This document shows positions 1 to 64,000 of a stretch of DNA of 64,000 bases, in pieces; positions within the stretch are counted from its first letter, which is position 1, and each line of letters begins with the position of its first letter. The stretch is from a virus (taxonomy: Duplodnaviria > Caudoviricetes): positions 2,018-66,017 of IMG/VR virus record IMGVR_UViG_3300016654_000214; one strand, 5' to 3'. The notes beneath the pieces were generated by a model. It was not told the origin of the DNA. It did not search any database and was given only the letters and a program-made list of their open reading frames with translations. Position numbers and translations under genes: made by a program.

Positions 1-1744
1 AAATTCCGGTGATTTGAGTGAACTGACCAGTTGTTCCAGTAATGGTGGTGCCGCTGAGGGTTCCTGTGATACGAACACCAGAAGCAAACGTACCCGATCC
101 AAGAACGGCAAGATCGCCACTGACGGTCAGGTTGCCCTGAACGGTATGACCGCTGGTGACTAAGGTCTGGAAGTTACCGGTCGTTGCATTAACCGTATTG
201 CCAGTAATAACAAGACCAGAAACTTGGCTGGTAAAGACACCAGAAATTCCCGTGATCTGAGTAAATTGAGCTGTTGTACCGGTAAAAGTGACGCCAGAAA
301 CGGTACCAGTGGTAACAGTTAGTCCAGAACCAATTGTTGCGGTTTGGTCAACAGTTAAAGTTCCACTGGTTGCAATATTGCCTGTAACCGTAATGTTTTG
401 ACGGACGATACCAGTCGTAAACGTTGCGGTGATTGCATTTAAAGTTGTAAAGTTACCAACGTCTCCGGTAACAGTTGCGCCACTGACTTGATCAGTGAAT
501 ACACCACTGATTCCAGTGATACGCGTGACCCGAACCGTATCGCCAGTAATGACAGCACCGGATACCTGACTGGTGAATACACCACTGATACCAGTAATCT
601 GAGTGAACTGACCATTGATACCAGTGATTGTGGTTCCTTGAATCGTGTTGCCAGTGATCGTTGACCCAGAAAGTTGGCTGGTGAAGACGCCGCTAATACC
701 GGTGAGTTGAGTAAAGCGACCGGTGTCACCTGTAATAACAGCACCAGAGAGTTGAGAAGTAAAAACTCCGCTGATCCCAGTTAGTTGTGTAAAACGACCA
801 GTATTGCCGGTGATAACAGCACCACTGAGTTGACTGGTGAACACTCCGGAAATTCCGGTGAGTTGGGTTACGAGAACCGTATCGCCAGTAATTGTGGCTC
901 CAGAGAGCTGGCTGGTAAAGGTACCTGAAACACCAGTGACCGTACTAAAACGACCATTAACACCAGTAACAGTCGTTCCTTGGACGGTATCTCCAGTAAT
1001 TACGGCTCCAGAGAGTTGGCTGGTGAAGACACCAGAAATTCCGGTAAGAGTCGCAAAACGCCCTGCATCACCAGTGACAACTGCACCAGAAACAGAAGTG
1101 GTGCCAACAATTCCAGAGCCGGTAATGTTTGTGAACTGGGCGTTGGTTCCGGTAATCGTTGTGCCACTGAGTGTGCCAGTGACGCGAACGTTGGATTGAA
1201 ATGATGCAACACCAGTTACGCTGAGGGTGTTGCCAACATTTAATCCATTATTGATATTGGCGTTCTCAGTAATCGTCTGCTGGAACACGCCACTGGTGGT
1301 CCGCAGGTTATTACCGGTAATGGTGGCGCCAGACAGCTGAGATGCAAACGTGCCACTGATACCTGTGACAGTGGTGAAATTTGCAGAGTTACCAGTAATC
1401 GTGTTGCCGCTGATATTGCCGCTGACCGTCAGGTTTCCCTGGACAACAGCATTAATGAATGTGACACCACTGGTAACAGTTAAGTTTTCTAGCGTGGTGT
1501 TACCAGAGACAACTAAACCGCTTTGAATCGTGCCGCTACCTTGAACGGTAATGCTGCCACTGATAGTTCCCCCAGTGCGGGGAAGGTAATAAATATTGAG
1601 GTATGTCTTGGTGCCAGATATCGTGAGCTTTTTATTTTTAATTGCAGGGTCAACTTCGCCGGTATCAACGACCGTAAACAGGTCGTTATCGGCTAAGTCA
1701 ATACCCGCAAGTTCCTGTAGCTCGGATATCCGTCTGTTAGCCAC
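1..1744 (-). CDS. Tail fibre/spike protein with ~26-aa TGISGVFTSQLSGAVITG repeats (partial; runs off left edge)
   Basis: Manual translation from GTG at 1744 (MANRRISELQELAGIDL...) stays open to the window edge; at least 9 copies of T-G-[IV]-S-G-[VT]-F-[TA]-x-Q-[LV]-S-G; Thr/Gly/Val/Ser-rich beta-repeat. Absent from the ORF track because it has no stop in the window. Confidence 0.8.
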   Translation of the reverse strand, partial: MANRRISELQELAGIDLADNDLFTVVDTGEVDPAIKNKKLTISGTKTYLNIYYLPRTGGTISGSITVQGSGTIQSGLVVSGNTTLENLTVTSGVTFINAVVQGNLTVSGNISGNTITGNSANFTTVTGISGTFASQLSGATITGNNLRTTSGVFQQTITENANINNGLNVGNTLSVTGVASFQSNVRVTGTLSGTTITGTNAQFTNITGSGIVGTTSVSGAVVTGDAGRFATLTGISGVFTSQLSGAVITGDTVQGTTVTGVNGRFSTVTGVSGTFTSQLSGATITGDTVLVTQLTGISGVFTSQLSGAVITGNTGRFTQLTGISGVFTSQLSGAVITGDTGRFTQLTGISGVFTSQLSGSTITGNTIQGTTITGINGQFTQITGISGVFTSQVSGAVITGDTVRVTRITGISGVFTDQVSGATVTGDVGNFTTLNAITATFTTGIVRQNITVTGNIATSGTLTVDQTATIGSGLTVTTGTVSGVTFTGTTAQFTQITGISGVFTSQVSGLVITGNTVNATTGNFQTLVTSGHTVQGNLTVSGDLAVLGSGTFASGVRITGTLSGTTITGTTGQFTQITGI

Positions 1745-1798
1745 CTATTAAATCACATAAACCCTATGAAATGAATTATAGTCGCAGTGTGTTCAACC

Positions 1799-2173
1799 TC
1801 ACCGGGCTTTAATTTCAATCCTGGGAAGGTGGTTGGATACAAAATTCCAGCCAACTTGAATGCCTGAAACTAAACCACAGGCAATTGCAAAAACCACAAT
1901 TAATTCGGCAACCGTTAGGTTCCGGCGCACATACACAATTTGAGGCTGGAGATTTGGAATCTGAAACCTGGCTGGAACCTCTGGTTGTCCAATGGGATAC
2001 TCCTCTTGTTCTTGAGCTGCAGCCTGCTGTTGAAGAATTGTCATCCGAATGGCTTCTTCCCGAGCACGAGCTTTCATCTGCTCAAGAATTTCAGGGGTTA
2101 TCCCGGCTGGGATTTGAGGATTCTTCAGTTCCGAAAACTGAGGAGGAACACTGGAAGGAACCTGATCTTCCAT
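1799..2173 (-). CDS. Hypothetical membrane protein (C-terminal TM helix)
   Basis: ORF 1799..2206; likely start ATG 2173 (MEDQVP); hydrophobic LIVVFAIACGLVSGIQVGW. Confidence 0.6.
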   Translation of the reverse strand: MEDQVPSSVPPQFSELKNPQIPAGITPEILEQMKARAREEAIRMTILQQQAAAQEQEEYPIGQPEVPARFQIPNLQPQIVYVRRNLTVAELIVVFAIACGLVSGIQVGWNFVSNHLPRIEIKAR

Positions 2174-2227
2174 GGTGATGCAAAAAGTTTTCCCACACCC
2201 TAGCATCTAAACAAAACGTTTGACACA

Positions 2228-2635
2228 ATGGCAACATTTGGAATCCGTAAGGGTTTAGAAGACATTGCCCATGAACTAAAGGGTGTGCGAAACATCCTGG
2301 CTTCCATGTGGCATAGCCGGTATCAAACGCAAGAAACAGACCGTATGAATCCGCAGGCTTTTGCGGATGAATACATTTCTACTGAAGAGTGCGCCAGGCG
2401 TTTATCAGTCTCGGATCAAACAATCAGGAATTGGATTGCCATTGGCAGAAAACAGCCTGATAAAGGTTGGGTCGAGGGCTTGCATTACGTGAATGTTGCA
2501 CCAGATCCCAGTAAGAAGGCCGTGATCCGAGTTCCTTGGAATTATCTGGTGATGTCCTTTTCAAAAAATAAAGAAATTAATCTGTCTGACTTCTATGGAA
2601 GGAAGTACCAGACAACCCAGGAGATGCTTGAATGA
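2228..2635 (+). CDS. HTH DNA-binding protein (HTH_17/Xis-MerR-like)
   Basis: YISTEECARRLSVSDQTIRNWIAIG is a typical HTH. Confidence 0.7.
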   Translation: MATFGIRKGLEDIAHELKGVRNILASMWHSRYQTQETDRMNPQAFADEYISTEECARRLSVSDQTIRNWIAIGRKQPDKGWVEGLHYVNVAPDPSKKAVIRVPWNYLVMSFSKNKEINLSDFYGRKYQTTQEMLE

Positions 2636-3132
2636 TTCCAAATCGTTTCCAGGGATTAGACCTCTTTTCCGTCACAGTTGAGAACTGTTCTCAAGTACTT
2701 CCTGAATCCTTGTTCCGGCAGGTGGAAGATTTTTTGCCACCTTCTGGATCTTTTGATGATGGGTGTCTTCGACGGTATTTAGAGAACGTACGAAACTACG
2801 AAGAAGAAGATGCCAATTCTGGCATGACGCTGGCCAATAGGCTTCGGTTAGCATTTGTTGACATGAAACCCGACACAATTTGTGGCAAGTTCCCCCAGGC
2901 AGAGCTGCCCCTTAAGCGTCGGCTTCGTTGTGTGGCCGAATATCTAATTCGTTCGGGAGAGTTTGACAAACTACGGGACGAAAACGGTAAGCTTGTTAAG
3001 AAACGCGGCAACCTTGGCAAGTTGGTTGTCATCTATAAGCCGCTCCCTAAACTCCTAGAGTCCCTTGTTCGCCAGGGGTTGATTGCTCATGAACCGCCGC
3101 GAGAAGCTGATTCACTCTGCATTGCAAGGTGA
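2632..3132 (+). CDS. Hypothetical protein
   Basis: 166-aa ORF coupled to the upstream gene by an ATGA overlap. Confidence 0.7.
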   Translation: MIPNRFQGLDLFSVTVENCSQVLPESLFRQVEDFLPPSGSFDDGCLRRYLENVRNYEEEDANSGMTLANRLRLAFVDMKPDTICGKFPQAELPLKRRLRCVAEYLIRSGEFDKLRDENGKLVKKRGNLGKLVVIYKPLPKLLESLVRQGLIAHEPPREADSLCIAR

Positions 3133-3475
3133 CGTAGACGAAAGCAAAGCCAAGATGCTCAACCAAACGGTTGATTTCATTTTGGGAGATATGGGTGAAA
3201 TGTACTATCGCTTCTGGCAAGCAGAAGGTCCTGGAGTGATGTGCTTCCAGCCCAAACAAGAACGCGGGGTGGTTTACATGACCCTTGAAGAGCTAAATAG
3301 TGCAAAAGAGTCGTTTGAACGAGACAACAACCACGATTTAGTGGAAACGTTTCGCCGGATTTTGGAAGCCGCTCAAAAGATTGATCCAGAAGAAAAGGCT
3401 GGTTACATCATCAATGATGATGAAGGCATTCGCTATTTGGAAATTGACTATAACAAGGTGGTTGACGCAGCATGA
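3089..3475 (+). CDS. Hypothetical protein
   Basis: ORF 3083..3475, ATG at 3089; operon context. Confidence 0.65.
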   Translation: MNRREKLIHSALQGDVDESKAKMLNQTVDFILGDMGEMYYRFWQAEGPGVMCFQPKQERGVVYMTLEELNSAKESFERDNNHDLVETFRRILEAAQKIDPEEKAGYIINDDEGIRYLEIDYNKVVDAA

Positions 3476-4059
3476 CCGTACGTCGCGTCACTGGTCGAAG
3501 GGAAGATCTAGAACTCATCACTCCTACTGAATTGGTGCAGGCCGCCAATCTGGTGATGGGAGGTATCAACCTTGATCCGGCCAGTTCAAAAGTTGCCCAA
3601 GAATACGTGCAGGCCGATGAATTCTTTGGGCCGCAACAGGATGGGTTAAATATGCAGCAATGGTTTGGGAAGGTTTACCTTTTTCCTCCCAGTGGCTGCT
3701 ATTACTTTGACAAAAGGCTGGATAAATGGAAGATGACTAGGGCCTCGTCTCCAACCCTGGTATCATCTCACGCTGTTTGGTTCCGAACCCTGTACAAGAA
3801 GTGGTTGGCGAACGAAATAGAACAAGCAATCTATTTCACCAACTGCCCTGACATGATTCGTTACGAACAAAAAATCTTTGATTTTCCAATTTGTTTCTTG
3901 CGTACAGTACCCCGGTTAATTAAGCATACCAGTGAGGGAATTGGCGAGCATAAGACTTGCAGTTCATTCGTGGTGTATCTACAGCCACAAAGAAGATCGT
4001 CCGAAGCAACTTTGAAATTCATTGAAACATACGAGCAATTTGGTCGCGTTATCTATTGA
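3472..4059 (+). CDS. Phage DNA N6-adenine methyltransferase (Dam-like) homologue with altered catalytic motif
   Basis: ITPTELVQAANLVMGGINLDPASS...DGLNMQQWFGKVYL matches the phage Dam-family scaffold; FPPS stands where NPPY is expected. Confidence 0.65.
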   Translation: MTVRRVTGRREDLELITPTELVQAANLVMGGINLDPASSKVAQEYVQADEFFGPQQDGLNMQQWFGKVYLFPPSGCYYFDKRLDKWKMTRASSPTLVSSHAVWFRTLYKKWLANEIEQAIYFTNCPDMIRYEQKIFDFPICFLRTVPRLIKHTSEGIGEHKTCSSFVVYLQPQRRSSEATLKFIETYEQFGRVIY

Positions 4060-4092
4060 ATTCGGTATAGTTAAAGACGATTACTGGGATCT

Positions 4093-4680
4093 ATGGGAAT
4101 CCTTTGCGACGCCGAAATCAAGACCTTTGCTCTGGAACAAGGGATGATTGAACCGTTTACCGATCATCTGGTAAATGAAGAAGATGGACGCCGCATTTTG
4201 AGCTATGGGCTTAGCTCCTACGGCTATGACATTCGGCTATCGCCTAAGCAATGCTTAATTTTTGGTCGTATCCAAGAGGGTGTATCCGATCCCAAGGACT
4301 TCAACCCAAAGATTCTGTCAGATTCTGAGCTGCTAGAGGACGAGAAAGGTCAATACTTCCTGCTTCCTCCCTACGGTTACTGCCTGGCAGTTGCAGAAGA
4401 ACGGCTCAAACTGCCCAAAGATGTCACTGTGATTGCCATGGGCAAAAGCAGCTATGCACGCTCGGGTATTATTGCCAACATCACCCCGGCGGAGGCTGGC
4501 TGGGAGGGCTACCTAACCCTAGAAATCAGTAACGCCACCGGCCAGTTCAACCGCATCTATGCCAACGAGGGCATCATTCAGCTGTTGTTTTTGCGTGGTA
4601 CTCCCTGTGAGGTTTCCTACCAGGACCGGAAAGGCAAGTACCAAAATCAAGCGCAAGAAGTCGTTTACTCCAAGGCTTGA
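4093..4680 (+). CDS. dcd: dCTP deaminase
   Basis: SYGLSSYGYDIRL, GKSSYARSG, TPAEAGWEGYLTLEISN and YQDRKGKYQNQ motifs. Confidence 0.92.
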   Translation: MGILCDAEIKTFALEQGMIEPFTDHLVNEEDGRRILSYGLSSYGYDIRLSPKQCLIFGRIQEGVSDPKDFNPKILSDSELLEDEKGQYFLLPPYGYCLAVAEERLKLPKDVTVIAMGKSSYARSGIIANITPAEAGWEGYLTLEISNATGQFNRIYANEGIIQLLFLRGTPCEVSYQDRKGKYQNQAQEVVYSKA

Positions 4681-4889
4681 GCATGGATCGCGTCAACCTT
4701 GAGCAGAGAATTGATATTCTCGAAATCCTGGAAAAACAGGTTGTATTTCTGGAGAATGAGGAATTGTCCTCTGCTCTAGTTGGCTTTCGCTCAGAAAACA
4801 CTCAATGGATTTTGAATATGATTCAAGATATGTTGGGCCAGCTCCAGGAAGCACTGGATGCTGAAGACTTCAGCCAAAATTGGCACTAG
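4677..4889 (+). CDS. Hypothetical small acidic helical protein
   Basis: 70-aa ORF overlapping the dcd stop. Confidence 0.55.
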   Translation: MSMDRVNLEQRIDILEILEKQVVFLENEELSSALVGFRSENTQWILNMIQDMLGQLQEALDAEDFSQNWH

Positions 4890-5323
4890 CCGAAACCGTA
4901 GAATTTACCTGAATTAGGTTGTGGTTTCTTGGCGTACCCAATGCTGCCCACCTTGCCGTATTCATCGCCAAGGCTGGGAACTTCTACACCACCGATGACA
5001 GCTTCTGAACGAGGAACTTCTCCTCGAATGTTCGGTTCGTCAATCGATGCTTTCTGCCGAAACTTATTGGCAGTCTTGGCGGCAGTAATGAATTTTTTAA
5101 TGCGTCCTTGGTCGTCGTTAATTGATTCAATATCTGGACGCTCGTCTGCCTCAACCCGACGTAAGTCCGTATCGTAAGTACGTTCGGGATGAAGATCATT
5201 AACTTCAGACCCAGAGCTACCGGAATCTTGCTGAGGATCGTATTGCAGGCGACCACGAAAACCAACCCGTGGGTCAACGGGCTCGTTTTCTTTGCCTAGG
5301 CGTGGGTTATAGAATCTTGGCAT
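4886..5323 (-). CDS. Hypothetical protein
   Basis: ORF 4886..5368; likely ATG 5323 (MPRFYNPRLG). Confidence 0.6.
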   Translation of the reverse strand: MPRFYNPRLGKENEPVDPRVGFRGRLQYDPQQDSGSSGSEVNDLHPERTYDTDLRRVEADERPDIESINDDQGRIKKFITAAKTANKFRQKASIDEPNIRGEVPRSEAVIGGVEVPSLGDEYGKVGSIGYAKKPQPNSGKFYGFG

Positions 5324-5362
5324 AGTATCATTGTAAGAGGGGTAACTTAAGTATTGAATACA

Positions 5363-5707
5363 ATGCACAACGCAGCAGCCTTCTTAGATGCGTTCGTACA
5401 AGACGAAGTGAAGTGTCGGTGTTTATCAGAAGAGGATTTTGAGCAACCTCTCGATAACCGAGAAAATGATGTACCATTACAAGATATGTACAACCGTGGG
5501 TTGGTTGCATGTCAAGAAGGGAACGAGAGACTGAACCTGTCATTGGCGGAGGGTCGCCGTCCGGGTCTGACGGGGTACATACCCTCGGCGGAGGAAGCAA
5601 TGGAAATGGGTGCCAAGCCGATGCCAAAGGCCCTGGTGCTCCAGCTGGATTCTCCTTCGGAGGAGATGAAGGAAATGTCAGCAAAACGTCGTGGTTTGCG
5701 CCGGTAG
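5363..5707 (+). CDS. Hypothetical protein
   Basis: ORF 5354..5707; ATG at 5363. Confidence 0.6.
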   Translation: MHNAAAFLDAFVQDEVKCRCLSEEDFEQPLDNRENDVPLQDMYNRGLVACQEGNERLNLSLAEGRRPGLTGYIPSAEEAMEMGAKPMPKALVLQLDSPSEEMKEMSAKRRGLRR

Positions 5708-5730
5708 AAAGCTCGGCTTCTCCCGATATT

Positions 5731-6039
5731 TTGGATTTTGGTGATTGCAAGGACGGTATTTGCCCGGTACCCTGGGCAAGTCCTGACAACCCTGTGTTTA
5801 CGATCCAGGGCCGTCCTACTTTGTTAGAAGATAACGTCAATCACCCGACGCATTACACCGATGGCGGGATCGAATGTATCGAAGCCATCGAAGCCCAATT
5901 AACCCCAGAAGAGTTTCGCGGGTACCTAAAGGGAAACATCGCCAAGTATGTTTGGCGTGAGAAGCATAAAGGCGGGACAGAATCACTGAAGAAGGCACAG
6001 TGGTATCTCAATCGTTTAATTAATCTGGACGAAATCTAA
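5731..6039 (+). CDS. DUF3310 (SaV-like) domain protein
   Basis: DNVNHPTHYTDGGIECIEAI...GYLKGNIAKYVWREKHKGGTESLKKAQWYLNRL. Start is uncertain (TTG 5731 chosen; frame open from 5509). Confidence 0.8.
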   Translation: MDFGDCKDGICPVPWASPDNPVFTIQGRPTLLEDNVNHPTHYTDGGIECIEAIEAQLTPEEFRGYLKGNIAKYVWREKHKGGTESLKKAQWYLNRLINLDEI

Positions 6040-6341
6040 AAGGGTTGAGGCTCTTCTTCGTCTTCGTCGCCGTCTTCGTAAAACGCGCAGGCGGCGGCAA
6101 GTTCTTCTAATTCGATATCAGTTGGAACATCAAAGTCCAGCTGGATGTTTTCATCTGCCAGAATTTCTTTGACAGCTTGCCATTCCATCAAACGCTGATG
6201 GTATAGGTTAAGCAATGCAGCATACAGCTCATCCCAGGTCATTTCCCTGGCAACCATCTCAGCTTTTCGCATGGAGAATTGGAGTTCCAGGGGTAACTCA
6301 AACTCCCGTGGTTCTACTGATCTCTCCATTGCGTTTTCCAT
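6036..6341 (-). CDS. nblA: NblA-like phycobilisome degradation protein with acidic C-terminal extension
   Basis: LPLELQFSMRKAEMVAREMTWDELYAALLNLYHQRLMEWQAVKEIL aligns without gaps to the NblA pattern L-x-L-E-x-Q-F-S-x-R...M-[ST]-x-D...L-x-x-L-Y-x-Q. Confidence 0.7.
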   Translation of the reverse strand: MENAMERSVEPREFELPLELQFSMRKAEMVAREMTWDELYAALLNLYHQRLMEWQAVKEILADENIQLDFDVPTDIELEELAAACAFYEDGDEDEEEPQPF

Positions 6342-6365
6342 GGCTTCGATGAAACTATTTTAAGG

Positions 6366-7019
6366 CTAGCTGGCAAATACCGATTCAACTTGGTCAATTC
6401 CAGCAATTCCCCAGGGATCCTCATTAATGGCAAATGCATTAGCAAATTCAGCTAACACATATGGATTGATATTGTCTTCCAGCTGGCGGATGGCGCGGAC
6501 TTGATGAGGAGCGGCAGTGTAGTTCCGGAATGCTTTCATCAACACCTCTGTGGAGCACCAGGGGGTGTCCTCCATTTCTCGCAACAACAGTTCGACTTCT
6601 TCCCTGCGCCGATCAATCAAGCCGCCAATGACTCTATGGTTTTCGTCAAAGATCCAATGGGTAATTTCTTCTGCAACACCAGCCCAGTCATCATGGTTGA
6701 TGCAGTCAACAACGGTGCTGTAAAGGAAGGGCTTCCATCCAATCGAATGAATGAAAGAAATTAAAGCTTGCTCAGTGTATCCGGTCAGTTGAATATCTAA
6801 ATCTGACAACAAGCCACGAATTGCTTTTGCTTCACAAAACAAGTATTCCAGGGCTTTCTCCTTGGTGCACCACTGCCCCTTTTTGACGGGAGAACCATCT
6901 GGATAAAACTGGGTACCGTAACCAATGGTGTAAGTACCGTCTTCGTCTGACGGGAAAGCTTTTTCGCTAAAACCTTCGTATTTACGAATTAAAGCAACAG
7001 CTTCCCGCAAATCAGACAT
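6366..7019 (-). CDS. Phage lysozyme/endolysin (GH24) with C-terminal helical domain
   Basis: IRKYEGF...DGTYTIGYG and GLIDRRREEVELL are GH24 motifs. Confidence 0.85.
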   Translation of the reverse strand: MSDLREAVALIRKYEGFSEKAFPSDEDGTYTIGYGTQFYPDGSPVKKGQWCTKEKALEYLFCEAKAIRGLLSDLDIQLTGYTEQALISFIHSIGWKPFLYSTVVDCINHDDWAGVAEEITHWIFDENHRVIGGLIDRRREEVELLLREMEDTPWCSTEVLMKAFRNYTAAPHQVRAIRQLEDNINPYVLAEFANAFAINEDPWGIAGIDQVESVFAS

Positions 7020-7042
7020 GGGAGTACAACAAGTACTCCCAT
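7018..7042 (-). promoter_or_regulatory. Perfect 10-bp hairpin overlapping the lysozyme start codon
   Basis: Minus strand ATGGGAGTAC-TTGTT-GTACTCCCAT(G); the AU of the AUG is in the stem. Confidence 0.7.
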
Positions 7043-7066
7043 ATTACACATATAAAAATACAGTTG

Positions 7067-7192
7067 TTATTTTCCTTGGCCACGCATCTTTTTACGTCCA
7101 TGATTCGGACGTGAATTCATACCCTGGCCTTGACGAGTTTTCTTGGGCTTGGACTCAAGTTTGATGGATGAAGCTGATTTGGGCTTTGCCAT
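7067..7192 (-). CDS. Small basic protein (41 aa)
   Basis: Manual translation MAKPKSASSIKLESKPKKTRQGQGMNSRPNHGRKKMRGQGK; KKTRQG...RGQG-type basic peptides are common in cyanophages. Confidence 0.7.
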   Translation of the reverse strand: MAKPKSASSIKLESKPKKTRQGQGMNSRPNHGRKKMRGQGK

Positions 7193-7210
7193 GACAGAAG
7201 TGAAGTGGCG

Positions 7211-7510
7211 TCACCACTTTACCTTGTGTGACCAGTATCTGGCAGACATGATGTCGGGATGCGGATCTTGCGCGTTGTGTCTTGCATAATATGAACGTTT
7301 TCTTGCTTTTTCCTTTTCTGTGGTGGGATGTTTACCGGCGCCTTCTACTCCTTGTTGGCCAAAACGGATAATTTTTTCTTCACCTCCTTTGCAGGCCTTA
7401 ACCACATGTGATTTGGTTGGATGACCAGGCGTACGGCGTGGCTTGTTACACGCCATCTTGTCTTTAGCAATCTTGGCCGCTGCAGCAGCTTTTTTTCGTT
7501 TATCTGACAT
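7211..7510 (-). CDS. Small basic protein (DUF5754-like)
   Basis: KIIRFGQQG...KARKRSYYARH...SARYWSHKVKW pattern. Confidence 0.6.
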   Translation of the reverse strand: MSDKRKKAAAAAKIAKDKMACNKPRRTPGHPTKSHVVKACKGGEEKIIRFGQQGVEGAGKHPTTEKEKARKRSYYARHNAQDPHPDIMSARYWSHKVKW

Positions 7511-10500
7511 CAGAGGCCCTTAAATAAAGAAGTAAACTCACCCAAGAAAGATTGACCAGCAGAAGATTTAGTCGTTTTAGTTGTTGACGGTTCCTCTGTA
7601 TCCTCTTGTCCCAGTTTAAGATACTGTGTATAAAAGTCCTTGGCGTTTTGCTGGGCAGTGGTTTTATCCGTAGTTGTTTGATCTTCAGGGAAGAATCCTT
7701 CCAGAGTGCTCATTGCTGCAAACGGATCTTTAAGATTAATTTTGTTGTACTGAAGGCCTGTATCAGAAGCCGCCTTGGTTAACAATGCTTGTTCGCTTCT
7801 ATCAATATCAGGGAACATATTTTCATAGAACTGATCTTCCGTGCCTTTATAACCGGCTTTTTGGAACACTGCATATAGTTGAGTTGTAGGCTTGGGAGTA
7901 CCTTCTTTAATATCCTCTGCCTTGGGAATATATGTAATACCCAAGATTTCCTGAGTTGGCTTTTCTCGTTTTTCGTTGAGGAACTTAATTTGCTCGCGAA
8001 TTTGAGTAGCTGATCCGCCCTGAAGCGTTTCAATAATATATTGTTTGAGTTCATCAAACGTGCCAGTAAAATCCTTTAAGCCAAACCGTTGGAGCACTTC
8101 GTTCCATGCATCTGGTGTTTTGGCTGGATCCAAGCCGCGCAACATCTCATCGGCAAATTCTTCTGGGGTAATAAAACTACCAAACACAACCTCGGCTTTA
8201 TCTGCTTCTTTTTGAAGCAGTGGCATCACGTTCAACGAAATATAATCTTGAACCTTACTGGCATTAGTAATGTCGTCAGCAGCGTCATATCCTTTACCTT
8301 GTCCTTTAACTTCAAAGTGCATCCGTGCAAACGCGGCCTTGTTATTTACATCAATACCAAAGCGGTAAACCTGAGATGCCCAATAGGGATCACCAGATTT
8401 TGCTAACTCCCAATCTCTTTCAACCGTTGCTTTTTGGTCCGCATATTGTTTTGCTCGGCTACGATCGCCTGTCGGGTTAAAGTAGAAATTTGGATCAAAA
8501 GAACGCGGCCCTTGTTGTTTAACTTGATCTAAGTACGCCTGGCTCTGAAGCTGACCCAACTTCTTCAAGGATGCATCAATATCGGTAAGTTCAAATGGGT
8601 TGCGTTCGCTTTGACGAATATCAAGGTATTCCGTAAATTCATCCATGGATTTGGATGTATTAAAACGAGGAATTAAATATTCATCAATGTAATTCCTGGC
8701 AAACTGAGCTTCGACATTCATCATTTCAGTTTGAGTGCCAGTGCTATAAGCCAGCGCTAAACTTCTATTTTTGGCGGCGTCAAGAGTTTTGATGTCTGCT
8801 TCCAGGCGTGAGTTAATTGGTTGCAGCGTTAGCTTGGCACTGTCTCCTGGATCACCTTGGATCGCCGTAAGAATAGTCTGGCCTTCTTGTCCTTGCTTAC
8901 CCAAAAATTCAATCAAGGCTTCTGTAGAGTCAAAACCAGCGTCTTTTAAAAAATTGGCGTCAAATTTGTTTGTATTGGAATCAAATACTTTTTTACCTGT
9001 ATCCAAGAAAGCATTAATAACATCTCGTTTTTCTTCCAATGGTTCAAACATGGAATAATCAATGCCATATTTTTCTTTAATAGATTTATCGAACCACTGC
9101 TGCCAGTTGTAAACAACGTTGTTCTGCATACCAGTTAATCCCTGGAGCGAGTTCAACAAGCTTTCTTCTGCTTTGTTTCCAGAAGTAAAAGACAGCATGG
9201 CGCCAACACCACTGTCTCCCAGGATGTCATTACTTAACTGTTTATTGATATCCACGACTTCAGTAAAGCCGCTAAAGCTACGGAAGAAACTGAGCATTTG
9301 TTCACGCCCTTTTTGTTTCTTCATTTCAGCAATAGCATCCTTAAGAACCGTTTGATTTAAAGCAGCAAATTTTTTCACATCAACAGTTTTTTTTGTGTTG
9401 ATGGCAGTGTTAATAGCGTCTTCTAATTCAGTGATGCCGCTACCAGCATTCACGTTATAACTCAAAGCAATCTGTTTGTCTTCTGGCCGCTCCGATAAAC
9501 GGAAAAGCACAGCAAATTCTTCGGGTTTGGTGACATCTAAATATTTTTCTTTAGCAAGTTGTTTCCAGTAGGTATCCCCTTGGCGAGCTTTTGTCCACTC
9601 GTTAGAAACTTCAGGGATATTCAATAAACGTTGTGTAATGGTGTCCGAGTCAACGCCAAGTTGAAGATCTCGAATATCTTGGATTTCTTTATCGGTTAAT
9701 GCTTTTTCCGTGTACGCATTTGCTTGCTTTGTATCTTCTGCTTTATTACCACGCAAACCCTGTGCTTTACCAACGTTGGTATAGTGCTGCCAGTAGTAAT
9801 TATTTTCGCCATATCGCTCTGTAATATCAATATCATCAATGGCTACAGCTTTATTCCAAGCTTCTGTGACGGTTGGGTTTTGCTCTTTGTAATAAGCAGG
9901 ATCAAACGTGCCGTAAGGCGGTTGAGCCCCAAGTTTTTCTGCGTCCCAGGGTACAAGTTTTTCGGTTTGATAGAAGAGTTTAAACTCTGATTTAATGTTG
10001 TCAACAACCTGTTTTGCATCCGCTGGACTCATTCCAGCTTGTACCAGGGAGTCATATGTGATCTGGTCGCGTTGAGCAACGTAATCACCCCCTTTGGTAG
10101 TGGAAGCAACTGAAACAGTTTTGTTGTACAGCTGATTAACAGCAGTATTTTGTCTATTTAATGCAGCATTTTCTTCATTAAAGGTTCGATTTTTATTGTT
10201 TAATTCTGCAGCTTGCGTATTAAGTTGTTGGTTTTGATTATTGATTGAAGTATTGGTTGCATTTGTATTTGCGTTATCGCGATTGAGACGCATATTCGTC
10301 TCACGAACGGCCTGAATACGTTCGTTTTCAGCTGAATTTTTTAAATTAGTCTCGTAGTTAATGGTATTTTGTTGTGCATTATTGATATTTGCCTGAGCAT
10401 TACTTGCGTTTAATTGAGCGTTAGTAGCATTTTGACGTGCGTTAGCCTCATTTGTTGCACGGTTAGCAGCGTTTTGTTGACGCGCTTGATTATTTGCATT

Positions 10501-11127
10501 GATATTTGCCTGAATATTTACATACGAGACAAAACCGCGTCCGCTATAAACAGCTTTTCTTTCTGGAAGACCGTCAAAATAATCAGTTTTTAAATTTGTA
10601 GGAAGATTAGTAGGATAGTCAGTTTTAAGCGTAGTAGGTAAATCAACCGGTAAATTAGTGGGAAGAAAGTCTGGTATTGGATAATCTGTTTTAAGGTTAG
10701 TGGGATAATTTGTAGGACGTGTTGTTAAGTAATCTGTTTTGTAATTCGTTTTGTAATCAGTTTTTTCTTGAGCAATGTACCAACCTTGGTCTGTAGCGTC
10801 ATAAAATACTCCACCTGGCTCGGCCCGTGTGAAATCATATTGATCAACAATATCTAAAGGAATAACTCCTGGAGCATTAAATCCACCTGTTACCGGAAAA
10901 GTTCCCCAAGTAGGAGCTGATTGTTGCGAGGATTCCAGGGCAACTTGGTTGGCTACGGTGTCATATAAGCCGCCACCGCCTTTTACGTTTTGCAGTTGCA
11001 AGCGATCTGGATTGGCATTCATCCAATCAAGAATTTGCTTGTTGGTATAACCTTGCTTTAACGCTTCTTGATAATCAGCGCCACCAAAGTAAAAAGGACT
11101 TGCACCGTACTCGGTTGAAATTGGCAT
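7510..11127 (-). CDS. Large virion structural/internal protein with repeats
   Basis: 1205-aa ORF in the structural module; KTDY/PTNL repeats, Asn/Ala/Gln-rich coiled coil, duplicated FDPxxY and WxxAxxGDxYW motifs. Confidence 0.7.
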   Translation of the reverse strand: MPISTEYGASPFYFGGADYQEALKQGYTNKQILDWMNANPDRLQLQNVKGGGGLYDTVANQVALESSQQSAPTWGTFPVTGGFNAPGVIPLDIVDQYDFTRAEPGGVFYDATDQGWYIAQEKTDYKTNYKTDYLTTRPTNYPTNLKTDYPIPDFLPTNLPVDLPTTLKTDYPTNLPTNLKTDYFDGLPERKAVYSGRGFVSYVNIQANINANNQARQQNAANRATNEANARQNATNAQLNASNAQANINNAQQNTINYETNLKNSAENERIQAVRETNMRLNRDNANTNATNTSINNQNQQLNTQAAELNNKNRTFNEENAALNRQNTAVNQLYNKTVSVASTTKGGDYVAQRDQITYDSLVQAGMSPADAKQVVDNIKSEFKLFYQTEKLVPWDAEKLGAQPPYGTFDPAYYKEQNPTVTEAWNKAVAIDDIDITERYGENNYYWQHYTNVGKAQGLRGNKAEDTKQANAYTEKALTDKEIQDIRDLQLGVDSDTITQRLLNIPEVSNEWTKARQGDTYWKQLAKEKYLDVTKPEEFAVLFRLSERPEDKQIALSYNVNAGSGITELEDAINTAINTKKTVDVKKFAALNQTVLKDAIAEMKKQKGREQMLSFFRSFSGFTEVVDINKQLSNDILGDSGVGAMLSFTSGNKAEESLLNSLQGLTGMQNNVVYNWQQWFDKSIKEKYGIDYSMFEPLEEKRDVINAFLDTGKKVFDSNTNKFDANFLKDAGFDSTEALIEFLGKQGQEGQTILTAIQGDPGDSAKLTLQPINSRLEADIKTLDAAKNRSLALAYSTGTQTEMMNVEAQFARNYIDEYLIPRFNTSKSMDEFTEYLDIRQSERNPFELTDIDASLKKLGQLQSQAYLDQVKQQGPRSFDPNFYFNPTGDRSRAKQYADQKATVERDWELAKSGDPYWASQVYRFGIDVNNKAAFARMHFEVKGQGKGYDAADDITNASKVQDYISLNVMPLLQKEADKAEVVFGSFITPEEFADEMLRGLDPAKTPDAWNEVLQRFGLKDFTGTFDELKQYIIETLQGGSATQIREQIKFLNEKREKPTQEILGITYIPKAEDIKEGTPKPTTQLYAVFQKAGYKGTEDQFYENMFPDIDRSEQALLTKAASDTGLQYNKINLKDPFAAMSTLEGFFPEDQTTTDKTTAQQNAKDFYTQYLKLGQEDTEEPSTTKTTKSSAGQSFLGEFTSLFKGL

Positions 11128-11152
11128 CAGATTAAATAATCAGCGTTAGATA

Positions 11153-11500
11153 TCAAGCAACACTAAGATCTTTAAACAGATCCAAGACCTCTTGGGTCAT
11201 CCAAAACTTGATTTTTTCCATCCTAGCCTGACTGAAAAATTCCTGCTGTGAATACCAAGATTCAACCTCATTGCTGGCTTTAGTACTATTGCAGCGCCTG
11301 CAGGCAGGAACCAAATTGTTTCGATTACTGGAACCGGATTTAAATCGTGGAACAATATGGTCGAGACTCGTGGCAGTATCTTCACAATAAGCGCATTTGT
11401 AATCCCAGGTTTTATAAATGTCTTCTCTAAATCGTTTTTTCGCTAACTTTGGAGTGATTTCAACAAGCAGTGCGAGGGGCGCGTGCTCGTCTGCAAACAT
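11153..11500 (-). CDS. HNH endonuclease
   Basis: CAYC...SLDHIVPRFKSGSSNRNNLVPACRRCNSTK. Confidence 0.88.
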   Translation of the reverse strand: MFADEHAPLALLVEITPKLAKKRFREDIYKTWDYKCAYCEDTATSLDHIVPRFKSGSSNRNNLVPACRRCNSTKASNEVESWYSQQEFFSQARMEKIKFWMTQEVLDLFKDLSVA

Positions 11501-11584
11501 ACTCTTTAGTTGCCGTTACCTTATTTTAATTTCGCCTCATTTGTATAGAACCACAACTAAATTCCAAAAAATCTGTTAAAACCC

Positions 11585-11612
11585 TTGACTTGGCTGTCCG
11601 GCTCGATACCGT
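11585..11612 (+). promoter_or_regulatory. Putative sigma70-type promoter for the Xis-like gene
   Basis: TTGACT-N16-TACCGT, 25 nt upstream of ATG 11638. Confidence 0.4.
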
Positions 11613-11637
11613 ACGAAAGTCCGCGTTTTTTTGCGCC

Positions 11638-11856
11638 ATGTCCAAAGCCAACGGATGGGTCTCTGTCAAGCAAGCAGAAGAACTCCTTGGTATTGACCGC
11701 AAGATCCTCTTCAAGTACCGCGATGACGGTACTCTGAAGTTAGGCCCACATTTTGCGGCTTTCCCTGAAACTCGTTCCCGTGACAGCTACCGTTGGAACG
11801 TAAAAGCCGTTAAAAAGCACCTGCAAAAGAAGGAGCTGATGACTGCTGTTTCTTGA
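11638..11856 (+). CDS. Excisionase-like/MerR-type HTH DNA-binding protein
   Basis: WVSVKQAEELLGIDRKILFKYRDDGTLKLG...YRWNV; convergent with the integrase-like gene. Confidence 0.65.
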   Translation: MSKANGWVSVKQAEELLGIDRKILFKYRDDGTLKLGPHFAAFPETRSRDSYRWNVKAVKKHLQKKELMTAVS

Positions 11857-12232
11857 AAGAACGAGAATAGTTTTTTCGGATTCGGTAAGCCAAGAGCAGA
11901 TCAGTGACGTTCAATCGAACTTCCTGATAGGCAATAGACCGGTAGAAGGACAAGGAGAGTGGTTCCCAGCGGTCCTGCATTTCGCGGGACCGTTTTTCTT
12001 TGAGACCAAAAAGCAAAACCCACTGTGGGTGCAGCGGGCGAACAGTTCGTTTTTTACCAGGGATGCTGATGGAATTATCAGCTTGCCACTCAAACCCGTA
12101 TAGCTCATCAGGCTTTAGGCCATATGTGGCCACCATGCCATAAAGCCAGGCTACGTCTTTGGTTTTACGGTGAGAAGCCAGCTGGAAGTACTCATCTACA
12201 ATCCGCTGGTCTACAGGCGGTGCTTGAGACAT
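11810..12232 (-). CDS. Degenerate/truncated tyrosine-recombinase (integrase) catalytic-domain homologue
   Basis: WLYGMVATYGLKPDEL, RTVRPLHPQWVLLFGL and TDLLLAYRIR match cyanobacterial integrase boxes (YGMLATYGLRPHE; PLHPEWV; DLRHAYAIR) with catalytic residues replaced. Confidence 0.6.
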   Translation of the reverse strand: MSQAPPVDQRIVDEYFQLASHRKTKDVAWLYGMVATYGLKPDELYGFEWQADNSISIPGKKRTVRPLHPQWVLLFGLKEKRSREMQDRWEPLSLSFYRSIAYQEVRLNVTDLLLAYRIRKNYSRSFKKQQSSAPSFAGAF

Positions 12233-12350
12233 GACTGAGATGAACTGGATAACCCGACCATAAACAGTGGGGTAACCAGGACGCAAGGGCTAAAGGATTT
12301 CTTAATTAGTCCGGTAGGACTAATATAAGTATACATTATGAACAAATGTA

Positions 12351-12581
12351 TTACAATTCGGGACCGATTCCGTTCACGTATCCCGACCACGCAAGACCAA
12401 TTGCTTCAATAGTAGAGATCTCACCCGAAGCATAAGGAAGGTGAACAACATCCCCAGCGTGATACACAGTGGGACGACCATTAAGTTGAATGTCGCTAAA
12501 TCCGTATTTTCTGACATCATCTTGCTCTGTTGAATATACAAAAGAGCTTTCGACAACGTCTCCGAAGTTTGGTGTAGTCAT
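12351..12581 (-). CDS. Hypothetical virion-module protein
   Basis: 76-aa ORF coupled to the upstream gene. Confidence 0.6.
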   Translation of the reverse strand: MTTPNFGDVVESSFVYSTEQDDVRKYGFSDIQLNGRPTVYHAGDVVHLPYASGEISTIEAIGLAWSGYVNGIGPEL

Positions 12582-14137
12582 GTTGATGGCATCTGGCCAA
12601 GAGAGGGTTTGTAAGCGGTTCCATTTTTGTCATACATGGTAAATCCTTGCATAACAACAAAGTTAGCCGGAATATTAAACAGTTTCTGCATCATTGGCAT
12701 CATCATGGGCGATTGACAATTGTAAGGAGGAACGTCCATCATTGCCAGCGATCTACGGGCCATGTTAAAAGCAATTGCCTCTTTTTGTTCATTTTCAGTA
12801 TCTGCAACTAACTTTTGCTCCCACCCGGCCATGCTTCCTTCTTCTACTGGAAAATCAGAAGGCTCAGGTGGGAAATTACCTTCCATGTATTTCATGGCGT
12901 AGATGTGTTTGCAATAACGCATTTCATCTAACAAAGGAGTCCAAAAGTCTGTAATTGACGTAATTGTATTATTGCTGGAACTATAGTCTTCATAAATAGG
13001 CATCCCTTCTGCCCTAGATCCCGGAATGGCTGGATCGCTAGTGCTTCTTAAATAAGTTGCGCCAAATTCACGAAAGACCCCTGGAAAATCACGGGTAGCA
13101 TTTTGGTCGACAGAAGAAGTTGTATTAACTTCTGGTGGAACTGTATATCGACTTGAAGGCGCAACAATATCCATTTTTCGATTAACCCTGGCATTGGTCA
13201 TTGCACTGTTATCTAGGGTTCCGTTTAATTTTGTGCGTTCAAAGCGACCAGGTTTAATTGATGCAACACTAGAACGCGGGAATATCTTTTTAGTCCCTTC
13301 ACCAAGGGTATTCATGAAAGAATAATCCCTATGATTAAAGTCTTGACAAGAGCAGCAATAACGAGCGCCTGTGATTAAATAACGACCAACAATTGGAGCC
13401 CTGGTTGCAGGAGTAATTAAATCTCTGTCGGGAGTCGCCTCGACAGAACCTGCTTTGCGAAGTTTAAGGATTCCTGTAAACGGATAAGTTTCTACCAACA
13501 CAGCTTGTGTATAGCCATAACGTTTTTGCGTGTTGGGATCAATACTGTTCCTGGTAATTGGTGGATCACCAACGTTAATAACTCGATCCTCTAAAATTTC
13601 TCCATTAATTGAACGAAGTCCACTTGGTGATCCAGGTAGAGGGACATAAAACGGAGGCGGCAGAGGATTACTTGCGCTCCAGTTTCCAGCAAGTTTTACA
13701 TACCAATATTCAGTGTCTTCTGTTACCGACTCAATGTATAACCGTTGACCACTAGAAGGGTCTTTTAAGTTATCACAACGCAAAGATCCTGCAAGACGAG
13801 TTCCAGCCCAATGCATACCGAATTCTTTGTTTTTGGTTGGAAAGCCTACAAAAACTCCGGGAATGGTTGGTTGAACATTGGCAACAGAGCTTGGAGTGCC
13901 AACTGGAACTGGAATAACATAACTAAAAGAGTATTCGTATGAGTTGTCATAAGTAGAAGCAGTGGCTAGTTCATAGCCACGACGCCATCTAGACCAGGCT
14001 GATTCCCTGTTAATTGCACTTAAGGAATCTGGAACAGATCCTTTAGAGAATTCAGTTGTAATTGGGCGGAGACGAAACGGATCCGTATCAAAGGATTTGG
14101 TAAACGTCCCAAAAGCATCGCCGCCTTTAGGCGCCAT
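12578..14137 (-). CDS. Hypothetical protein with split SWIM-type zinc finger
   Basis: RYCCSCQDF ... RYCKHIYAM motifs; 519 aa. Confidence 0.6.
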   Translation of the reverse strand: MAPKGGDAFGTFTKSFDTDPFRLRPITTEFSKGSVPDSLSAINRESAWSRWRRGYELATASTYDNSYEYSFSYVIPVPVGTPSSVANVQPTIPGVFVGFPTKNKEFGMHWAGTRLAGSLRCDNLKDPSSGQRLYIESVTEDTEYWYVKLAGNWSASNPLPPPFYVPLPGSPSGLRSINGEILEDRVINVGDPPITRNSIDPNTQKRYGYTQAVLVETYPFTGILKLRKAGSVEATPDRDLITPATRAPIVGRYLITGARYCCSCQDFNHRDYSFMNTLGEGTKKIFPRSSVASIKPGRFERTKLNGTLDNSAMTNARVNRKMDIVAPSSRYTVPPEVNTTSSVDQNATRDFPGVFREFGATYLRSTSDPAIPGSRAEGMPIYEDYSSSNNTITSITDFWTPLLDEMRYCKHIYAMKYMEGNFPPEPSDFPVEEGSMAGWEQKLVADTENEQKEAIAFNMARRSLAMMDVPPYNCQSPMMMPMMQKLFNIPANFVVMQGFTMYDKNGTAYKPSLGQMPST

Positions 14138-14140
14138 GGC

Positions 14141-14920
14141 TTAGAAGAATCCGCCTTGTGCGTAAATATGAGCACCTGGCGTATAGCCAGATACGTTGGG
14201 ACCATCAGCAAACACACCAACGTAAATGCGATCACCGCGTTCCAGATAAATGCCACGGTTCCGAAGCGGAGTGCCGTTGCTTAATGCCGTAGTATCCCCA
14301 GCGGACACAGTAGGTGCTGCAAGCTGTGGCATCACATCTGAGCAATCAACTTGCTGCGTATTTGCCGGAACCTGCTTGGCAAACAAAACCTTGTAGTCAC
14401 CGGAAGCCGGAATTGGAGTGGTTGTGCCGCGTGTTTGGTAAAAGACAAAGGTCACCTCTGGTTGATACCCATAACGGACACCGTTGTAAAGGAAACCAGT
14501 TGAGGTGCCACCAGAATACTGAAGGCTCGTGTTAATACCAGTTAACGTAGTTGCACCGGTATAGGTGTAATAACCAAAACCGTTAGAGGATGGTGTACCA
14601 AGGACACCTGTGTTGAAGATCAGAACAACCTGGCCACTGGTGAGGGAGATCACCGTGCCGGAGGTGCCACTTGAAACAACGTAATCAGCGTCGCGATAAT
14701 AGTCATTACGAACAATGGTGATTGAATCAATCACACCGCCGTTGTTATTGTCCTGTTCTTGAGCCGCATCCATGTCCACAAGGATGGATGGAGCTTGACC
14801 ACCTTGGACAAAGATCGTGTTGCCAGCCTGGCTACCAACGGTTTGAGTCGTGACGCGCACGGAATCAAACAGAGGACGATCAACCAGAAGTGGTTGTTTG
14901 TTCGTTGAAGTACTGGACAC
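14141..14920 (-). CDS. Putative virion structural protein (beta-rich)
   Basis: 259 aa, GTG start, Thr/Gly/Val-rich, in the structural module. Confidence 0.6.
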   Translation of the reverse strand: MSSTSTNKQPLLVDRPLFDSVRVTTQTVGSQAGNTIFVQGGQAPSILVDMDAAQEQDNNNGGVIDSITIVRNDYYRDADYVVSSGTSGTVISLTSGQVVLIFNTGVLGTPSSNGFGYYTYTGATTLTGINTSLQYSGGTSTGFLYNGVRYGYQPEVTFVFYQTRGTTTPIPASGDYKVLFAKQVPANTQQVDCSDVMPQLAAPTVSAGDTTALSNGTPLRNRGIYLERGDRIYVGVFADGPNVSGYTPGAHIYAQGGFF

Positions 14921-14957
14921 GTCTTTGCTTTACCTTTTTTCTCATTATAAAGGACTG

Positions 14958-15200
14958 TTACGCCCTTGGAGTTAAACCAAATTCTGTCATGAATGACATG
15001 TAATCAGTAAACCCCTTTGGATACTTAACAGTTTCCGTGAACAAGCTTTCAGGGTTCCGTTGAAGATTTAAGAACCGTTGAAAAGATTCACTATCCATTG
15101 TGGTTTGAGTGTCAGGGACAAACCGAAAACGATTTGCCCCAAACACTGCCCGGTAGTATTCACCCGGAGTGTATTTATCAGAGTAACTGCCGTATGCCAT
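14958..15200 (-). CDS. Hypothetical protein
   Basis: 80-aa ORF with TAATG coupling. Confidence 0.6.
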   Translation of the reverse strand: MAYGSYSDKYTPGEYYRAVFGANRFRFVPDTQTTMDSESFQRFLNLQRNPESLFTETVKYPKGFTDYMSFMTEFGLTPRA

Positions 15201-15889
15201 TAGTACAGACCCTCTAACGGATTAATGCCCAGCGTCCCTAAAACACTGGAGGTTGGAGTAATTGCTTGACGCATTAAACCTTCCATCAACCCAGATTTAA
15301 TCGTATCCAGCAACGAAGTTGCTTTTCGTTTCCTTAAAGCTGTTGTCAGTGCTTCCGTTGAAATCTCTGGACCAGAGGCAACCATTTGACCAGTGGGCTG
15401 ACCAGGGGTAGGAGCAGAGCCGTAATACTGCTGAAGCTGAGAAAGAGATTTGACCGGTTGGCCGTAATAACTCCGTCCAGATTCAGTAGGAAAAGATGCC
15501 CACTCTGGCGCCAGGGCAGCGGCAACACGGCTGCTCAGACCTTCTTTTTGAAGGGTGGATAAACCACCAATGTCCATCAGACGATTGCGTGCCAACGCAA
15601 GAGCAGCCAGATCTTGTTCAGCTGGTCCAAACTTCTTTAAGCCAAGGCGGGAGGCTTGGGTTTGCCAAGTTCCAGGGAGAAACTGATAGGCACCTGCTGC
15701 AGCACTGGAGTAACCACCACTGTTGATGACCCGATCAGGATGACGGCTTAAATCCGAAAACGTTCCGCCCCCAAACATGGTTTGGTAACCTTTGGGGCCG
15801 GCGGTACCTTCTGCAAACCGAATAGTCTTCAGAAGTTTTTGACCCGCAGGACTTTGGCGGAATTGCTCTAAGAATTGCCGTTCGTTCAT
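15200..15889 (-). CDS. Lambda-type lysozyme / GH104 muralytic protein (likely virion-associated)
   Basis: LLKTIRFAEGT...YQTMFGG...AAGAYQFLPGTW...FGPAEQDLAA; ATG 15889 overlaps the upstream stop (ATGA). Confidence 0.85.
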   Translation of the reverse strand: MNERQFLEQFRQSPAGQKLLKTIRFAEGTAGPKGYQTMFGGGTFSDLSRHPDRVINSGGYSSAAAGAYQFLPGTWQTQASRLGLKKFGPAEQDLAALALARNRLMDIGGLSTLQKEGLSSRVAAALAPEWASFPTESGRSYYGQPVKSLSQLQQYYGSAPTPGQPTGQMVASGPEISTEALTTALRKRKATSLLDTIKSGLMEGLMRQAITPTSSVLGTLGINPLEGLY

Positions 15890-16632
15890 TGGACGCCTTT
15901 CCTGCTTTGGAGTTTCTGGAGTTCTCTGTAAGCAAGACCCGGATTGGCGTTGGCCCACTGCATCAGGGCTTCCGGTGTCATCCCGGCTGCACCACCTAAT
16001 TCCGTCAGACGCTGTTGCAACTCTCCAGTCTGTGCCATGCTCCTACCCAGTTGCTGCTGGCCCGCATAGAAGGAAGAAAGGGGGACACTTGTAGGAGCAG
16101 AGTACTGCTGAGCAGCATTAAGTACTTCTTGAGAGAGTGCGCGTTCTTGAACATTTTGACGTTGTGCGGGGACACCGGCCCCAGTAGACACAACTCCAGG
16201 TCCTAACGGTACGGGTGCTGGAGGCGTCAGTCGTCCGGCTTGCGACCCGAATCCCGGAGGGGGTGGAAGGGTCGGAGCTGGTGGCGGAGTGCCACCAACT
16301 GGAGTCTGACCCATTCCTTGATATTGAGCAAATCGAAATGACCGATCCCTGGCACCGCTGTAATCAGGGGCTAATTCACCAGGATTAACAACTGGACGGT
16401 TTTGAATAGGTGTAACGCGTGGATCTTTGCGAGGATCGTAAATTAAATTGGCATCTCGTAACTTACCTTGCAGCCAATGGCTGGCATCGATCATTGGTCT
16501 TGGATCAGCCAAAGCCCAGGCGGGGCCTCCGAAAGCACCAGGTAAAGCAGTTGAGCCGCGAAGACCAGTGGCACCACCAGGCACCAACTTTTGCAAAAGA
16601 CTCCCAACTTGTCCAAATAAAGTATTACCCAT
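15886..16632 (-). CDS. Pro/Gly/Gln-rich virion protein
   Basis: ATG 16632 in a TAATG overlap; low complexity. Confidence 0.6.
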   Translation of the reverse strand: MGNTLFGQVGSLLQKLVPGGATGLRGSTALPGAFGGPAWALADPRPMIDASHWLQGKLRDANLIYDPRKDPRVTPIQNRPVVNPGELAPDYSGARDRSFRFAQYQGMGQTPVGGTPPPAPTLPPPPGFGSQAGRLTPPAPVPLGPGVVSTGAGVPAQRQNVQERALSQEVLNAAQQYSAPTSVPLSSFYAGQQQLGRSMAQTGELQQRLTELGGAAGMTPEALMQWANANPGLAYRELQKLQSRKGVQ

Positions 16633-17093
16633 TACCGCCAAACCTCATGAAGATAAATACGAGAACCCACTGCAGTATCAGCAGGGCCAGGTAAAGCTTG
16701 AATGAATTCCGCACCTGAACGTTCATACCGATAACGAGCCTGGAACGGATCTTTGTAATTGGGAACGTACAGGATGTTGGCTAATCGGTTGGTTTCGTAG
16801 AGATAGATCTCATCCCAAACCTTAAGCGCTTCCTTGGCGTTGCTTGACCGAATTGTACGGTCAACGTCACCAGCAATGCTCTCCAACCGAGTCGAAGGCG
16901 AAGTCGCCACTTCGGTTTTCTTCTCAGCTGTATCACAGCGACCGAGTTGGATAACAATTTTGTCGTAGAAGTAAGAATCCGGAACGGTATTCATAGCTTC
17001 TTCCAGACGGGCATAATCACCCGCTGGGACAGAAACCGTGAAATAGCCCAGGTGATACCTGACCCTACTTTTATCGAAGTCAGATAACTTCAC
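16632..17093 (-). CDS. Putative head-tail adaptor/connector
   Basis: 153 aa, helical, downstream of the capsid genes; LSDFDKSRVRYHLGY N-terminus is typical of adaptors. Confidence 0.5.
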   Translation of the reverse strand: MKLSDFDKSRVRYHLGYFTVSVPAGDYARLEEAMNTVPDSYFYDKIVIQLGRCDTAEKKTEVATSPSTRLESIAGDVDRTIRSSNAKEALKVWDEIYLYETNRLANILYVPNYKDPFQARYRYERSGAEFIQALPGPADTAVGSRIYLHEVWR

Positions 17094-17136
17094 TTCTACC
17101 TTCCAGCATCAACTAATTATAGTTCTAGAAAATCAA

Positions 17137-17886
17137 TCACAGTCCAAAGAATTGGTTAGTGGCATAGCGTTGACCTTGTAGATATGGTTCGTCGTTTGTA
17201 AATTGAGCAAGGAAATTTTTAGGTGTTAAAGCTTGCTGAAGAACACCGCCAATCAAGCCTTCTTTCATTTGCTGCATCAAAGATTTAGGTTTTTCTTTTT
17301 CGCCAATTACGTTGATAAGAGCATCAATTAACTTGCCCTGCTGAGTTTGATTCTCAATCTGGTTTTGAACGTAAGCTTGAGCCCATGCTTCTGGCGTCGC
17401 ACCAGTGGTTTCTGCAGTGGCTTCGTTGCGACGTGTAGTGGCTGCTTGGGGTAACTCACTCAGATGAAATGTTTGCAGCTCATAGGGGCCTGTACGCAAA
17501 GCAGAAACATTACCCGCAGCACCCATGCCGGTATGAGTTGAAACAGCGCCTTGACCCAGGAAACGCAACGCGGTGCCTTCAGGAAACCCATAATCTTCTC
17601 CTTTGTGATCCGTGGAGGCGCCAGGAGATGGGGCCGTACGTGCACCCATTGGGCTGGTGATTGTTGCAGCAGGATTTAAACGAAAACCCTGGGCTTCAGA
17701 GCTATAAAGTTGCTGCCAATTTTCTTGGCCCGGCAAACGAAATTGAATGAACTGACCAATATCTTTACGTGCTTTAGAAAGAGGGAAACGCTTCCCATCT
17801 CTCATGACTTCCCAATGAGCGTGGGGACCAGTGGAAGTACCTCCAGTGGCGCCAACTTTTCCTAGGAATAGGGCTGGACCTGCCAT
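17137..17886 (-). CDS. M23/LytM peptidase, circularly permuted, with C-terminal helical tail
   Basis: GKVGATGGTSTGPHAHWEV (HxH) at residues 9-27 precedes ITSPMGAR...HKGED (HxxxD, 94-98) and TFHLS (141). Confidence 0.75.
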   Translation of the reverse strand: MAGPALFLGKVGATGGTSTGPHAHWEVMRDGKRFPLSKARKDIGQFIQFRLPGQENWQQLYSSEAQGFRLNPAATITSPMGARTAPSPGASTDHKGEDYGFPEGTALRFLGQGAVSTHTGMGAAGNVSALRTGPYELQTFHLSELPQAATTRRNEATAETTGATPEAWAQAYVQNQIENQTQQGKLIDALINVIGEKEKPKSLMQQMKEGLIGGVLQQALTPKNFLAQFTNDEPYLQGQRYATNQFFGL

Positions 17887-17914
17887 ATCTCTTTTTATTT
17901 TTAATTTTAAGACT

Positions 17915-17938
17915 AAAAAACCCCTGGTTTTCCAGGGG
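17915..17938 (-). terminator. Rho-independent terminator after the capsid transcription unit
   Basis: CCCCTGG-AAAA-CCAGGGG-TTTTTT on the minus strand. Confidence 0.85.
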
Positions 17939-17961
17939 TAGTAGAGGTATTACAAGGAGTA

Positions 17962-18390
17962 TTAGACGCGAATTAAATCAGCTGCCAGGACGGCATCCCA
18001 GTCAACACGCTTAATCTGCCTGAGCTGCTCTAAGTTGTTGAACTTCTCACCCGATAAGGACATCTGAAGGTCTTTAATTTCTCGGGCAGTTTTTAAACCA
18101 ATTCCCTTGATATGATCAGCGATCATTTGAGGGGTGGCGGAGTTGATGTTCAACCGCGTTTCCGGAGGAAAAGAACGGGGTTCTTCCTGCGCAGCCTTAT
18201 CTTTAATCTGAAGAGTTTTTACTTTTTTTGTTGCCGCCTCATCTGGAGTGAGTTCAGTCTTGTAAGCGGTGTAAAGGCGACCGTCCTGGTCTTCGACCAT
18301 GAACCAATCGCCGTTATCCCATTCACTGACAATCTTTACGCGTGCACCTGTTTTTTTGTGCTGGTAAAGCATTTCGGCAACAGTAGACAT
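17962..18390 (-). CDS. Helix-hairpin-helix (ComEA-like) DNA-binding protein
   Basis: RLNINSATPQMIADHIKGIGLKTAREI...FNNLEQLRQIKRV. Confidence 0.75.
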   Translation of the reverse strand: MSTVAEMLYQHKKTGARVKIVSEWDNGDWFMVEDQDGRLYTAYKTELTPDEAATKKVKTLQIKDKAAQEEPRSFPPETRLNINSATPQMIADHIKGIGLKTAREIKDLQMSLSGEKFNNLEQLRQIKRVDWDAVLAADLIRV

Positions 18391-18414
18391 AGGACCAGAG
18401 TATTTCTGGTCCTA
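18390..18414 (-). promoter_or_regulatory. Perfect 10-bp hairpin ending on the A of the HhH gene start codon
   Basis: Minus strand TAGGACCAGA-AATAC-TCTGGTCCTA(TG). Confidence 0.65.
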
Positions 18415-18425
18415 GTTTAACTCAA

Positions 18426-19220
18426 TCAGCTAACAGTGCGGCCCAGCAGGTAGCCGTCGATGTCCTCGTAGCCAGGAGCTTCATCCGGCTGGATGTAGCA
18501 CACTTCAACCACGAAGTAACCGCTGCGGCCAGCGTTAGCGTCATCGCTGGAGATGTACCAACCGCCAGAGGTGCTGGTGCCAGTGGTGGTACCACGGGCG
18601 AACACCTTGAGGGTGGTGGAGCTGGTCAGCTGCTTGTAGATGGTGGAAGCACCCACGGTACCGGTGCTGGTCAGCAGGGGGTTAGCGCTGTAAGCGGCAG
18701 AACCAGCGGCGAAGAACACTTCGCCCACCTGCGAACCAGAGGTGGTGGAGGTCAGGTTGGCCTGAGCCACAGCCTCGCCGTCGCCAGAGGCAGACACGGG
18801 GCCGCTGCTATCACGGCAGAAGGAGATCACGTTGCCGGTGGCAGCGTAGATACCAGAAGCCACGCGGCCATCGCCCCAACCGGAAGCCACGGAAATGGTG
18901 GCGCGGTAGACGTAAGCAGGCAGGGTGGTGTTGCCCGAGATCACCATGCCGGTGATGTCAGGACGGGTGTCATCCTGACGGTAGGGCGAAGGAACAATCA
19001 CACTACCGGTGGCAGTAGCGCCAGCACCGGAAGCGGTGGTGACAGCCACATAACCACGCTGTTGGAAATAGCGGTAGCCGGGAACGGCCAGCACCGAAGT
19101 GGGGCCGCCTTTCGAGGCATTGTTAGTGCCGTCGTCGTTGGTATCAATGTTCTTGTACCAACCGTTCAGGGGCTCTGCCCAGTTGCCTGGGTAGATTTTC
19201 TTAGCGGACAAATAGGTCAT
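18426..19220 (-). CDS. Putative capsid decoration/minor capsid protein
   Basis: Directly downstream of the MCP, same C-ending codon bias, Ser/Thr/Gly/Ala-rich beta protein. Confidence 0.55.
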   Translation of the reverse strand: MTYLSAKKIYPGNWAEPLNGWYKNIDTNDDGTNNASKGGPTSVLAVPGYRYFQQRGYVAVTTASGAGATATGSVIVPSPYRQDDTRPDITGMVISGNTTLPAYVYRATISVASGWGDGRVASGIYAATGNVISFCRDSSGPVSASGDGEAVAQANLTSTTSGSQVGEVFFAAGSAAYSANPLLTSTGTVGASTIYKQLTSSTTLKVFARGTTTGTSTSGGWYISSDDANAGRSGYFVVEVCYIQPDEAPGYEDIDGYLLGRTVS

Positions 19221-19254
19221 TTATCTTTCCCTATGTTTGTATTTTGCCTAATTA

Positions 19255-20418
19255 TCAGATAGTGCCGTCGTCTTGAACGAAGCTGTAAGCGGTGGTCACG
19301 AAGTCCTTGTTCAGGATCTCGAAGCCAGCGTACAGTTGCCAAATCAGGATGATGAAACGGCTGAAGTCGTCGTTGTTGTTGATCAGCACCTGAGCGTTCG
19401 GGCCACCGATACCAACGCCAACCGACTGAGGACCGAAGAAGTAACCTTGAGCAACTTCCTTAGCGGCGTAGGTCGAACCTGCGTCGAAGGAAGCGTTCAC
19501 GGTCTTGGTCGGGAAGTTGGTCGACTCGAAGAACTTCACGCCTTCAAACTGGACGCCAGTAGGCATCACGGGCTCACCAGCCAGGAAGTAGCCCTGACCA
19601 GCCTGGGGGCCCATGTAGAAGCTGGCGTTGTTAGGCATCATGGGGTTACCCATGTACATGCCTTGGCCAGGATTACCGGCGTAACGAGCGATCTCACGGA
19701 AGTCAGGATCACGACGCAGGTGCATCATGAAGGTGGGATCGCAAATGCAACGATACAGACCATCAGAGAAGGTCGGAACGTTGCGCTTACGCAGGTCCTT
19801 AACAATGGTCAGCAGGTCAGTGCGGACCGAGAACTGCTGCAGATCAGCGGTGTACTCAGCGGCGGTATAGGTGATTTGACCAGAAGCGTTCTTGGTCTTG
19901 GCACCTGGGAAGTAGTAACCGCCTTGGGTGGTGGAGGCAGCACCGTTGGCTTCAGCTTTGGCGAGTTCGTCAATGAACACGCGGTCGCGCCAGCGGCGAT
20001 AGTCATCGAGCAGCGTCAGGCTACCGATGGACTGGTGGAACATATTGAGGTTCCCGGTGTCCAGCAGCAGACGCTGAGCAGTGATCAGAGTCTCGCGAGC
20101 AATCTTGAAGGTGCTGGGCTGGGTCGGATCACCCGGATCGGCAGGACCGGTGTACTCTTTGAGCACCACCAGAACCTTTTCCTTCGTGATGTTCCGGCTG
20201 TTGGCCGTACCGATGGTCTGGTCGGACACGCGCTCACGGCTGTCCTTGGTACCAGGGGTACCCCAGAACTTATAGCGGTCGAGCTGAACAGTTTGACCAG
20301 GCTGACGGGTGAAGTCGTGAACAACCACGGGCTCCACTGCCATCTCGGCAATGTAGGCAGGGTGCGGACGATAAAGTTCCGCACCTAAGATTTTTGGAAA
20401 ATCGTTATCAATGAACAC
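19255..20418 (-). CDS. Major capsid protein (HK97 fold, N4-gp56-like)
   Basis: 387 aa; GGAGG SD 9 nt before GTG; strong codon bias; HDFTRQPGQTVQLDRY, GVKFFESTN, GYFFGPQSVGVG, FIILIWQLYAGFEILN segments; portal-scaffold-capsid order. Confidence 0.8.
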   Translation of the reverse strand: MFIDNDFPKILGAELYRPHPAYIAEMAVEPVVVHDFTRQPGQTVQLDRYKFWGTPGTKDSRERVSDQTIGTANSRNITKEKVLVVLKEYTGPADPGDPTQPSTFKIARETLITAQRLLLDTGNLNMFHQSIGSLTLLDDYRRWRDRVFIDELAKAEANGAASTTQGGYYFPGAKTKNASGQITYTAAEYTADLQQFSVRTDLLTIVKDLRKRNVPTFSDGLYRCICDPTFMMHLRRDPDFREIARYAGNPGQGMYMGNPMMPNNASFYMGPQAGQGYFLAGEPVMPTGVQFEGVKFFESTNFPTKTVNASFDAGSTYAAKEVAQGYFFGPQSVGVGIGGPNAQVLINNNDDFSRFIILIWQLYAGFEILNKDFVTTAYSFVQDDGTI

Positions 20419-20506
20419 TTTTAGTTATCCTCCAGAATCTCAGGAAGGTAGTTTATCGGGTGAAAGATTCAGACATTGTTATGTCTTATCTAACACAAAT
20501 TTTAGC

Positions 20507-20533
20507 AGTCGGTAATTTATTTAATTACCGACT
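20507..20533. promoter_or_regulatory. 11-bp perfect inverted repeat between the scaffold and capsid genes
   Basis: AGTCGGTAATT-TATTT-AATTACCGACT, followed on the minus strand by GCTAAAATT (-10-like). Confidence 0.55.
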
Positions 20534-20538
20534 AACTA

Positions 20539-21501
20539 TCACTCCATCACAAACAATTTGTTTGCGACAACTTGAGGCTGAGCCTGATTCAGAACGCGCC
20601 AGGCATTCTGGGGATCACGAGCCATCATTTCGTTGAAATCGCCCCAGAAGTTGCCGGGCTGTTGAGGAGCAGCAGCAGCTGGAGGAGCAGGCATCATGCC
20701 CAGTTCAGGTTGTTGAACTTGTTGGGTCGGGTAGCCAGGAGTTTCCAATTGGGCCTCACTTTCGTAAACAGGGTATGGCCCTTCGGGACCAAAGAACTTC
20801 AGCGTGTAATCGCTAAGAACATCAGGATTGGTCAGAATTTCGTTGTAAGCGAGATTCTCTTGATGCTCGTTAACAGCGAACTCAGCGTAGTTCTGAATGG
20901 TCTCACTTGCGCGATTTCCCCACGCGACGGCGCTGTCCAGCATTGTTTCCAGCTGGAGCGCGTAGTTGTTCAGGATTGCTGGCGCTTCGATCCCGAACGC
21001 GTCCATCACTTGGCGGGACTCCTGACTCATTCCCACGTAATCCGCGATTGCCTCCAAGGATGGAGTCGAGGAGATTGGGGAAGAGCTGGGCGAGGATGCC
21101 TGGCTGGGATATGAGGTCGGCGGAGCCGATTGTGGCGTAGCTTGGGGGCTGGTCAACCCGTAATTGGCCGGGGTATAACTCGTCGGTGCCGACTGTTGAC
21201 CCTGGAACGGGGATTGAACTGGTGCGCTCAGAAGGTTCACCACCTTGTTGAACGCCGATTCCCACGGATTCGAGGTCGATTCCGCCGCCGGGGCCGATTG
21301 GAATTGGGGGGCGTATTGAGACGGGGCGGATTGGTAGCTGGGGCTCGCCTGGGGCACTGCTTGGGGGTAGCTGGTACCCACCTGATACGCCACTGGAGCC
21401 GAGGGTGCCTGCGGTGCTGCCACCACGTAGCTGCTCGGAGCTACCGCTGCGGGCGACGGTTGGCTCGTCTGTGGGATCGATTGGACGGTAGCGTCCTGCA
21501 T
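20539..21501 (-). CDS. Putative scaffolding protein
   Basis: AAGGAG SD 7 nt before ATG; Pro/Gln/Ser/Ala-rich N-half and helical C-half; lies between portal and MCP. Confidence 0.65.
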   Translation of the reverse strand: MQDATVQSIPQTSQPSPAAVAPSSYVVAAPQAPSAPVAYQVGTSYPQAVPQASPSYQSAPSQYAPQFQSAPAAESTSNPWESAFNKVVNLLSAPVQSPFQGQQSAPTSYTPANYGLTSPQATPQSAPPTSYPSQASSPSSSPISSTPSLEAIADYVGMSQESRQVMDAFGIEAPAILNNYALQLETMLDSAVAWGNRASETIQNYAEFAVNEHQENLAYNEILTNPDVLSDYTLKFFGPEGPYPVYESEAQLETPGYPTQQVQQPELGMMPAPPAAAAPQQPGNFWGDFNEMMARDPQNAWRVLNQAQPQVVANKLFVME

Positions 21502-23251
21502 AACTCATCTCCTTTTGTAAGGCCTCTAATGTTCGATACAGATATGGAGTTAGATCCAGTCTGGGATCCGCAGCCATCGGTAGATCCGGTGATTGCGGGT
21601 GAGGGGTCTGCATCATGCCCCCCACTAAGCGAGCGAACTGAGAGTATGCACTCTGTAATTCGTTCACCATCCTGAACGGGAACCCAGATAACATCTCGGC
21701 CCGTTCCTCATCCGTTTTTGACGGGAAGAGGTATTTCAGTGCTTCAATGCTATCAACACCTAATTCTTGCAAATTTCGGACAACAATGGAGTTGTTCAGA
21801 ATATCTTGCGTCGAATCTTCGTAGACAGGGCCTAACCATCTCCAAAGAATCGTGACATCACCGTCTGGAATCAGGCCGGTGACGCCAGGAGGAATTTGTT
21901 GTGTTTGAACAGAAGCCATCATTAATTGCTTGATCTGTTCATTGAAACCATCTAAAGCGGCTTCATATAAATCCAGCTCATCTTGACTGGCTCCATCTGC
22001 TGGCTCCACAGGTTTTTCGATGCCTGCTGCTGCTGCCAACGATTCACGGAAAAGTTTTTCTTCTTGGAAAATGATCAGTTCTAAACAACGGCAAATGCCG
22101 TGGGTGTAAATAGCATTTGCTTTTTTCTTAGATGTTGCAGCAACGCGGCCAAACAGAGATTTGTACTCTGTTGCCGTCACACCAGCAGAAATTGAAAGTT
22201 CATCAACGCCACCCAATGCAGTACGAATTTCTTCCCTGTACTGACGAGCAAATGCGTTTTGGTCACCAGTGATGGCATCTGGGACAATGTAACCAACACG
22301 GTCGTTTGGTTCCAGGTTTGCAATAACGCGTGGAACCCGGATTTGTCCGTCAACACCTCGGGTAATTGGATCTTGTTTGAAGGTCGAGCGGCTGTATGCA
22401 CTCAAACTTCCAAAGCCAGAGTTTGCTGCAATTGAAGGACGCTGAACGGCACCATCCGTACCAGACTCCATCAGGTCAGTCTTGGGACGTGACGACAGAA
22501 GGGTTGGGTTACCAAAGAACTGAACGTTCTTCCGCATGGTGCGAACCAACTCATCGTGTGTGACAATATGGTTGGCTAAAGCGTCGAATTCACCGACGCC
22601 TTCCATAGCAAAACCCTTGGGGTTGTTAAAGATCTCAACGCAAGGGATAAACCCAAGGGAGTTTTTAAATGTTTTAGTTTTACCAGGTGTAGCAAAGGAA
22701 GGCATTTCAAAAGACATCTCGCCTTCTGAATGCGTTTCTTCAATTTGTTTTGCTTTAATCGAAAGTTTGATATAACGTTTAGCACCCTGGTCAGCCGTGG
22801 TCACATTGCCAGTGACATTGGTAACGTTAATATTGTCACCAAAACCAAAGCCACGGCGAACCTTATAGCTATAAATGATGATGACTTCTTCCAGCTCACC
22901 GTCTACATTGTAAAAACTACGGTATTCGTGTTCGCGGAAGTAGTAAAGCCGATAATTCTGCTTGGTAGGGCGGATGTAAAACATCCCTTTACCATCGCAC
23001 AAAAAATAATCCCAAATAGAATCCAGCCGCATGTCCAGCTGGTTGTACTTAATTACGCGATCAATAAAATCCTTACGTTGATTACCGAAGTTGTCTTGGC
23101 TAGGAAAAAATTCAACGCCCTGGCGAACGCCAAATAACTTCATTTGGGCCAGGTGAGAGGCAACCACGCTGGTATCAACAACTGCATTCCCATCTTTTTC
23201 GATGTATGCGTTGATGATTTCTTGCAGTCTGGCGTTAGCGCTAGTTGCCAT
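20903..23251 (-). CDS. Portal protein (SPP1 gp6-like) with ~200-aa C-terminal extension overlapping the scaffold gene
   Basis: LGFIPCVEIFNNP...GVGEFDAL...VQFFGNP portal-type segments; positioned between TerL and scaffold/MCP. Confidence 0.75.
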   Translation of the reverse strand: MATSANARLQEIINAYIEKDGNAVVDTSVVASHLAQMKLFGVRQGVEFFPSQDNFGNQRKDFIDRVIKYNQLDMRLDSIWDYFLCDGKGMFYIRPTKQNYRLYYFREHEYRSFYNVDGELEEVIIIYSYKVRRGFGFGDNINVTNVTGNVTTADQGAKRYIKLSIKAKQIEETHSEGEMSFEMPSFATPGKTKTFKNSLGFIPCVEIFNNPKGFAMEGVGEFDALANHIVTHDELVRTMRKNVQFFGNPTLLSSRPKTDLMESGTDGAVQRPSIAANSGFGSLSAYSRSTFKQDPITRGVDGQIRVPRVIANLEPNDRVGYIVPDAITGDQNAFARQYREEIRTALGGVDELSISAGVTATEYKSLFGRVAATSKKKANAIYTHGICRCLELIIFQEEKLFRESLAAAAGIEKPVEPADGASQDELDLYEAALDGFNEQIKQLMMASVQTQQIPPGVTGLIPDGDVTILWRWLGPVYEDSTQDILNNSIVVRNLQELGVDSIEALKYLFPSKTDEERAEMLSGFPFRMVNELQSAYSQFARLVGGMMQTPHPQSPDLPMAADPRLDLTPYLYRTLEALQKEMSYAGRYRPIDPTDEPTVARSGSSEQLRGGSTAGTLGSSGVSGGYQLPPSSAPGEPQLPIRPVSIRPPIPIGPGGGIDLESVGIGVQQGGEPSERTSSIPVPGSTVGTDELYPGQLRVDQPPSYATIGSADLISQPGILAQLFPNLLDSILGGNRGLRGNESGVPPSDGRVRDRSASNPEQLRAPAGNNAGQRRRVGKSRK

Positions 23252-23399
23252 TCACTTGTTGCCCCTTTTCTTTTTTGATCTTAGCAGTTTTCTTATCTTC
23301 CTTTTTCCGACGAAGCCAGTAATCAAAAAAAGTCAACTCAGCTGGAGTGTATAACTCTGGATGTTTGAGTGCTCTTTTGATTAGCTTCTTTGTTTTCAC
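23241..23399 (-). CDS. Small basic protein (52 aa)
   Basis: Manual translation from GTG (GTGA overlap): MKTKKLIKRALKHPELYTPAELTFFDYWLRRKKEDKK...; fills an otherwise empty gap. Confidence 0.65.
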   Translation of the reverse strand: MKTKKLIKRALKHPELYTPAELTFFDYWLRRKKEDKKTAKIKKEKGQQVNGN

Positions 23400-23734
23400 A
23401 TCACACCCCCAAAATACAAACCTGCTTGTCCAAGTTGAGGGCCTTTGTAAAACTGAGAGTTTGCTAGGCCAGCCATGTTTCCAATGGCATTGGGAAGATT
23501 GCTGCTACCCATGGCCATCGGTAAGCCTGGTGGAATGTTGCCAGGCATTGGCCTAGGTCCAGTAGGACCGTACACGCCTTCAATAGCTTTTGGGTCTTCG
23601 CCAGGGAAGAGCGGGCGTCCCGTTGGCTGCTTATTAGGAATTACAAAACCTGGGCCAAATGGATTGCCAGCAAGAAACTGACCGGCATTACCGGGCATTC
23701 CTGGAACACCGTATCCCCCGTCAGTCCTAACCAT
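23396..23734 (-). CDS. Gly/Pro-rich hypothetical protein
   Basis: 112-aa ORF in the structural operon. Confidence 0.6.
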   Translation of the reverse strand: MVRTDGGYGVPGMPGNAGQFLAGNPFGPGFVIPNKQPTGRPLFPGEDPKAIEGVYGPTGPRPMPGNIPPGLPMAMGSSNLPNAIGNMAGLANSQFYKGPQLGQAGLYFGGVM

Positions 23735-23760
23735 GTAATTCGTATCTCGATTTTTCTATT

Positions 23761-23946
23761 TTACTCGTCTTCTTCCAGTTCATACAAAGATGGATCGGCA
23801 ACCTTGGAGATGTGGATGCCATCACCCTGGATGTCCCAATTCAAGATATCACCTTCCCTCCAGCCCATCTCTTCCATCAATTCTTCGGGAAAAGTGAGAA
23901 ACTGCTCACCGTTCTCATCTTCTTCCACTTCAAGGATGTAGCTCAT
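23761..23946 (-). CDS. AbrB/MazE/SpoVT-like DNA-binding protein
   Basis: QFLTFPEELMEEMGWREGDILNWDI swapped-hairpin pattern. Confidence 0.65.
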   Translation of the reverse strand: MSYILEVEEDENGEQFLTFPEELMEEMGWREGDILNWDIQGDGIHISKVADPSLYELEEDE

Positions 23947-24236
23947 TTTGACAAAAGCTTTTCCATAAGCTTATCAAGCTTATTATTAATTTCGCGAAAA
24001 TTGCTTTGCATTTCTTGGATTTCTCTTAAGAAATCCACCTTTAAAACGTATTCCAAAGGCATGCGATTGATCTGATCTTCCAGCATGTCGATCCTGCGCT
24101 TCTGTGAGTTTGTGTAGTTAAACGATTGCTGGATGTCCTGATTCTGGCGGCTTAAAATCTTGTTGACCACCCAGGAGGTACCGCTTACGGCTGAAATAAG
24201 AGCAGTGGCCGCAAGCGCAAGATATTCGGGACCCAC
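23943..24236 (-). CDS. Membrane-anchored coiled-coil protein (holin/XhlA-like)
   Basis: N-terminal TM (YLALAATALISAVSGTSWVV) plus coiled coil with YVLKVDFLREI...NKLDKL. Confidence 0.5.
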   Translation of the reverse strand: MGPEYLALAATALISAVSGTSWVVNKILSRQNQDIQQSFNYTNSQKRRIDMLEDQINRMPLEYVLKVDFLREIQEMQSNFREINNKLDKLMEKLLSK

Positions 24237-24265
24237 AACGTTAAAGCTTTTTTCTAATTCTAATT

Positions 24266-25795
24266 TTAAAAATCAAGATGCAGTTGTCCTTTTCTGGCAA
24301 GACCGGTTACCAACCACACCAACGCATCGACACAGTCGTCATGGCTACTGACGCCGAAATTCGTGAGTTCATCGAAGAGATTTGTGAAGTTCCGATATCG
24401 ATTGAAAATAATTTTTCGGTCTTCGAACATGCCGATAATTCCCCTAAACCGTGCAAGTTTGTCAGCACGGAATCCTTTGACTGGATGCCAGATCAAGTTG
24501 TAGAGACCTTCGTTATTTAAACAAACTCGTTTGAAGTCAGCTTCCAGTGAGGCCTGGTACTGGACTGCTTCCGACCAAATATCGCAAGTGGAATAGGTTG
24601 GGAAATAATTACCGTTATCATCTTTCCCGACAATTGACCAATCATTCAGCAGCTCCTTCATGGCATCAAGCTTTTCAAGATTACCCATGACTCGAATGCG
24701 TCTGTAATCAATGATGTGGATGCGGTCGCCAATGCGCCCACCCAAAATCATGACGGTGTAATCATTTTTTTCTTTGACGCCAGCAGATAGATCCACTCCA
24801 ATCCCAAGAGTGTCAAATTCCGTGGCAATTTCAGCTTTGACAATCAGTTCTGGCGCAAGAGAAAGTTCGTTCTGACGAACGATTTGATTCATGTACTGGA
24901 ACGAAAAAGCAATTGGTGCTTGCCGTTTCTTTTCCTTCAAGTAATCCAAAGACCACATTTCTGGCCAATAGGATTCTTCGTCCCCGGTTACGGGATCAGT
25001 TTGAATTGCAGAAAGAACAATCTGCGTCCAGTTGTTTTGCTCATTAAAGGTGGTGGCATGAATGTCATCATGTCTGAATCGGGTACCAAGACAAATAGCC
25101 CTGGCGCCTTCGAACATGGTTGGTGCAATCACCGCATTCCAGTTGTCCTGCATCATCTTTCTGATGTCAGGGTTTGAAATATCAGCTGCTGACTTGATAG
25201 CGTCATCAATCATCACAAGATGAGAACGCTTGGAGGTCACCGAACCTTTAAGACCAGCGGCACAGAGTGTAAATTGTTCATCACCGGTCACGTCAATACC
25301 AGCAAATTTGTGGTCAATAGACCAGTACTCATTGCTGGTAACGTTTTTAAGAAGGCGAACTGTTGGGAAAACTTCTTGATATTTTTTGCTTTCAATAATT
25401 CGCTTGATGGTTGCGGACTTAGAGCGTGCAATATCAACGGTGTAGGAAAGATAAAGGATCTGTAACGGAAGCTTGGCTTGTGCATGGATACCAATTGCCC
25501 ATGCTGTAAGCAAACCAAGAACTGTACTTTTAGCTGAACCCCTTGGAGCAAGCAGGTCAATATTGGGACCAGCAATTTTGATCAGGCAATTACTATCCTC
25601 GCCTGTAATGAAATGCCGGTGCCAATCCAAGTGGTGTTTAGCTGGTTTTTTCTTTTCATCCATGTACTCGCAGAAGTAACTAAAGTCCTCCCGCGCACGT
25701 TCAATAGCTTCTAAATTTTTCTGTGGCTTAACGTTGTACTTCTGCGCAGCAGCCTTGGCATTACGACGGTACGCAAGATGAACGTATGAAGGCAC
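24266..25795 (-). CDS. terL: Terminase large subunit
   Basis: Walker A APRGSAKST, Walker B VMIDD, GTRF coupling motif, nuclease GVDLS and HDDCVDAL. Confidence 0.92.
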   Translation of the reverse strand: MPSYVHLAYRRNAKAAAQKYNVKPQKNLEAIERAREDFSYFCEYMDEKKKPAKHHLDWHRHFITGEDSNCLIKIAGPNIDLLAPRGSAKSTVLGLLTAWAIGIHAQAKLPLQILYLSYTVDIARSKSATIKRIIESKKYQEVFPTVRLLKNVTSNEYWSIDHKFAGIDVTGDEQFTLCAAGLKGSVTSKRSHLVMIDDAIKSAADISNPDIRKMMQDNWNAVIAPTMFEGARAICLGTRFRHDDIHATTFNEQNNWTQIVLSAIQTDPVTGDEESYWPEMWSLDYLKEKKRQAPIAFSFQYMNQIVRQNELSLAPELIVKAEIATEFDTLGIGVDLSAGVKEKNDYTVMILGGRIGDRIHIIDYRRIRVMGNLEKLDAMKELLNDWSIVGKDDNGNYFPTYSTCDIWSEAVQYQASLEADFKRVCLNNEGLYNLIWHPVKGFRADKLARFRGIIGMFEDRKIIFNRYRNFTNLFDELTNFGVSSHDDCVDALVWLVTGLARKGQLHLDF

Positions 25796-25822
25796 AGGAC
25801 TGGTTCAGAGTATTACTAAATA

Positions 25823-27031
25823 CTAACCGAAAGTCCCAGTCCTGAATGGATCTTCAACTTGAGCTTGGCGACGATATTCTTTAGCTGCAGAAGAAGCAAC
25901 TTGAGCCTTATACGGATCAAACTCTTGTTTTTGCTCTGATAAACCCGGTCCTGTTTGAGGAGAGTTTTTAAAGGGATCCTGAATCATATAACCTTCTTTA
26001 TCGGAAAACCTGGACCCAGGCGTAATAAGAGGCATGATATTACTTGGGTGATAGGTGCCAGGGGCACGATCCATCCCTCGTGGACTTGCAGGAAGAGCTT
26101 GTGCAACCAAAGCTTCTCCCCGTGGACCCTGAGCTAAAGGTGGTGATTTCAAGCGTACGTTAGTTGGTCTTCCTGCACCAGGATTTGGTACGAACATCTG
26201 CATGTTTTCATCGTACTTAACCGGTGTGCTTGGACCTTGATTTTGAGCAATAGCGTTTAATAACTCACCTCTGGGTCCTTGCGCTTGCTTAATCAAAGTA
26301 TTTAACATTGTTCCAGCAGGAACCACTGGAACGTACTGTTTCATATCCGGATCGTATTTAATTGGAGTTGAATCTCCATACTTAACTCCCTGCGTGGAAG
26401 GAAAAGGGGAAGCAGGAGCATTTTGAGCAACTAAGGTTTCTTGTTTAGAAACGTAATTATCTAAAAATTCTTTTGAATCTTGAATGCCACTAGAAGCTTG
26501 TTGTTGAACAATTTTTAAATTTTTTTGTGTTTCTGGAGTTGTTGTTGCGGTTAGTGCAGCTGTTGGTAAAGCGCGACCGGTTGGCTTGTATCCAGTTGGA
26601 ACTGTTGGTTTTGTAAATTTCCCAATGGTTGAAATTGCGTAATCACTAGAAGCTTTAATCGCTGACTGAAGATCGTCGTAAGCAGCACGAATAGCTGCCG
26701 GATCTTTTAAGCCACTTAAATAAACTGCACGTTTATCTTCTACAGCTTTAGAGAGATCAGCCTGTTTTTGTTTATCAGCTTCTAATGCTTTGTTGTAGGA
26801 ATCTAGTTGTTGCTCGTAGTTATAAAACTCGTCTTCGTTACCGAAGGAAGAAGTTGGCGCTGCATTTTTAGACGCAATAAAACCAGCGTCATAAGCTAAA
26901 CCAGGGAATTTGGATAAAGCCTGGTCATCTGAAATGGTATATCGCCCAATTGGAGTTAACCCTTGGACAGTACTAGCCCAATACTCTGGTCTTTCAAGAC
27001 CACCTGGATATTGGACAATAGTAACGGCCAT
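25823..27031 (-). CDS. Putative internal virion protein with internal duplication
   Basis: 402 aa; STP[IV]KYD...AQGPRGE occurs twice. Confidence 0.6.
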   Translation of the reverse strand: MAVTIVQYPGGLERPEYWASTVQGLTPIGRYTISDDQALSKFPGLAYDAGFIASKNAAPTSSFGNEDEFYNYEQQLDSYNKALEADKQKQADLSKAVEDKRAVYLSGLKDPAAIRAAYDDLQSAIKASSDYAISTIGKFTKPTVPTGYKPTGRALPTAALTATTTPETQKNLKIVQQQASSGIQDSKEFLDNYVSKQETLVAQNAPASPFPSTQGVKYGDSTPIKYDPDMKQYVPVVPAGTMLNTLIKQAQGPRGELLNAIAQNQGPSTPVKYDENMQMFVPNPGAGRPTNVRLKSPPLAQGPRGEALVAQALPASPRGMDRAPGTYHPSNIMPLITPGSRFSDKEGYMIQDPFKNSPQTGPGLSEQKQEFDPYKAQVASSAAKEYRRQAQVEDPFRTGTFG

Positions 27032-27033
27032 GA

Positions 27034-27303
27034 TTAACCAAACCTATTGCTATCAAACAGTTGTTGAAAATCAAATAAGCTAGAAGAAGCGCCAAGATTT
27101 TGATTGCTCATGGGAGCTGTCAATTCTTCCGGCTCATATGGAGAACGGTAAGGTTTTTGACCAGATGCCAAAAGGGTTTGGAACATCTCATCGGATTGAG
27201 TATTAAGAGCACTCATGCGTTTTTTACGCTGCTCTAAAGCTTTGGCCATGCCTTGCTCATTAAGCATTTTGCCAGCCATTGGCATTGGTTGTTTACTGCC
27301 CAT
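27034..27303 (-). CDS. Hypothetical protein
   Basis: 89-aa ORF in the operon. Confidence 0.6.
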   Translation of the reverse strand: MGSKQPMPMAGKMLNEQGMAKALEQRKKRMSALNTQSDEMFQTLLASGQKPYRSPYEPEELTAPMSNQNLGASSSLFDFQQLFDSNRFG

Positions 27304-27460
27304 TATTTTGCCTCTTACGTTTTTGTTCTTGATATTTACGAGCCTTATCTAAAGCTGCCTTACGTTTTTCGTTATCAGACATCTCTGAGCCATCTTCATT
27401 CTTGGCTTCTTTTTTCTTGAAGTGTTCAAGAAGTTCAGGTGGCATTTTATTTTTTGACAT
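27293..27460 (-). CDS. Small charged protein (55 aa)
   Basis: Manual translation MSKNKMPPELLEHFKKKEAKNEDGSEMSDNEKRKAALDKARKYQEQKRKRQNNGQ. Confidence 0.6.
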   Translation of the reverse strand: MSKNKMPPELLEHFKKKEAKNEDGSEMSDNEKRKAALDKARKYQEQKRKRQNNGQ

Positions 27461-27475
27461 ATCAAAATCCTAATA

Positions 27476-28069
27476 TCAGCGGCGGCTCCGCAGACGTTGA
27501 ATCATCTGTTGATATTCAGGAGTGCCACGCTCTGGCATACGGGTCGTACGGCCTGGTCCAAACACCACACCGGAACGAAGACCAGCACCTTGGCCAGCAC
27601 CACCAAACGGAGCGCCAAAGACGGTTGCTCCACGTTCAACAGCGCCACCAGGAGTTACATCAGCAGTACCAGCACGCTGAGCTTCACCACGCTGGAAATC
27701 GCGATACATTTCTTCCCGACGACCGGTGCGATCACGCTGAGCGGTAATCTCTTGCCGACGGAAAGAGGCTTCTTCAAGCCCAGCAGGTGGGGCAACTGCA
27801 GCACGCTGAGGGCCTTCTTGAGGGAACATCGATGCTGGCCCGGCTTGCCCGCCTTGAGCAGCTGCTTCACGTTGCTTAGCCAGTTCAAATTCCATGCGCT
27901 TGCGAGCTTCAAACTCAGCCTGCATCTGACGTTGACGCTCAATCTCCATCCGTTGACGATCTTCGCCGGGAGGCCTAACACCTGGAGCAGGGCGTTGCCC
28001 GGCAAAACCAGGGCGCCCACCAGGAGTCGCACCACCTTGAGGAATTTGACCGGGAGTACCAGCGCCCAT
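27476..28069 (-). CDS. Gly/Pro/Arg/Gln-rich virion protein
   Basis: 197-aa low-complexity ORF on the structural strand. Confidence 0.6.
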   Translation of the reverse strand: MGAGTPGQIPQGGATPGGRPGFAGQRPAPGVRPPGEDRQRMEIERQRQMQAEFEARKRMEFELAKQREAAAQGGQAGPASMFPQEGPQRAAVAPPAGLEEASFRRQEITAQRDRTGRREEMYRDFQRGEAQRAGTADVTPGGAVERGATVFGAPFGGAGQGAGLRSGVVFGPGRTTRMPERGTPEYQQMIQRLRSRR

Positions 28070-28109
28070 GTTTTTCTATCCGTTAACTAATATTTTAGTT
28101 GGAGTAACT

Positions 28110-28727
28110 TTACTCTTCTAGTTGCATTCTAGCCCATACACTCATTGATGCTTCCTGCAAAGGACCTTCAATTGGATCATCCTTAAAAATAAACATCAAC
28201 TCACGAATGGCTCGGTCAGCACCAGCCATCAGTAAACCTTTGCGATCTCGAGTAGTGGTGAACTGTTCAATTTGAGCAATGGCGCCACGTAATTCTTTTT
28301 GCATGCTGGCAATACGCGCAACACCTGCATCGCGTTTTACCACTTCCATTTCAACCGCATCACGCAACTTGCGGATGTCCTCTTGCATTTCTTCAATTTC
28401 GTACAGGAGGGTTTTGCGGTGATCAGCTTTTTTGTAATTGCTGTTGACCCATAAATCGCATGCAACAATGCTTCCCGTATACCCAAGGAAACGGGCATAC
28501 AGAAAGCATTCAATTACTGAATTATTGTCTTTTGCAAAAGAGCAGAAAGATTCCTGTACTGATGCATCAAGGTTGTCGACCCACTGGTCGAAGACCTCAA
28601 TATCGATAAGCTCGTTGGGCCTGACCGTAGTCTCGAGCTTCGTCCTGCTGCTTGAACTCTTGTTGTTGTGTAGCAGAGGTTCGTTGCTCTTGGGCTCCTT
28701 TGCCAATTGTTTCTCGTTCTTGAGCAC
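28110..28727 (-). CDS. Putative terminase small subunit-like helical protein
   Basis: GGAGG SD 6 nt before GTG 28727; N-terminal helical/HTH-like part plus coiled coil; upstream of TerL. Function is inferred. Confidence 0.45.
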   Translation of the reverse strand: MLKNEKQLAKEPKSNEPLLHNNKSSSSRTKLETTVRPNELIDIEVFDQWVDNLDASVQESFCSFAKDNNSVIECFLYARFLGYTGSIVACDLWVNSNYKKADHRKTLLYEIEEMQEDIRKLRDAVEMEVVKRDAGVARIASMQKELRGAIAQIEQFTTTRDRKGLLMAGADRAIRELMFIFKDDPIEGPLQEASMSVWARMQLEE

Positions 28728-28854
28728 CAGTTTCCTCCATCTTCTTCTTTGAGAATTCGTAGGCTACACCAGCCGCCTGGCGATATTTGTCAATATCAAA
28801 CCAGTCATCAGCACTATAAGTGCTAGTGATGTCCGTGGGAGATGTTGTAGCCAT
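28597..28854 (-). CDS. Small coiled-coil virion-like protein
   Basis: 85 aa; DDWFDIDKY motif shared with the neighbouring 55-aa ORF. Confidence 0.6.
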   Translation of the reverse strand: MATTSPTDITSTYSADDWFDIDKYRQAAGVAYEFSKKKMEETGAQERETIGKGAQEQRTSATQQQEFKQQDEARDYGQAQRAYRY

Positions 28855-28868
28855 CCTAATAGCTCAAA

Positions 28869-29036
28869 TCAGAAGTTGCTCATCATGCCAGCCAGACCGG
28901 TGGCAAAGATGTCGCGGCGGCCTTCGACGCTCTTTTGACGCTGCTGACGCTGCTTGGATGCCTCAAGGCGATCCAGCAGTTGCTCAAACTTGTTGATATC
29001 AAAATAGTCGTCGGTTGTGTTGCCAGTGACAGTCAT
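28869..29036 (-). CDS. Small protein (55 aa), paralogue-like of the downstream gene
   Basis: Manual translation MTVTGNTTDDYFDINKFEQLLDRLEASKQRQQRQKSVEGRRDIFATGLAGMMSNF; strong codon bias. Confidence 0.7.
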   Translation of the reverse strand: MTVTGNTTDDYFDINKFEQLLDRLEASKQRQQRQKSVEGRRDIFATGLAGMMSNF

Positions 29037-29078
29037 GATTCTTCCATAACCAATGAACTAATTATAAGAGGTATTTTC

Positions 29079-30212
29079 CTAGAAATTAAACGCACTTACC
29101 AGACTCTTATAAATATCACCCTGTGCAGCAATCTTCTGCACTTCCTTGGCACCTTCATTTTTGAGCTTCTGGGTTTCTTTGTCGATGTCACCCTGAAGAT
29201 TGGTCAAGCCAGCACTGTAAAGAAACTGGCGAGAGTCGCGTACATTCTGCAGCTGTTGCTCCAGCTCTGCAGGAGTTCCTTCAAAGGTATCCTGAAAGGT
29301 AGGAAGCGTAACTTGCGTTTTAGCAGCCAGATCTCCGCCATAGGTTGGCAGAAGGCTCTTATCAAACTTAAAAATGCGCTTGCCAGTACCAACACCTTGA
29401 GCATCCTTAATTTCGTCACCATACATGGTGTCGTAATAAGAATCCAAGTAGCTGCGGTTGAACTTCTTCTGATACTCCTGGCCTTTATAAAGAGACTCTT
29501 TGAGGTCATTAACGGTCTGGTAGTAACCGCCTTTGAAACGCTCAAGGCCAGCAGCTTTTTCTTCTTCGGTTGCTTTACGGCCCAGGATTTCTTCATAGGC
29601 TGCACCAAGACCAGTTTCAAACCGTTTAGGTGCAATCTCTTCGGAATACAGCTTGGCAAATTGGCTAACATCGCCTTCTTTGCCAGGCATCTCATATTTG
29701 GTTGTGTATTCCCGCAGATAATCTTGAGCTTGCGTGAAGTTAATTAAACCGCCACGCAGTTGGCTTTCAATAGAAGCTTTAAATGGATCGTAACCAGCTT
29801 CGGCAGAAGCTTTACGAGCAGCTTCGGCTTGAGCAGCAGCCTGCTCTTTTGCAAGGATTCGATCTTCTTCTCTTGTTGATTTAGCACGATAAAAGGCTTT
29901 GTCTGCCTCTGCTAAACGCATTTGCTCCTGCTGGAGCCCATACAGCTGAGCATCACGTTGAGTTTGATACGCCAGCTGTTGCTGAGCCATCGTTTCATTA
30001 AACGATGCAGCACGGGTGGCACGTTCGTCAGCTTTAAGATCTAAAACGTTACGACGTTCGTTAGCAAGCTTTTGCTCAGCAAGAACTGCATTACGATATA
30101 CCTCTTGACGAGCAGCTTCTTCCCGCTCAAACTTCAGCTCTTCTTCACGAACTCTGCGTTGTTCGGCCGCAACTTGGGCTGAATTGTCGCGTCCACCTCC
30201 ACCGCCACCCAT
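29079..30212 (-). CDS. Putative ejection/internal core protein
   Basis: MGGGGGG N-terminus and long Ala/Glu/Gln coiled coil. Confidence 0.55.
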   Translation of the reverse strand: MGGGGGGRDNSAQVAAEQRRVREEELKFEREEAARQEVYRNAVLAEQKLANERRNVLDLKADERATRAASFNETMAQQQLAYQTQRDAQLYGLQQEQMRLAEADKAFYRAKSTREEDRILAKEQAAAQAEAARKASAEAGYDPFKASIESQLRGGLINFTQAQDYLREYTTKYEMPGKEGDVSQFAKLYSEEIAPKRFETGLGAAYEEILGRKATEEEKAAGLERFKGGYYQTVNDLKESLYKGQEYQKKFNRSYLDSYYDTMYGDEIKDAQGVGTGKRIFKFDKSLLPTYGGDLAAKTQVTLPTFQDTFEGTPAELEQQLQNVRDSRQFLYSAGLTNLQGDIDKETQKLKNEGAKEVQKIAAQGDIYKSLVSAFNF

Positions 30213-30254
30213 ATCTAATAATTGCCAGGAATTGTTTTTATTTTAGCCCAGGCC

Positions 30255-30938
30255 TTACACATAAGGACCAAAGCCAGCAGAGTAGTTGCCAAACATCTTA
30301 TCCAAAACACCACGATTGATTGCAACGGCTTCTTTAATACGGCCTTCACGTTCCTTGCGTGACAGTTCACGAGCCTCTGGAGAAAGACCAATACCAATAG
30401 CCTGGCGTTGGCGATACCCTTGCTCAGCAGTCTCCATAGGATCTTGGAAGAATGCCCTGAATTTGCCAGCGCGTTCAGCAAGTTGTTGATTTTGAGTATT
30501 TAACAAACTGTTGTTGGCAAACATATTGTCTGCCATTCGAAGTTGATTACTGGTATCAATAACAGAATTAAGAGCATCCATTGATTTACCAGCCAACATG
30601 CCACGCATCTGGCCAGCTTGTTCAATTTGACTGCGTTGAATGTCACCCTGATTTTTTGTCAGGAAAGCATTCATGCCATAAATATAATTATCAGTGCGGG
30701 CATCTTGACCCGCTTTCATATTTAACAGATCAGCAATATTGCGATACCCACGATCCAGGCGGTTTTGGCCCATCGCCATGGATGTGCCATACAACGAGCC
30801 CAACGAAGCAACGTTGGATGCGTTGGCCATAATTTGGGCGGCACGCTCTTGGGCTTGGCCTTGGAAAATTCCACCGACCACATTGCCGATAGCTCCTAAT
30901 CCGAAGCCACCGAACGTTGCCCAATCAAATCCTGCCAT
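30255..30938 (-). CDS. Putative DNA pilot/ejection protein
   Basis: Gly-rich hydrophobic N-terminus (FGGFGLGAIGNVVGGIFQG) followed by Gln/Ala helices. Confidence 0.55.
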   Translation of the reverse strand: MAGFDWATFGGFGLGAIGNVVGGIFQGQAQERAAQIMANASNVASLGSLYGTSMAMGQNRLDRGYRNIADLLNMKAGQDARTDNYIYGMNAFLTKNQGDIQRSQIEQAGQMRGMLAGKSMDALNSVIDTSNQLRMADNMFANNSLLNTQNQQLAERAGKFRAFFQDPMETAEQGYRQRQAIGIGLSPEARELSRKEREGRIKEAVAINRGVLDKMFGNYSAGFGPYV

Positions 30939-30969
30939 ACCGCCGACCTTTCTGTAGCTTTATTTTAAA

Positions 30970-31503
30970 TCAGAAATATGTTGAAGCTTGAGCGGCTTGA
31001 ACGGCAGGGATTGCCATTGGAGTACGGGCAGCTGCATAAGCAGCGGCCATACGATCCCCAGCACCAGCCAACATATCAGCTGAATATCGAGCAGCCTCTG
31101 GCGTGCCGTAGGGATTAAAGGACATTGCAATGCCCCTGGTTAAATTCTCAAGCCCACTGGTCATCGTATTAAAAGCTAACGATTTCCAGCCTTTTTTAGT
31201 TTGGTATTTATCTGCCAGCTCAAGTTGTTTTTCTTGCCATGCAGGATCAAACTGCATCAGGCTAGGAGCCATCAACGACTTGACGGTCAAGAAATTCATA
31301 AAGCCTTCGCGGTCTTTCTCGGGAACCCCTTGAAAGAATTTTTGAAAGCTTTCGTAATCTCCTTGACCAAAAAGGTTATTAGCACCAAAACCAGCTAACG
31401 GAGTAGAAGTAGCGGCGGCAGGAGAAGAACCTTGAAGGGCGCCGGCGCTTTCAGGAGAAAGATATCCGGCCCATTTTCCTGCATTAAAGGAGGAAGCGGC
31501 CAT
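30970..31503 (-). CDS. Putative ejection/internal virion protein
   Basis: 177 aa, Ala/Gly-rich, in the block. Confidence 0.5.
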   Translation of the reverse strand: MAASSFNAGKWAGYLSPESAGALQGSSPAAATSTPLAGFGANNLFGQGDYESFQKFFQGVPEKDREGFMNFLTVKSLMAPSLMQFDPAWQEKQLELADKYQTKKGWKSLAFNTMTSGLENLTRGIAMSFNPYGTPEAARYSADMLAGAGDRMAAAYAAARTPMAIPAVQAAQASTYF

Positions 31504-31506
31504 GGA

Positions 31507-32367
31507 TCAATACCGGAAGGTGGAAGAAGCGTAAGGATTACTGGTCATCATAGTCCGCAAGTTTTCACCGGCTTGGGCCTGAGCGCCACCAGCAAGCTGG
31601 AAGGCATACTGCTGACGGTTCAAAGCACCGGTCAGTTGACCAAGTTGTTGGTTCAGCTGCATTTGACGCTGCATGTCAGCGTTCTTCATCTGGTTTGCAT
31701 AAGGCATCAGGGCAGCAGCCTGCTGAGCCGGAATGTCCACGCCAGTCAGACGCATCAGTTCAGCAATCTGACGCTGCTCACCGGAAAGATTAGAAAGACC
31801 AACGCCTTGCGCTTGGCCAGGAATAAGGCCAGGAGTTTGACCTGCTTCGCGTTCACGTTGACCTTGGCCGGAAATGGCTTCCATTGCCTTACCTGGCAGG
31901 GAAGCGATAGCACCGGTCAGACCAGCGGCACCAGCGCCAAGAGCAGCTTGGGTTGCGCCACCAATCAGAGGAGCGGCCAGTTTGGCAGGGCCAGGAAGCA
32001 TGGCAGCAGCGCCACGAGTAACGGCAGCACCAACTGGAGCAGCAGCACGGGTAGCAACAGCGCCAGCGCCAACTTGAGCAGCACCGGTCAAGGTCTGGCC
32101 AAGATCACCACCGGAGATTCCACCCATAACGTTGGAAACACCAGGAGCAACGGCAGCACCATATTTAGCAGCAGTGCCAACGGCAGAGCCGGCGCCTTTG
32201 AGTTTATTGAGCAGTTCTTGGAAGAACCGTGGATCTTGACCGCCAGGAGAACCCGGAGCGCCTAAACCACCAGAGAGGGCGCCAGCGCTGGAGGGCACTA
32301 ATGCTCCGCCGGGAACACCCGACTGAGGCGCTTGAGGGGACCCAGTTGGGTAACCGACGTAAGCCAT
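31507..32367 (-). CDS. Putative ejection (DNA transfer) protein with glycine zippers
   Basis: Gly/Ala-rich hydrophobic core plus Gln-rich C-terminal helices. Confidence 0.55.
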   Translation of the reverse strand: MAYVGYPTGSPQAPQSGVPGGALVPSSAGALSGGLGAPGSPGGQDPRFFQELLNKLKGAGSAVGTAAKYGAAVAPGVSNVMGGISGGDLGQTLTGAAQVGAGAVATRAAAPVGAAVTRGAAAMLPGPAKLAAPLIGGATQAALGAGAAGLTGAIASLPGKAMEAISGQGQREREAGQTPGLIPGQAQGVGLSNLSGEQRQIAELMRLTGVDIPAQQAAALMPYANQMKNADMQRQMQLNQQLGQLTGALNRQQYAFQLAGGAQAQAGENLRTMMTSNPYASSTFRY

Positions 32368-32411
32368 ATCTAAAACTGACGTATGTTTCTAGATGATTTA
32401 ATTTTATCAGC

Positions 32412-33323
32412 CTACATACCTTGCTGATAATCTTGCAGTTCTTCTAATTGTGGACGATTTGCAGTAGCAATAACTTCATTAATTAAATTACCTGCTGCCA
32501 CACCAGCAACAGAACCTGCAAGGCCGCCAATTACACCACGAATGGCGCGTTGACGTGGGGTTCCAGCACTGGCCACTGCTTTAGATGCAGCAATTGAACC
32601 GGCAGTAAAGCCGCCCACCATTGGAATCGTCACTGGGAAACCCAGCATGCGAGCTTCTGGATACCCTTGCAGATTTTCAGAAGTTGCTTTAACAATTCCC
32701 AAATCAAGCAAACCTTTATCGTTGTAAAGGAAATTTTGATAGTTGGCGTAACGCTGTGGCGTTAAAGAAGGAATATCCTCTTTTGCAGTGGCGTACTTAA
32801 GTGGTTCGCCAGTACGGCCCATGAAGAAACGCTCAACCAACTCTTGCGCAGGTTGTGCAGTTTCTCTGCGATCTTCTGTGCCAGGTTCAGAGTACGTTTG
32901 AGCGTAACCAGGAGGACGAAAAAGTTGGCCCGGATTTAAAACGTTGTAAGTACCGGCAGCAGAGATGGATGGAATAGCAACTGCCAGTGCAGCTGCGGCG
33001 CGAGCTGTTGGAGATTCAATATCACGAACCCCTGCTTCCACTCCTTTTTGAGCTACGGCCAGTGGATGGTTATAACGCCACCAGTATGTGCGAGTTCCGT
33101 CGTTTGCTGCATCAACAATTAAACGAGATGCATATGCACCTAAAAATTGAGCTGGGTTCTCTCGAAGCGTAACGCCTTGTGCAGCAACAGCTCGTTTAAA
33201 ACGTGGATCTAAAATGCTCTGACCGTAACCAAGGCCAGTAGTTTTGCTCATTGATTGAGCAACATCTGCTTTTTTAGCGCCGGTTTTAATATCTTCAATA
33301 ATGTTCTTGATTTGAAAATTCAT
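32412..33323 (-). CDS. Putative membrane-inserting virion protein
   Basis: 303 aa; glycine zipper GVIGGLAGSVAGVAAG. Confidence 0.5.
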   Translation of the reverse strand: MNFQIKNIIEDIKTGAKKADVAQSMSKTTGLGYGQSILDPRFKRAVAAQGVTLRENPAQFLGAYASRLIVDAANDGTRTYWWRYNHPLAVAQKGVEAGVRDIESPTARAAAALAVAIPSISAAGTYNVLNPGQLFRPPGYAQTYSEPGTEDRRETAQPAQELVERFFMGRTGEPLKYATAKEDIPSLTPQRYANYQNFLYNDKGLLDLGIVKATSENLQGYPEARMLGFPVTIPMVGGFTAGSIAASKAVASAGTPRQRAIRGVIGGLAGSVAGVAAGNLINEVIATANRPQLEELQDYQQGM

Positions 33324-33934
33324 CGGAGTGCGCCTCCGCTCATGATGCCGTACGGATCAAGAGAGGGATCAACGCGTCCCAAGGTTGACTCAATACCTTG
33401 CATTTGGAACATCGTGCCAGGCGATAAAGCTTCTCCTTTTAAGTTATTAATTAAATCCCGTTGCAGTAATTGTTGTTCAGCAGTAGCCGTTTGATCCATT
33501 ACCACAGGTTCAGCCATCAGCTGTTGCAGTTGCTGTTGCGACAAGCTTGCAATTTCAGAACCTGCATACATCGGAGCCGTAGCTACAGCAGCACCAACAC
33601 TTCCACCGCCCATAGCAATGTGCTGAAGCACTGAAAGCTCATTTGGTTTGGCGCCAGCTAAAAATTGAGCTGCCCGTTGCCCCGTAACTTTTGATAAAGC
33701 TTCTGGCGTAACTTTACCTGCCAACCGACCCGCAGCCGTAGCCAAACCAAGATCTAAGGCACCGGTTGCAAGTGATGCTGGTACACCGCCGCCGGCAAGC
33801 ATCGTAAAGCCACCACCAAGTACAGCACCTGGAACAGATGCACGCATGACTTCTTTGGTTGCAGGCGCCATCATTGCCTGGCCCATGCGAGAGCCAAGGA
33901 TTCGCTGCAATGCTTTACCCGCAAGTTGAATCAT
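33320..33934 (-). CDS. Putative membrane-inserting virion protein
   Basis: 204 aa; Gly/Ala hydrophobic helices. Confidence 0.5.
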   Translation of the reverse strand: MIQLAGKALQRILGSRMGQAMMAPATKEVMRASVPGAVLGGGFTMLAGGGVPASLATGALDLGLATAAGRLAGKVTPEALSKVTGQRAAQFLAGAKPNELSVLQHIAMGGGSVGAAVATAPMYAGSEIASLSQQQLQQLMAEPVVMDQTATAEQQLLQRDLINNLKGEALSPGTMFQMQGIESTLGRVDPSLDPYGIMSGGALR

Positions 33935-33973
33935 GTTATTGGCGCCCTTTTAATTATTATATTCCGCTTAGTT

Positions 33974-34603
33974 TTAAGTATCTGCAGCGGTTTGGTTGAC
34001 TTCGGTTTGACCTTGATTCTCTTCTTTCTTTACCGCCAACGGTTTCATCACCCCCCGGCGATCCAGCAGCTGAGCGATTGACATCTTTCCTTTGTCTTCG
34101 TTCTCTACACGATTCTCCGCCGCCGCCATCAGATAACCATTGGGATCCGGGTTCTTGATGCGCGGCATTGGATTCTTTGCCGTTTTATCTGGTTTAATAG
34201 TTGGACTCAAACGGTAAGCCTCTACCCACGTTGGGTTAAAGTCCGGTTGATCTTGCGGACGCTGCGGTGTAATTGGACGGCCTTCGTTGAAATCGTACGC
34301 AGTAGGACGGTCAAAACGTCCCAAGCCCTCAAATAGTTCGTATTCAGGTGTAACAGCTTCGTTCTGATCAAAGAACGGTGCGTTACCAACAAAATTAAGA
34401 CCAGGGTTCAGATTACGCTTGCGCGTCATCATCCGCTTGGTTAAATCTTGTTGTTTAAATCGGGATGGGTTCCAAGGATATTCGCCAGTTTCAGGTTTTG
34501 CCCGAAACAATTCATCAAAATCTAAATTCTTTCGAATTCGACCTTGTGTATTAAATGGGTTAGTGATATATCGACCAAGATCAAGCCGATCATCTTGTGC
34601 CAT
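33974..34603 (-). CDS. Hypothetical virion-module protein
   Basis: 209-aa ORF, coupled. Confidence 0.6.
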   Translation of the reverse strand: MAQDDRLDLGRYITNPFNTQGRIRKNLDFDELFRAKPETGEYPWNPSRFKQQDLTKRMMTRKRNLNPGLNFVGNAPFFDQNEAVTPEYELFEGLGRFDRPTAYDFNEGRPITPQRPQDQPDFNPTWVEAYRLSPTIKPDKTAKNPMPRIKNPDPNGYLMAAAENRVENEDKGKMSIAQLLDRRGVMKPLAVKKEENQGQTEVNQTAADT

Positions 34604-34833
34604 TAACTTTCAGCCTTTGCTTCTTTTTTCTTCTTGTGTAATCCTACCAGCGTCTTGCGAAGGTTTGCTTGTTTCACAGTTTTCTCGTCGTATTTCTCAG
34701 GATTGCTTAAAACATTTTCCTGAAGTTGAGCAGTGGTAATTCCTTTCTTTTTGGCTTTGGCAGTGAAGGCACCTTCCTTCATGTCCATGCCTTGAATCCA
34801 CTTCTTTTCTTTTTTGCTTTTGTCTTCAGCCAT
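34603..34833 (-). CDS. Small basic protein
   Basis: KKWIQG...GAFTAKAKK...ANLRKTL pattern seen in small phage basic proteins. Confidence 0.6.
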   Translation of the reverse strand: MAEDKSKKEKKWIQGMDMKEGAFTAKAKKKGITTAQLQENVLSNPEKYDEKTVKQANLRKTLVGLHKKKKEAKAES

Positions 34834-36611
34834 CAGATGCGACCCTGCTTGTATGCTTCGAGGAATGCTTGGACATCACCACCTTCCCGCTGAAGGCGGC
34901 GCACCTTTTCAGACAATTCTACCGACTCTAAACGTTCAGGAGTAGCTTCTTGAACAATTGGAGTGCGGCTAAAGCGAACACGGGTGGGGCGCTCCAGAGC
35001 AGCTTCGGTATAGACAAAACCTTCTGGTGTTTCTGCCTCAGGTAAATCAATGTTTGGGTTAAAACGACGCGGAGTTGTAATACCACGCTCTTCACCTTCG
35101 TTGATAATTACTTTGCTGGCTTCAACAGAACCAGGGCCAAACTCAATATCACCTAAGCGGCCACCAGGAACCTGACCATAAATGCCAATGTCAGGGCGAC
35201 CAGTTGTTCCACGGTAAGCAGTTTTAGATGCCGGGGAAATCATCATGCCGCGTGGCGCAGTTTTAGGTTCTTCACGCAAACGACCCGTTGACATCTCCGA
35301 GATCTGAAGACCAGGCTGCGACATGATGTCCTCAGCTGAGTACTGAGGGAGAATCCGCTCCATGGCTTCGCGCTGACCTGGAGTAATCTGCACATTCCGC
35401 AGAGCACGCGACGGACCCATGCCGCGACGCATGGAACTTTCAATCTGAGCTTGACGGCTCAGTTGATATTCCTGCACCCTGGCCATATCAGCTTCGGCTT
35501 GGTCAAACGGAACACCATCGGGCGTTAAAGAAGCTGCAACGTCAATATTGTTGGTTTGATCTTCAACACGATCAATACGGCCAATGTCAATATCTTCATT
35601 TCGTTGCAGTTGTTGCCGTACGCGACCGGTAGCTTGATCTTCGCCGGACTCTAAAGCGTTGATGGCCTGATCAACATTGAACACACGGTTTGCTTGTTGT
35701 TTTTCAACCAGGGATTCACCACGCAACTCATCCATGATGCGCAGCGCTTTACCCTGCAGCTCCGCTTGGTATTGGCGAACGGAAGAACGGACGCGTTGAT
35801 CAGTGCGTGCCTGACGCTCAACCAGTTGATTGTACTCAGTTAACAGACGATCAACTGCATCAGCACCAGGTTCAGCTGCAGTTTTAACGTATTGGAAAAG
35901 ATTAGTTTGCGCAGGAGCTGCAGATAACGGACGCGACTCAGCCCGTGCCACCAATTCGCCTGTTTCTTCTGCAGATTCAGCAACTGGCGTACGCAACGCC
36001 ATTAAAGTTCCTTTGATGCCAGGAAGTTCAGGTTGGAATGCGTCACGGCGTGCCTCAGCTGCACGCAATAAACTTTCAGTTGCTGCTTGACGGCGTGCAT
36101 CTGCTACTTGTCGGGACACACGCTCACGAGGATCCGGGCGGTAGGCAGTAAATTCTTCTTCTGCCTCCGGCAAATAACCAAATACCGTACCCCCAGTTAA
36201 CTGACGCCTACCAAGAGGAGGAGCAGCTGCAGGTTGTGAGGGGGCGGGAGGCCGGGGAATGGGCGGCCGCGCGGTTTCAGCCCCGACCGTTGCAGTGACA
36301 CCACGAAGCTGTGGGACCGGTTGCGCTGCACGGCGTACCACTTCCTCTTGCACCGCCACGTTGACGGGCGTTACTGGACGGCGACCACGTAATGCACGGA
36401 ATCCAGCGATGCCTGCCGCCAAGGTTCCAGCACCAAGGGCAATTTTGCCCAGCGTATCGACGATATTGCCTTCTTCTTGGGGTTGCTTGAGTTGATTACG
36501 GCGCCACTCCATGACTTGGGGCGCAATCCGTGCCCTTGCTTCCGGATCTTCAGGCACTGGAGCACCAGTGGCTTGACTGAAGGCGTAAAAATCGGCTTGA
36601 GAGATCGCCAT
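34833..36611 (-). CDS. Large putative internal virion protein
   Basis: 592 aa; first gene of the structural strand; one hydrophobic segment followed by Arg/Glu/Gln/Pro-rich regions. Confidence 0.6.
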   Translation of the reverse strand: MAISQADFYAFSQATGAPVPEDPEARARIAPQVMEWRRNQLKQPQEEGNIVDTLGKIALGAGTLAAGIAGFRALRGRRPVTPVNVAVQEEVVRRAAQPVPQLRGVTATVGAETARPPIPRPPAPSQPAAAPPLGRRQLTGGTVFGYLPEAEEEFTAYRPDPRERVSRQVADARRQAATESLLRAAEARRDAFQPELPGIKGTLMALRTPVAESAEETGELVARAESRPLSAAPAQTNLFQYVKTAAEPGADAVDRLLTEYNQLVERQARTDQRVRSSVRQYQAELQGKALRIMDELRGESLVEKQQANRVFNVDQAINALESGEDQATGRVRQQLQRNEDIDIGRIDRVEDQTNNIDVAASLTPDGVPFDQAEADMARVQEYQLSRQAQIESSMRRGMGPSRALRNVQITPGQREAMERILPQYSAEDIMSQPGLQISEMSTGRLREEPKTAPRGMMISPASKTAYRGTTGRPDIGIYGQVPGGRLGDIEFGPGSVEASKVIINEGEERGITTPRRFNPNIDLPEAETPEGFVYTEAALERPTRVRFSRTPIVQEATPERLESVELSEKVRRLQREGGDVQAFLEAYKQGRI

Positions 36612-36711
36612 TTACGTTTATTGCCCGTATTTTTTACCTTTACACATTCTATTGCTTGTAACTCAAGGAATACTGGCTGTATATTTGGTAATGATCAGGT
36701 TTTAGCTCCAT

Positions 36712-36936
36712 ATGGATGCTGGCACACGCCAAAAACGGGTCGAAGCGTTAGAGGCGATCAAAAATAAGGCTATGGATATGGCTGCCAAAGGTACCGATTC
36801 AGGTACCGTACGCAGTTTTATTGCAGATGCAAAGATAAATCTGGCATATGAGCTTCCCGATGTGGACTCATTTACAAAAGCAGCGCGTGCAACACTGGCA
36901 TATCGACGCAAAAAAGAAGGTTCGACCCAGGAATAA
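36712..36936 (+). CDS. Hypothetical protein
   Basis: 74 aa, divergent from the structural arm, followed by a terminator. Confidence 0.6.
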   Translation: MDAGTRQKRVEALEAIKNKAMDMAAKGTDSGTVRSFIADAKINLAYELPDVDSFTKAARATLAYRRKKEGSTQE

Positions 36937-36960
36937 ACCTCAAACCTGATCAACTTAAAG

Positions 36961-36987
36961 GCCGGGGCTAAATACCCCGGCTTTTTT
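36961..36987 (+). terminator. Rho-independent terminator
   Basis: GCCGGGG-CTAAATA-CCCCGGC-TTTTTT. Confidence 0.85.
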
Positions 36988-37391
36988 GTCCAATTTTTTG
37001 GGCTAATTAGGGAAAATAATTACAAAAATGCATTTTATGTACCCATTTTTTGTTCAAGGGGGGCCTCCTATAGAGTCCCAATAGGGTGCAAAATTACCTG
37101 ACTCTTCTCCCACCCGCTACGCGACGGAGATTATGGGTAGAAAAAAAAGAAGTGGGGGGAGTATACATTTTGACTACCGTGAAATGTTAACGAACGCACA
37201 CATTTTGCCCCTAAATTCACCGTGATACGAATTCTTATCGCGCCTGAAATTAGGTTTCGCTCCCCCGCGACGGAGCTGTGGTATAGAACTGTGATCTGAT
37301 TGTGATCTAAACCATGAGTCTATCTTCGTTTAGAAGATGGAATGAATTGGTTGAGTTCAACTCACTTGTCTACATTCACAAGGACTTCATT
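36988..37391. other. Non-coding control region before the early arm (possible origin, terminus or promoter region)
   Basis: ~400 bp without a convincing ORF; homopolymer runs, CGCGACGGAG twice, TGTGATCT twice at 11-bp period, 16-bp palindrome. Confidence 0.5.
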
Positions 37392-37547
37392 ATGTCAATC
37401 CGAAAGAACCTTGCGAAACAATTCAGCAACGCCGCCAAGGCGTTGGAGAATGATAAGAGCAAGGAGAACATCAAGGCATTGATTGCCGTTGGTCGCATCA
37501 AGCTGGCCAACGCAATCATGCCTAACATTCCACCTACTATTCGTTGA
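37392..37547 (+). CDS. Small basic early protein
   Basis: ATG 37392, 51 aa. Confidence 0.5.
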   Translation: MSIRKNLAKQFSNAAKALENDKSKENIKALIAVGRIKLANAIMPNIPPTIR

Positions 37548-37548
37548 C

Positions 37549-37749
37549 ATGTTGATCTATCAACCAGAGGAAGACACACGTACTCGTGTGGCATGGTACG
37601 GAGGTGAATCAACTCAGATTCATTACCAGCACAAAGCCATCACCAACAGGTGGATCGATATCGAGACACGTACTCTTGGTGGTGGCATACCCAGTGGTTG
37701 TAAGGAACTGCTTCATGAAATGCAGGACTTTTACAACTACTGTTCCTGA
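37549..37749 (+). CDS. Small early protein
   Basis: ATG 37549 right after the previous stop; 66 aa. Confidence 0.55.
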   Translation: MLIYQPEEDTRTRVAWYGGESTQIHYQHKAITNRWIDIETRTLGGGIPSGCKELLHEMQDFYNYCS

Positions 37750-37802
37750 TTCTTGCACTTTCCCATCCGCAAAGATGGGTTACTGCAGGATTCATTCCTG
37801 CT
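37747..37802 (+). ncRNA. Structured two-state hairpin element, copy A
   Basis: TGATTCTTGCA/TGCAGGATTCA outer stem, CCCATC/GATGGG inner stem, alternative GCAGGA/TCCTGC stem. Confidence 0.55.
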
Positions 37803-37826
37803 CACAGTTCAATTCAATTCAGTTCA

Positions 37827-38258
37827 ATGACTACTCCTGTTGCTGACACTGTTGGTCTCAAGCAGTATGCTGACTCATCTCAAGTTCAGTTCCAAGGACG
37901 GATTGCTTTTATTAAACAGTTCGTCAGTGAAGAAGACAACACCACATTCATTGGTGTCAAGATGATTCACAACCTGAACTCTATGGTCAGTGTCACACTC
38001 ACGTTTACGAATAACAACGGACTGAACACAGCTTTTGCCAATGGCAATCTTGTCGTTGGTCAAGAGCTTCGTGTCTACGGCCGTATCAATGGTATTCGTA
38101 CAACGTATATGGATGACCAGAATAATCTCCAGGTACTCAAACGGCCTGAGATCCAGTTGATCGTGAAGGATTACGAGTTCGGTCGTAAGCCTGCACCTAA
38201 GACTGAGGTTCAGGTCGGTGCTGTAGCTCAGCCTACGCTGGACGAGATTAACTTCTGA
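37827..38258 (+). CDS. OB-fold single-stranded DNA-binding-like protein
   Basis: beta-strand pattern with VGQELRVYGRING and an acidic-aromatic tail (LDEINF). Confidence 0.5.
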   Translation: MTTPVADTVGLKQYADSSQVQFQGRIAFIKQFVSEEDNTTFIGVKMIHNLNSMVSVTLTFTNNNGLNTAFANGNLVVGQELRVYGRINGIRTTYMDDQNNLQVLKRPEIQLIVKDYEFGRKPAPKTEVQVGAVAQPTLDEINF

Positions 38259-38333
38259 TTCCTGCACTTAACCCTTCCGTTTGATACGAATTCGTATCGG
38301 ACGGTGGGTTTTCTGCAGGATTCATATCCTGCT
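38256..38333 (+). ncRNA. Structured two-state hairpin element, copy B
   Basis: TGATTCCTGCA/TGCAGGATTCA outer stem, long inner hairpin, alternative GCAGGA/TCCTGC stem. Confidence 0.55.
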
Positions 38334-38352
38334 ATCCAACATCTCAACTCAC

Positions 38353-38556
38353 ATGAAACACATTTACAGATTCGGAGACAAAGGCTACGTTCAAATGGAT
38401 TCTTATCCTGAGAATCATGAGACTCGCCTTGGTGATTTATTTGCCAACTTCCTGATGGTCACCACTGTACTTGCTATTGCTGCAATTACTGCTGGTGCCA
38501 TGGTTGGCATTGACATCACCAATCCACAACCTAACAACATTCAACGAGCACGATGA
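38353..38556 (+). CDS. Small membrane protein
   Basis: ATG 38353 after a C/A-rich leader; TM FLMVTTVLAIAAITAGAMVGI. Confidence 0.6.
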   Translation: MKHIYRFGDKGYVQMDSYPENHETRLGDLFANFLMVTTVLAIAAITAGAMVGIDITNPQPNNIQRAR

Positions 38557-38897
38557 CGACAGGACTCAGGGAACATGAAGAGATGCTGCTGACACGCATT
38601 CATCGTCTCATCGATGCTCTCATTCAAAACTACCTGGACTACAAAGCTGGTTACGGTTTCAATGCTGCCAACGACATTGCATTTGACATTGTTCCAGGGA
38701 CGAAATACTACAAGCTGGTTCTTAGAGACACCGGTACGTCAGTCCACGCATTTGTGAACAAACAGTCTGGTGCTCTCTACAAACCGGCTAGTTGGAAGGC
38801 GCCAGCTAAACATGTCAGGTTCAACTTATTAGACGATGTTTCATTTGAGACTTGTCTTAAGAAAGCTGACTGGGCAGGCGGCTACCTCTACATGTAG
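38553..38897 (+). CDS. Conserved phage hypothetical protein
   Basis: GTKYYKLV...SVHAFVNKQSGALYKPASWKAPAKHVRFNLLD...ADWAGGYLY, a motif set common in cyanophages. Confidence 0.7.
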   Translation: MTTGLREHEEMLLTRIHRLIDALIQNYLDYKAGYGFNAANDIAFDIVPGTKYYKLVLRDTGTSVHAFVNKQSGALYKPASWKAPAKHVRFNLLDDVSFETCLKKADWAGGYLYM

Positions 38898-38994
38898 TGT
38901 TTCGTGTTTACTCTTCCACTACGGCTGGTACTTGCCACTGTGTATGTACCAGCTATCCTCTACTTGCATCCATCACTTCAACCAAATTCAGACC

Positions 38995-39438
38995 ATGGAA
39001 GCTCTCAGCCAACTCGATGTTCAGAACCCGGATCACGTCTCAGTGATTACGAGGGATGGCAAGGTGACGGTATCTGTCGTCAAAGACGGCACGTCCGTAA
39101 CCCTTGGATTCCCTATTAAGAACTCGGTGTTTGATACGACCCCCAGGCCCCCGCTTCAACAGCCAGCACCAAAGCTTATGGCTGTTAAGAGCCAGGAGTC
39201 TATTGCTGCTGGTTCGAAGCCTACGCTTGGAAAGGTGCGTCAATCACCCATGGGTAATCGCAAGCTTACTCCTGATGAAGTACGTGAAATTAAGCTGATG
39301 CTTTCCAATGCAAAGACAATGTCTTCATTTGGTTCAAAGCATAATGCTTACGTGATAATGGCCAAGTCTTACAACGTCAGTCACCACACAATTTCCAACA
39401 TTCACAAAGGCATTGCCTGGAAACAGGTCAAAGTTTGA
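38995..39438 (+). CDS. Protein with C-terminal NUMOD1-like HTH
   Basis: KLTPDEVREIK...MAKSYNVSHHTISNIHKGIAWKQV. Confidence 0.6.
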   Translation: MEALSQLDVQNPDHVSVITRDGKVTVSVVKDGTSVTLGFPIKNSVFDTTPRPPLQQPAPKLMAVKSQESIAAGSKPTLGKVRQSPMGNRKLTPDEVREIKLMLSNAKTMSSFGSKHNAYVIMAKSYNVSHHTISNIHKGIAWKQVKV

Positions 39439-39489
39439 CTTTGTGTTAGTACATACATACCACCACTCAAATCTGGGGTGGTATTACTC

Positions 39490-39517
39490 ACGTCCTGGGT
39501 ATGACGTTAAACTGCCT
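39490..39517 (+). ncRNA. Repeated H-type pseudoknot motif, copy 1
   Basis: ACGTC-CT-GGGTA-T-GACGT-TAAAC-TGCCT. Confidence 0.65.
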
Positions 39518-39540
39518 AATTTTTTTACTCAATTCAACTC

Positions 39541-39684
39541 ATGACTCAACAACTCGACGCAAACTACAACGCTGACTTGCTTGATGCCATGGCTGACATG
39601 GCATATGAACAAGAGCAAGCCATGCGTGAATCCGATCAATCTGAATGGGAGGGCGTTATTTATGACGACGAAGACGCCTCATAA
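39541..39684 (+). CDS. Very acidic 47-aa peptide
   Basis: Manual translation MTQQLDANYNADLLDAMADMAYEQEQAMRESDQSEWEGVIYDDEDAS; ACTCAATTCAACTC leader. Confidence 0.7.
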   Translation: MTQQLDANYNADLLDAMADMAYEQEQAMRESDQSEWEGVIYDDEDAS

Positions 39685-40081
39685 AGAGAACGACATCATC
39701 ATTGTCGTTATCGCAATTATTTCAATCATCATTACGGAGTTCATCTCATGCTTCATCCAGAAACCCAAGCCATCGCAGAAACCTTTGGCTACATCCCCTT
39801 CTCCGAAGAAGAGGGCTCAGAGCAGTTCCAGGCAGACATCACCTACGTCTCTGGTGAAACCAAACGTGAACCCAGGACAGGAGATGTCAAAGCCGACAAG
39901 AACAACACGCTCTGGGCCTACTGGAAGCCAAGGTACGCAGAAGAAGACCTCGAAGGTTGGTACGAAATCCCAAGCAACGAGGACATCGAAGAATGGTCGT
40001 TCGACAGCGTCTGCTTCACCCCAGGTGATGACGAAGTTGAACCAGACCATCCCGACAGCTGGCTCAGTATCCTCGGTTTGA
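39662..40081 (+). CDS. Possible N-terminally anchored membrane protein overlapping the next gene
   Basis: ATG 39662; IIIVVIAIISIIITEFI TM; the rest lies in an alternative frame of 39748..40086. Confidence 0.35.
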   Translation: MTTKTPHKENDIIIVVIAIISIIITEFISCFIQKPKPSQKPLATSPSPKKRAQSSSRQTSPTSLVKPNVNPGQEMSKPTRTTRSGPTGSQGTQKKTSKVGTKSQATRTSKNGRSTASASPQVMTKLNQTIPTAGSVSSV

Positions 40082-40086
40082 TTTAA
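39748..40086 (+). CDS. Acidic Trp-rich hypothetical protein
   Basis: 112 aa; C-terminal CFTPGDDEVEPDHPDSWLSILGLI. Confidence 0.7.
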   Translation: MLHPETQAIAETFGYIPFSEEEGSEQFQADITYVSGETKREPRTGDVKADKNNTLWAYWKPRYAEEDLEGWYEIPSNEDIEEWSFDSVCFTPGDDEVEPDHPDSWLSILGLI

Positions 40087-40337
40087 TGTCTACGCATCAG
40101 AAAGTAGAACAACCAGCGCTGACACTTCAACAACGCAACTTGTATCTGTATTATTTGGCACATCGCAAAAACCATGGTAAACAACCATGTTTCGTGCCAA
40201 AGCTTACAGCTCGAGTTTCTCGGTTGCCTGATTACCTCAGAGCATTAGAGAAGTTAGAGAAATACAAGTTAATTTCTGTTGATCGCAGCGCTGATAATTA
40301 CACGGCATGGATCATCAAAGATCCTGCCAACACATAA
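40086..40337 (+). CDS. LexA-like winged-HTH DNA-binding protein
   Basis: LTLQQRNLYLYY...HG...YLRALEKLEKYKLISVDR resembles the LexA N-terminal domain. Confidence 0.45.
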   Translation: MSTHQKVEQPALTLQQRNLYLYYLAHRKNHGKQPCFVPKLTARVSRLPDYLRALEKLEKYKLISVDRSADNYTAWIIKDPANT

Positions 40338-40469
40338 GTTTTACTTATATCTGGTATGGGATATTCCTTGATAAATACAAGGCTATCCCCCAGACCCCCG
40401 TAGGGGAGTACCAGAGAGTAATCCTTTTATTAGTAGAAGTATTCCCTTTATCAACCCAATTCATCAACC

Positions 40470-40769
40470 ATGACAACACCAACTACCTATCCAACTATTG
40501 ATTGGAAGAAGAATGAGTATGTCCATGTTCAAGAAGCATTGACCATCCTCAAAGATGTCATTGCTCGTGAAGATAAACGACATGAGATGGATCAACATCT
40601 CACACCTTCAATGTACTCATTGATTGCTTATGAAATCATCCCAATGATTCAAAATGAATTGGATTATGAGGATTGTGATCCAACACCAAACGAACCTGGT
40701 GAACCACCTATTACTGCAGTTGAAATGCACACTGCTGCATGGAAGCAACACCAGCAAATGCACTCGTAA
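40470..40769 (+). CDS. Hypothetical protein
   Basis: 99 aa with a C/A-rich leader. Confidence 0.65.
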   Translation: MTTPTTYPTIDWKKNEYVHVQEALTILKDVIAREDKRHEMDQHLTPSMYSLIAYEIIPMIQNELDYEDCDPTPNEPGEPPITAVEMHTAAWKQHQQMHS

Positions 40770-40781
40770 ATCTTAAGAGAA

Positions 40782-40851
40782 GATGAAGAAGCAGGGGGCT
40801 GGGTCGCATTAGACCCTAAGTCAGGTGCGGCCTGACGCCCCTTGCTTCATC
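40782..40851 (+). ncRNA. Three-way-junction structured RNA candidate
   Basis: Long P1 (GATGAAG..CAGGGGGC / GCCCCTTGCTTCATC), P2 GGGTC/GACCC, P3 GTCAGG/CCTGAC; intergenic. Confidence 0.55.
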
Positions 40852-41017
40852 GTTGATATTCCGATGGTTGCCTGAAAACCAACGGAATCCCCTTTTAAAC
40901 AATCTGCTGGCCAGCAGGTCCCTGCAGGAGACGTGCTCATTGTAACCACATTGCAATGTCCTTGGCCAGCCTTTGACAACCTTGGTAGACTTAACGCATT
41001 CAACTCAGCTCAGTCTT

Positions 41018-41314
41018 ATGGATGATCGATTATTGATGATCGATGAGGTCATCGACAAATTTAATTTTGAACGTGTGCACATTGCCATGACAGCATTGGA
41101 TTGGCAATGGCAAACAACAGCAGGTAATGGGCACGCAGTGCCTACACTACCCAGACTCAAAGCTATGGCCAGGCACTTGCTCATGGAAGCCATGAAAAAC
41201 AAGGTGGTTGGTACTGGTGGATTCGAAGCTCGTTACCATCCAAAGGTGGATGATGAATCAGAGTATTTCGAATTGAAATTCATTTTATGTGAATCTGATT
41301 CTTACGATGATTGA
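41018..41314 (+). CDS. Hypothetical protein
   Basis: ATG 41018; IDKFNFERVHIAMTALDWQW pattern. Confidence 0.65.
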   Translation: MDDRLLMIDEVIDKFNFERVHIAMTALDWQWQTTAGNGHAVPTLPRLKAMARHLLMEAMKNKVVGTGGFEARYHPKVDDESEYFELKFILCESDSYDD

Positions 41315-41531
41315 TTCAATACAAACAGAAAGATACAATCAAATTTTTAATGTTGTATCTCGTTGTATTGCTCATCCACATTCAACACTTGTGCCTCATG
41401 ACAAACAACGTGCACTTGCTTTGATTTCATTCCTTTCCAAAGAGGATGAAATGGTTGATTATTTTTACTCTCAAATGAGTGAAGATGATGCCAAAGCAGT
41501 AAAACACATTCGTAAATCAATTCATGACTAA
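41307..41531 (+). CDS. Hypothetical protein
   Basis: ATG 41307 overlapping the upstream stop. Confidence 0.55.
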   Translation: MIDSIQTERYNQIFNVVSRCIAHPHSTLVPHDKQRALALISFLSKEDEMVDYFYSQMSEDDAKAVKHIRKSIHD

Positions 41532-41727
41532 AAAGTCAGCCTTTAACTTTGATCGCACCATACACGGTGTCAACATCACCGAGCATGGCATCAAATCATT
41601 CACCAAATCAATTCAGCTTGGGCCGTTTCAGCTAACGCTGAACGCCCGTAAGTCTGGTGTCTTGGGATCTATATCAATCCCTGGCACCGGCTTGTCCAAG
41701 CGCAACATCAAACTCTTTGATTTCTAA
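41524..41727 (+). CDS. DUF4236-like small protein
   Basis: KSIQLGPFQLTLN..KSGV..SISIPGTGLS. Confidence 0.55.
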   Translation: MTKKSAFNFDRTIHGVNITEHGIKSFTKSIQLGPFQLTLNARKSGVLGSISIPGTGLSKRNIKLFDF

Positions 41728-41734
41728 TCAACTC

Positions 41735-41920
41735 ATGTCAGCTCAATCCGACTGTCTTGATCTGTTTGATCGGATCAATCTTGCTAACTGTGCAATGGAA
41801 CGTGCCCGTATTAACGTTCTTGACCAAGATCGTTTTTACGGTGAGTACAAAACCGCAAGGTTTTGGACTAAGTACCGTTGCATGATTACCAAAGAATACT
41901 CCTACGTGGATTACACCTGA
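41735..41920 (+). CDS. Hypothetical protein
   Basis: ATG after an AATCAACTC leader. Confidence 0.6.
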   Translation: MSAQSDCLDLFDRINLANCAMERARINVLDQDRFYGEYKTARFWTKYRCMITKEYSYVDYT

Positions 41921-42177
41921 TGTCTGTACTTGCAATCGAAGACACCACTATCGACGGAATCAATGTCACTGTTACAGCAGTTGTTGACGAAATGCGGTTG
42001 CTTTACAAAGCAACTCATCTCGACCCTGAAGAATGGGCTCCTGCATTATGCACAGCTTCTTTCGAGCTGGATGAAGGAGAACAAGTTCCTACTGACGAAG
42101 ATAGCTTCTGTAGCTATCTTGATTCACTCGATCTTAACTGGCAACTCCTCGACACCTCCGATTGGAATTTAGACTAA
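41920..42177 (+). CDS. Acidic hypothetical protein
   Basis: TGATG coupling; 85 aa. Confidence 0.65.
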   Translation: MSVLAIEDTTIDGINVTVTAVVDEMRLLYKATHLDPEEWAPALCTASFELDEGEQVPTDEDSFCSYLDSLDLNWQLLDTSDWNLD

Positions 42178-42434
42178 TGATTGGTTTCTCCATCGAATTC
42201 AAACGTTGGTACATCACCTTGCGTGGTCCCAAAGGCAGAGTTTATCTGTGCACTGGGTTTGCCAAACGTTTACCTGTGTTTATCTCACCTGCTCAAGCTT
42301 ATGCATTTGAGCAAGCTATTGACGATAGTCATTCTGCAATCCTTGCAGAAGAATGGATTGACAATGTAGAAGATGACGAAACAGATGACGAAACTGATGA
42401 AGAACTTCTTAATCAGTTGAAATCTATTCGTTAA
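42177..42434 (+). CDS. Hypothetical protein with acidic C-terminus
   Basis: TAATG coupling. Confidence 0.6.
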   Translation: MIGFSIEFKRWYITLRGPKGRVYLCTGFAKRLPVFISPAQAYAFEQAIDDSHSAILAEEWIDNVEDDETDDETDEELLNQLKSIR

Positions 42435-42439
42435 CACCA

Positions 42440-42467
42440 CGTCCTGAGCATGACTTTAAACTGCTCA
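42440..42467 (+). ncRNA. Repeated H-type pseudoknot motif, copy 2
   Basis: CGTC-CT-GAGCA-T-GACT-TTAAAC-TGCTCA; S2 is compensated (GAGCA/TGCTC). Confidence 0.65.
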
Positions 42468-42500
42468 TCACTACAAATTCACTTTGAACTCAACTCATGC

Positions 42501-43043
42501 ATGAAACCTAACTTACTCCCACCAGTTAAATATCTTCAACAAATGTTTTACTTGGATACAAATTCTCCAAGTGGATTGCGTTGGCGTAAAGCACCCAGTG
42601 CTTGGACCAAAGCAAACTCAATTGCTGGTATCCAACGAACTAAAGATCATTACTGGCGCGTACGTTGGAAGTACCAAGGTAAAGCTGTAGATTATATGGC
42701 TCATCGAATTGTGTATGCATTACAACATGGCTGCGATCCTGCTGACATGTTTGTTGATCACATACACAATGACAAAGACAACAACAAACCTTTGCGTTTA
42801 GCTACTAAACTGCAAAACTCTCAAAATCGAAACGGTCGCAAAAACACAACAAGCATTTATAAAGGTGTTTGTTTGATTAAAGCAACCGGGCGATGGCGTG
42901 CCACTATTCGTGTTGATAAACAATTCAAACACATCGGTGTTTACGCAACACAAGAAGAAGCAGCTTTGGCTTACAACGAAGTTGCTTTGTTATATTTTGG
43001 TGAGTTTGCTCGCCTTAATCAAATCAATTCATCTCAAAACTAA
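42501..43043 (+). CDS. HNH homing endonuclease with AP2 domain
   Basis: YMAHRIVYAL...VDHI...LRLAT...QN plus AP2 YKGV...GRWRATIR...HIGVYATQEEAALAYNEVALLYFGEFARLN. Confidence 0.88.
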   Translation: MKPNLLPPVKYLQQMFYLDTNSPSGLRWRKAPSAWTKANSIAGIQRTKDHYWRVRWKYQGKAVDYMAHRIVYALQHGCDPADMFVDHIHNDKDNNKPLRLATKLQNSQNRNGRKNTTSIYKGVCLIKATGRWRATIRVDKQFKHIGVYATQEEAALAYNEVALLYFGEFARLNQINSSQN

Positions 43044-43045
43044 CC

Positions 43046-44761
43046 ATGCAATTTGCTCTTCCCTCTAACCTACAAACTGAACTGCTTGCTTACGACCCCA
43101 CGCTTAAGAAGCTGGCACAAGCAAGCAAACCCAAGACTCAAAGCAAGAAAGCCAAGTATCCCCTTGGTAATGTCGGTGCATTGATTCCAACGGAAGTCAT
43201 CCGTGAATCACTGCAGCAGGATGCTATAGACAACATCAACGGCGTTGGTGTTGCTTCAAGGTATCAATTGTTTACACGATTTCAAGATCAGAAATCTGTA
43301 CCTGTTGCAATCATTTATCACTTTGAGCAATGCTGGTATGCAGCATGGCTACCACCCAAAGGTAAAGAGAACGAATATATTTACGGCTACACCATTGCAT
43401 TCAAGAACAACAACGCTGCATCCAAATCAGTTCCTCATGCACTGTGGACCAGTCGTGAGGACATGGAGCTACGTACAGTTGGTCGTTCTGAAATTTATTA
43501 TCGTACACGGCTGATCAACAAGTACGACATTCAAGCTGGCAACGATGGCCGCCACTGGCGTGCCATGGGTGTTGCTAACTACTATCAAAAGTCACGCGAC
43601 ATTCATGAAGCGTTGACCAAGTTTGAAGATCAACTGCGTGCGAGCATTCCATCTTGGGATGATGCACGCGGAATGTTTGATCGTATCAAATGTTCCTGCG
43701 TAGCAGATGCACTAGAACTTGACAAGCTTCAAGGATACTGGGCTATTGGTAAAGTCAGCAAGCACGAGTGGATACCATCGGTAGATAACTTCTTTCGTAT
43801 TGTTGACTATTACTATGCACTCAGTGGTTATGAAGGATGCGAGTACCGTGATGTACAACGCATCCGTCACATCATTGATAAACCATTCTTTCGTCGTTGG
43901 ATTCAACGACGTTGTGATGACATCATTGAAAACTACAACAATCCAAACAACAGAATACTGAAAGTTATTCGTCGTCCATGGAAACAGATTGCACATCTGT
44001 GTTATGTCATCAACAGTGTGCATACCCTGTGGCCTGATGCTCCGCTTGATTATTATCAAACTTATCTAGATGCACTGCTAAACATTCGGCTGCGTCAAAG
44101 TGCAAACGATCAAACCATTGAATGGATTAGGCAACACATGGGTGTTGCATCGTATTTCAAAATGATTGATAAGCATTTTCATCGGATGCTTAAGGAATGT
44201 ACTGATGCTCGTTATGCCTATCTTTTTGATTCAGATCTTGATTGTTATCAATTTTCATTTAGTGATTGGACTGATACTTTGTCCATGCTTTCCCGTGTAC
44301 TGGAAGCTGGCGTAACAGTAGAAGCTCCTAAACGTTGGCGTATTGAAGAATTCCATGATCACATCCAGGCTGAGTCCTGGAAGATTAAGAATCCAAATGA
44401 AGGACTGCCCCAGGATTTATTCCCGCAGCCCGTCAAGGTTCAACATGACGGTCAGTCATGGTCATTCTTCCAACCGGTTGATACCCATCAACTTGCTATG
44501 TGGGGTCAAGCCGTACGCAATTGCGTTGGCTCTGCATCCCATTACGCTGAGGACTGCAAGAAGAAGAAGCACTTCATTGTGCTTTGCATGCTTGATGGCA
44601 AACCTCAGTTCACCATCCAGCTCACCGTAGACATGGGCATGATGTCCGTCAAACAGATTGCTGGTATTGCCAACCAACGATTGACGGACGAGCAGAAGGA
44701 TCAGTACACCGCAGCATTCAAGCTTGCATTGCAAGAACGCGAATCTGCGCTACAGTCCTGA
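43046..44761 (+). CDS. Large protein with C-terminal PcfJ-like domain
   Basis: EFHD...QLAMWGQAVRNCVG...KPQFTIQL...VKQIAGIANQR. Confidence 0.7.
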   Translation: MQFALPSNLQTELLAYDPTLKKLAQASKPKTQSKKAKYPLGNVGALIPTEVIRESLQQDAIDNINGVGVASRYQLFTRFQDQKSVPVAIIYHFEQCWYAAWLPPKGKENEYIYGYTIAFKNNNAASKSVPHALWTSREDMELRTVGRSEIYYRTRLINKYDIQAGNDGRHWRAMGVANYYQKSRDIHEALTKFEDQLRASIPSWDDARGMFDRIKCSCVADALELDKLQGYWAIGKVSKHEWIPSVDNFFRIVDYYYALSGYEGCEYRDVQRIRHIIDKPFFRRWIQRRCDDIIENYNNPNNRILKVIRRPWKQIAHLCYVINSVHTLWPDAPLDYYQTYLDALLNIRLRQSANDQTIEWIRQHMGVASYFKMIDKHFHRMLKECTDARYAYLFDSDLDCYQFSFSDWTDTLSMLSRVLEAGVTVEAPKRWRIEEFHDHIQAESWKIKNPNEGLPQDLFPQPVKVQHDGQSWSFFQPVDTHQLAMWGQAVRNCVGSASHYAEDCKKKKHFIVLCMLDGKPQFTIQLTVDMGMMSVKQIAGIANQRLTDEQKDQYTAAFKLALQERESALQS

Positions 44762-44777
44762 CGGCCGAGCCCAAGTT

Positions 44778-44809
44778 GACCAGCCTTAGCCTCGATACTA
44801 GGGCTGGTC
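44778..44809 (+). promoter_or_regulatory. 12-bp intergenic hairpin (processing or stability element)
   Basis: GACCAGCCTTAG-CCTCGATA-CTAGGGCTGGTC. Confidence 0.55.
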
Positions 44810-44817
44810 CTTACCTC

Positions 44818-45036
44818 ATGACTGACTACACCGATGATCAACTCCTAGCCATGGCCATGGCAAACATCGGAGAATTCATTCACGACAATTCACCTCAGTA
44901 CATCCTCATCGAGGAAGACCCTCGCAATGAGGAAGACTACGACACATGGGAATATGGCACTGAACCATTGCCCCATGATCACACTTGGCACTCAGCATCC
45001 ATTGATGTTGAGGTAAGTCCAAGTGAGCCCGAGTAG
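44818..45036 (+). CDS. Acidic small protein
   Basis: ATG 44818; its stop overlaps the tRNA 5' end. Confidence 0.6.
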   Translation: MTDYTDDQLLAMAMANIGEFIHDNSPQYILIEEDPRNEEDYDTWEYGTEPLPHDHTWHSASIDVEVSPSEPE

Positions 45037-45102
45037 CCCAGCGGAAGAGGCAAGCGACTTAAAATCGCTCCAGCGTGAGTTCGAATCTCACCTCGGGTAC
45101 CA
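45027..45102 (+). tRNA. trnL: tRNA-Leu(TAA), 76 nt, short variable loop, encoded CCA
   Basis: Acceptor GCCCGAG/CTCGGGT plus ACCA; D arm GCC/GGC; anticodon arm AGCGA-CTTAAAA-TCGCT; T arm GTGAG-TTCGAAT-CTCAC. Confidence 0.92.
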
Positions 45103-45124
45103 CTCAACTCAATTCATTACAACA

Positions 45125-45487
45125 ATGGAATTCCTTTCCGCTTTTCGTCATCTTATCCCTGAGTTCCACGCTTACTCTGATGAAGAGCAGCGTTACAACA
45201 TTGGAGCAACCTGGACAGCGGCTGACGGTCTTAAGGACTATCACAACCTTGAACTACGGTACGTTCGAAACTCAGAGCGTCTTGCCCTCCAAGGTGATCC
45301 CCAGCCTGATGGCAGCTGGAAGTATGTGGAACCCTGCGGTCGTGTCCACACCATGTCCGCAGACCGAGCCAAGCTGTTCATGGAACAGACCCATGCCCAT
45401 GCCAACATCATGTGCGGCATGCTGGACCGGCTCAAGGAAGCAGGATTGCTTGAACAGGTAGTGGACACCAGTGCCCAACCTGCCTAG
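45125..45487 (+). CDS. Hypothetical protein
   Basis: ATG 45125 after the tRNA and an ACTCAACTCAATTCA leader. Confidence 0.7.
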   Translation: MEFLSAFRHLIPEFHAYSDEEQRYNIGATWTAADGLKDYHNLELRYVRNSERLALQGDPQPDGSWKYVEPCGRVHTMSADRAKLFMEQTHAHANIMCGMLDRLKEAGLLEQVVDTSAQPA

Positions 45488-45506
45488 TATTCATACGGAA
45501 TGTTCG

Positions 45507-45534
45507 GCCCCTGCCTTGGCGGGGGCTCTTTCTT
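45507..45534 (+). terminator. Probable terminator
   Basis: GCCCCTGC-CTTG-GCGGGGGC-TCTTTCTT. Confidence 0.5.
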
Positions 45535-45933
45535 ATGAAACTCAATCCTGACTCACAACTAGAACAAGAAGAACAATCACAAGAAATACCTCAACCTGAT
45601 CCAGTTGATATGGATCTGGTACTCAAGGTTATTGATATGGTGCCACGTCACACTTGGCCTGCTGTGCTTGATGCAGCTGTTGCCAACATTGTCAATGAGT
45701 TACCTGTTGAAACTATGTTTCGCATGTGCGAACTTTATTTAACGGATTATTACTTACAAAATCCCATGGAGATTATTCCTGATCTTATGCGGATTAAAGG
45801 TGAAGAGTCTGCGCTTTATATTCTTGATTCATTACAGCTGGATAAAATTCCAGGACCTAAAGCCAAGCGCGAGCAAGAAGAACAGGAACAATTTGTAACT
45901 GATAACGCACCTTGTTCTATTGATTCCCAATGA
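45535..45933 (+). CDS. Acidic hypothetical protein
   Basis: 132-aa ORF. Confidence 0.6.
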   Translation: MKLNPDSQLEQEEQSQEIPQPDPVDMDLVLKVIDMVPRHTWPAVLDAAVANIVNELPVETMFRMCELYLTDYYLQNPMEIIPDLMRIKGEESALYILDSLQLDKIPGPKAKREQEEQEQFVTDNAPCSIDSQ

Positions 45934-46265
45934 ACTGCCGTTCATGTAACAGCACCAACACTCGTGTTACATGTACTAACAAATTAATGCCTGATGTAGT
46001 AAAACGCTATTGCAGGTGTTTAGACTGCGGCACACGATTTCGTACTGTTGAACGGTATGAAATTGCTAAACGTATTGCCATTAATCAATATGTACCGGAA
46101 GGTACAACTAATGGTCACTCACGTTTAAATGCTGACGAGGTGTTAATGATTCGTCATTTACACCAAACTGGTTTATCTAATGGTCAAATTGCTATTCGGT
46201 TTGGCCATGATCGCAGCACCATTTCAAAAATTGTCAACTACAAAACCTATCGCAACATCAAATGA
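45930..46265 (+). CDS. NrdR-like Zn-ribbon fused to an HTH (putative transcription regulator)
   Basis: MNCRSC..TRV...KRYCRCLDCGTRFRTVERYE plus RLNADEVLMIR...IAIRFGHDRSTISKIV. Confidence 0.65.
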   Translation: MNCRSCNSTNTRVTCTNKLMPDVVKRYCRCLDCGTRFRTVERYEIAKRIAINQYVPEGTTNGHSRLNADEVLMIRHLHQTGLSNGQIAIRFGHDRSTISKIVNYKTYRNIK

Positions 46266-46561
46266 CAACCAAAACTAAAGTCAACTACGCCATTGGTGAT
46301 CGTGTGGCAGAACGCCCTAAAACCCATGCGCTTATGACAGTTCGTGCTGAAGTGCGTGAACGCATTTTTCAATACCGTAGTCAACGTTATGGTACGGTTA
46401 TTGGATTTAAAACCAAAGTAAATGCACGCGGTCAGAACACTAAGTTCCTTGTGATCCAATGGGATCATTTGAAGTCACCAACTGAGCATGCTCAGATGCG
46501 TATCTGTCCTATTGATCAGTTAGATAAGTTGACTAAAGAAGTGATTGTCCCAGGGGAATGA
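46262..46561 (+). CDS. Hypothetical SH3-like protein
   Basis: YAIGDRV...YGTVIG...FLVIQWD pattern. Confidence 0.55.
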   Translation: MTTKTKVNYAIGDRVAERPKTHALMTVRAEVRERIFQYRSQRYGTVIGFKTKVNARGQNTKFLVIQWDHLKSPTEHAQMRICPIDQLDKLTKEVIVPGE

Positions 46562-46562
46562 T

Positions 46563-46769
46563 ATGGATATTCGTACAAAAATTGTTATCGATGGTGTTGC
46601 TTGGGGTCTTGCAATTTTTGCAATACTTATATTGATATTTGCAATAGTAAAACCTGATCCACCGCAAGGAGAACGCTTTAAAGTAGTGGACAAATACGAA
46701 GGTTGTGATGTTGTTAGATACACTGATGCATCCAACACTTGGCATTATTTATTGAGGTGTTCCAAATGA
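46563..46769 (+). CDS. Small membrane-anchored protein
   Basis: TM GVAWGLAIFAILILIFAIV; C-terminal Cys pair. Confidence 0.6.
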   Translation: MDIRTKIVIDGVAWGLAIFAILILIFAIVKPDPPQGERFKVVDKYEGCDVVRYTDASNTWHYLLRCSK

Positions 46770-47413
46770 AAGTTCAGTTGGTTTGGTCTACGCCAAATGC
46801 AGAAGAAATGATTGTCAAGATGGCTCGGGTCTCTGCCCCGAAGAATCAAGACAACATGGATACTGCACCACAATTACTTAAGTATCTCATCAACAACAAA
46901 CATTGGTCTCCATTTGAAATGGGGAACATGTGCGTTGAGATTGAAACAACTCGTGCAATTTCACCTCAGATATTGAGACATCGGTCGTTTTCATTCCAGG
47001 AATTTAGTCAACGCTATGCAAACACAGCAGAGCTTGGTTCAGCTGTTATTCCTCATTTGCGTCGTCAAGATTTTAAAAATCGGCAGAATAGTATCGATGA
47101 TTTATCTGCTGATGCTATCGCCGGCTATTATCGTCGCATCAGCCAGTTGTATGAAGACGCCGAACATCTGTATAAAGAGATGCTCAGCACAGGTGTCGCA
47201 AAGGAATGCGCTCGATCTATTCTGCCACTTTCAACACAGACCCGTCTTTACATGAACGGTACACTCCGTTCATGGATCCACTATCTCCAACTTCGTTGTG
47301 ACCCAGGAACCCAGTTTGAACACAGACAAATTGCAGAAGCCATCAAAGGAATCTTCTGCACAGAATTCCCTGTTATTGGGGAAGCCGTTTTCCAAGGAGA
47401 AGCAGCTTCCTAA
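46766..47413 (+). CDS. thyX: FAD-dependent thymidylate synthase
   Basis: HWSPFEM, QILRHRSFSFQEFSQRY, AKECARSILP, NGTLRSWIHYLQLR; GAGGTG SD. Confidence 0.95.
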   Translation: MKVQLVWSTPNAEEMIVKMARVSAPKNQDNMDTAPQLLKYLINNKHWSPFEMGNMCVEIETTRAISPQILRHRSFSFQEFSQRYANTAELGSAVIPHLRRQDFKNRQNSIDDLSADAIAGYYRRISQLYEDAEHLYKEMLSTGVAKECARSILPLSTQTRLYMNGTLRSWIHYLQLRCDPGTQFEHRQIAEAIKGIFCTEFPVIGEAVFQGEAAS

Positions 47414-47475
47414 ACGTGACATGGAAGAGTGGTTAGCCGAGGGTCACGGCCGCTTGTTTTTTTAATTCTTTGACA

Positions 47476-47518
47476 GCATGTTGGGATTCATTGTCCCGGC
47501 GTGCTTTCTTTTTCTTTT
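47476..47518 (+). terminator. Rho-independent terminator (second of a tandem pair after thyX)
   Basis: GCATGTTGGGA-TTCATTG-TCCCGGCGTGC plus a long T tract; another hairpin with T7 ends at about 47463. Confidence 0.75.
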
Positions 47519-47558
47519 GGCTTATCAGATAAACAATCAATGCTTGTTTCATGATTCA

Positions 47559-47572
47559 GTAGCTATTGTTAC
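47559..47572. promoter_or_regulatory. Possible NtcA-binding site
   Basis: GTA-GCTATTGT-TAC (GTAN8TAC), intergenic. Confidence 0.3.
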
Positions 47573-47769
47573 AGAATTATATGAGCAAGCCTGAAATTGA
47601 TGTCGTTCATCCTGTTACCAAAAGGGTGCGACCTCACGGCGATCACTCCGCAAGGTCGTTCAGTTACCAACCAGAGGAAACGATAAAAACTCTGGTTCCC
47701 TTGAGGCTGACATCGTTCTTCTTTGCCTCATTACTATTATGGATCTGGAATATTCCTGATCGGTAATAT

Positions 47770-47797
47770 GGACCTGAGCACGTCCTTAAACTACTTA
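47770..47797 (+). ncRNA. Repeated H-type pseudoknot motif, copy 3 (stem 1 inverted)
   Basis: GGAC-CT-GAGCA-C-GTCC-TTAAAC-TACTTA. Confidence 0.6.
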
Positions 47798-47832
47798 TAA
47801 GCTACGCTTATCAATTCAATTCAATTCAACTC

Positions 47833-48603
47833 ATGAAACTCCTCAAGTTTTCTACCGGCAACGGTAAGCTCAAGAATCGTTTAATTTTTTCGTTGCCAGC
47901 GGGTTATGCCTGTCCCCACGCTGGTGTTTGCAAGACCTTTGCTGATCGCGCCACAGGATCTATTACTGATTTGCCTCAGTACACAGGCGTCGAAGCAACC
48001 AATGAATACCGTTGCTTTGCTGCTATGGCAGAGGTTAGGCCTAACGTCCGAGAGGCTCGTTGGCACAACTGGGATTTGTTGCGTGAAACACTGCACATGA
48101 ATGGCAACCAAGCGTTGTTATTGCGTGACTTGATTGACATGTCATTGTTGATGCATCCGCCCAAGCAACTGGTTCGCATCCATGAGTCCGGTGACTTCTG
48201 GACTGAGAACTACATGAAGGCTTGGATGATGGTGGCGCAAGAGCGGCCCCAACAAAAGTTCTATGCCTACACCAAATCGCTAGGCATGTGGTACAACCTA
48301 CGGGAATCTATTCCATCCAACTTCTACCTGACCGCATCCTTTGGTGGCACACTTGATTACCTCATTCCTAAATATCCTGAGGTCTTCAAGCGGGTGGCAC
48401 ATGTGGTCTACACAGAACAGGATGCAGCTACACAAGGTCTGGAGATTGACCATGACGACAGCCACTGCCTAGGCGACAAACCGTTTGCACTTCTGGTGCA
48501 TGGCAGCCAGCGAGCTGGGTCAGAAGCCAGCCAAGCCATTGCTCAACGTAAGAAGGAAGGGGGATTTGTGGGATACGGCAAATCAAATCCTCATAAATCC
48601 TGA
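47833..48603 (+). CDS. Gp88-like protein (Cys-rich, Fe-S/radical-SAM-like)
   Basis: GNGKL...FSLPAGYACP.AGVC...YRCFA...VRIHESGDF...FYAYTKS. Confidence 0.7.
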   Translation: MKLLKFSTGNGKLKNRLIFSLPAGYACPHAGVCKTFADRATGSITDLPQYTGVEATNEYRCFAAMAEVRPNVREARWHNWDLLRETLHMNGNQALLLRDLIDMSLLMHPPKQLVRIHESGDFWTENYMKAWMMVAQERPQQKFYAYTKSLGMWYNLRESIPSNFYLTASFGGTLDYLIPKYPEVFKRVAHVVYTEQDAATQGLEIDHDDSHCLGDKPFALLVHGSQRAGSEASQAIAQRKKEGGFVGYGKSNPHKS

Positions 48604-48659
48604 AGACACTTGCAAGGATTGACAGATCAGATATCATCTGTCCGTCTTACATTTTTTGC

Positions 48660-48893
48660 ATGTCTTACGTGATTGCTACCTGGAAAGATGGCAGGCCGTA
48701 TGCCATTACGGCCTGCTCTAATTCCAATCAGTTCCAGTTAATTCCGTTAGATTTAGAAGTAGCTCTGAGCAAGATTTTCTCCCACCCATATCGGGCTGGA
48801 GCACAGAACATCCTGGCGTGGATTAACAACAATGACAAACAGCTTGCCGGTGCGGAACTCTCAATTCAAGATGAAGCCCGATTCAGAAAATGA
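48660..48893 (+). CDS. Hypothetical protein
   Basis: 77 aa; TTGCAA-N16-TATCAT promoter-like site upstream. Confidence 0.55.
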   Translation: MSYVIATWKDGRPYAITACSNSNQFQLIPLDLEVALSKIFSHPYRAGAQNILAWINNNDKQLAGAELSIQDEARFRK

Positions 48894-50691
48894 ATCTTGG
48901 TTGATCTTTGACCTTGAATCAGATGGCCTGTATGACAAAGTCACGAAAGTTTTCTGTGTTGTCATCTATGACATCACACGAGCAAAAACTTTTACTTATG
49001 GGCCTGATCGCATTGATGATGCTATTGCTCATCTGGCAACCGCTGATGTACTCATTGGTCACAACGTAATTTTTTACGACCTACCAGTTCTGCAAAAACT
49101 GCATTCATTTGACCCCAAATCATGCATTATCGACACATTAATTTGCACCAGATTGATTTGGCCCAAGGAAGTATTGGAGGACCTGGACAATGAACAATAT
49201 CCGCAGGTTCCAGCGAAGAACCGTGGATCTGCATCACTTAAGGCCTGGGGATGGCGCTTGGCCGATCATAAGATCAGCTTCAAGGACTTCTCCCAATATT
49301 CTCAAGAGATGCTGGACTACTGTGTCCAGGACGTGGCAGTCACCACAAAACTCTGGCGGTTCATTGCATCACAAAGTTACCCTGCGCCAGCACTCAAGTT
49401 GGAGCATGACTTTGCCTTGGCAATTAACCGACAAATTCGAGCAGGTTTTCCTTTTGATATTGATGCATGCCTTGATCTTGTGGATGTTCTTAGAGCAAAG
49501 CAAGCAGAGCTTGAAGTCCACTTAAAAGAATTGTTTCCGCCGATACGGCATGAGGAAACCTTCATCCCTAAGGTGAACAACAAAACCCGTGGCTATGTTA
49601 AAGGTCAGCCCTTCACGAAGGTTCGCTTTGAGGAATTCAATCCGGGATCTCGTCAACAGATTGCAGACCGACTTAGACAAAAGTACGGATGGACGCCTGA
49701 AAAAACAACGGACAAAGGAAATCCAATACTTGACGACGATATACTCGCGGCTTTGCCCTACCCCGAAGCACAACCCCTAGCTGAATACATGTTGATCAAG
49801 AAACGTCTTGGTCAGATTGCAGATGGCAACAACGCATGGCTCAAATTGGTAAACAATGATGATCTATGTATACACGGCGATCTGGTTACTAACGGCTGCA
49901 TTACTGGGCGCTGTGCACACCGCAATCCAAATATGGGCCAAGTCCCAGCGGCTTACTCCCCTTACGGAAAGGAGTGTCGAAATTTGTTCCATGCTCCTTA
50001 CGGGTGGAACCTTATTGGTGTTGACGCTAAGGCACTTGAATTACGTTGCCTCGCTGGATACCTTGCCATATGGGATGACGGTGAGTATGCCCGTCTTGTG
50101 ACAGATGAATCCATTGATATTCATACCTATAACCAACAACAGTTTGGCGTAGCTACCAGGGACATCAGCAAGCGTTTGCTCTACGGCATGCTTTATGGAT
50201 GTGGTGCAGCCAAGGCAGGAACAATTATTGATCCGAATGAAAAAGATCCAGATGTTCTACGTCAAATGGGAAGTACTGCAATTAATGGATTCATGAATGG
50301 TGTACCAGCATTGCGTGCACTGAAGAACAATCTGTCACTGACAATCCAATCCCGTGGTTATCTGCGGGGCCTAGATCAACGGGCATTGTTTTGTCGATCT
50401 GAATTCAAAGGATTAAATGTCCTCCTTCAAGCAGCAGGGGCTCTCATCATGAAACAAGTGGTTATTAATGTTCACAACAATCTTGATGCCATGGGTTTAG
50501 TTCATGGCAAGGATTGGATTCAACACGCCATGATTCACGATGAGATTCAGCTGTCCTGCCCATCCGATCTGACAGCCACGGTCCAAGAGCAAGCTTTGCG
50601 TGCGTTCCCGCAAGCACAGGACTTCTTTGGATTCCGCTGTAAGATTGAGGGCGACTCAAGGGTTGGTCACACCTGGGCAGAAACTCACTAG
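48871..50691 (+). CDS. polA: DNA polymerase family A (T7-like, 3'-5' exonuclease plus polymerase)
   Basis: Exo I IFDLESDG, Exo II GHN..YD, Exo III YCVQD; motif A VDAKALELR, motif B RDISKRLLYGMLYG, motif C IHDEIQ. Confidence 0.95.
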   Translation: MKPDSENESWLIFDLESDGLYDKVTKVFCVVIYDITRAKTFTYGPDRIDDAIAHLATADVLIGHNVIFYDLPVLQKLHSFDPKSCIIDTLICTRLIWPKEVLEDLDNEQYPQVPAKNRGSASLKAWGWRLADHKISFKDFSQYSQEMLDYCVQDVAVTTKLWRFIASQSYPAPALKLEHDFALAINRQIRAGFPFDIDACLDLVDVLRAKQAELEVHLKELFPPIRHEETFIPKVNNKTRGYVKGQPFTKVRFEEFNPGSRQQIADRLRQKYGWTPEKTTDKGNPILDDDILAALPYPEAQPLAEYMLIKKRLGQIADGNNAWLKLVNNDDLCIHGDLVTNGCITGRCAHRNPNMGQVPAAYSPYGKECRNLFHAPYGWNLIGVDAKALELRCLAGYLAIWDDGEYARLVTDESIDIHTYNQQQFGVATRDISKRLLYGMLYGCGAAKAGTIIDPNEKDPDVLRQMGSTAINGFMNGVPALRALKNNLSLTIQSRGYLRGLDQRALFCRSEFKGLNVLLQAAGALIMKQVVINVHNNLDAMGLVHGKDWIQHAMIHDEIQLSCPSDLTATVQEQALRAFPQAQDFFGFRCKIEGDSRVGHTWAETH

Positions 50692-50703
50692 CCAACATTA
50701 CTA

Positions 50704-50889
50704 ATGACCCAACAGCTTTCTCCCGCTGCTGAAGCCGTGCTTGATGCAGCGTTGCCTCACATAGTTCACCGCTACTCCGTCGCCGCCGCCCTGCGTGCTG
50801 CTGCGGATCATGTTTACCACGACTGGTCTGGATTTAACTGCGTTGATTACCTGTGCGAAATTGCCGCCGAGCTGGAGGGTGCGCAATGA
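50704..50889 (+). CDS. Hypothetical protein, LSPAA...AAALRAAA family (copy 1)
   Basis: Paralogue of 52843..53103. Confidence 0.65.
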   Translation: MTQQLSPAAEAVLDAALPHIVHRYSVAAALRAAADHVYHDWSGFNCVDYLCEIAAELEGAQ

Positions 50890-51251
50890 CCACTGACTTT
50901 CGCGCCCTGTGCGTTGAGTTGACTGATTGCCTAGAAAAAGCAGACTGGCCGCACCGCTACAAAGCCGTGTTTCAGCAGTGGACAGACATTGCTCACGCCG
51001 CCTTAGCTAAACCAGATGGACCGACTGTGTCCGACGACAGGGAGCCGGCCTCTGTCATTCCCCAGCTTACTCAGCAGCTCCACCGTCGAGCAACAGTCCT
51101 TCTGATCCGCAAGGTGATTGAACAAGCTCTCCGCGACACCGCATCAGTTCACTGGCGTGTGGCTGATACCGGCGAGCAACTTGTACGCGCCAGCGATTTA
51201 CTGGCGTGGGCAGAGCACATGGAAAAACAAATGGAGCAACTCGATGACTGA
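50886..51251 (+). CDS. Hypothetical protein, MTTDFRALC family (copy 1)
   Basis: ATGA-coupled start; paralogue of 53100..53630. Confidence 0.65.
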   Translation: MTTDFRALCVELTDCLEKADWPHRYKAVFQQWTDIAHAALAKPDGPTVSDDREPASVIPQLTQQLHRRATVLLIRKVIEQALRDTASVHWRVADTGEQLVRASDLLAWAEHMEKQMEQLDD

Positions 51252-51429
51252 CTTCAGCATTGATTCAGAAGCTGGTCGCATCGGTCAGTTCTGGTGGTTC
51301 AACACCAACAACGTTGACCGCCTCTGGCTGGGAAACGTGTCACCTTGGGTGAAGAAGTGGTGCATCCGTTGGGGCACCTGCGGCATTGGCCGCGACATCC
51401 ACGTTGTAATGGCACCTGCCCATGACTGA
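51244..51429 (+). CDS. Trp-rich small protein
   Basis: ATG 51244 overlapping the upstream end. Confidence 0.55.
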   Translation: MTDFSIDSEAGRIGQFWWFNTNNVDRLWLGNVSPWVKKWCIRWGTCGIGRDIHVVMAPAHD

Positions 51430-51784
51430 CCAATTTGTTAGCACCAACAAAATGGTGCCCGCACGTGAGCTTGTTCAAAAATGGGCAAACGAAACGGACT
51501 ACGACGAACGCAGCTGGCTTTACGAGATCCACATAGCAAACCGCGCTGCTGCGTGGGGAGCTGACCAGCAACTAACAGCAGCTGCGAAATGGTTGGATCA
51601 CAATGCCTTGAATGAACCTCACCTAAGGATCACCCCAGTGGGAGAATCATTGAAAGAAGCGATGCGTCCAAAAAGTGCAAAGGAGCGGGCATTGCACGAT
51701 CTTCATGCTGCTTATAACGCGGATCAAATTGATGACCTTACTTACCAAAATATCCTTTGCGCTTTGGGCCAGCTTGCTGGCTAA
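51422..51784 (+). CDS. Hypothetical protein, MTDQFV...WGADQ family (copy 1)
   Basis: Paralogue of 52236..52589. Confidence 0.65.
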   Translation: MTDQFVSTNKMVPARELVQKWANETDYDERSWLYEIHIANRAAAWGADQQLTAAAKWLDHNALNEPHLRITPVGESLKEAMRPKSAKERALHDLHAAYNADQIDDLTYQNILCALGQLAG

Positions 51785-51817
51785 CTTTACCAACACAAGT
51801 AAAAGCGACTAATCATC

Positions 51818-52168
51818 ATGACTAACCAATTCCGTGTGGCTGGGCAAGACCTTCAGCCCAATTCCATCATCCTTAACACAAGGGACACCAAAGAAATCGC
51901 CAAGTTTACTGAAGACGGTTTCTACTACAAAGGTGAGTTTGTTGATGACGCCGGAGAGGTGCATCGTTTGTTCAAAGAGGTGATGTATGAAATGCAACAC
52001 AGCAAGTGGAAAGATTTGTGTAAAGATCTTGTAAATGATCTTGCGTGGTGGCTTGAAGGTAATTGCAAGCCTTCAGATTATCCAGACAAGGAAGAAGCTA
52101 GTTTTCAATTACTAAAACGTGCTGAAAGCGAGTTAAAACTTGATGAATCCATTAGTGGAAAGGACTAA
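51818..52168 (+). CDS. Hypothetical protein
   Basis: 116-aa ORF. Confidence 0.6.
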   Translation: MTNQFRVAGQDLQPNSIILNTRDTKEIAKFTEDGFYYKGEFVDDAGEVHRLFKEVMYEMQHSKWKDLCKDLVNDLAWWLEGNCKPSDYPDKEEASFQLLKRAESELKLDESISGKD

Positions 52169-52235
52169 TGAGTGTTCCTGATTATCTTTTTTGTGCTTTT
52201 TGTTTGCTCTGTGTCACTTATTATTTTTCAAGACA

Positions 52236-52589
52236 ATGACTGACCAATTTGTTGACGCTAACAAAATGGTGCCGATCACCCCACCGCCGGAGCTGGTAGA
52301 CCAGTGGTGGAGCGAGGTTGGCGAAGTTCGCAGCGCCGGTTTTCGCATTGCTTTACACATCGCCACCCAGGCCGCCCGCTGGGGCGCTGACCAAGAGCTG
52401 GAGGCGTGCTGTGAGTGGCTGGACAATGACGACTTTCGAGAGCTTTCAGAAGAACTCCGCGCCGCCCGCCGCCCCAAGCCGCCGAGCTTGAAGGAGCAGG
52501 CGCTGGAGATTCTGAATGCAAGGTTTGATGCTTTGCCTCCCATCGATGCTGGCACCATCCGCCGCGCTCTCGAATCTCTGCCCTCGTAG
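52236..52589 (+). CDS. Hypothetical protein, MTDQFV...WGADQ family (copy 2)
   Basis: ITPPPELV...WGADQELEACCEWL...KPPSLKEQAL. Confidence 0.65.
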   Translation: MTDQFVDANKMVPITPPPELVDQWWSEVGEVRSAGFRIALHIATQAARWGADQELEACCEWLDNDDFRELSEELRAARRPKPPSLKEQALEILNARFDALPPIDAGTIRRALESLPS

Positions 52590-52609
52590 ACAACATCACT
52601 ACCACCACT

Positions 52610-52825
52610 ATGCCCGTTACAACTATCAAACGATGCCAGTCTGATCCCGACTGGTGGTACACAGTCGAAGATTGCAATGTTGAAGTTTACGATGAGCCGG
52701 ACAGTGGGTTGACAATCAAGGCTCACGATGAGCACAGAAGGGATGGCACCATTCTTCTTTCTATTAACAAGGAGGACGCTTTGTTGATCCGCGATGCTAT
52801 CAATCAGCTTTATCCGCCCTCTTAG
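52610..52825 (+). CDS. Hypothetical protein
   Basis: 71 aa; CACTACCACC leader. Confidence 0.6.
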   Translation: MPVTTIKRCQSDPDWWYTVEDCNVEVYDEPDSGLTIKAHDEHRRDGTILLSINKEDALLIRDAINQLYPPS

Positions 52826-52842
52826 TCCACCTCACTACCACC

Positions 52843-53103
52843 ATGACTAACCCCACCCCACTGAGCCCCGCCGCGCAGGCGGTTGTAGCTGCTATTGAAA
52901 AATTTGACTGGGAATCTGGTCATTTCTCCCGTGAAGAGATTTGGGCTTTATCGAAAGAGGTGACCGCCGCCGCCCTGCGTGCTGCTGCTGCCAATTATCG
53001 TTCCAAAGTGTCATATGCCCTTCCAAATAAATTTGTTAATGGTGTGTTGACTGTTGCAAACGCATTAGATGAAATCGCCGACGAGCTGGAGGGTGCGCAA
53101 TGA
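52843..53103 (+). CDS. Hypothetical protein, LSPAA...AAALRAAA family (copy 2)
   Basis: Shares the ELEGAQ end with copy 1. Confidence 0.65.
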   Translation: MTNPTPLSPAAQAVVAAIEKFDWESGHFSREEIWALSKEVTAAALRAAAANYRSKVSYALPNKFVNGVLTVANALDEIADELEGAQ

Positions 53104-53630
53104 CCACCGACTTTCGCGCCCTGTGCGCTGAGCTAATTGATGTGTGGGACGCCGCCACCGATCAGGATCTGCTCGACATGCACGAGGCGATAGAACGCGC
53201 CCGCGCCGCCCTGGCCAAGCCCGAGCCGGATGGGCCGACGAATCAAGAGATTGAAGAGTGGGCAGACGCTTGCTCCGAAGCGCCGCTGGAAGAACTGGAC
53301 CCAGAGGTTCACGGCTGGAGGCGGTGCTTTACAGCTCAGGAGTTCAGCAAAACAATCCGAGCTGCTTTGGCCCGCTGGGGCCGATCAGATGGACCGGCTG
53401 TGCCCGACGGCAGGGAACCGGCCTCTGTCACTGCTGAGCCTAGCGACGATGAGCTGTTGAGCCTTGAGCAACTGCGCAACGCATGGAACGCTCAGGCAGA
53501 TGCCGCGAACAACTGGGACGAGCTGGGCGTTGACGAGATCATCTGGTGGGCGCAGCGCCAAGCACTCGCCCGCTGGGGCCTCCCAACTACCGAGGAATCC
53601 TCGGCAGCTCAGCCCGCCGCCCCCTCGTAG
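53100..53630 (+). CDS. Hypothetical protein, MTTDFRALC family (copy 2)
   Basis: Modular: DGPT, ALARWG and EPASV blocks. Confidence 0.65.
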   Translation: MTTDFRALCAELIDVWDAATDQDLLDMHEAIERARAALAKPEPDGPTNQEIEEWADACSEAPLEELDPEVHGWRRCFTAQEFSKTIRAALARWGRSDGPAVPDGREPASVTAEPSDDELLSLEQLRNAWNAQADAANNWDELGVDEIIWWAQRQALARWGLPTTEESSAAQPAAPS

Positions 53631-53645
53631 TCGGAGCAACTAATC

Positions 53646-53672
53646 CGTCCTAGGTATGACGTTAAACTGCCT
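53646..53672 (+). ncRNA. Repeated H-type pseudoknot motif, copy 4
   Basis: CGTC-CT-AGGTA-T-GACG-TTAAAC-TGCCT. Confidence 0.65.
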
Positions 53673-53693
53673 TACACCTAACTTCTCGAACTC

Positions 53694-54494
53694 ATGAACT
53701 TTGCATGCATGTACGCGTATCTGTCAGAAGATCCGCGTGAGGTTTTTACCTCTGCAAACTCAACTGCCATGCGGTGCAGCGTTATGCTGCCACCCGTGGG
53801 TAACAAAGCACCAACTCAACTTGACCTCAACATCTATGGCAAAAACGCCGAGCGTTTCTCCAGGCTTCGCAAAGGAACCTATGTCTACGTTCACGGCGCC
53901 AAGCTACGCTTTGACCTTGAGAACAGGACACACTCGCTCCATGGCGGCACTGTTGTACAGGTCAATGATCAGTTCCCGATGCTTAACACCGTCATCCTCG
54001 GCGGGCGTTGCGTTAAAGACATTGCTACAGACGATGCCAGGGCGTTTAAAACTACGGAAAGTGGGTTGATGATCTGCAATCAAACCTTGTCTGTTAATAC
54101 GGGCAGGAACCAAGCAGATCTGTTTAACTTCTATGCCATTAATACGGCAGAAGATAAATTAAACAACGCTGAACTTTTAGTGAATTTCACCAGAAAAGGA
54201 ACAGGGTTGACGATCCAAGGCAGGCTGGTTACTGATGCCTGGAAAGATCCCAATGGTGAAAAGAAATCTCAGACCAAGATTCAGTTGGTGTCTATGACAC
54301 TGGCACCCAAAGGCAATGCTGGACCCACGCAGGAGATCAAGCCGTCGACCACACTGTCGTCTGATTCGGCTGCTCCCCTGTGGGGCGGGCGTGGGTCAGA
54401 AGAGGAAAGTGATCCTTGGTCTGTGACTACGGGTCTGCCGGATCTGCCTGGCCAGTACGGCGCTGCACCTGAATTAGAGGAAGCACCTTTCTAA
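53694..54494 (+). CDS. ssb: Single-stranded DNA-binding protein with two tandem OB folds
   Basis: Two SSB-like halves (RLRKGTYVYVHG; NTVILGGR...TRKGTGLTIQGRLVTDAWKD..GEKKS) and an EEAPF tail. Confidence 0.8.
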   Translation: MNFACMYAYLSEDPREVFTSANSTAMRCSVMLPPVGNKAPTQLDLNIYGKNAERFSRLRKGTYVYVHGAKLRFDLENRTHSLHGGTVVQVNDQFPMLNTVILGGRCVKDIATDDARAFKTTESGLMICNQTLSVNTGRNQADLFNFYAINTAEDKLNNAELLVNFTRKGTGLTIQGRLVTDAWKDPNGEKKSQTKIQLVSMTLAPKGNAGPTQEIKPSTTLSSDSAAPLWGGRGSEEESDPWSVTTGLPDLPGQYGAAPELEEAPF

Positions 54495-54793
54495 TGGAAT
54501 CTCCTATGGATTATGAAGCTGTAGTACCAGTTGGTGTTGAGCTTCCGCACGATACTTTTATGTTGTTGCATCAAGATGGCAATAGCCAGAACATGACAAC
54601 ATTCACAGAAGTATTTGCTGACAACATTGTTCGTCACATTGTTGATTTCTTGCGTGGTTGTGGTCACTACGATGATGTGATTTATGGCTGCATGCGAGAC
54701 ATTGCTGACGAATACTTTGATTGTCAAGAAAAGAAACAGGATGCTTTGCGCTCCAAGTCTTCTGATCTAGACTCAGACTCCGTCCTGGGATGA
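54494..54793 (+). CDS. Hypothetical protein
   Basis: TAATG coupling; IVDFLRGCG motif. Confidence 0.6.
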   Translation: MESPMDYEAVVPVGVELPHDTFMLLHQDGNSQNMTTFTEVFADNIVRHIVDFLRGCGHYDDVIYGCMRDIADEYFDCQEKKQDALRSKSSDLDSDSVLG

Positions 54794-54813
54794 CGTTAAA
54801 AGCACCATGCCCA
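54781..54813 (+). ncRNA. Repeated pseudoknot motif, copy 5 (divergent; overlaps the upstream stop)
   Basis: CGTC-CTGGGAT-GACG-TTAAAA...; S2 possibly TGGG/CCCA. Confidence 0.45.
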
Positions 54814-55928
54814 ACTCAGACATCACCATGACTGCAACTCCGACTGACATGATGACCGATCAGTGGATGGATGAACTTGAATCCGAAACCACTTCTGCAC
54901 CTTCTCTGAAAACCACCAACAAAATGACTGTGAAGAAAACCTCTGCTCTTGCAACCCGTGGGCTGGAATCTTTCAAGATGTTCCAGTCCAAAGAATTTGT
55001 GTCTGGCTACCAGAATCTGGTGACCATTCAGCCGCTGAACAAGTCTAAAACTCGTGGTTGGTTTGTTCGTAAGTCCGATCTGGATACCTGTGGTTGGACT
55101 GCTACGGAAGATCAGTTTGCTAAAGGTTCTGTTATCTGGAACTACAAGCAAACCTTTGGTATGGCACCCAACACCTCCATTGAGGAAGGACTGAACTTCA
55201 CTGAGCCTCGCGTTCAGATCCTGCTGCGTTCTCCCTTAATGGTGGAAGAGACCGGCGGCATGCGCCAAACTATTGGCACCTTTGAGAACCCTGAAGTCAA
55301 GGCCCTGTTTGATGACGACAAGGTTGCCTCTGATTTGGCTAACAGCAAAGGTGAGATGTACAAGCGCCGTTACAGCGTGCGTACCAAATACCTGGTGTAC
55401 ATTCTGACCCAGGACAACAAGCGTGCTCACAAGATTCCGATGGTGCTGACCCTCAAAGGTCTTAATGGCACCGACGTATCTGAGAAGGTACGCATGTATG
55501 AGAAGGAAATGTCCAAGTGCCTGAGCAAGGCGCTCGATGCAGAAGTGCCCTTAAGCTTTAATGAAAAGTTCTACGCCACTACCGTTTTTGCTCCGGTACT
55601 TGCCAATGAAATGCGTGGAGCCAACAACGTTGAGATCTGCGCAATCGAATCTTTTGACATCCCTGATTACAGCACTCAGGAAGATGCCATCGAATCGCTG
55701 AGCCGCATGTCGATTCCTGATGAAGATCGGGAATCAACCTGGAAGTTCCAGGAACTGTTCAACGATTACATCAACATTCATGCCAAGCAGGATGCTGAAA
55801 AGCTTGGTGGTGCCTATGGCATCAAGGATGGTGTCGAGATTCTGCCAGTGTCCCGCACTACAGATCCTGTGGATGTCAAGGCACTGCCTGCTCGTGACCC
55901 CATGACCGGAGAAGACGATTCACTTTGA
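54807..55928 (+). CDS. DUF5895-like protein (putative ssDNA-binding/annealing)
   Basis: RGWFVRKSDLDTCGW, LLRSPL, YLVYILTQDNK..HKIPMVLTLKG; acidic tail; high-expression codon bias. Start may be ATG 54828. Confidence 0.5.
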   Translation: MPNSDITMTATPTDMMTDQWMDELESETTSAPSLKTTNKMTVKKTSALATRGLESFKMFQSKEFVSGYQNLVTIQPLNKSKTRGWFVRKSDLDTCGWTATEDQFAKGSVIWNYKQTFGMAPNTSIEEGLNFTEPRVQILLRSPLMVEETGGMRQTIGTFENPEVKALFDDDKVASDLANSKGEMYKRRYSVRTKYLVYILTQDNKRAHKIPMVLTLKGLNGTDVSEKVRMYEKEMSKCLSKALDAEVPLSFNEKFYATTVFAPVLANEMRGANNVEICAIESFDIPDYSTQEDAIESLSRMSIPDEDRESTWKFQELFNDYINIHAKQDAEKLGGAYGIKDGVEILPVSRTTDPVDVKALPARDPMTGEDDSL

Positions 55929-56177
55929 TGGAATGTCTGGGTTAGTCAGGTCACTTTGTTCAACAGCAACGTTGTTGAAAATAAAGATGTCCTGAACTAA
56001 CCCACGAATAACACCTTGACGTTGAGTGGCGATCCGCGCAAGCAGGGTCGCCATTTCTTTCAAGACACTTACCGAGTTACATTCATCAATGGAACGTTTG
56101 ATTTTTTCTTCCCAGAACTTATCTTCCATTGAAGGTTCGATCTGGAATTTACTTAGTGGGACGTACTTAATTTCCAT
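55920..56177 (-). CDS. Second NblA-like protein (divergent)
   Basis: PSMEDKFWEEKIKRSIDECNSVSVLKEMATLLARIATQRQGVIRGLV aligns to the NblA two-helix pattern with one insertion. Confidence 0.5.
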   Translation of the reverse strand: MEIKYVPLSKFQIEPSMEDKFWEEKIKRSIDECNSVSVLKEMATLLARIATQRQGVIRGLVQDIFIFNNVAVEQSDLTNPDIPSK

Positions 56178-56219
56178 TTGTACACCACATAACAATTCAT
56201 TCTAGTTCTAATTAAACAG

Positions 56220-56426
56220 ATGAATTCTAAAGAAAAAGCTGCAATTGTTACAGCTGGAACGTTTGGTGCAGTAGGTGCCAGTGTACTGGCTGTTGTTGGA
56301 AACCCCGTTGCTTGGGGTCTGCTTGCTTACGCCACGTATCGTGTTGCTAAAAAAGCTTATGCGGCCTACGAACCAGCGTCTAAACTCAAGGGCAAAGAGG
56401 ACCAGGACACGGGCCTCTTCATCTGA
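56220..56426 (+). CDS. Small membrane protein with glycine zipper
   Basis: AGTFGAVGASVLAVVGNPVAWGLLAY. Confidence 0.6.
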   Translation: MNSKEKAAIVTAGTFGAVGASVLAVVGNPVAWGLLAYATYRVAKKAYAAYEPASKLKGKEDQDTGLFI

Positions 56427-56450
56427 TTCCAACTCAACTCAATTCAAATC

Positions 56451-57398
56451 ATGTCAATCAAAACCCACCAGGAACTCAACGCGGCGCAGGCGTGCATCTA
56501 CACGCGGTCAAATCTCCGGCGTGCGTTCAAAGATTTTGACGACACTGACATCGCCGGGATCTATCTGCGAGATGATTCTTGCCTTGTGGTGCGGCGTGAT
56601 GGTAGTGAGCAAACTTACAACCGGCCGCTAATCCAACATGCTTTTATGGATTACACCCAAAGGCTGAAGGATTTCTTTTCATATTTGGGACCTAACTACA
56701 GAGGTCCAAGCATCTGGCACAACAGTGCCTACATTATGTTTAAAGGTTGGCACTATACCCATGCCCTTGGACACATCACAGCCAACGCGCAGCTCCAGGC
56801 GCATTGGGCAGATCGATTCATACATCTATCAGACCCGGCAAAACTTACGGCGCTTCTCCAATCTGACCAAACGGACTTGGGGCATTTGGTGGCGCCGGAC
56901 GGGTTGCGGCTTCCGAATCGCGGGGTTGACCTTGACTCTGAGCTGGAGGAAGAAACCTCAAGCGTACCGGCAGTCAATGCTGAACCTTATTGCTCATGTG
57001 GGTCCTTTCAGCGTCAGCTTCTTAATGTTTCAGAGTTTCAACAAGAGATCCAAGGGTTCAGACCCTGGTGTATTCATCTGACTTGGTTTCACAAATATCG
57101 GGAGTTGCTGTGCAAGCGTACGGAAGCACGCAATGCCAGCCCTGGTGGTACACCTGATAAGTGCGTGGCATGGTGGTACGCACCTCCTTCTGATGCCACC
57201 AGTGATGGACGTTTTGTTTTACTGCACACCAAATCTGGTGCACAAGCACCGCTAACCCATTGGCGTACTTACAAACCTAAAAAAGTGTTTACCCAACATG
57301 ATGCATGGGATTTGTTTTTCAATATGTTGGAGGCAGGCTATGTCCCGTTCCCTGGAATAGCATTACCTCAGCTCCAAGCCGCAGTCAAGAAATCATGA
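56451..57398 (+). CDS. SWIM zinc-finger domain protein
   Basis: YCSCGSF...WCIHL. Confidence 0.7.
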   Translation: MSIKTHQELNAAQACIYTRSNLRRAFKDFDDTDIAGIYLRDDSCLVVRRDGSEQTYNRPLIQHAFMDYTQRLKDFFSYLGPNYRGPSIWHNSAYIMFKGWHYTHALGHITANAQLQAHWADRFIHLSDPAKLTALLQSDQTDLGHLVAPDGLRLPNRGVDLDSELEEETSSVPAVNAEPYCSCGSFQRQLLNVSEFQQEIQGFRPWCIHLTWFHKYRELLCKRTEARNASPGGTPDKCVAWWYAPPSDATSDGRFVLLHTKSGAQAPLTHWRTYKPKKVFTQHDAWDLFFNMLEAGYVPFPGIALPQLQAAVKKS

Positions 57399-57634
57399 CT
57401 GACGACACCAAACAACTTATTGACAGGGCTATTGCTTTGCTTGAAAGTTACCCACCAACTCTTATGTCACAAACAACAGAACGTTACGATCTTGAACTGG
57501 ATCAAGATACGCATTGGGGTCTCGTAAAACTTGGTGCAGAACTTAAGATGCATGCAGAAACCTATGCAGAAGAGGTATTAAAAGCACATGTCGAACACGA
57601 GCTGGGTAAACAAACTTCATGTGGAAGTGATTGA
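57395..57634 (+). CDS. Hypothetical protein (possible ribbon-helix-helix)
   Basis: ATGA-coupled; YDLELDQDTHWGLVKLGAELKMHAETYAEEVL. Confidence 0.55.
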   Translation: MTDDTKQLIDRAIALLESYPPTLMSQTTERYDLELDQDTHWGLVKLGAELKMHAETYAEEVLKAHVEHELGKQTSCGSD

Positions 57635-57803
57635 TGAAGATGACGGCAGTTGCACAATTCGTATTGAATGGGATGAAACTGATCCAGAGTTAGCGGAGTG
57701 GACTAGCTGGGGCGAAGCGGGGCAAAGGGATTTTGTTATTGATGCCCTGTACTCCGCCTTGGAGTGCTTTGTTGACAATGACTTGACAGAGCCGGTAGAC
57801 TAA
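57588..57803 (+). CDS. Acidic small protein
   Basis: 71 aa. Confidence 0.6.
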   Translation: MSNTSWVNKLHVEVIDEDDGSCTIRIEWDETDPELAEWTSWGEAGQRDFVIDALYSALECFVDNDLTEPVD

Positions 57804-57822
57804 CTCCGCTTGCAGGTGAAGC

Positions 57823-57849
57823 CGTCCTGGGCATGACGTAAAACTGCCT
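57823..57849 (+). ncRNA. Repeated H-type pseudoknot motif, copy 6
   Basis: CGTC-CT-GGGCA-T-GACG-TAAAAC-TGCCT. Confidence 0.65.
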
Positions 57850-57872
57850 GCCAACTCAACACATCACAACTC

Positions 57873-57992
57873 ATGATTGAAGCTCTGATGGGAACTTTAC
57901 TTCCCTTTATGAAAGATCTTCTTTGGACAGCAGCCGCAGCGCTGCTGGCCTACACAATCAACAAAGTTCAATCCCATTTCAATCTCATCTGA
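57873..57992 (+). CDS. 39-aa hydrophobic peptide
   Basis: Manual translation MIEALMGTLLPFMKDLLWTAAAALLAYTINKVQSHFNLI after a CACAACTC leader. Confidence 0.55.
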   Translation: MIEALMGTLLPFMKDLLWTAAAALLAYTINKVQSHFNLI

Positions 57993-57994
57993 TC

Positions 57995-58723
57995 ATGACT
58001 CAAGTCACGCAAACTAAACTGGGGGATCTTAATGTCCTTCAGCTGTACGAGCACTATGGTGCCCTGGAACGCTCTCTTCCTCTCCTCACTCCTGAATCCC
58101 AGGACATGGCACGAGCCGAGTTGGAAACTTGCGCCAGGCTACGGTCTGAAAAGGTTGATCGTATCCACTACGCGCTGTCATCCCATGAGGAAGCGCTGGA
58201 GCATATTAAAAAAGAATCGGAGTTGTTGGCTCAAGCTAAACGCCATCACGAGTCGCAGCTTCGGGGATTGAGAAGCTTGTTGAGTTGGCTTAGGCGTGCA
58301 CTGCCTAAAGATGAAAACAAAATTACTGGCCGGAACTATCAGTTTGTTCTAGTTAAGAAGAAAGATCTCACAGTCGAGATCTCCTCTGATGTGGACTCAT
58401 GGGATGCAGATGAGCGTCAGCAATTCTGCATTGAGCAAGAAGTCACCACAACTAAACAAACCGTGGTACGTTCTATGGATGGGACGATCCTCGAAGAGAA
58501 GATCGAACCTAAAACCAAAACTGAAATCATTCCGAATTTAGATGCCATCCGCAACTCGTACAAAGTCGGTCAACGCCTCCCCCATGGAGTCAAAGTCGTC
58601 CAGGAATACAGCATCCGCACCAAGCGAATCATCTCTCAATCCAGCTTGGATTCAAGCTTGGATGCCTTGGAAGCATCCGAACATTTGGGAGAAGTTCTAC
58701 GAGAAATTGGAGCCACCGACTGA
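57995..58723 (+). CDS. Siphovirus Gp157-like (Gam-like) coiled-coil protein
   Basis: EKVDRIHYAL...IKKESELLAQAKRHHESQLRGLR...KITGRNYQF...IPNLDAIR...LPHGVKV. Confidence 0.65.
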   Translation: MTQVTQTKLGDLNVLQLYEHYGALERSLPLLTPESQDMARAELETCARLRSEKVDRIHYALSSHEEALEHIKKESELLAQAKRHHESQLRGLRSLLSWLRRALPKDENKITGRNYQFVLVKKKDLTVEISSDVDSWDADERQQFCIEQEVTTTKQTVVRSMDGTILEEKIEPKTKTEIIPNLDAIRNSYKVGQRLPHGVKVVQEYSIRTKRIISQSSLDSSLDALEASEHLGEVLREIGATD

Positions 58724-58964
58724 TTTGGAAGATGCTCACATCAAGATGAGCTGCCATAATCACGCTGTTGATGATTGTAATTTACAACTGCAAATCAATG
58801 AGCTGGAAACATCCATGCTTTATGACGGCGATGAGGTTCCTCCGTACCAATCCAGTACAGCAGAAGATCTTGAATACAAGAAACTGAAGCTACTGCAAGG
58901 CAAGCGTTTCCACCAAAACGCAGCCCGTGCTTATTGGTATTACATGGTACGGGCGGATAAATAA
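58662..58964 (+). CDS. Hypothetical protein
   Basis: ATG 58662; overlaps the Gp157 3' end. Confidence 0.5.
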   Translation: MPWKHPNIWEKFYEKLEPPTDLEDAHIKMSCHNHAVDDCNLQLQINELETSMLYDGDEVPPYQSSTAEDLEYKKLKLLQGKRFHQNAARAYWYYMVRADK

Positions 58965-58999
58965 CAAGCAATACAATGAATAAATAAGTAAGGGGAACC

Positions 59000-59260
59000 A
59001 TGATCGACGGAAACGTATCCAAATTGCTGGCTGGGTTTACGCAAGATGGAACTCCCCTTGCGGCTATTGTTGGCAGTAAGCAAGAGTGGGGCGTCACAAT
59101 TTTGTGCGCCTCCATGCTTGCTAATGAAGCACTGGCATCTCAGATGACAGCAGAAGAAATGGTTGATGCTGCCATCAACTATTACAACGTCATTCAAGAA
59201 CGGCTTGGTTATTACCAGCAGCAACAAGCACATTCTCTTGAGCGTCTGCTAAATAACTGA
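59000..59260 (+). CDS. Hypothetical protein
   Basis: AAGGGG SD-like site; 86 aa. Confidence 0.65.
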   Translation: MIDGNVSKLLAGFTQDGTPLAAIVGSKQEWGVTILCASMLANEALASQMTAEEMVDAAINYYNVIQERLGYYQQQQAHSLERLLNN

Positions 59261-59318
59261 AATGGAATTGGCTGGGCGTTACGCAGCTTTTTTACTGCCA
59301 ACAGATTTATCTAAAGAA

Positions 59319-59365
59319 GCAGATCCCTCCCGTGAATTTGGGCGGGGGTCTGCTGCTTTTTCTTT
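59319..59365 (+). terminator. Probable terminator
   Basis: GCAGATCCC..CCC / GGG..GGGGTCTGC hairpin plus T tract. Confidence 0.6.
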
Positions 59366-59452
59366 ACGTCGTGATATGCCATCAACCTTGTTTGTTCAGG
59401 ACCATCCTCGACTAGCATTTAACGCGCAAGGTTTAGGCTTTAGCGACGAGCC

Positions 59453-59962
59453 ATGATTCTTCCGGAAGATTGTTACGTTCCTCTTAAAACAAAATCAATT
59501 AACCTTTTTAAATATTTACAGTTGCTTATGCAGTCTTCTGTGGACTGGAATAAGCATTTTGGTTTTGATTGTATTGAGATACCACGTAGCAAGTGGATTG
59601 AACAAGAGCCAGCTTTAGCTCAAGTTCACCAACTGCATCCCATTAAACAGCTGGGACTGTTGCGTGTTGCTCCATATTCTTTTTATGACTGGCATGTAGA
59701 TGTCTACCGCCAGTCTTGCATCAACATGCTGATCAATCTGGATCACCATAGCCATACCTTGTTTGGCTACCAGGCTGATGACCATAACAAAGACATTATT
59801 GAACTGCGCTATCAACCCAGAACTTTTTATTTATTTAACAATCAAATTGAGCATTGCGTGGCCAATCTTGATGGGCCGCGCTATATGTTCTCACTTTATT
59901 TTGAAACGGAAACCCATTTTGAATTCATTAAAGAAGATTTGAAAGCCGCAAATTTAGTTTGA
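59453..59962 (+). CDS. 2OG-Fe(II) oxygenase-like (double-stranded beta-helix) protein
   Basis: WHVD (HxD)...FNNQIEHCVAN...PRYMFSL (distal H, then R). Confidence 0.7.
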   Translation: MILPEDCYVPLKTKSINLFKYLQLLMQSSVDWNKHFGFDCIEIPRSKWIEQEPALAQVHQLHPIKQLGLLRVAPYSFYDWHVDVYRQSCINMLINLDHHSHTLFGYQADDHNKDIIELRYQPRTFYLFNNQIEHCVANLDGPRYMFSLYFETETHFEFIKEDLKAANLV

Positions 59963-59999
59963 TTTTGCTGCTAATCTAAACAGGTCTTTATCTGAATCA

Positions 60000-60197
60000 A
60001 TGGATCCCATTGCTGTGCCAAAGCTGACCGTATCTTTTGCGGTTGACTTGGAAGTTGAGTACGACCCGTTTGTTGGCAAAACACCAACACAAGTGGCGGC
60101 TGCCTTGCAAGACGAGCTGGATGAGCTACTCTTTGAGGCCAGCCCTGATGTGGTTGGCGTCTGCACTTCAGTTACTTCCATTGCACACAATGAATAA
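60000..60197 (+). CDS. Hypothetical protein
   Basis: 65 aa. Confidence 0.55.
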   Translation: MDPIAVPKLTVSFAVDLEVEYDPFVGKTPTQVAAALQDELDELLFEASPDVVGVCTSVTSIAHNE

Positions 60198-60444
60198 CCT
60201 CATTGACTGGGACCTCAAAGAACAAGAACGCCGTGTGGAGTTCATGGAGCACATGTACGCATGCTCTGGGCGCCAGGATCCAAGCCATCCCCTGTGTTCT
60301 CGGTACACCGGGCTGTGGCAGGAGTTCTGCATTAAAGAAGCTGGTTACGCTATGCGGGATCGGTGGTTTGAAATGAAAGAAGCCGTCCGACGTTTTGAGG
60401 CGGGCGAGCTGGAACCAACCTTTATCACTGAAGGTTTACAATAA
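60190..60444 (+). CDS. Hypothetical protein
   Basis: ATG 60190; FMEHMYACSGR...YTGLWQEF motif. Confidence 0.6.
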   Translation: MNNLIDWDLKEQERRVEFMEHMYACSGRQDPSHPLCSRYTGLWQEFCIKEAGYAMRDRWFEMKEAVRRFEAGELEPTFITEGLQ

Positions 60445-60462
60445 ACACCAAACTTTTGGAGG

Positions 60463-60491
60463 GCGGCCCACACTAAGTGGGTCGCTTTTTT
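60463..60491 (+). terminator. Rho-independent terminator
   Basis: GCGGCCCAC-ACTAA-GTGGGTCGC-TTTTTT. Confidence 0.85.
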
Positions 60492-60495
60492 ACTT

Positions 60496-60843
60496 ATGGA
60501 CACTACCCAAGAGCCCATTGATGCCGTCAAGTCCTGGCAAGACTGGTATCGTAATCACCAGGTGGTTGCATCAATGGACGAACCCATGGCTAGTAAAGAC
60601 AGCAGGGAGCAACTGCATGACACCAGCAATGCAGCTCAAGATTTGGCTGCAGCAGTAGAAGCAGAAGCTATCAAGAAAGCAACCATGTGCTTTGCTGACA
60701 CCATTGCTGAGTACAGCAGTGAGCTTTCAGGGGCTGAACTTTACAAATGTTTCTTTAATGCTGTGATGGAAAACCTAAACTATGCAGATAAAGAATATAA
60801 AAAAGCAAAGCAACTAATGGATCTCTTGCGCTACGGCAAATGA
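60496..60843 (+). CDS. Hypothetical helical protein
   Basis: 115 aa. Confidence 0.6.
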   Translation: MDTTQEPIDAVKSWQDWYRNHQVVASMDEPMASKDSREQLHDTSNAAQDLAAAVEAEAIKKATMCFADTIAEYSSELSGAELYKCFFNAVMENLNYADKEYKKAKQLMDLLRYGK

Positions 60844-61094
60844 AAACCAAAAAAATAAAAACCAAAAAACAGTATCCAACCTGGATCTGTGATGACTGTG
60901 GAGTGCGTTGGGGTCATTGGTACCAGCCCCAGGTTGTAGCTCCAAAGTCACACTGCGCTACTTATCACTACGGTGACTGTGATGTTTGTGGTGCTAAACA
61001 TACACCCGTGACAGAGCCACGGGATTACGGTCACCTTATTAAAGGATGGGAATCAGCTCACGCGAACCTTAACGGCAGACCCAGTACGGTATAA
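60840..61094 (+). CDS. Small zinc-finger protein
   Basis: CDDCG...CDVCG. Confidence 0.6.
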   Translation: MKTKKIKTKKQYPTWICDDCGVRWGHWYQPQVVAPKSHCATYHYGDCDVCGAKHTPVTEPRDYGHLIKGWESAHANLNGRPSTV

Positions 61095-61517
61095 CTGACC
61101 CACGCCAACACCACCAGCAGCAGCAGCGGCATCATCAATAAAGTTGCCCAGCGTAAAAGACACTCCACTGGCTGCGGTGAAATTCCCGGATACAGTAACA
61201 GGACCTGTGAAGGTTGCACCACTCAGGCTTGCTTTTCCTGACAGAGAAGCATCGACCTGAGCTTTGGTGTAAACGTTGCCGGAAAGGGTGTTCAGGTTGC
61301 CGGAAATCGTAGCAACACTGCCAGATAACGATGCAACCTGACCGGATACAACAGCTAGATCTGCAGAGATCTGACCGGCATTGCCGGATACATTGGCAAC
61401 TTGGTCGACGCGTTCTTGGATTTCTGCACGCAACGTACGGCCAACGCGATCCAGATTGCCTGGCTTAAATCCTTGATTAACAAACGATACTAGATCGGCA
61501 TTGGTAGGGTTTGCCAC
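61053..61517 (-). CDS. Short fibre-like virion protein
   Basis: Heptad VSG/LSG repeats, LSGATFTG motif like the tail fibre at 1-1744, C-terminal GQLYRTGSAVKVRV. Confidence 0.6.
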   Translation of the reverse strand: MANPTNADLVSFVNQGFKPGNLDRVGRTLRAEIQERVDQVANVSGNAGQISADLAVVSGQVASLSGSVATISGNLNTLSGNVYTKAQVDASLSGKASLSGATFTGPVTVSGNFTAASGVSFTLGNFIDDAAAAAGGVGVGQLYRTGSAVKVRVS

Positions 61518-61588
61518 TTCTTCTGAATCTATTCTTTATCATCAATTATAAACGGATGAGATAATAAAAGAAACTACATCTGCAAGTA

Positions 61589-62899
61589 ATGACGTTATAC
61601 AGAGATCCCGCTAATCATGAATTATTTCATGTGCAGAAGGTTCAAACATGTAGCGGTCAACCATTAGAAGTAACCACTGCAAGCGGTAGTACTGTTTATA
61701 TGCAGCCAGCAACTACAGCTGGTGATGCTTTTGGACGACTCCGGGTTTCTAATCCACTAACACTGTTTGATTCCAGCCATCGTTACAGCGTTAATGGGCA
61801 CTGGATCAACTCCATTGGAACCAGTGGCACCGTTACCTTTAACGCAGATCAAGGTCTTGTTGATCTCAAGATTGGTACTGTTTCTGGATCTAAGGTCTAC
61901 CGCGAAACCAATCGGGTGTTTCCTTATCAACCAGGAAAATCCCTGCTAACCATAAGCACCTTTGTGCTTTCGCCAGCGCAAACTAATCTGCGGCAACGGG
62001 TTGGTTACTTCAGTACAGGTAATGGTATCTACTTCCAGCAGTCGGGTTCTACCTATTCAATTGTTGAGCGCAGTTCAGTTAGCGGCACAGTTACTGAAAA
62101 CATTATTCCGCAGTCCAGTTGGAATGGTGACAAATTAAATGGTAGTGGTAAATCTGGATATACTCTGGATCCCACTGAATCTCAAATCTTCTGGAGCGAT
62201 ATTGAATGGCTGGGCGTTGGTACGGTTCGTACTGGTTTTGTTATTAACGGTCAATTTATTCTTTGCCATTCATTCCACCACGCCAATATCCTACCCAGCA
62301 CTTACATCACTACTGCTTCTCTTCCCAAGCGGTATGAGATTGAAGCACTGGATACACTGACCTCCAGTGGCAACTTAAAACAGATTTGCTCTACCGTTAT
62401 CTCAGAAGGTGGTTACGAACTGCGTGGAGATTCCAACTCTGTCTCCATGCCCATCTCATCGCCACGAGTTTGCACCAATAGTGGCACTTTTTATCCAGTG
62501 GCTGCAATGCGTTTGAAGTCCACCACACTGGATGCTGTTGTCATTCCTAATGCGCTTTCCTTAATTGGAGAAGGTAACAATGCAATATTTCACTGGAAGG
62601 TTATTAAAGGGGCCACGGTTTCTGGTGGAACCTGGACCAGTGCTGGCTCTAGCTCACCAGTAGAATACAACCTCAGCGGTGTATCCCTCAGCGGTGGTAC
62701 TACCTTGACCGCTGGTTATGTTTCTGCTGATACCCAAAGCAAAAACGCACTGGAAATCGCAACCAAGTCGTTGTTTATGTACCAGCTGGAGCGGGATTCT
62801 TTTACCAGCACTCCTACTGAGTTTGTGTTGGCGGTGGCTTCTAAAACAGATGGTGATAAAGTCTGGGCCGCAATGGACTGGGAAGAAATCTCTAAATAA
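61589..62899 (+). CDS. Beta-rich structural/lectin-like protein
   Basis: DAFGRLRVSNP.TLFDS...YQPGKS...DIEWLGVGTVRTGF motifs typical of cyanophage structural proteins. Confidence 0.6.
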   Translation: MTLYRDPANHELFHVQKVQTCSGQPLEVTTASGSTVYMQPATTAGDAFGRLRVSNPLTLFDSSHRYSVNGHWINSIGTSGTVTFNADQGLVDLKIGTVSGSKVYRETNRVFPYQPGKSLLTISTFVLSPAQTNLRQRVGYFSTGNGIYFQQSGSTYSIVERSSVSGTVTENIIPQSSWNGDKLNGSGKSGYTLDPTESQIFWSDIEWLGVGTVRTGFVINGQFILCHSFHHANILPSTYITTASLPKRYEIEALDTLTSSGNLKQICSTVISEGGYELRGDSNSVSMPISSPRVCTNSGTFYPVAAMRLKSTTLDAVVIPNALSLIGEGNNAIFHWKVIKGATVSGGTWTSAGSSSPVEYNLSGVSLSGGTTLTAGYVSADTQSKNALEIATKSLFMYQLERDSFTSTPTEFVLAVASKTDGDKVWAAMDWEEISK

Positions 62900-62933
62900 A
62901 AAACTGATAAACTAAAAACATCGCTTGGCAACT

Positions 62934-63485
62934 ATGTATACCCCCGGTCCTCAAACGGTCCCTGTCGTCCAAACCCCTCCTCCTCAAGCGGTCCCTCAGC
63001 CACAGGACAAGCCCAAAGCCCCTGCTAGATCAAAGAATGGTGATGTTGGCGCATTCATCCAACAACTGATCTCCCTGAGTGCTTACGTCAAGGAACTTGA
63101 GACACAATCCCATCTCATTCACCTGAACTACGAGGGGTCGAACTTCATCGGAGTGCACGGGTTCCTTAAAGACCAATACGAGGCTCATGTGGATCAGTTC
63201 GATACGCTCGGTGAGTTTATCCGCAGCATGGACTATCTAATGCCCATGTGTGGTTGTGGATTGGCTGATGCCAGCCCTGGCCTGCAGAATGTTACCAGCT
63301 ACAAGGGCACTGACATGCTTGCGGTGTACTACAAAAACCTGGAAGAGCTGGGGATGAAAGCCAAAAAACTGGAACCCATCGCACAGAAAGTCGGTGCCAT
63401 TGATATTGCTAATTATCTTGCTGACCTTGTTGGTCAAGCTTTTAAAGCAGCTTGGTTCATTAAGGCAACCCTGAGGAATGGATAA
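62934..63485 (+). CDS. dps: Dps/ferritin-like protein with Pro/Gln-rich N-terminal arm
   Basis: QSHLIHLNYEGSNFIGVHGFLKDQY...FDTLGEFIRSM...AWFIKA four-helix Dps pattern. Confidence 0.75.
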   Translation: MYTPGPQTVPVVQTPPPQAVPQPQDKPKAPARSKNGDVGAFIQQLISLSAYVKELETQSHLIHLNYEGSNFIGVHGFLKDQYEAHVDQFDTLGEFIRSMDYLMPMCGCGLADASPGLQNVTSYKGTDMLAVYYKNLEELGMKAKKLEPIAQKVGAIDIANYLADLVGQAFKAAWFIKATLRNG

Positions 63486-64000
63486 TGGTTGATCCTTCTT
63501 TATTCCAAGCTTATATGAATAGCAGGTCATTAAAAACACCTGCCTTTACATTTGAACCTGGTGTTGGATTTAAACCAACAGAACAAACTAATCAAATTGT
63601 TAATGCTTTAAAAACAAAAACAGGAAAAGATTTTTTTATTGAGCCGGCCAATTCTGTAATGGCTGTTGAAAGTAAACCGATGTGGGGTAGTGGTGGAGGT
63701 GTTGTATTTGATGATAATCGCTCAACTGGTTTTGTTGATCCACTTCGCGGCACTGCTCATGTTGTTGCGCATGAATCTGCACATGCTTTATTTCCTTCAA
63801 ATTTAATGGAATTTAGAAGGACTAATCCATCACAATATACAACTATTGATCCGTTAAGCATTCCTAGAGATACAGGACAAAGAATGCGTTATATTCATGA
63901 AAATTTTGCTAAACCAAAACTAGAAGAAGAAGCACGCGCTCAAGGTATTGCCTATGGTTTATTAAATACTCTCAATATTCCTTCCGAAGAAACTTGGCAA
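63485..64000 (+). CDS. Zincin metallopeptidase-like protein (partial; runs off right edge)
   Basis: Manual translation from the TAATG overlap: ...HVVAHESAHAL...EEEARAQ (HExxH plus a distal E). Confidence 0.6.
   Translation, partial: MVDPSLFQAYMNSRSLKTPAFTFEPGVGFKPTEQTNQIVNALKTKTGKDFFIEPANSVMAVESKPMWGSGGGVVFDDNRSTGFVDPLRGTAHVVAHESAHALFPSNLMEFRRTNPSQYTTIDPLSIPRDTGQRMRYIHENFAKPKLEEEARAQGIAYGLLNTLNIPSEETWQ

Follow-up and report, generated by a model that had tools for sequence, protein, structure and literature searches.

A small H-type RNA pseudoknot repeated ahead of phage early genes belongs to a widespread family and is a candidate cistron-boundary element

Why should a phage place the same 27-nt sequence, able to fold into a pseudoknot, in front of one early gene after another? 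The question is raised by a 64-kb stretch of phage DNA, hereafter the window, for which an initial annotation listed six such copies and proposed that they form a phage RNA regulon, acting as an operator sensed by the single-stranded DNA-binding protein (SSB), as a ligand switch or as a block to 5' nucleases.

Five of the six copies are strong. When the window was scored with a covariance model built from 143 distinct family members, they gave 35-45 bits with E values of 3e-11 to 2e-8 (Table 1), and the annotated pattern, allowing up to three mismatches, was met at 39492, 42441, 47771, 53647 and 57824, all on the plus strand, where shuffled sequences are expected to yield none. In the same model search, neither the minus strand nor the structural region of the window yielded a credible copy. 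The five lie on the coding strand before start codons, as first described, upstream of early and replication genes. The downstream genes were also correctly named, encoding HNH_3+AP2, PcfJ-like, GP88, SSB and DUF5895 proteins; the SSB is a PF00436 OB-fold protein, and GP88 recurs downstream of the knot across the family. The annotated stem pairings stand, apart from a C-A mismatch in stem 2 of copy 3 (GAGCA/UACUU) and an unpaired outer position in stem 1 of copy 2 (CGUC/GACU); loop 3 of copy 5 reads UAAAAC. Relatives (L250, L296 and L297) have the GGAC/GUCC form of stem 1 seen in copy 3 at a site about 3 kb upstream of SSB.

Table 1. Pseudoknot copies and neighbouring signals in the window
Feature	Position	Strand	Sequence or content	Basis and score	Surroundings
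Pseudoknot copy 1	39491..39518	+	CGUC-CU-GGGUA-U-GACG-UUAAAC-UGCCU-A	Pattern match; 42.0 bits	Upstream ORF ends at 39438; the gap after it holds inverted repeat CCACC/GGTGG (read from the sequence); 23-nt leader without G, then ATG 39541 (47-aa ORF)
Pseudoknot copy 2	42440..42467	+	CGUC-CU-GAGCA-U-GACU-UUAAAC-UGCUC-A	Pattern match; 44.9 bits	5 nt past TAA of ORF 42162-42434; ATG 42498 (HNH_3+AP2 endonuclease) 31 nt on
Pseudoknot copy 3	47770..47797	+	GGAC-CU-GAGCA-C-GUCC-UUAAAC-UACUU-A (stem 1 swapped)	Pattern match; 40.7 bits	36 nt from knot end to ATG 47833 (GP88)
Pseudoknot copy 4	53646..53673	+	CGUC-CU-AGGUA-U-GACG-UUAAAC-UGCCU-U	Pattern match; 37.8 bits	21 nt from knot end to ATG 53694 (SSB)
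Pseudoknot copy 5	57823..57850	+	CGUC-CU-GGGCA-U-GACG-UAAAAC-UGCCU-G	Pattern match; 35.4 bits	23 nt from knot end to ATG 57873
Decayed copy	54781..54815	+	Stem 1, loop and UUAAAA retained	12.1 bits, E 0.11
G-poor leader	39519..39543	+	Ends in AACUCAUG		Example, after copy 1
Terminator-like hairpin	57749-57767	+		Sequence; not evidence of function	Followed by the sigma-70-like site
Best sigma-70-like site of the region	57772-57801	+	TTGACA-18-TAGACT	Consensus scan only; not evidence of function

The sixth site, at 54781, did not hold up as an intact copy. Its stem 2a is one nucleotide short, stem 2b is displaced, with none adjacent, and only model positions 4-24 align. The site contains the TGA stop of ORF 54494-54793, and the DUF5895 gene (start 54807) begins within it. 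Relatives have the knot intact at the corresponding position, about 250-300 nt past the SSB gene, and the window site is thus a decayed copy.

Each strong copy is followed by a G-poor leader that ends in AACUCAUG at the start codon, and the leaders together contain 5 G in 133 nt. AACTCATG occurs six times in the window, five of these at knot-linked starts. No Shine-Dalgarno sequence was seen on inspection of these leaders; those that occur elsewhere in the family are well beyond the knot on its 3' side. A transcript started from the sigma-70-like site in Table 1 would leave copy 5 about 15 nt from its 5' end.

Within the family the knot is 27-28 nt long, with the consensus NGWC-CU-GAGYA-W-GWCN-UUAAAC-URCUC-A: a 4-bp stem 1, loop 1 (CU), a 5-6-bp stem 2, a 1-nt junction and loop 3 (UUAAAC). 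In 143 distinct instances 91.5% of cells pair, versus 79.1% in shuffles, and control alignments that were slid gave 23-48%. There are 183 double-sided changes, against 67.7 +/- 6.6 in shuffles, a number reached by none of 500 shuffles. Agreement comes from 81 distinct instances that were located through the SSB protein instead of the motif, in which 97.5% of cells pair and four of the five stem 2 pairs show compensatory changes (for example GAGCA/UGCUC, AAGCA/UGCUU, GGACA/UGUCC, GAAUA/UAUUC). Stem 1 covaries freely, with A-U and U-A at 61:64 alongside C-G and G-C. The initial annotation was right that the element is an H-type pseudoknot whose two stems covary. G·U outnumbers A·C by 83:24 and 43:11, about 4:1 overall, which indicates that the sense strand is the one that folds. 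Conservation beyond pairing is concentrated in the loops and the stem junction, as would suit a knot of the luteovirus type, driven by tertiary structure.

The family is far larger than one phage. More than 120 viral contigs carry it, as do more than 119 from bacteria or archaea of many phyla, and the settings include prophages, phages unrelated to one another and regions that resemble conjugative elements; named phages that carry it are Staphylococcus aureus Phietavirus, Geobacillus D6E, Synechococcus S-EIVl and S-H35 and Mycobacterium Labelle, and the hosts include Vibrio and Polynucleobacter. Genomes hold several copies, ahead of unrelated genes, tRNAs and ribozymes. No Rfam 15 family matched the knot, in keeping with the earlier view that this is no named family, and a literature search found no published description of it. 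The window copies are members of a very large, uncatalogued family of phages and other mobile elements, a breadth that lends no support to a phage-specific regulon as the general function.

The positions that the knot occupies follow rules. Upstream genes are co-directional with it in 159 cases versus 14, and all 114 hits near SSB lie on the gene strand. The distance from the preceding stop codon (TAA 84, TAG 26, TGA 23) is almost never 0-3 nt and is typically 4 (9 cases), 5 (32), 6 (17) or 7 (22) (n = 194); the knot thus sits just beyond the footprint of a terminating ribosome. On the other side, tRNA 5' ends mostly follow after 2-13 nt and type III hammerhead cleavage sites after 5-12 nt, and pistol and DUF2800 RNAs adjoin the knot. 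Convergent genes flank it in 15 cases, and in 8 it comes after divergent genes, placements which indicate that it serves either end of a message. In about 8% of copies a T-run comes directly before the knot, in some with a visible terminator hairpin ahead of it, and such copies cannot cap the message upstream. The distance to the next start is broad, exceeding 60 nt in about 40% of cases.

Neighbouring genes are diverse. Upstream are HSP20, HU, SSB, MCP and ArdA genes, and downstream, besides integrases and a porin, the commonest are capsid scaffold genes (19 of 122, from two Pfam families). The neighbours are often abundant proteins. In the S. aureus phages and Geobacillus D6E, the knot lies between a minor head or portal gene and the scaffold/capsid genes, and in the former it is a conserved island whose flanks differ on either side. 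The same slot ahead of phage scaffold (GP20) genes is taken by the GP20-a and GP20-b motifs (RF02991, RF03003) and by structured RNA candidates upstream of GP20 and GP32 genes (PMC10690425), which were proposed to be cis-acting with mechanism unknown. These are longer, at 72-107 nt, and unrelated, and an Rfam scan of the knot-bearing scaffold loci found neither. Type III toxin-antitoxin RNAs of the ToxI kind consist of 34-45-nt units repeated in tandem immediately before an endoribonuclease gene (ToxN, AbiQ or CptN). Copies of the knot are single and dispersed, with no ToxN-like family in the tallies of downstream genes, and this assignment was rejected.

A close structural likeness is to the -1 frameshifting pseudoknots of luteoviruses and enamoviruses, the BWYV type of about 28 nt. 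Shared are a 4-5-bp stem 1, a 2-nt loop 1 beginning with C, a 1-nt junction and a 6-7-nt A-rich loop 3; the 4-7 nt between the decoded codon and the knot is likewise the spacing that places a knot at the mRNA entrance of the ribosome. However, the knot described here follows a stop codon instead of a slippery heptamer, its stem 2 is longer, no consistent extended frame runs through it, and it also occurs without an upstream gene. With no slippery site in the window spacers, a role as a frameshift stimulator was discarded.

Fold, strand, spread and positional rules are thus in hand, and the reading that we favour, tentatively and at somewhat short of even confidence, is that the knot is a protein-independent element of cistron boundaries, a nuclease roadblock and an insulator of folding and translation. 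Each copy would be transcribed within a polycistronic phage mRNA and would form, unaided, a compact H-type pseudoknot in which loop 3 runs along stem 1. Phages and mobile elements would place it at the borders between RNA units, where a stable knot would be hard to pass for exonucleases and for endonucleases that depend on the 5' end, so that decay or processing begun on one side would not reach the other. The closed fold would also prevent upstream sequence from pairing with an adjacent start region, tRNA or ribozyme, and would shield these from ribosomes upstream. An unstructured leader ending in AACUCAUG is joined to the knot in this phage, which probably makes the composite a protected 5' edge of the start site, serving the HNH, GP88 and SSB genes and two small genes. 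The nuclease block of the initial annotation survives as part of this reading.

Several points weigh against the boundary reading. Tight packing by stop codons, tRNAs and starts could follow from the economy of phage genomes alone. The high sequence conservation that stem 2 and the loops keep from phylum to phylum could reflect catalysis or a partner common to all hosts (the ribosome, RNA polymerase or an RNase). The nearly fixed spacing of about 21-23 nt in the SSB lineage is explained at least as well by a translational role. The copies that follow a T-run tell against it as well. Moreover, RNase J, a 5'-3' exonuclease, is generally taken to be absent from Vibrio and Polynucleobacter, and a single nuclease target therefore cannot explain everything.

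Such a translational role might be that of an enhancer or standby anchor, the knot docking on the 30S platform or on protein S1 at the 5' edge of the initiation footprint and raising initiation downstream. Of 74 loci located by way of the SSB protein, nearly all have a knot that ends about 15-23 nt (mostly 21-23) before the SSB ATG, a spacing that is nearly fixed across 55-91% protein identity whilst the upstream genes differ; the window leaders lack a Shine-Dalgarno sequence, and products often required in bulk (scaffold, SSB, a porin) lie downstream. Yet the broad start distances across the family, the many copies that precede a tRNA, a ribozyme or no gene, and the fact that the sharpest positional rule concerns the upstream stop codon and not the start make an enhancer unlikely.

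Processing related to ribozymes, in which a pistol-like core gives cistrons defined ends by cleaving, by being cleaved or by attracting a universal RNase (RNase P, for instance), is likewise improbable. The pistol ribozyme (RF02679) and the knot share a short hairpin whose loop, of the CUGRGC type, pairs downstream, followed by U(A/U)UAAA(U/C): the pistol consensus cUCG-UCugGGC-GAg-uAUAAAuA may be set beside CGUC-CUGGGCAU-GACG-UUAAAC. As in pistol, the loop of the P1 hairpin takes part in a pseudoknot of about 6 bp before an A-rich linker. The knot also shares slots and direct adjacency with pistol, hammerhead and tRNA units, one family member lying directly 5' of a true pistol that scores 54.4 bits. 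However, the strand completing the pseudoknot follows UUAAAC directly, the leaders beyond it are G-poor and unpaired, and the pistol P2 and P3 helices and G-U cleavage site are missing; the Rfam pistol model matched none of the five window sites at E values up to 10. Ribozymes or tRNAs downstream bring their own cleavage, and the size of the knot counts against this reading, as no known natural self-cleaver is as small as 27 nt.

An operator was the first suggestion for this locus. In T4 gene 32 the operator consists of a 5' pseudoknot, an unstructured leader and the AUG, and the knot and leader before SSB (53646-53696 in the window, and about 70 relatives at a nearly fixed distance) have the same layout. 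A knot that nucleates SSB or another repressor onto the leader, as the T4 gene 32 pseudoknot does its repressor, might thus shut off early genes together, since knot, leader and AACUCAUG are common to five of them. In contrast to T4, the sequence differs and the SSB belongs to PF00436 instead of the gp32 family. Specificity fails too, as the knot stands before scaffold genes, integrases, tRNAs and ribozymes, before no gene at all, and between convergent genes in many phyla, which argues against an SSB-specific operator and makes a general regulon of this kind very unlikely. In this phage group, the composite of knot, G-poor leader and AACUCAUG may nevertheless have a lineage-specific operator role.

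It is highly improbable that the repeats act at the DNA level, whether as promoter, as operator or as recombination linker where modules meet, and that their RNA fold is incidental. UAAACU does resemble a -10 hexamer, BPROM-based annotations name an S. aureus copy 'putative promoter P5R', and the differing flanks in the S. aureus phages and differing genes upstream of the SSB copy are such as are seen at recombination joints. The P5R label is, however, a prediction only; in the window no -35 element lies at a workable spacing, and the sigma-70 consensus scan placed no promoter on any knot. Free covariation in stem 1 and compensation in stem 2 would be unexpected for a double-stranded protein site and, with the strand bias of the wobble pairs, favour pairing in a single strand, so that a sigma-70 promoter was rejected; where a 27-mer is shared, recombination is probably a side effect.

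A ligand-sensing riboswitch of the preQ1-I (RF00522) size class, suggested by the small size of the H-type pseudoknot, its A-rich 3' loop and the strong conservation of its loop bases, is scarcely credible, as no Rfam riboswitch matches, the 5-6 stable pairs of stem 2 overlap neither a ribosome-binding site nor a terminator and thus leave no expression platform at the 3' pseudoknot strand, and several copies per genome precede unrelated genes, tRNAs and ribozymes.

For the boundary element, the natural comparison is with the xrRNAs of flaviviruses and plant viruses and with the hairpins that stabilise bacterial mRNAs at the 5' or 3' end. Like an xrRNA, the knot would be a small protein-independent fold that stops processive nucleases and marks stable RNA segments; xrRNAs have a ring-like fold, whereas the knot is known here as a pseudoknot deduced from sequence. 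A literature search found no bacterial or phage xrRNA class. It is possible, though rather doubtful, that prokaryotes and phages have, in this knot, the first widespread equivalent of the viral xrRNAs, a 27-nt roadblock that needs no protein and acts from either side on exonucleases and possibly on scanning ribosomes. If so, neighbouring cistrons would be given different lifetimes, and the pistol ribozyme may be built on the knot, or the knot may be a stripped-down pistol.

The repeated element of this phage, 27-28 nt long and ordered stem 1a, CU, stem 2a, junction, stem 1b, UUAAAC, stem 2b, had been read in the initial annotation as an H-type pseudoknot in which both stems covary, and this reading was right. 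Among 143 distinct instances collected by motif, 91.5% of cells pair; shuffling the columns lowers this to 79.1%, and sliding the partners to 23-48%. Double-sided changes number 183, compared with 67.7 +/- 6.6 after shuffling, a count reached by none of 500 shuffles. The search patterns left the outer bases of stem 1 free, so the covariation test for this stem is unbiased; at its position 3, U-A occurs in 64 of the 143 sequences and A-U in 61. A second set comprised 74 loci found through the SSB protein alone, in which pseudoknots were then located with R1, a covariance model built from the 143 distinct family members. Here pairing reaches 97.5%, and two-sided changes are seen at four of five pairs in stem 2 and at two of four in stem 1, the stem 2 variants being GAGCA/UGCUC, AAGCA/UGCUU, AGGUA/UGCCU, GGACA/UGUCC, GAACA/UGUUC and GAAUA/UAUUC.

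The excess of G·U over A·C (83:24 in one set, 43:11 in the other), together with the co-direction of upstream neighbour genes (159 vs 14), points to an RNA structure on the sense strand. Nested folding of single sequences yields either stem 1 or stem 2 (-3 to -5.6 kcal/mol), as expected of a pseudoknot, for which the method and its z-scores (-2.0 to +0.2) are uninformative. The loops and junction show the pattern of conservation that a compact luteovirus-type knot, stabilised by triplexes, would be expected to have; C+·G-C and A-minor triples are predicted. A mimic of an anticodon loop was discarded, since the bases of the loop are paired to the 3' strand and change in step with it.

In the window, the originally proposed pattern, with up to three mismatches, finds five sites, all on the plus strand, where shuffles predict none. 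With flanks, their consensus is (C/G)G(U/A)C-CU-RRGYA-Y-G(A/U)C(G/U/C)-U(U/A)AAAC-URCYY. R1 scores them at 35-45 bits and, over the whole 64 kb, detects no further credible copy and none on the minus strand. Six copies had been claimed; the sixth, at 54781, scores only 12.1 bits, lacks one base in stem 2a as well as the adjacent stem 2b, and is overlapped both by the stop codon of one ORF and by the gene start that follows. In relatives the corresponding place, about 250-300 nt past SSB, holds a high-scoring pseudoknot, and the sixth site is therefore a decayed copy.

The window, part of a 66-kb IMG/VR viral contig, matches named phages at the nucleotide level only over 43 bases, in Synechococcus phage S-CBS2. 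The identities first given for the downstream genes hold (HNH_3+AP2, PcfJ-like, GP88, SSB (PF00436) and DUF5895), and a family A DNA polymerase lies near them. The HNH_3+AP2 endonuclease and PcfJ-like genes follow directly behind copy 2, and may form a mobile homing-endonuclease cassette with the pseudoknot as its border. A tRNA-Leu(UAA) gene, with no adjoining pseudoknot, lies within the early/replication gene block.

The repeated unit in the window extends beyond the pseudoknot itself. The stretch between it and the ATG, 21-36 nt long, is nearly free of G (5 in 133 nt), contains no Shine-Dalgarno sequence in any of the five leaders, and in each case terminates in the octamer AACUCAUG. Of its six occurrences in the window, five are at pseudoknot-linked start codons. 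Octamer and G-poor leader may be a start-site signature of this lineage, or the putative binding site of a translational regulator. Upstream of copy 5, a terminator-like hairpin is followed immediately by TTGACA-18-TAGACT, by consensus match the best sigma-70-like site in 38.5-58.4 kb. If this promoter-like site, about 15 nt upstream and likewise recognised by consensus match only, were used, copy 5 would be the 5' end structure of the transcript.

Positions of the pseudoknot copies and associated features
Feature	Sequence	Position	Strand	Remark
Pseudoknot, pattern matches	window	39492, 42441, 47771, 53647, 57824	+	copies 1-5
ORF overlapping the sixth site	window	54494-54793		stop codon overlaps 54781
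Octamer AACTCATG	window	39536-39543, 42492-42499, 47828-47835, 53689-53696, 57868-57875		at pseudoknot-linked starts
Octamer AACTCATG, sixth copy	window	41730-41737 (41735)		start of one gene without pseudoknot
Terminator-like hairpin, then TTGACA-18-TAGACT	window	57749-57801		just upstream of copy 5
HNH_3+AP2, then PcfJ-like	window	42498-44761	+	behind copy 2
tRNA-Leu(UAA) gene	window	45027-45102	+	no adjoining pseudoknot
Pseudoknot plus second hairpin or structured stretch	locus L161	about 4400-4523	-	
Pseudoknot plus second hairpin or structured stretch	locus L245	2529-2588		
Pseudoknot plus second hairpin or structured stretch	loci L083, L078, L139, L143			

The same fold is found far outside this phage. 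A loose pattern, in which only loop and linker bases were fixed, matched at least 120 stretches in a collection of viral contigs, and nearly every match listed is a complete motif whose stem 1 is complementary and varies freely. A similar pattern, run against one genome per prokaryotic species, matched at least 119 stretches; those listed include Cyanobacteria, Bacillota, Bacteroidota, Saccharibacteria and other Patescibacteria, Proteobacteria, Chloroflexota, Campylobacterota and a few archaeal MAGs. By BLAST against named phages, the motif is present in 83 Staphylococcus aureus Phietavirus records, in Vibrio phages, in Synechococcus phages S-EIVl, S-WAM1 and S-H35, and in Mycobacterium phage Labelle, Arthrobacter phage Molivia, Geobacillus phage D6E and others; against complete E. 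coli genomes it gave no match. Relatives of the window phage carry two to eight pseudoknots apiece, on a single strand and clustered within about 3-18 kb.

The view that the motif has no named Rfam family was borne out both at the gathering threshold, where the window yields only tRNA, and with Rfam 15 at lenient E-values, where nothing is found at the pseudoknot in the five window sites (E up to 10) or the named-phage loci (E up to 1). The pistol, preQ1 and GP20-a/b models have no match to it in the window or at those loci. Full-text searches by motif sequence and by topic (phage pseudoknots and ribozymes, xrRNA and RNase J, phage RNA motif surveys, scaffold mRNA processing) returned no description, although a survey of 10,006 viral RNA candidates (PMC10690425) may include the motif. 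The element is a member of a large, uncatalogued RNA pseudoknot family of phages and mobile elements.

The genes beside it are varied. Among 122 proteins encoded downstream, capsid scaffolding proteins from two Pfam families (DUF4355 and Phage_scaffold/GP20) account for 19 and integrases for seven, with GP88, DUF5895 and ArdC recurrent; upstream proteins include HSP20, DUF7249, DUF932, DUF3768, DUF2958, ArdA, HU, SSB and a major capsid protein. The recurrence of DUF7249, DUF3768, DUF932, DUF2958, ArdA and ArdC suggests regions of conjugative elements. In the window lineage each variant keeps to one downstream gene. The form with AGGUA or AAGCA accompanies SSB, at a spacing of mostly 21-23 nt; relatives also have the GGAC/GUCC form again some 3 kb upstream of SSB. 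GP88 is repeatedly the gene downstream of the pseudoknot.

In S. aureus phages and Geobacillus D6E the pseudoknot lies between a minor head/portal gene and the scaffold and capsid genes, and in the former it stays conserved as an island while the flank on its left, on its right or on both sides can differ. Other, unrelated structured RNAs, GP20-a/b, are known from the same pre-scaffold slot (PMC10690425). In Bacillota phages a U-run, AUGC and then another conserved hairpin or structured stretch separate the pre-scaffold pseudoknot from the Shine-Dalgarno sequence, so that the element there may be a composite of pseudoknot and hairpin. In Bacillus phage SPP1, a weak 'terminator' is listed at nt 6780-6824, between gene 10 and scaffold gene 11 (PMC6316719, Table 2). 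This stretch contains GGTTCAATTCC, which resembles a tRNA T-arm; the SPP1 slot may hold a different small RNA element.

Across the family, position follows certain rules. In 80 of 194 cases the pseudoknot starts 4-7 nt past the stop of a long same-strand ORF (4 nt, nine cases; 5 nt, 32; 6 nt, 17; 7 nt, 22), with a sharp lower limit, since a single case falls at 0-3 nt; the 4-7 nt spacing sets it just beyond a terminating ribosome. Among the SSB relatives the upstream genes differ, yet wherever a stop codon can be seen it usually lies 5-7 nt before the pseudoknot. Where tRNA genes follow, their 5' ends lie mostly 2-13 nt after the pseudoknot, with a few at 28-47 nt; cleavage sites of following type III hammerheads lie 5-12 nt after it, and a pistol ribozyme and DUF2800 RNAs abut it directly. 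Tandem pseudoknots also occur. A T-run is present within 12 nt after 28% of copies and before 8.5%. The pseudoknot lies between convergent genes in 15 cases, often squeezed by both stop codons, and after divergent genes in eight, which suggests that it can act at either end of a message.

Several individual loci on other contigs are worth recording. Tandems of pseudoknot and type III hammerhead recur (L236, with three copies, L131 and L330-L332), and L176 combines pseudoknot and pistol with a twister-P5 about 1.1 kb away. The DUF2800 motif (Rfam RF02960) starts right after the pseudoknot in three bacterial contigs (L173, L190, L210), and the published motif may thus have an unrecognised 5' module. 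In Deltaproteobacteria MAGs the motif may be coding: at L150 and L168 an in-frame reading makes it the last part of a small ORF, ...SPE(Q/H)DVKLL(I/T)-stop. A strong terminator hairpin follows it at L168, L186, L204 and L232. In Saccharibacteria contigs (L130, L146, L154, L191, L197, L199) it lies 6-9 nt past the upstream stop; at three scanned loci the upstream gene is DUF7249 (L191, L197) or DUF3768 (L154), and at L130, L154 and L197 a convergent gene ends within 6 nt on the other side.

What is said here of function is drawn from position and conservation. With both a promoter and a device dedicated to the SSB of this phage ruled out, an autonomous fold at borders remains, and the reading favoured, at slightly less than an even chance, is that of a protein-independent boundary element: a roadblock to exonucleases and 5'-end-dependent decay, and an insulator of folding and translation. 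The fold is set at the borders of RNA units, packed against ribosome footprints and cleavage sites as near as possible short of unfolding. In this phage it would form the protected 5' edge of an unstructured start region that has no Shine-Dalgarno sequence. xrRNAs and bacterial mRNA stabiliser hairpins would be analogous in this proposed function.

Three other roles may apply. The pseudoknot and its leader may together form a lineage-specific translational operator; the layout resembles that of the T4 gene 32 operator, in the window's lineage only. The element may alternatively be an enhancer that recruits ribosomes, or a processing element related to pistol. The pistol ribozyme, with its P1, pseudoknot and linker core, is the closest known system in sequence logic, but its catalytic arm is missing here and its model finds no match, so the element is not itself a pistol. 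Of the roles first proposed, a ligand switch is unlikely because there is no expression platform, and an SSB-sensed operator as a specific device is contradicted by how widely the family is spread and how varied its neighbours are; the initial observation was correct and significant, but its functional reading was too narrow. Frameshifting knots of the BWYV type are alike in architecture and size, whereas this one follows stop codons and has no slippery site; frameshifting or readthrough was rejected on that absence and on inconsistent frame. A plain double-stranded DNA promoter is excluded by covariation and strand bias; there is no -35 element, a consensus scan places no promoter on any pseudoknot, and the 'promoter P5R' features annotated in two S. 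aureus phages bear the label putative, one of them being given outright as a BPROM prediction. A ToxI-like antitoxin was dismissed, the copies being dispersed and single with no toxin gene nearby.

If the pseudoknot does set message boundaries, this would explain how adjacent genes of one phage operon can have very different outputs, such as portal versus scaffold and capsid, or SSB versus its neighbours. A boundary role would also hint at a reason for the clustering of small RNAs, ribozymes and tRNAs among them, in the same gaps, and synthetic operons would gain a compact insulator part of natural origin. Nearly every base of the element is conserved among phages of cyanobacteria, Bacillota, actinobacteria, proteobacteria, Saccharibacteria and others, and a 27-nt fold so widely conserved and absent from Rfam would rank among the most widespread uncatalogued RNA motifs.
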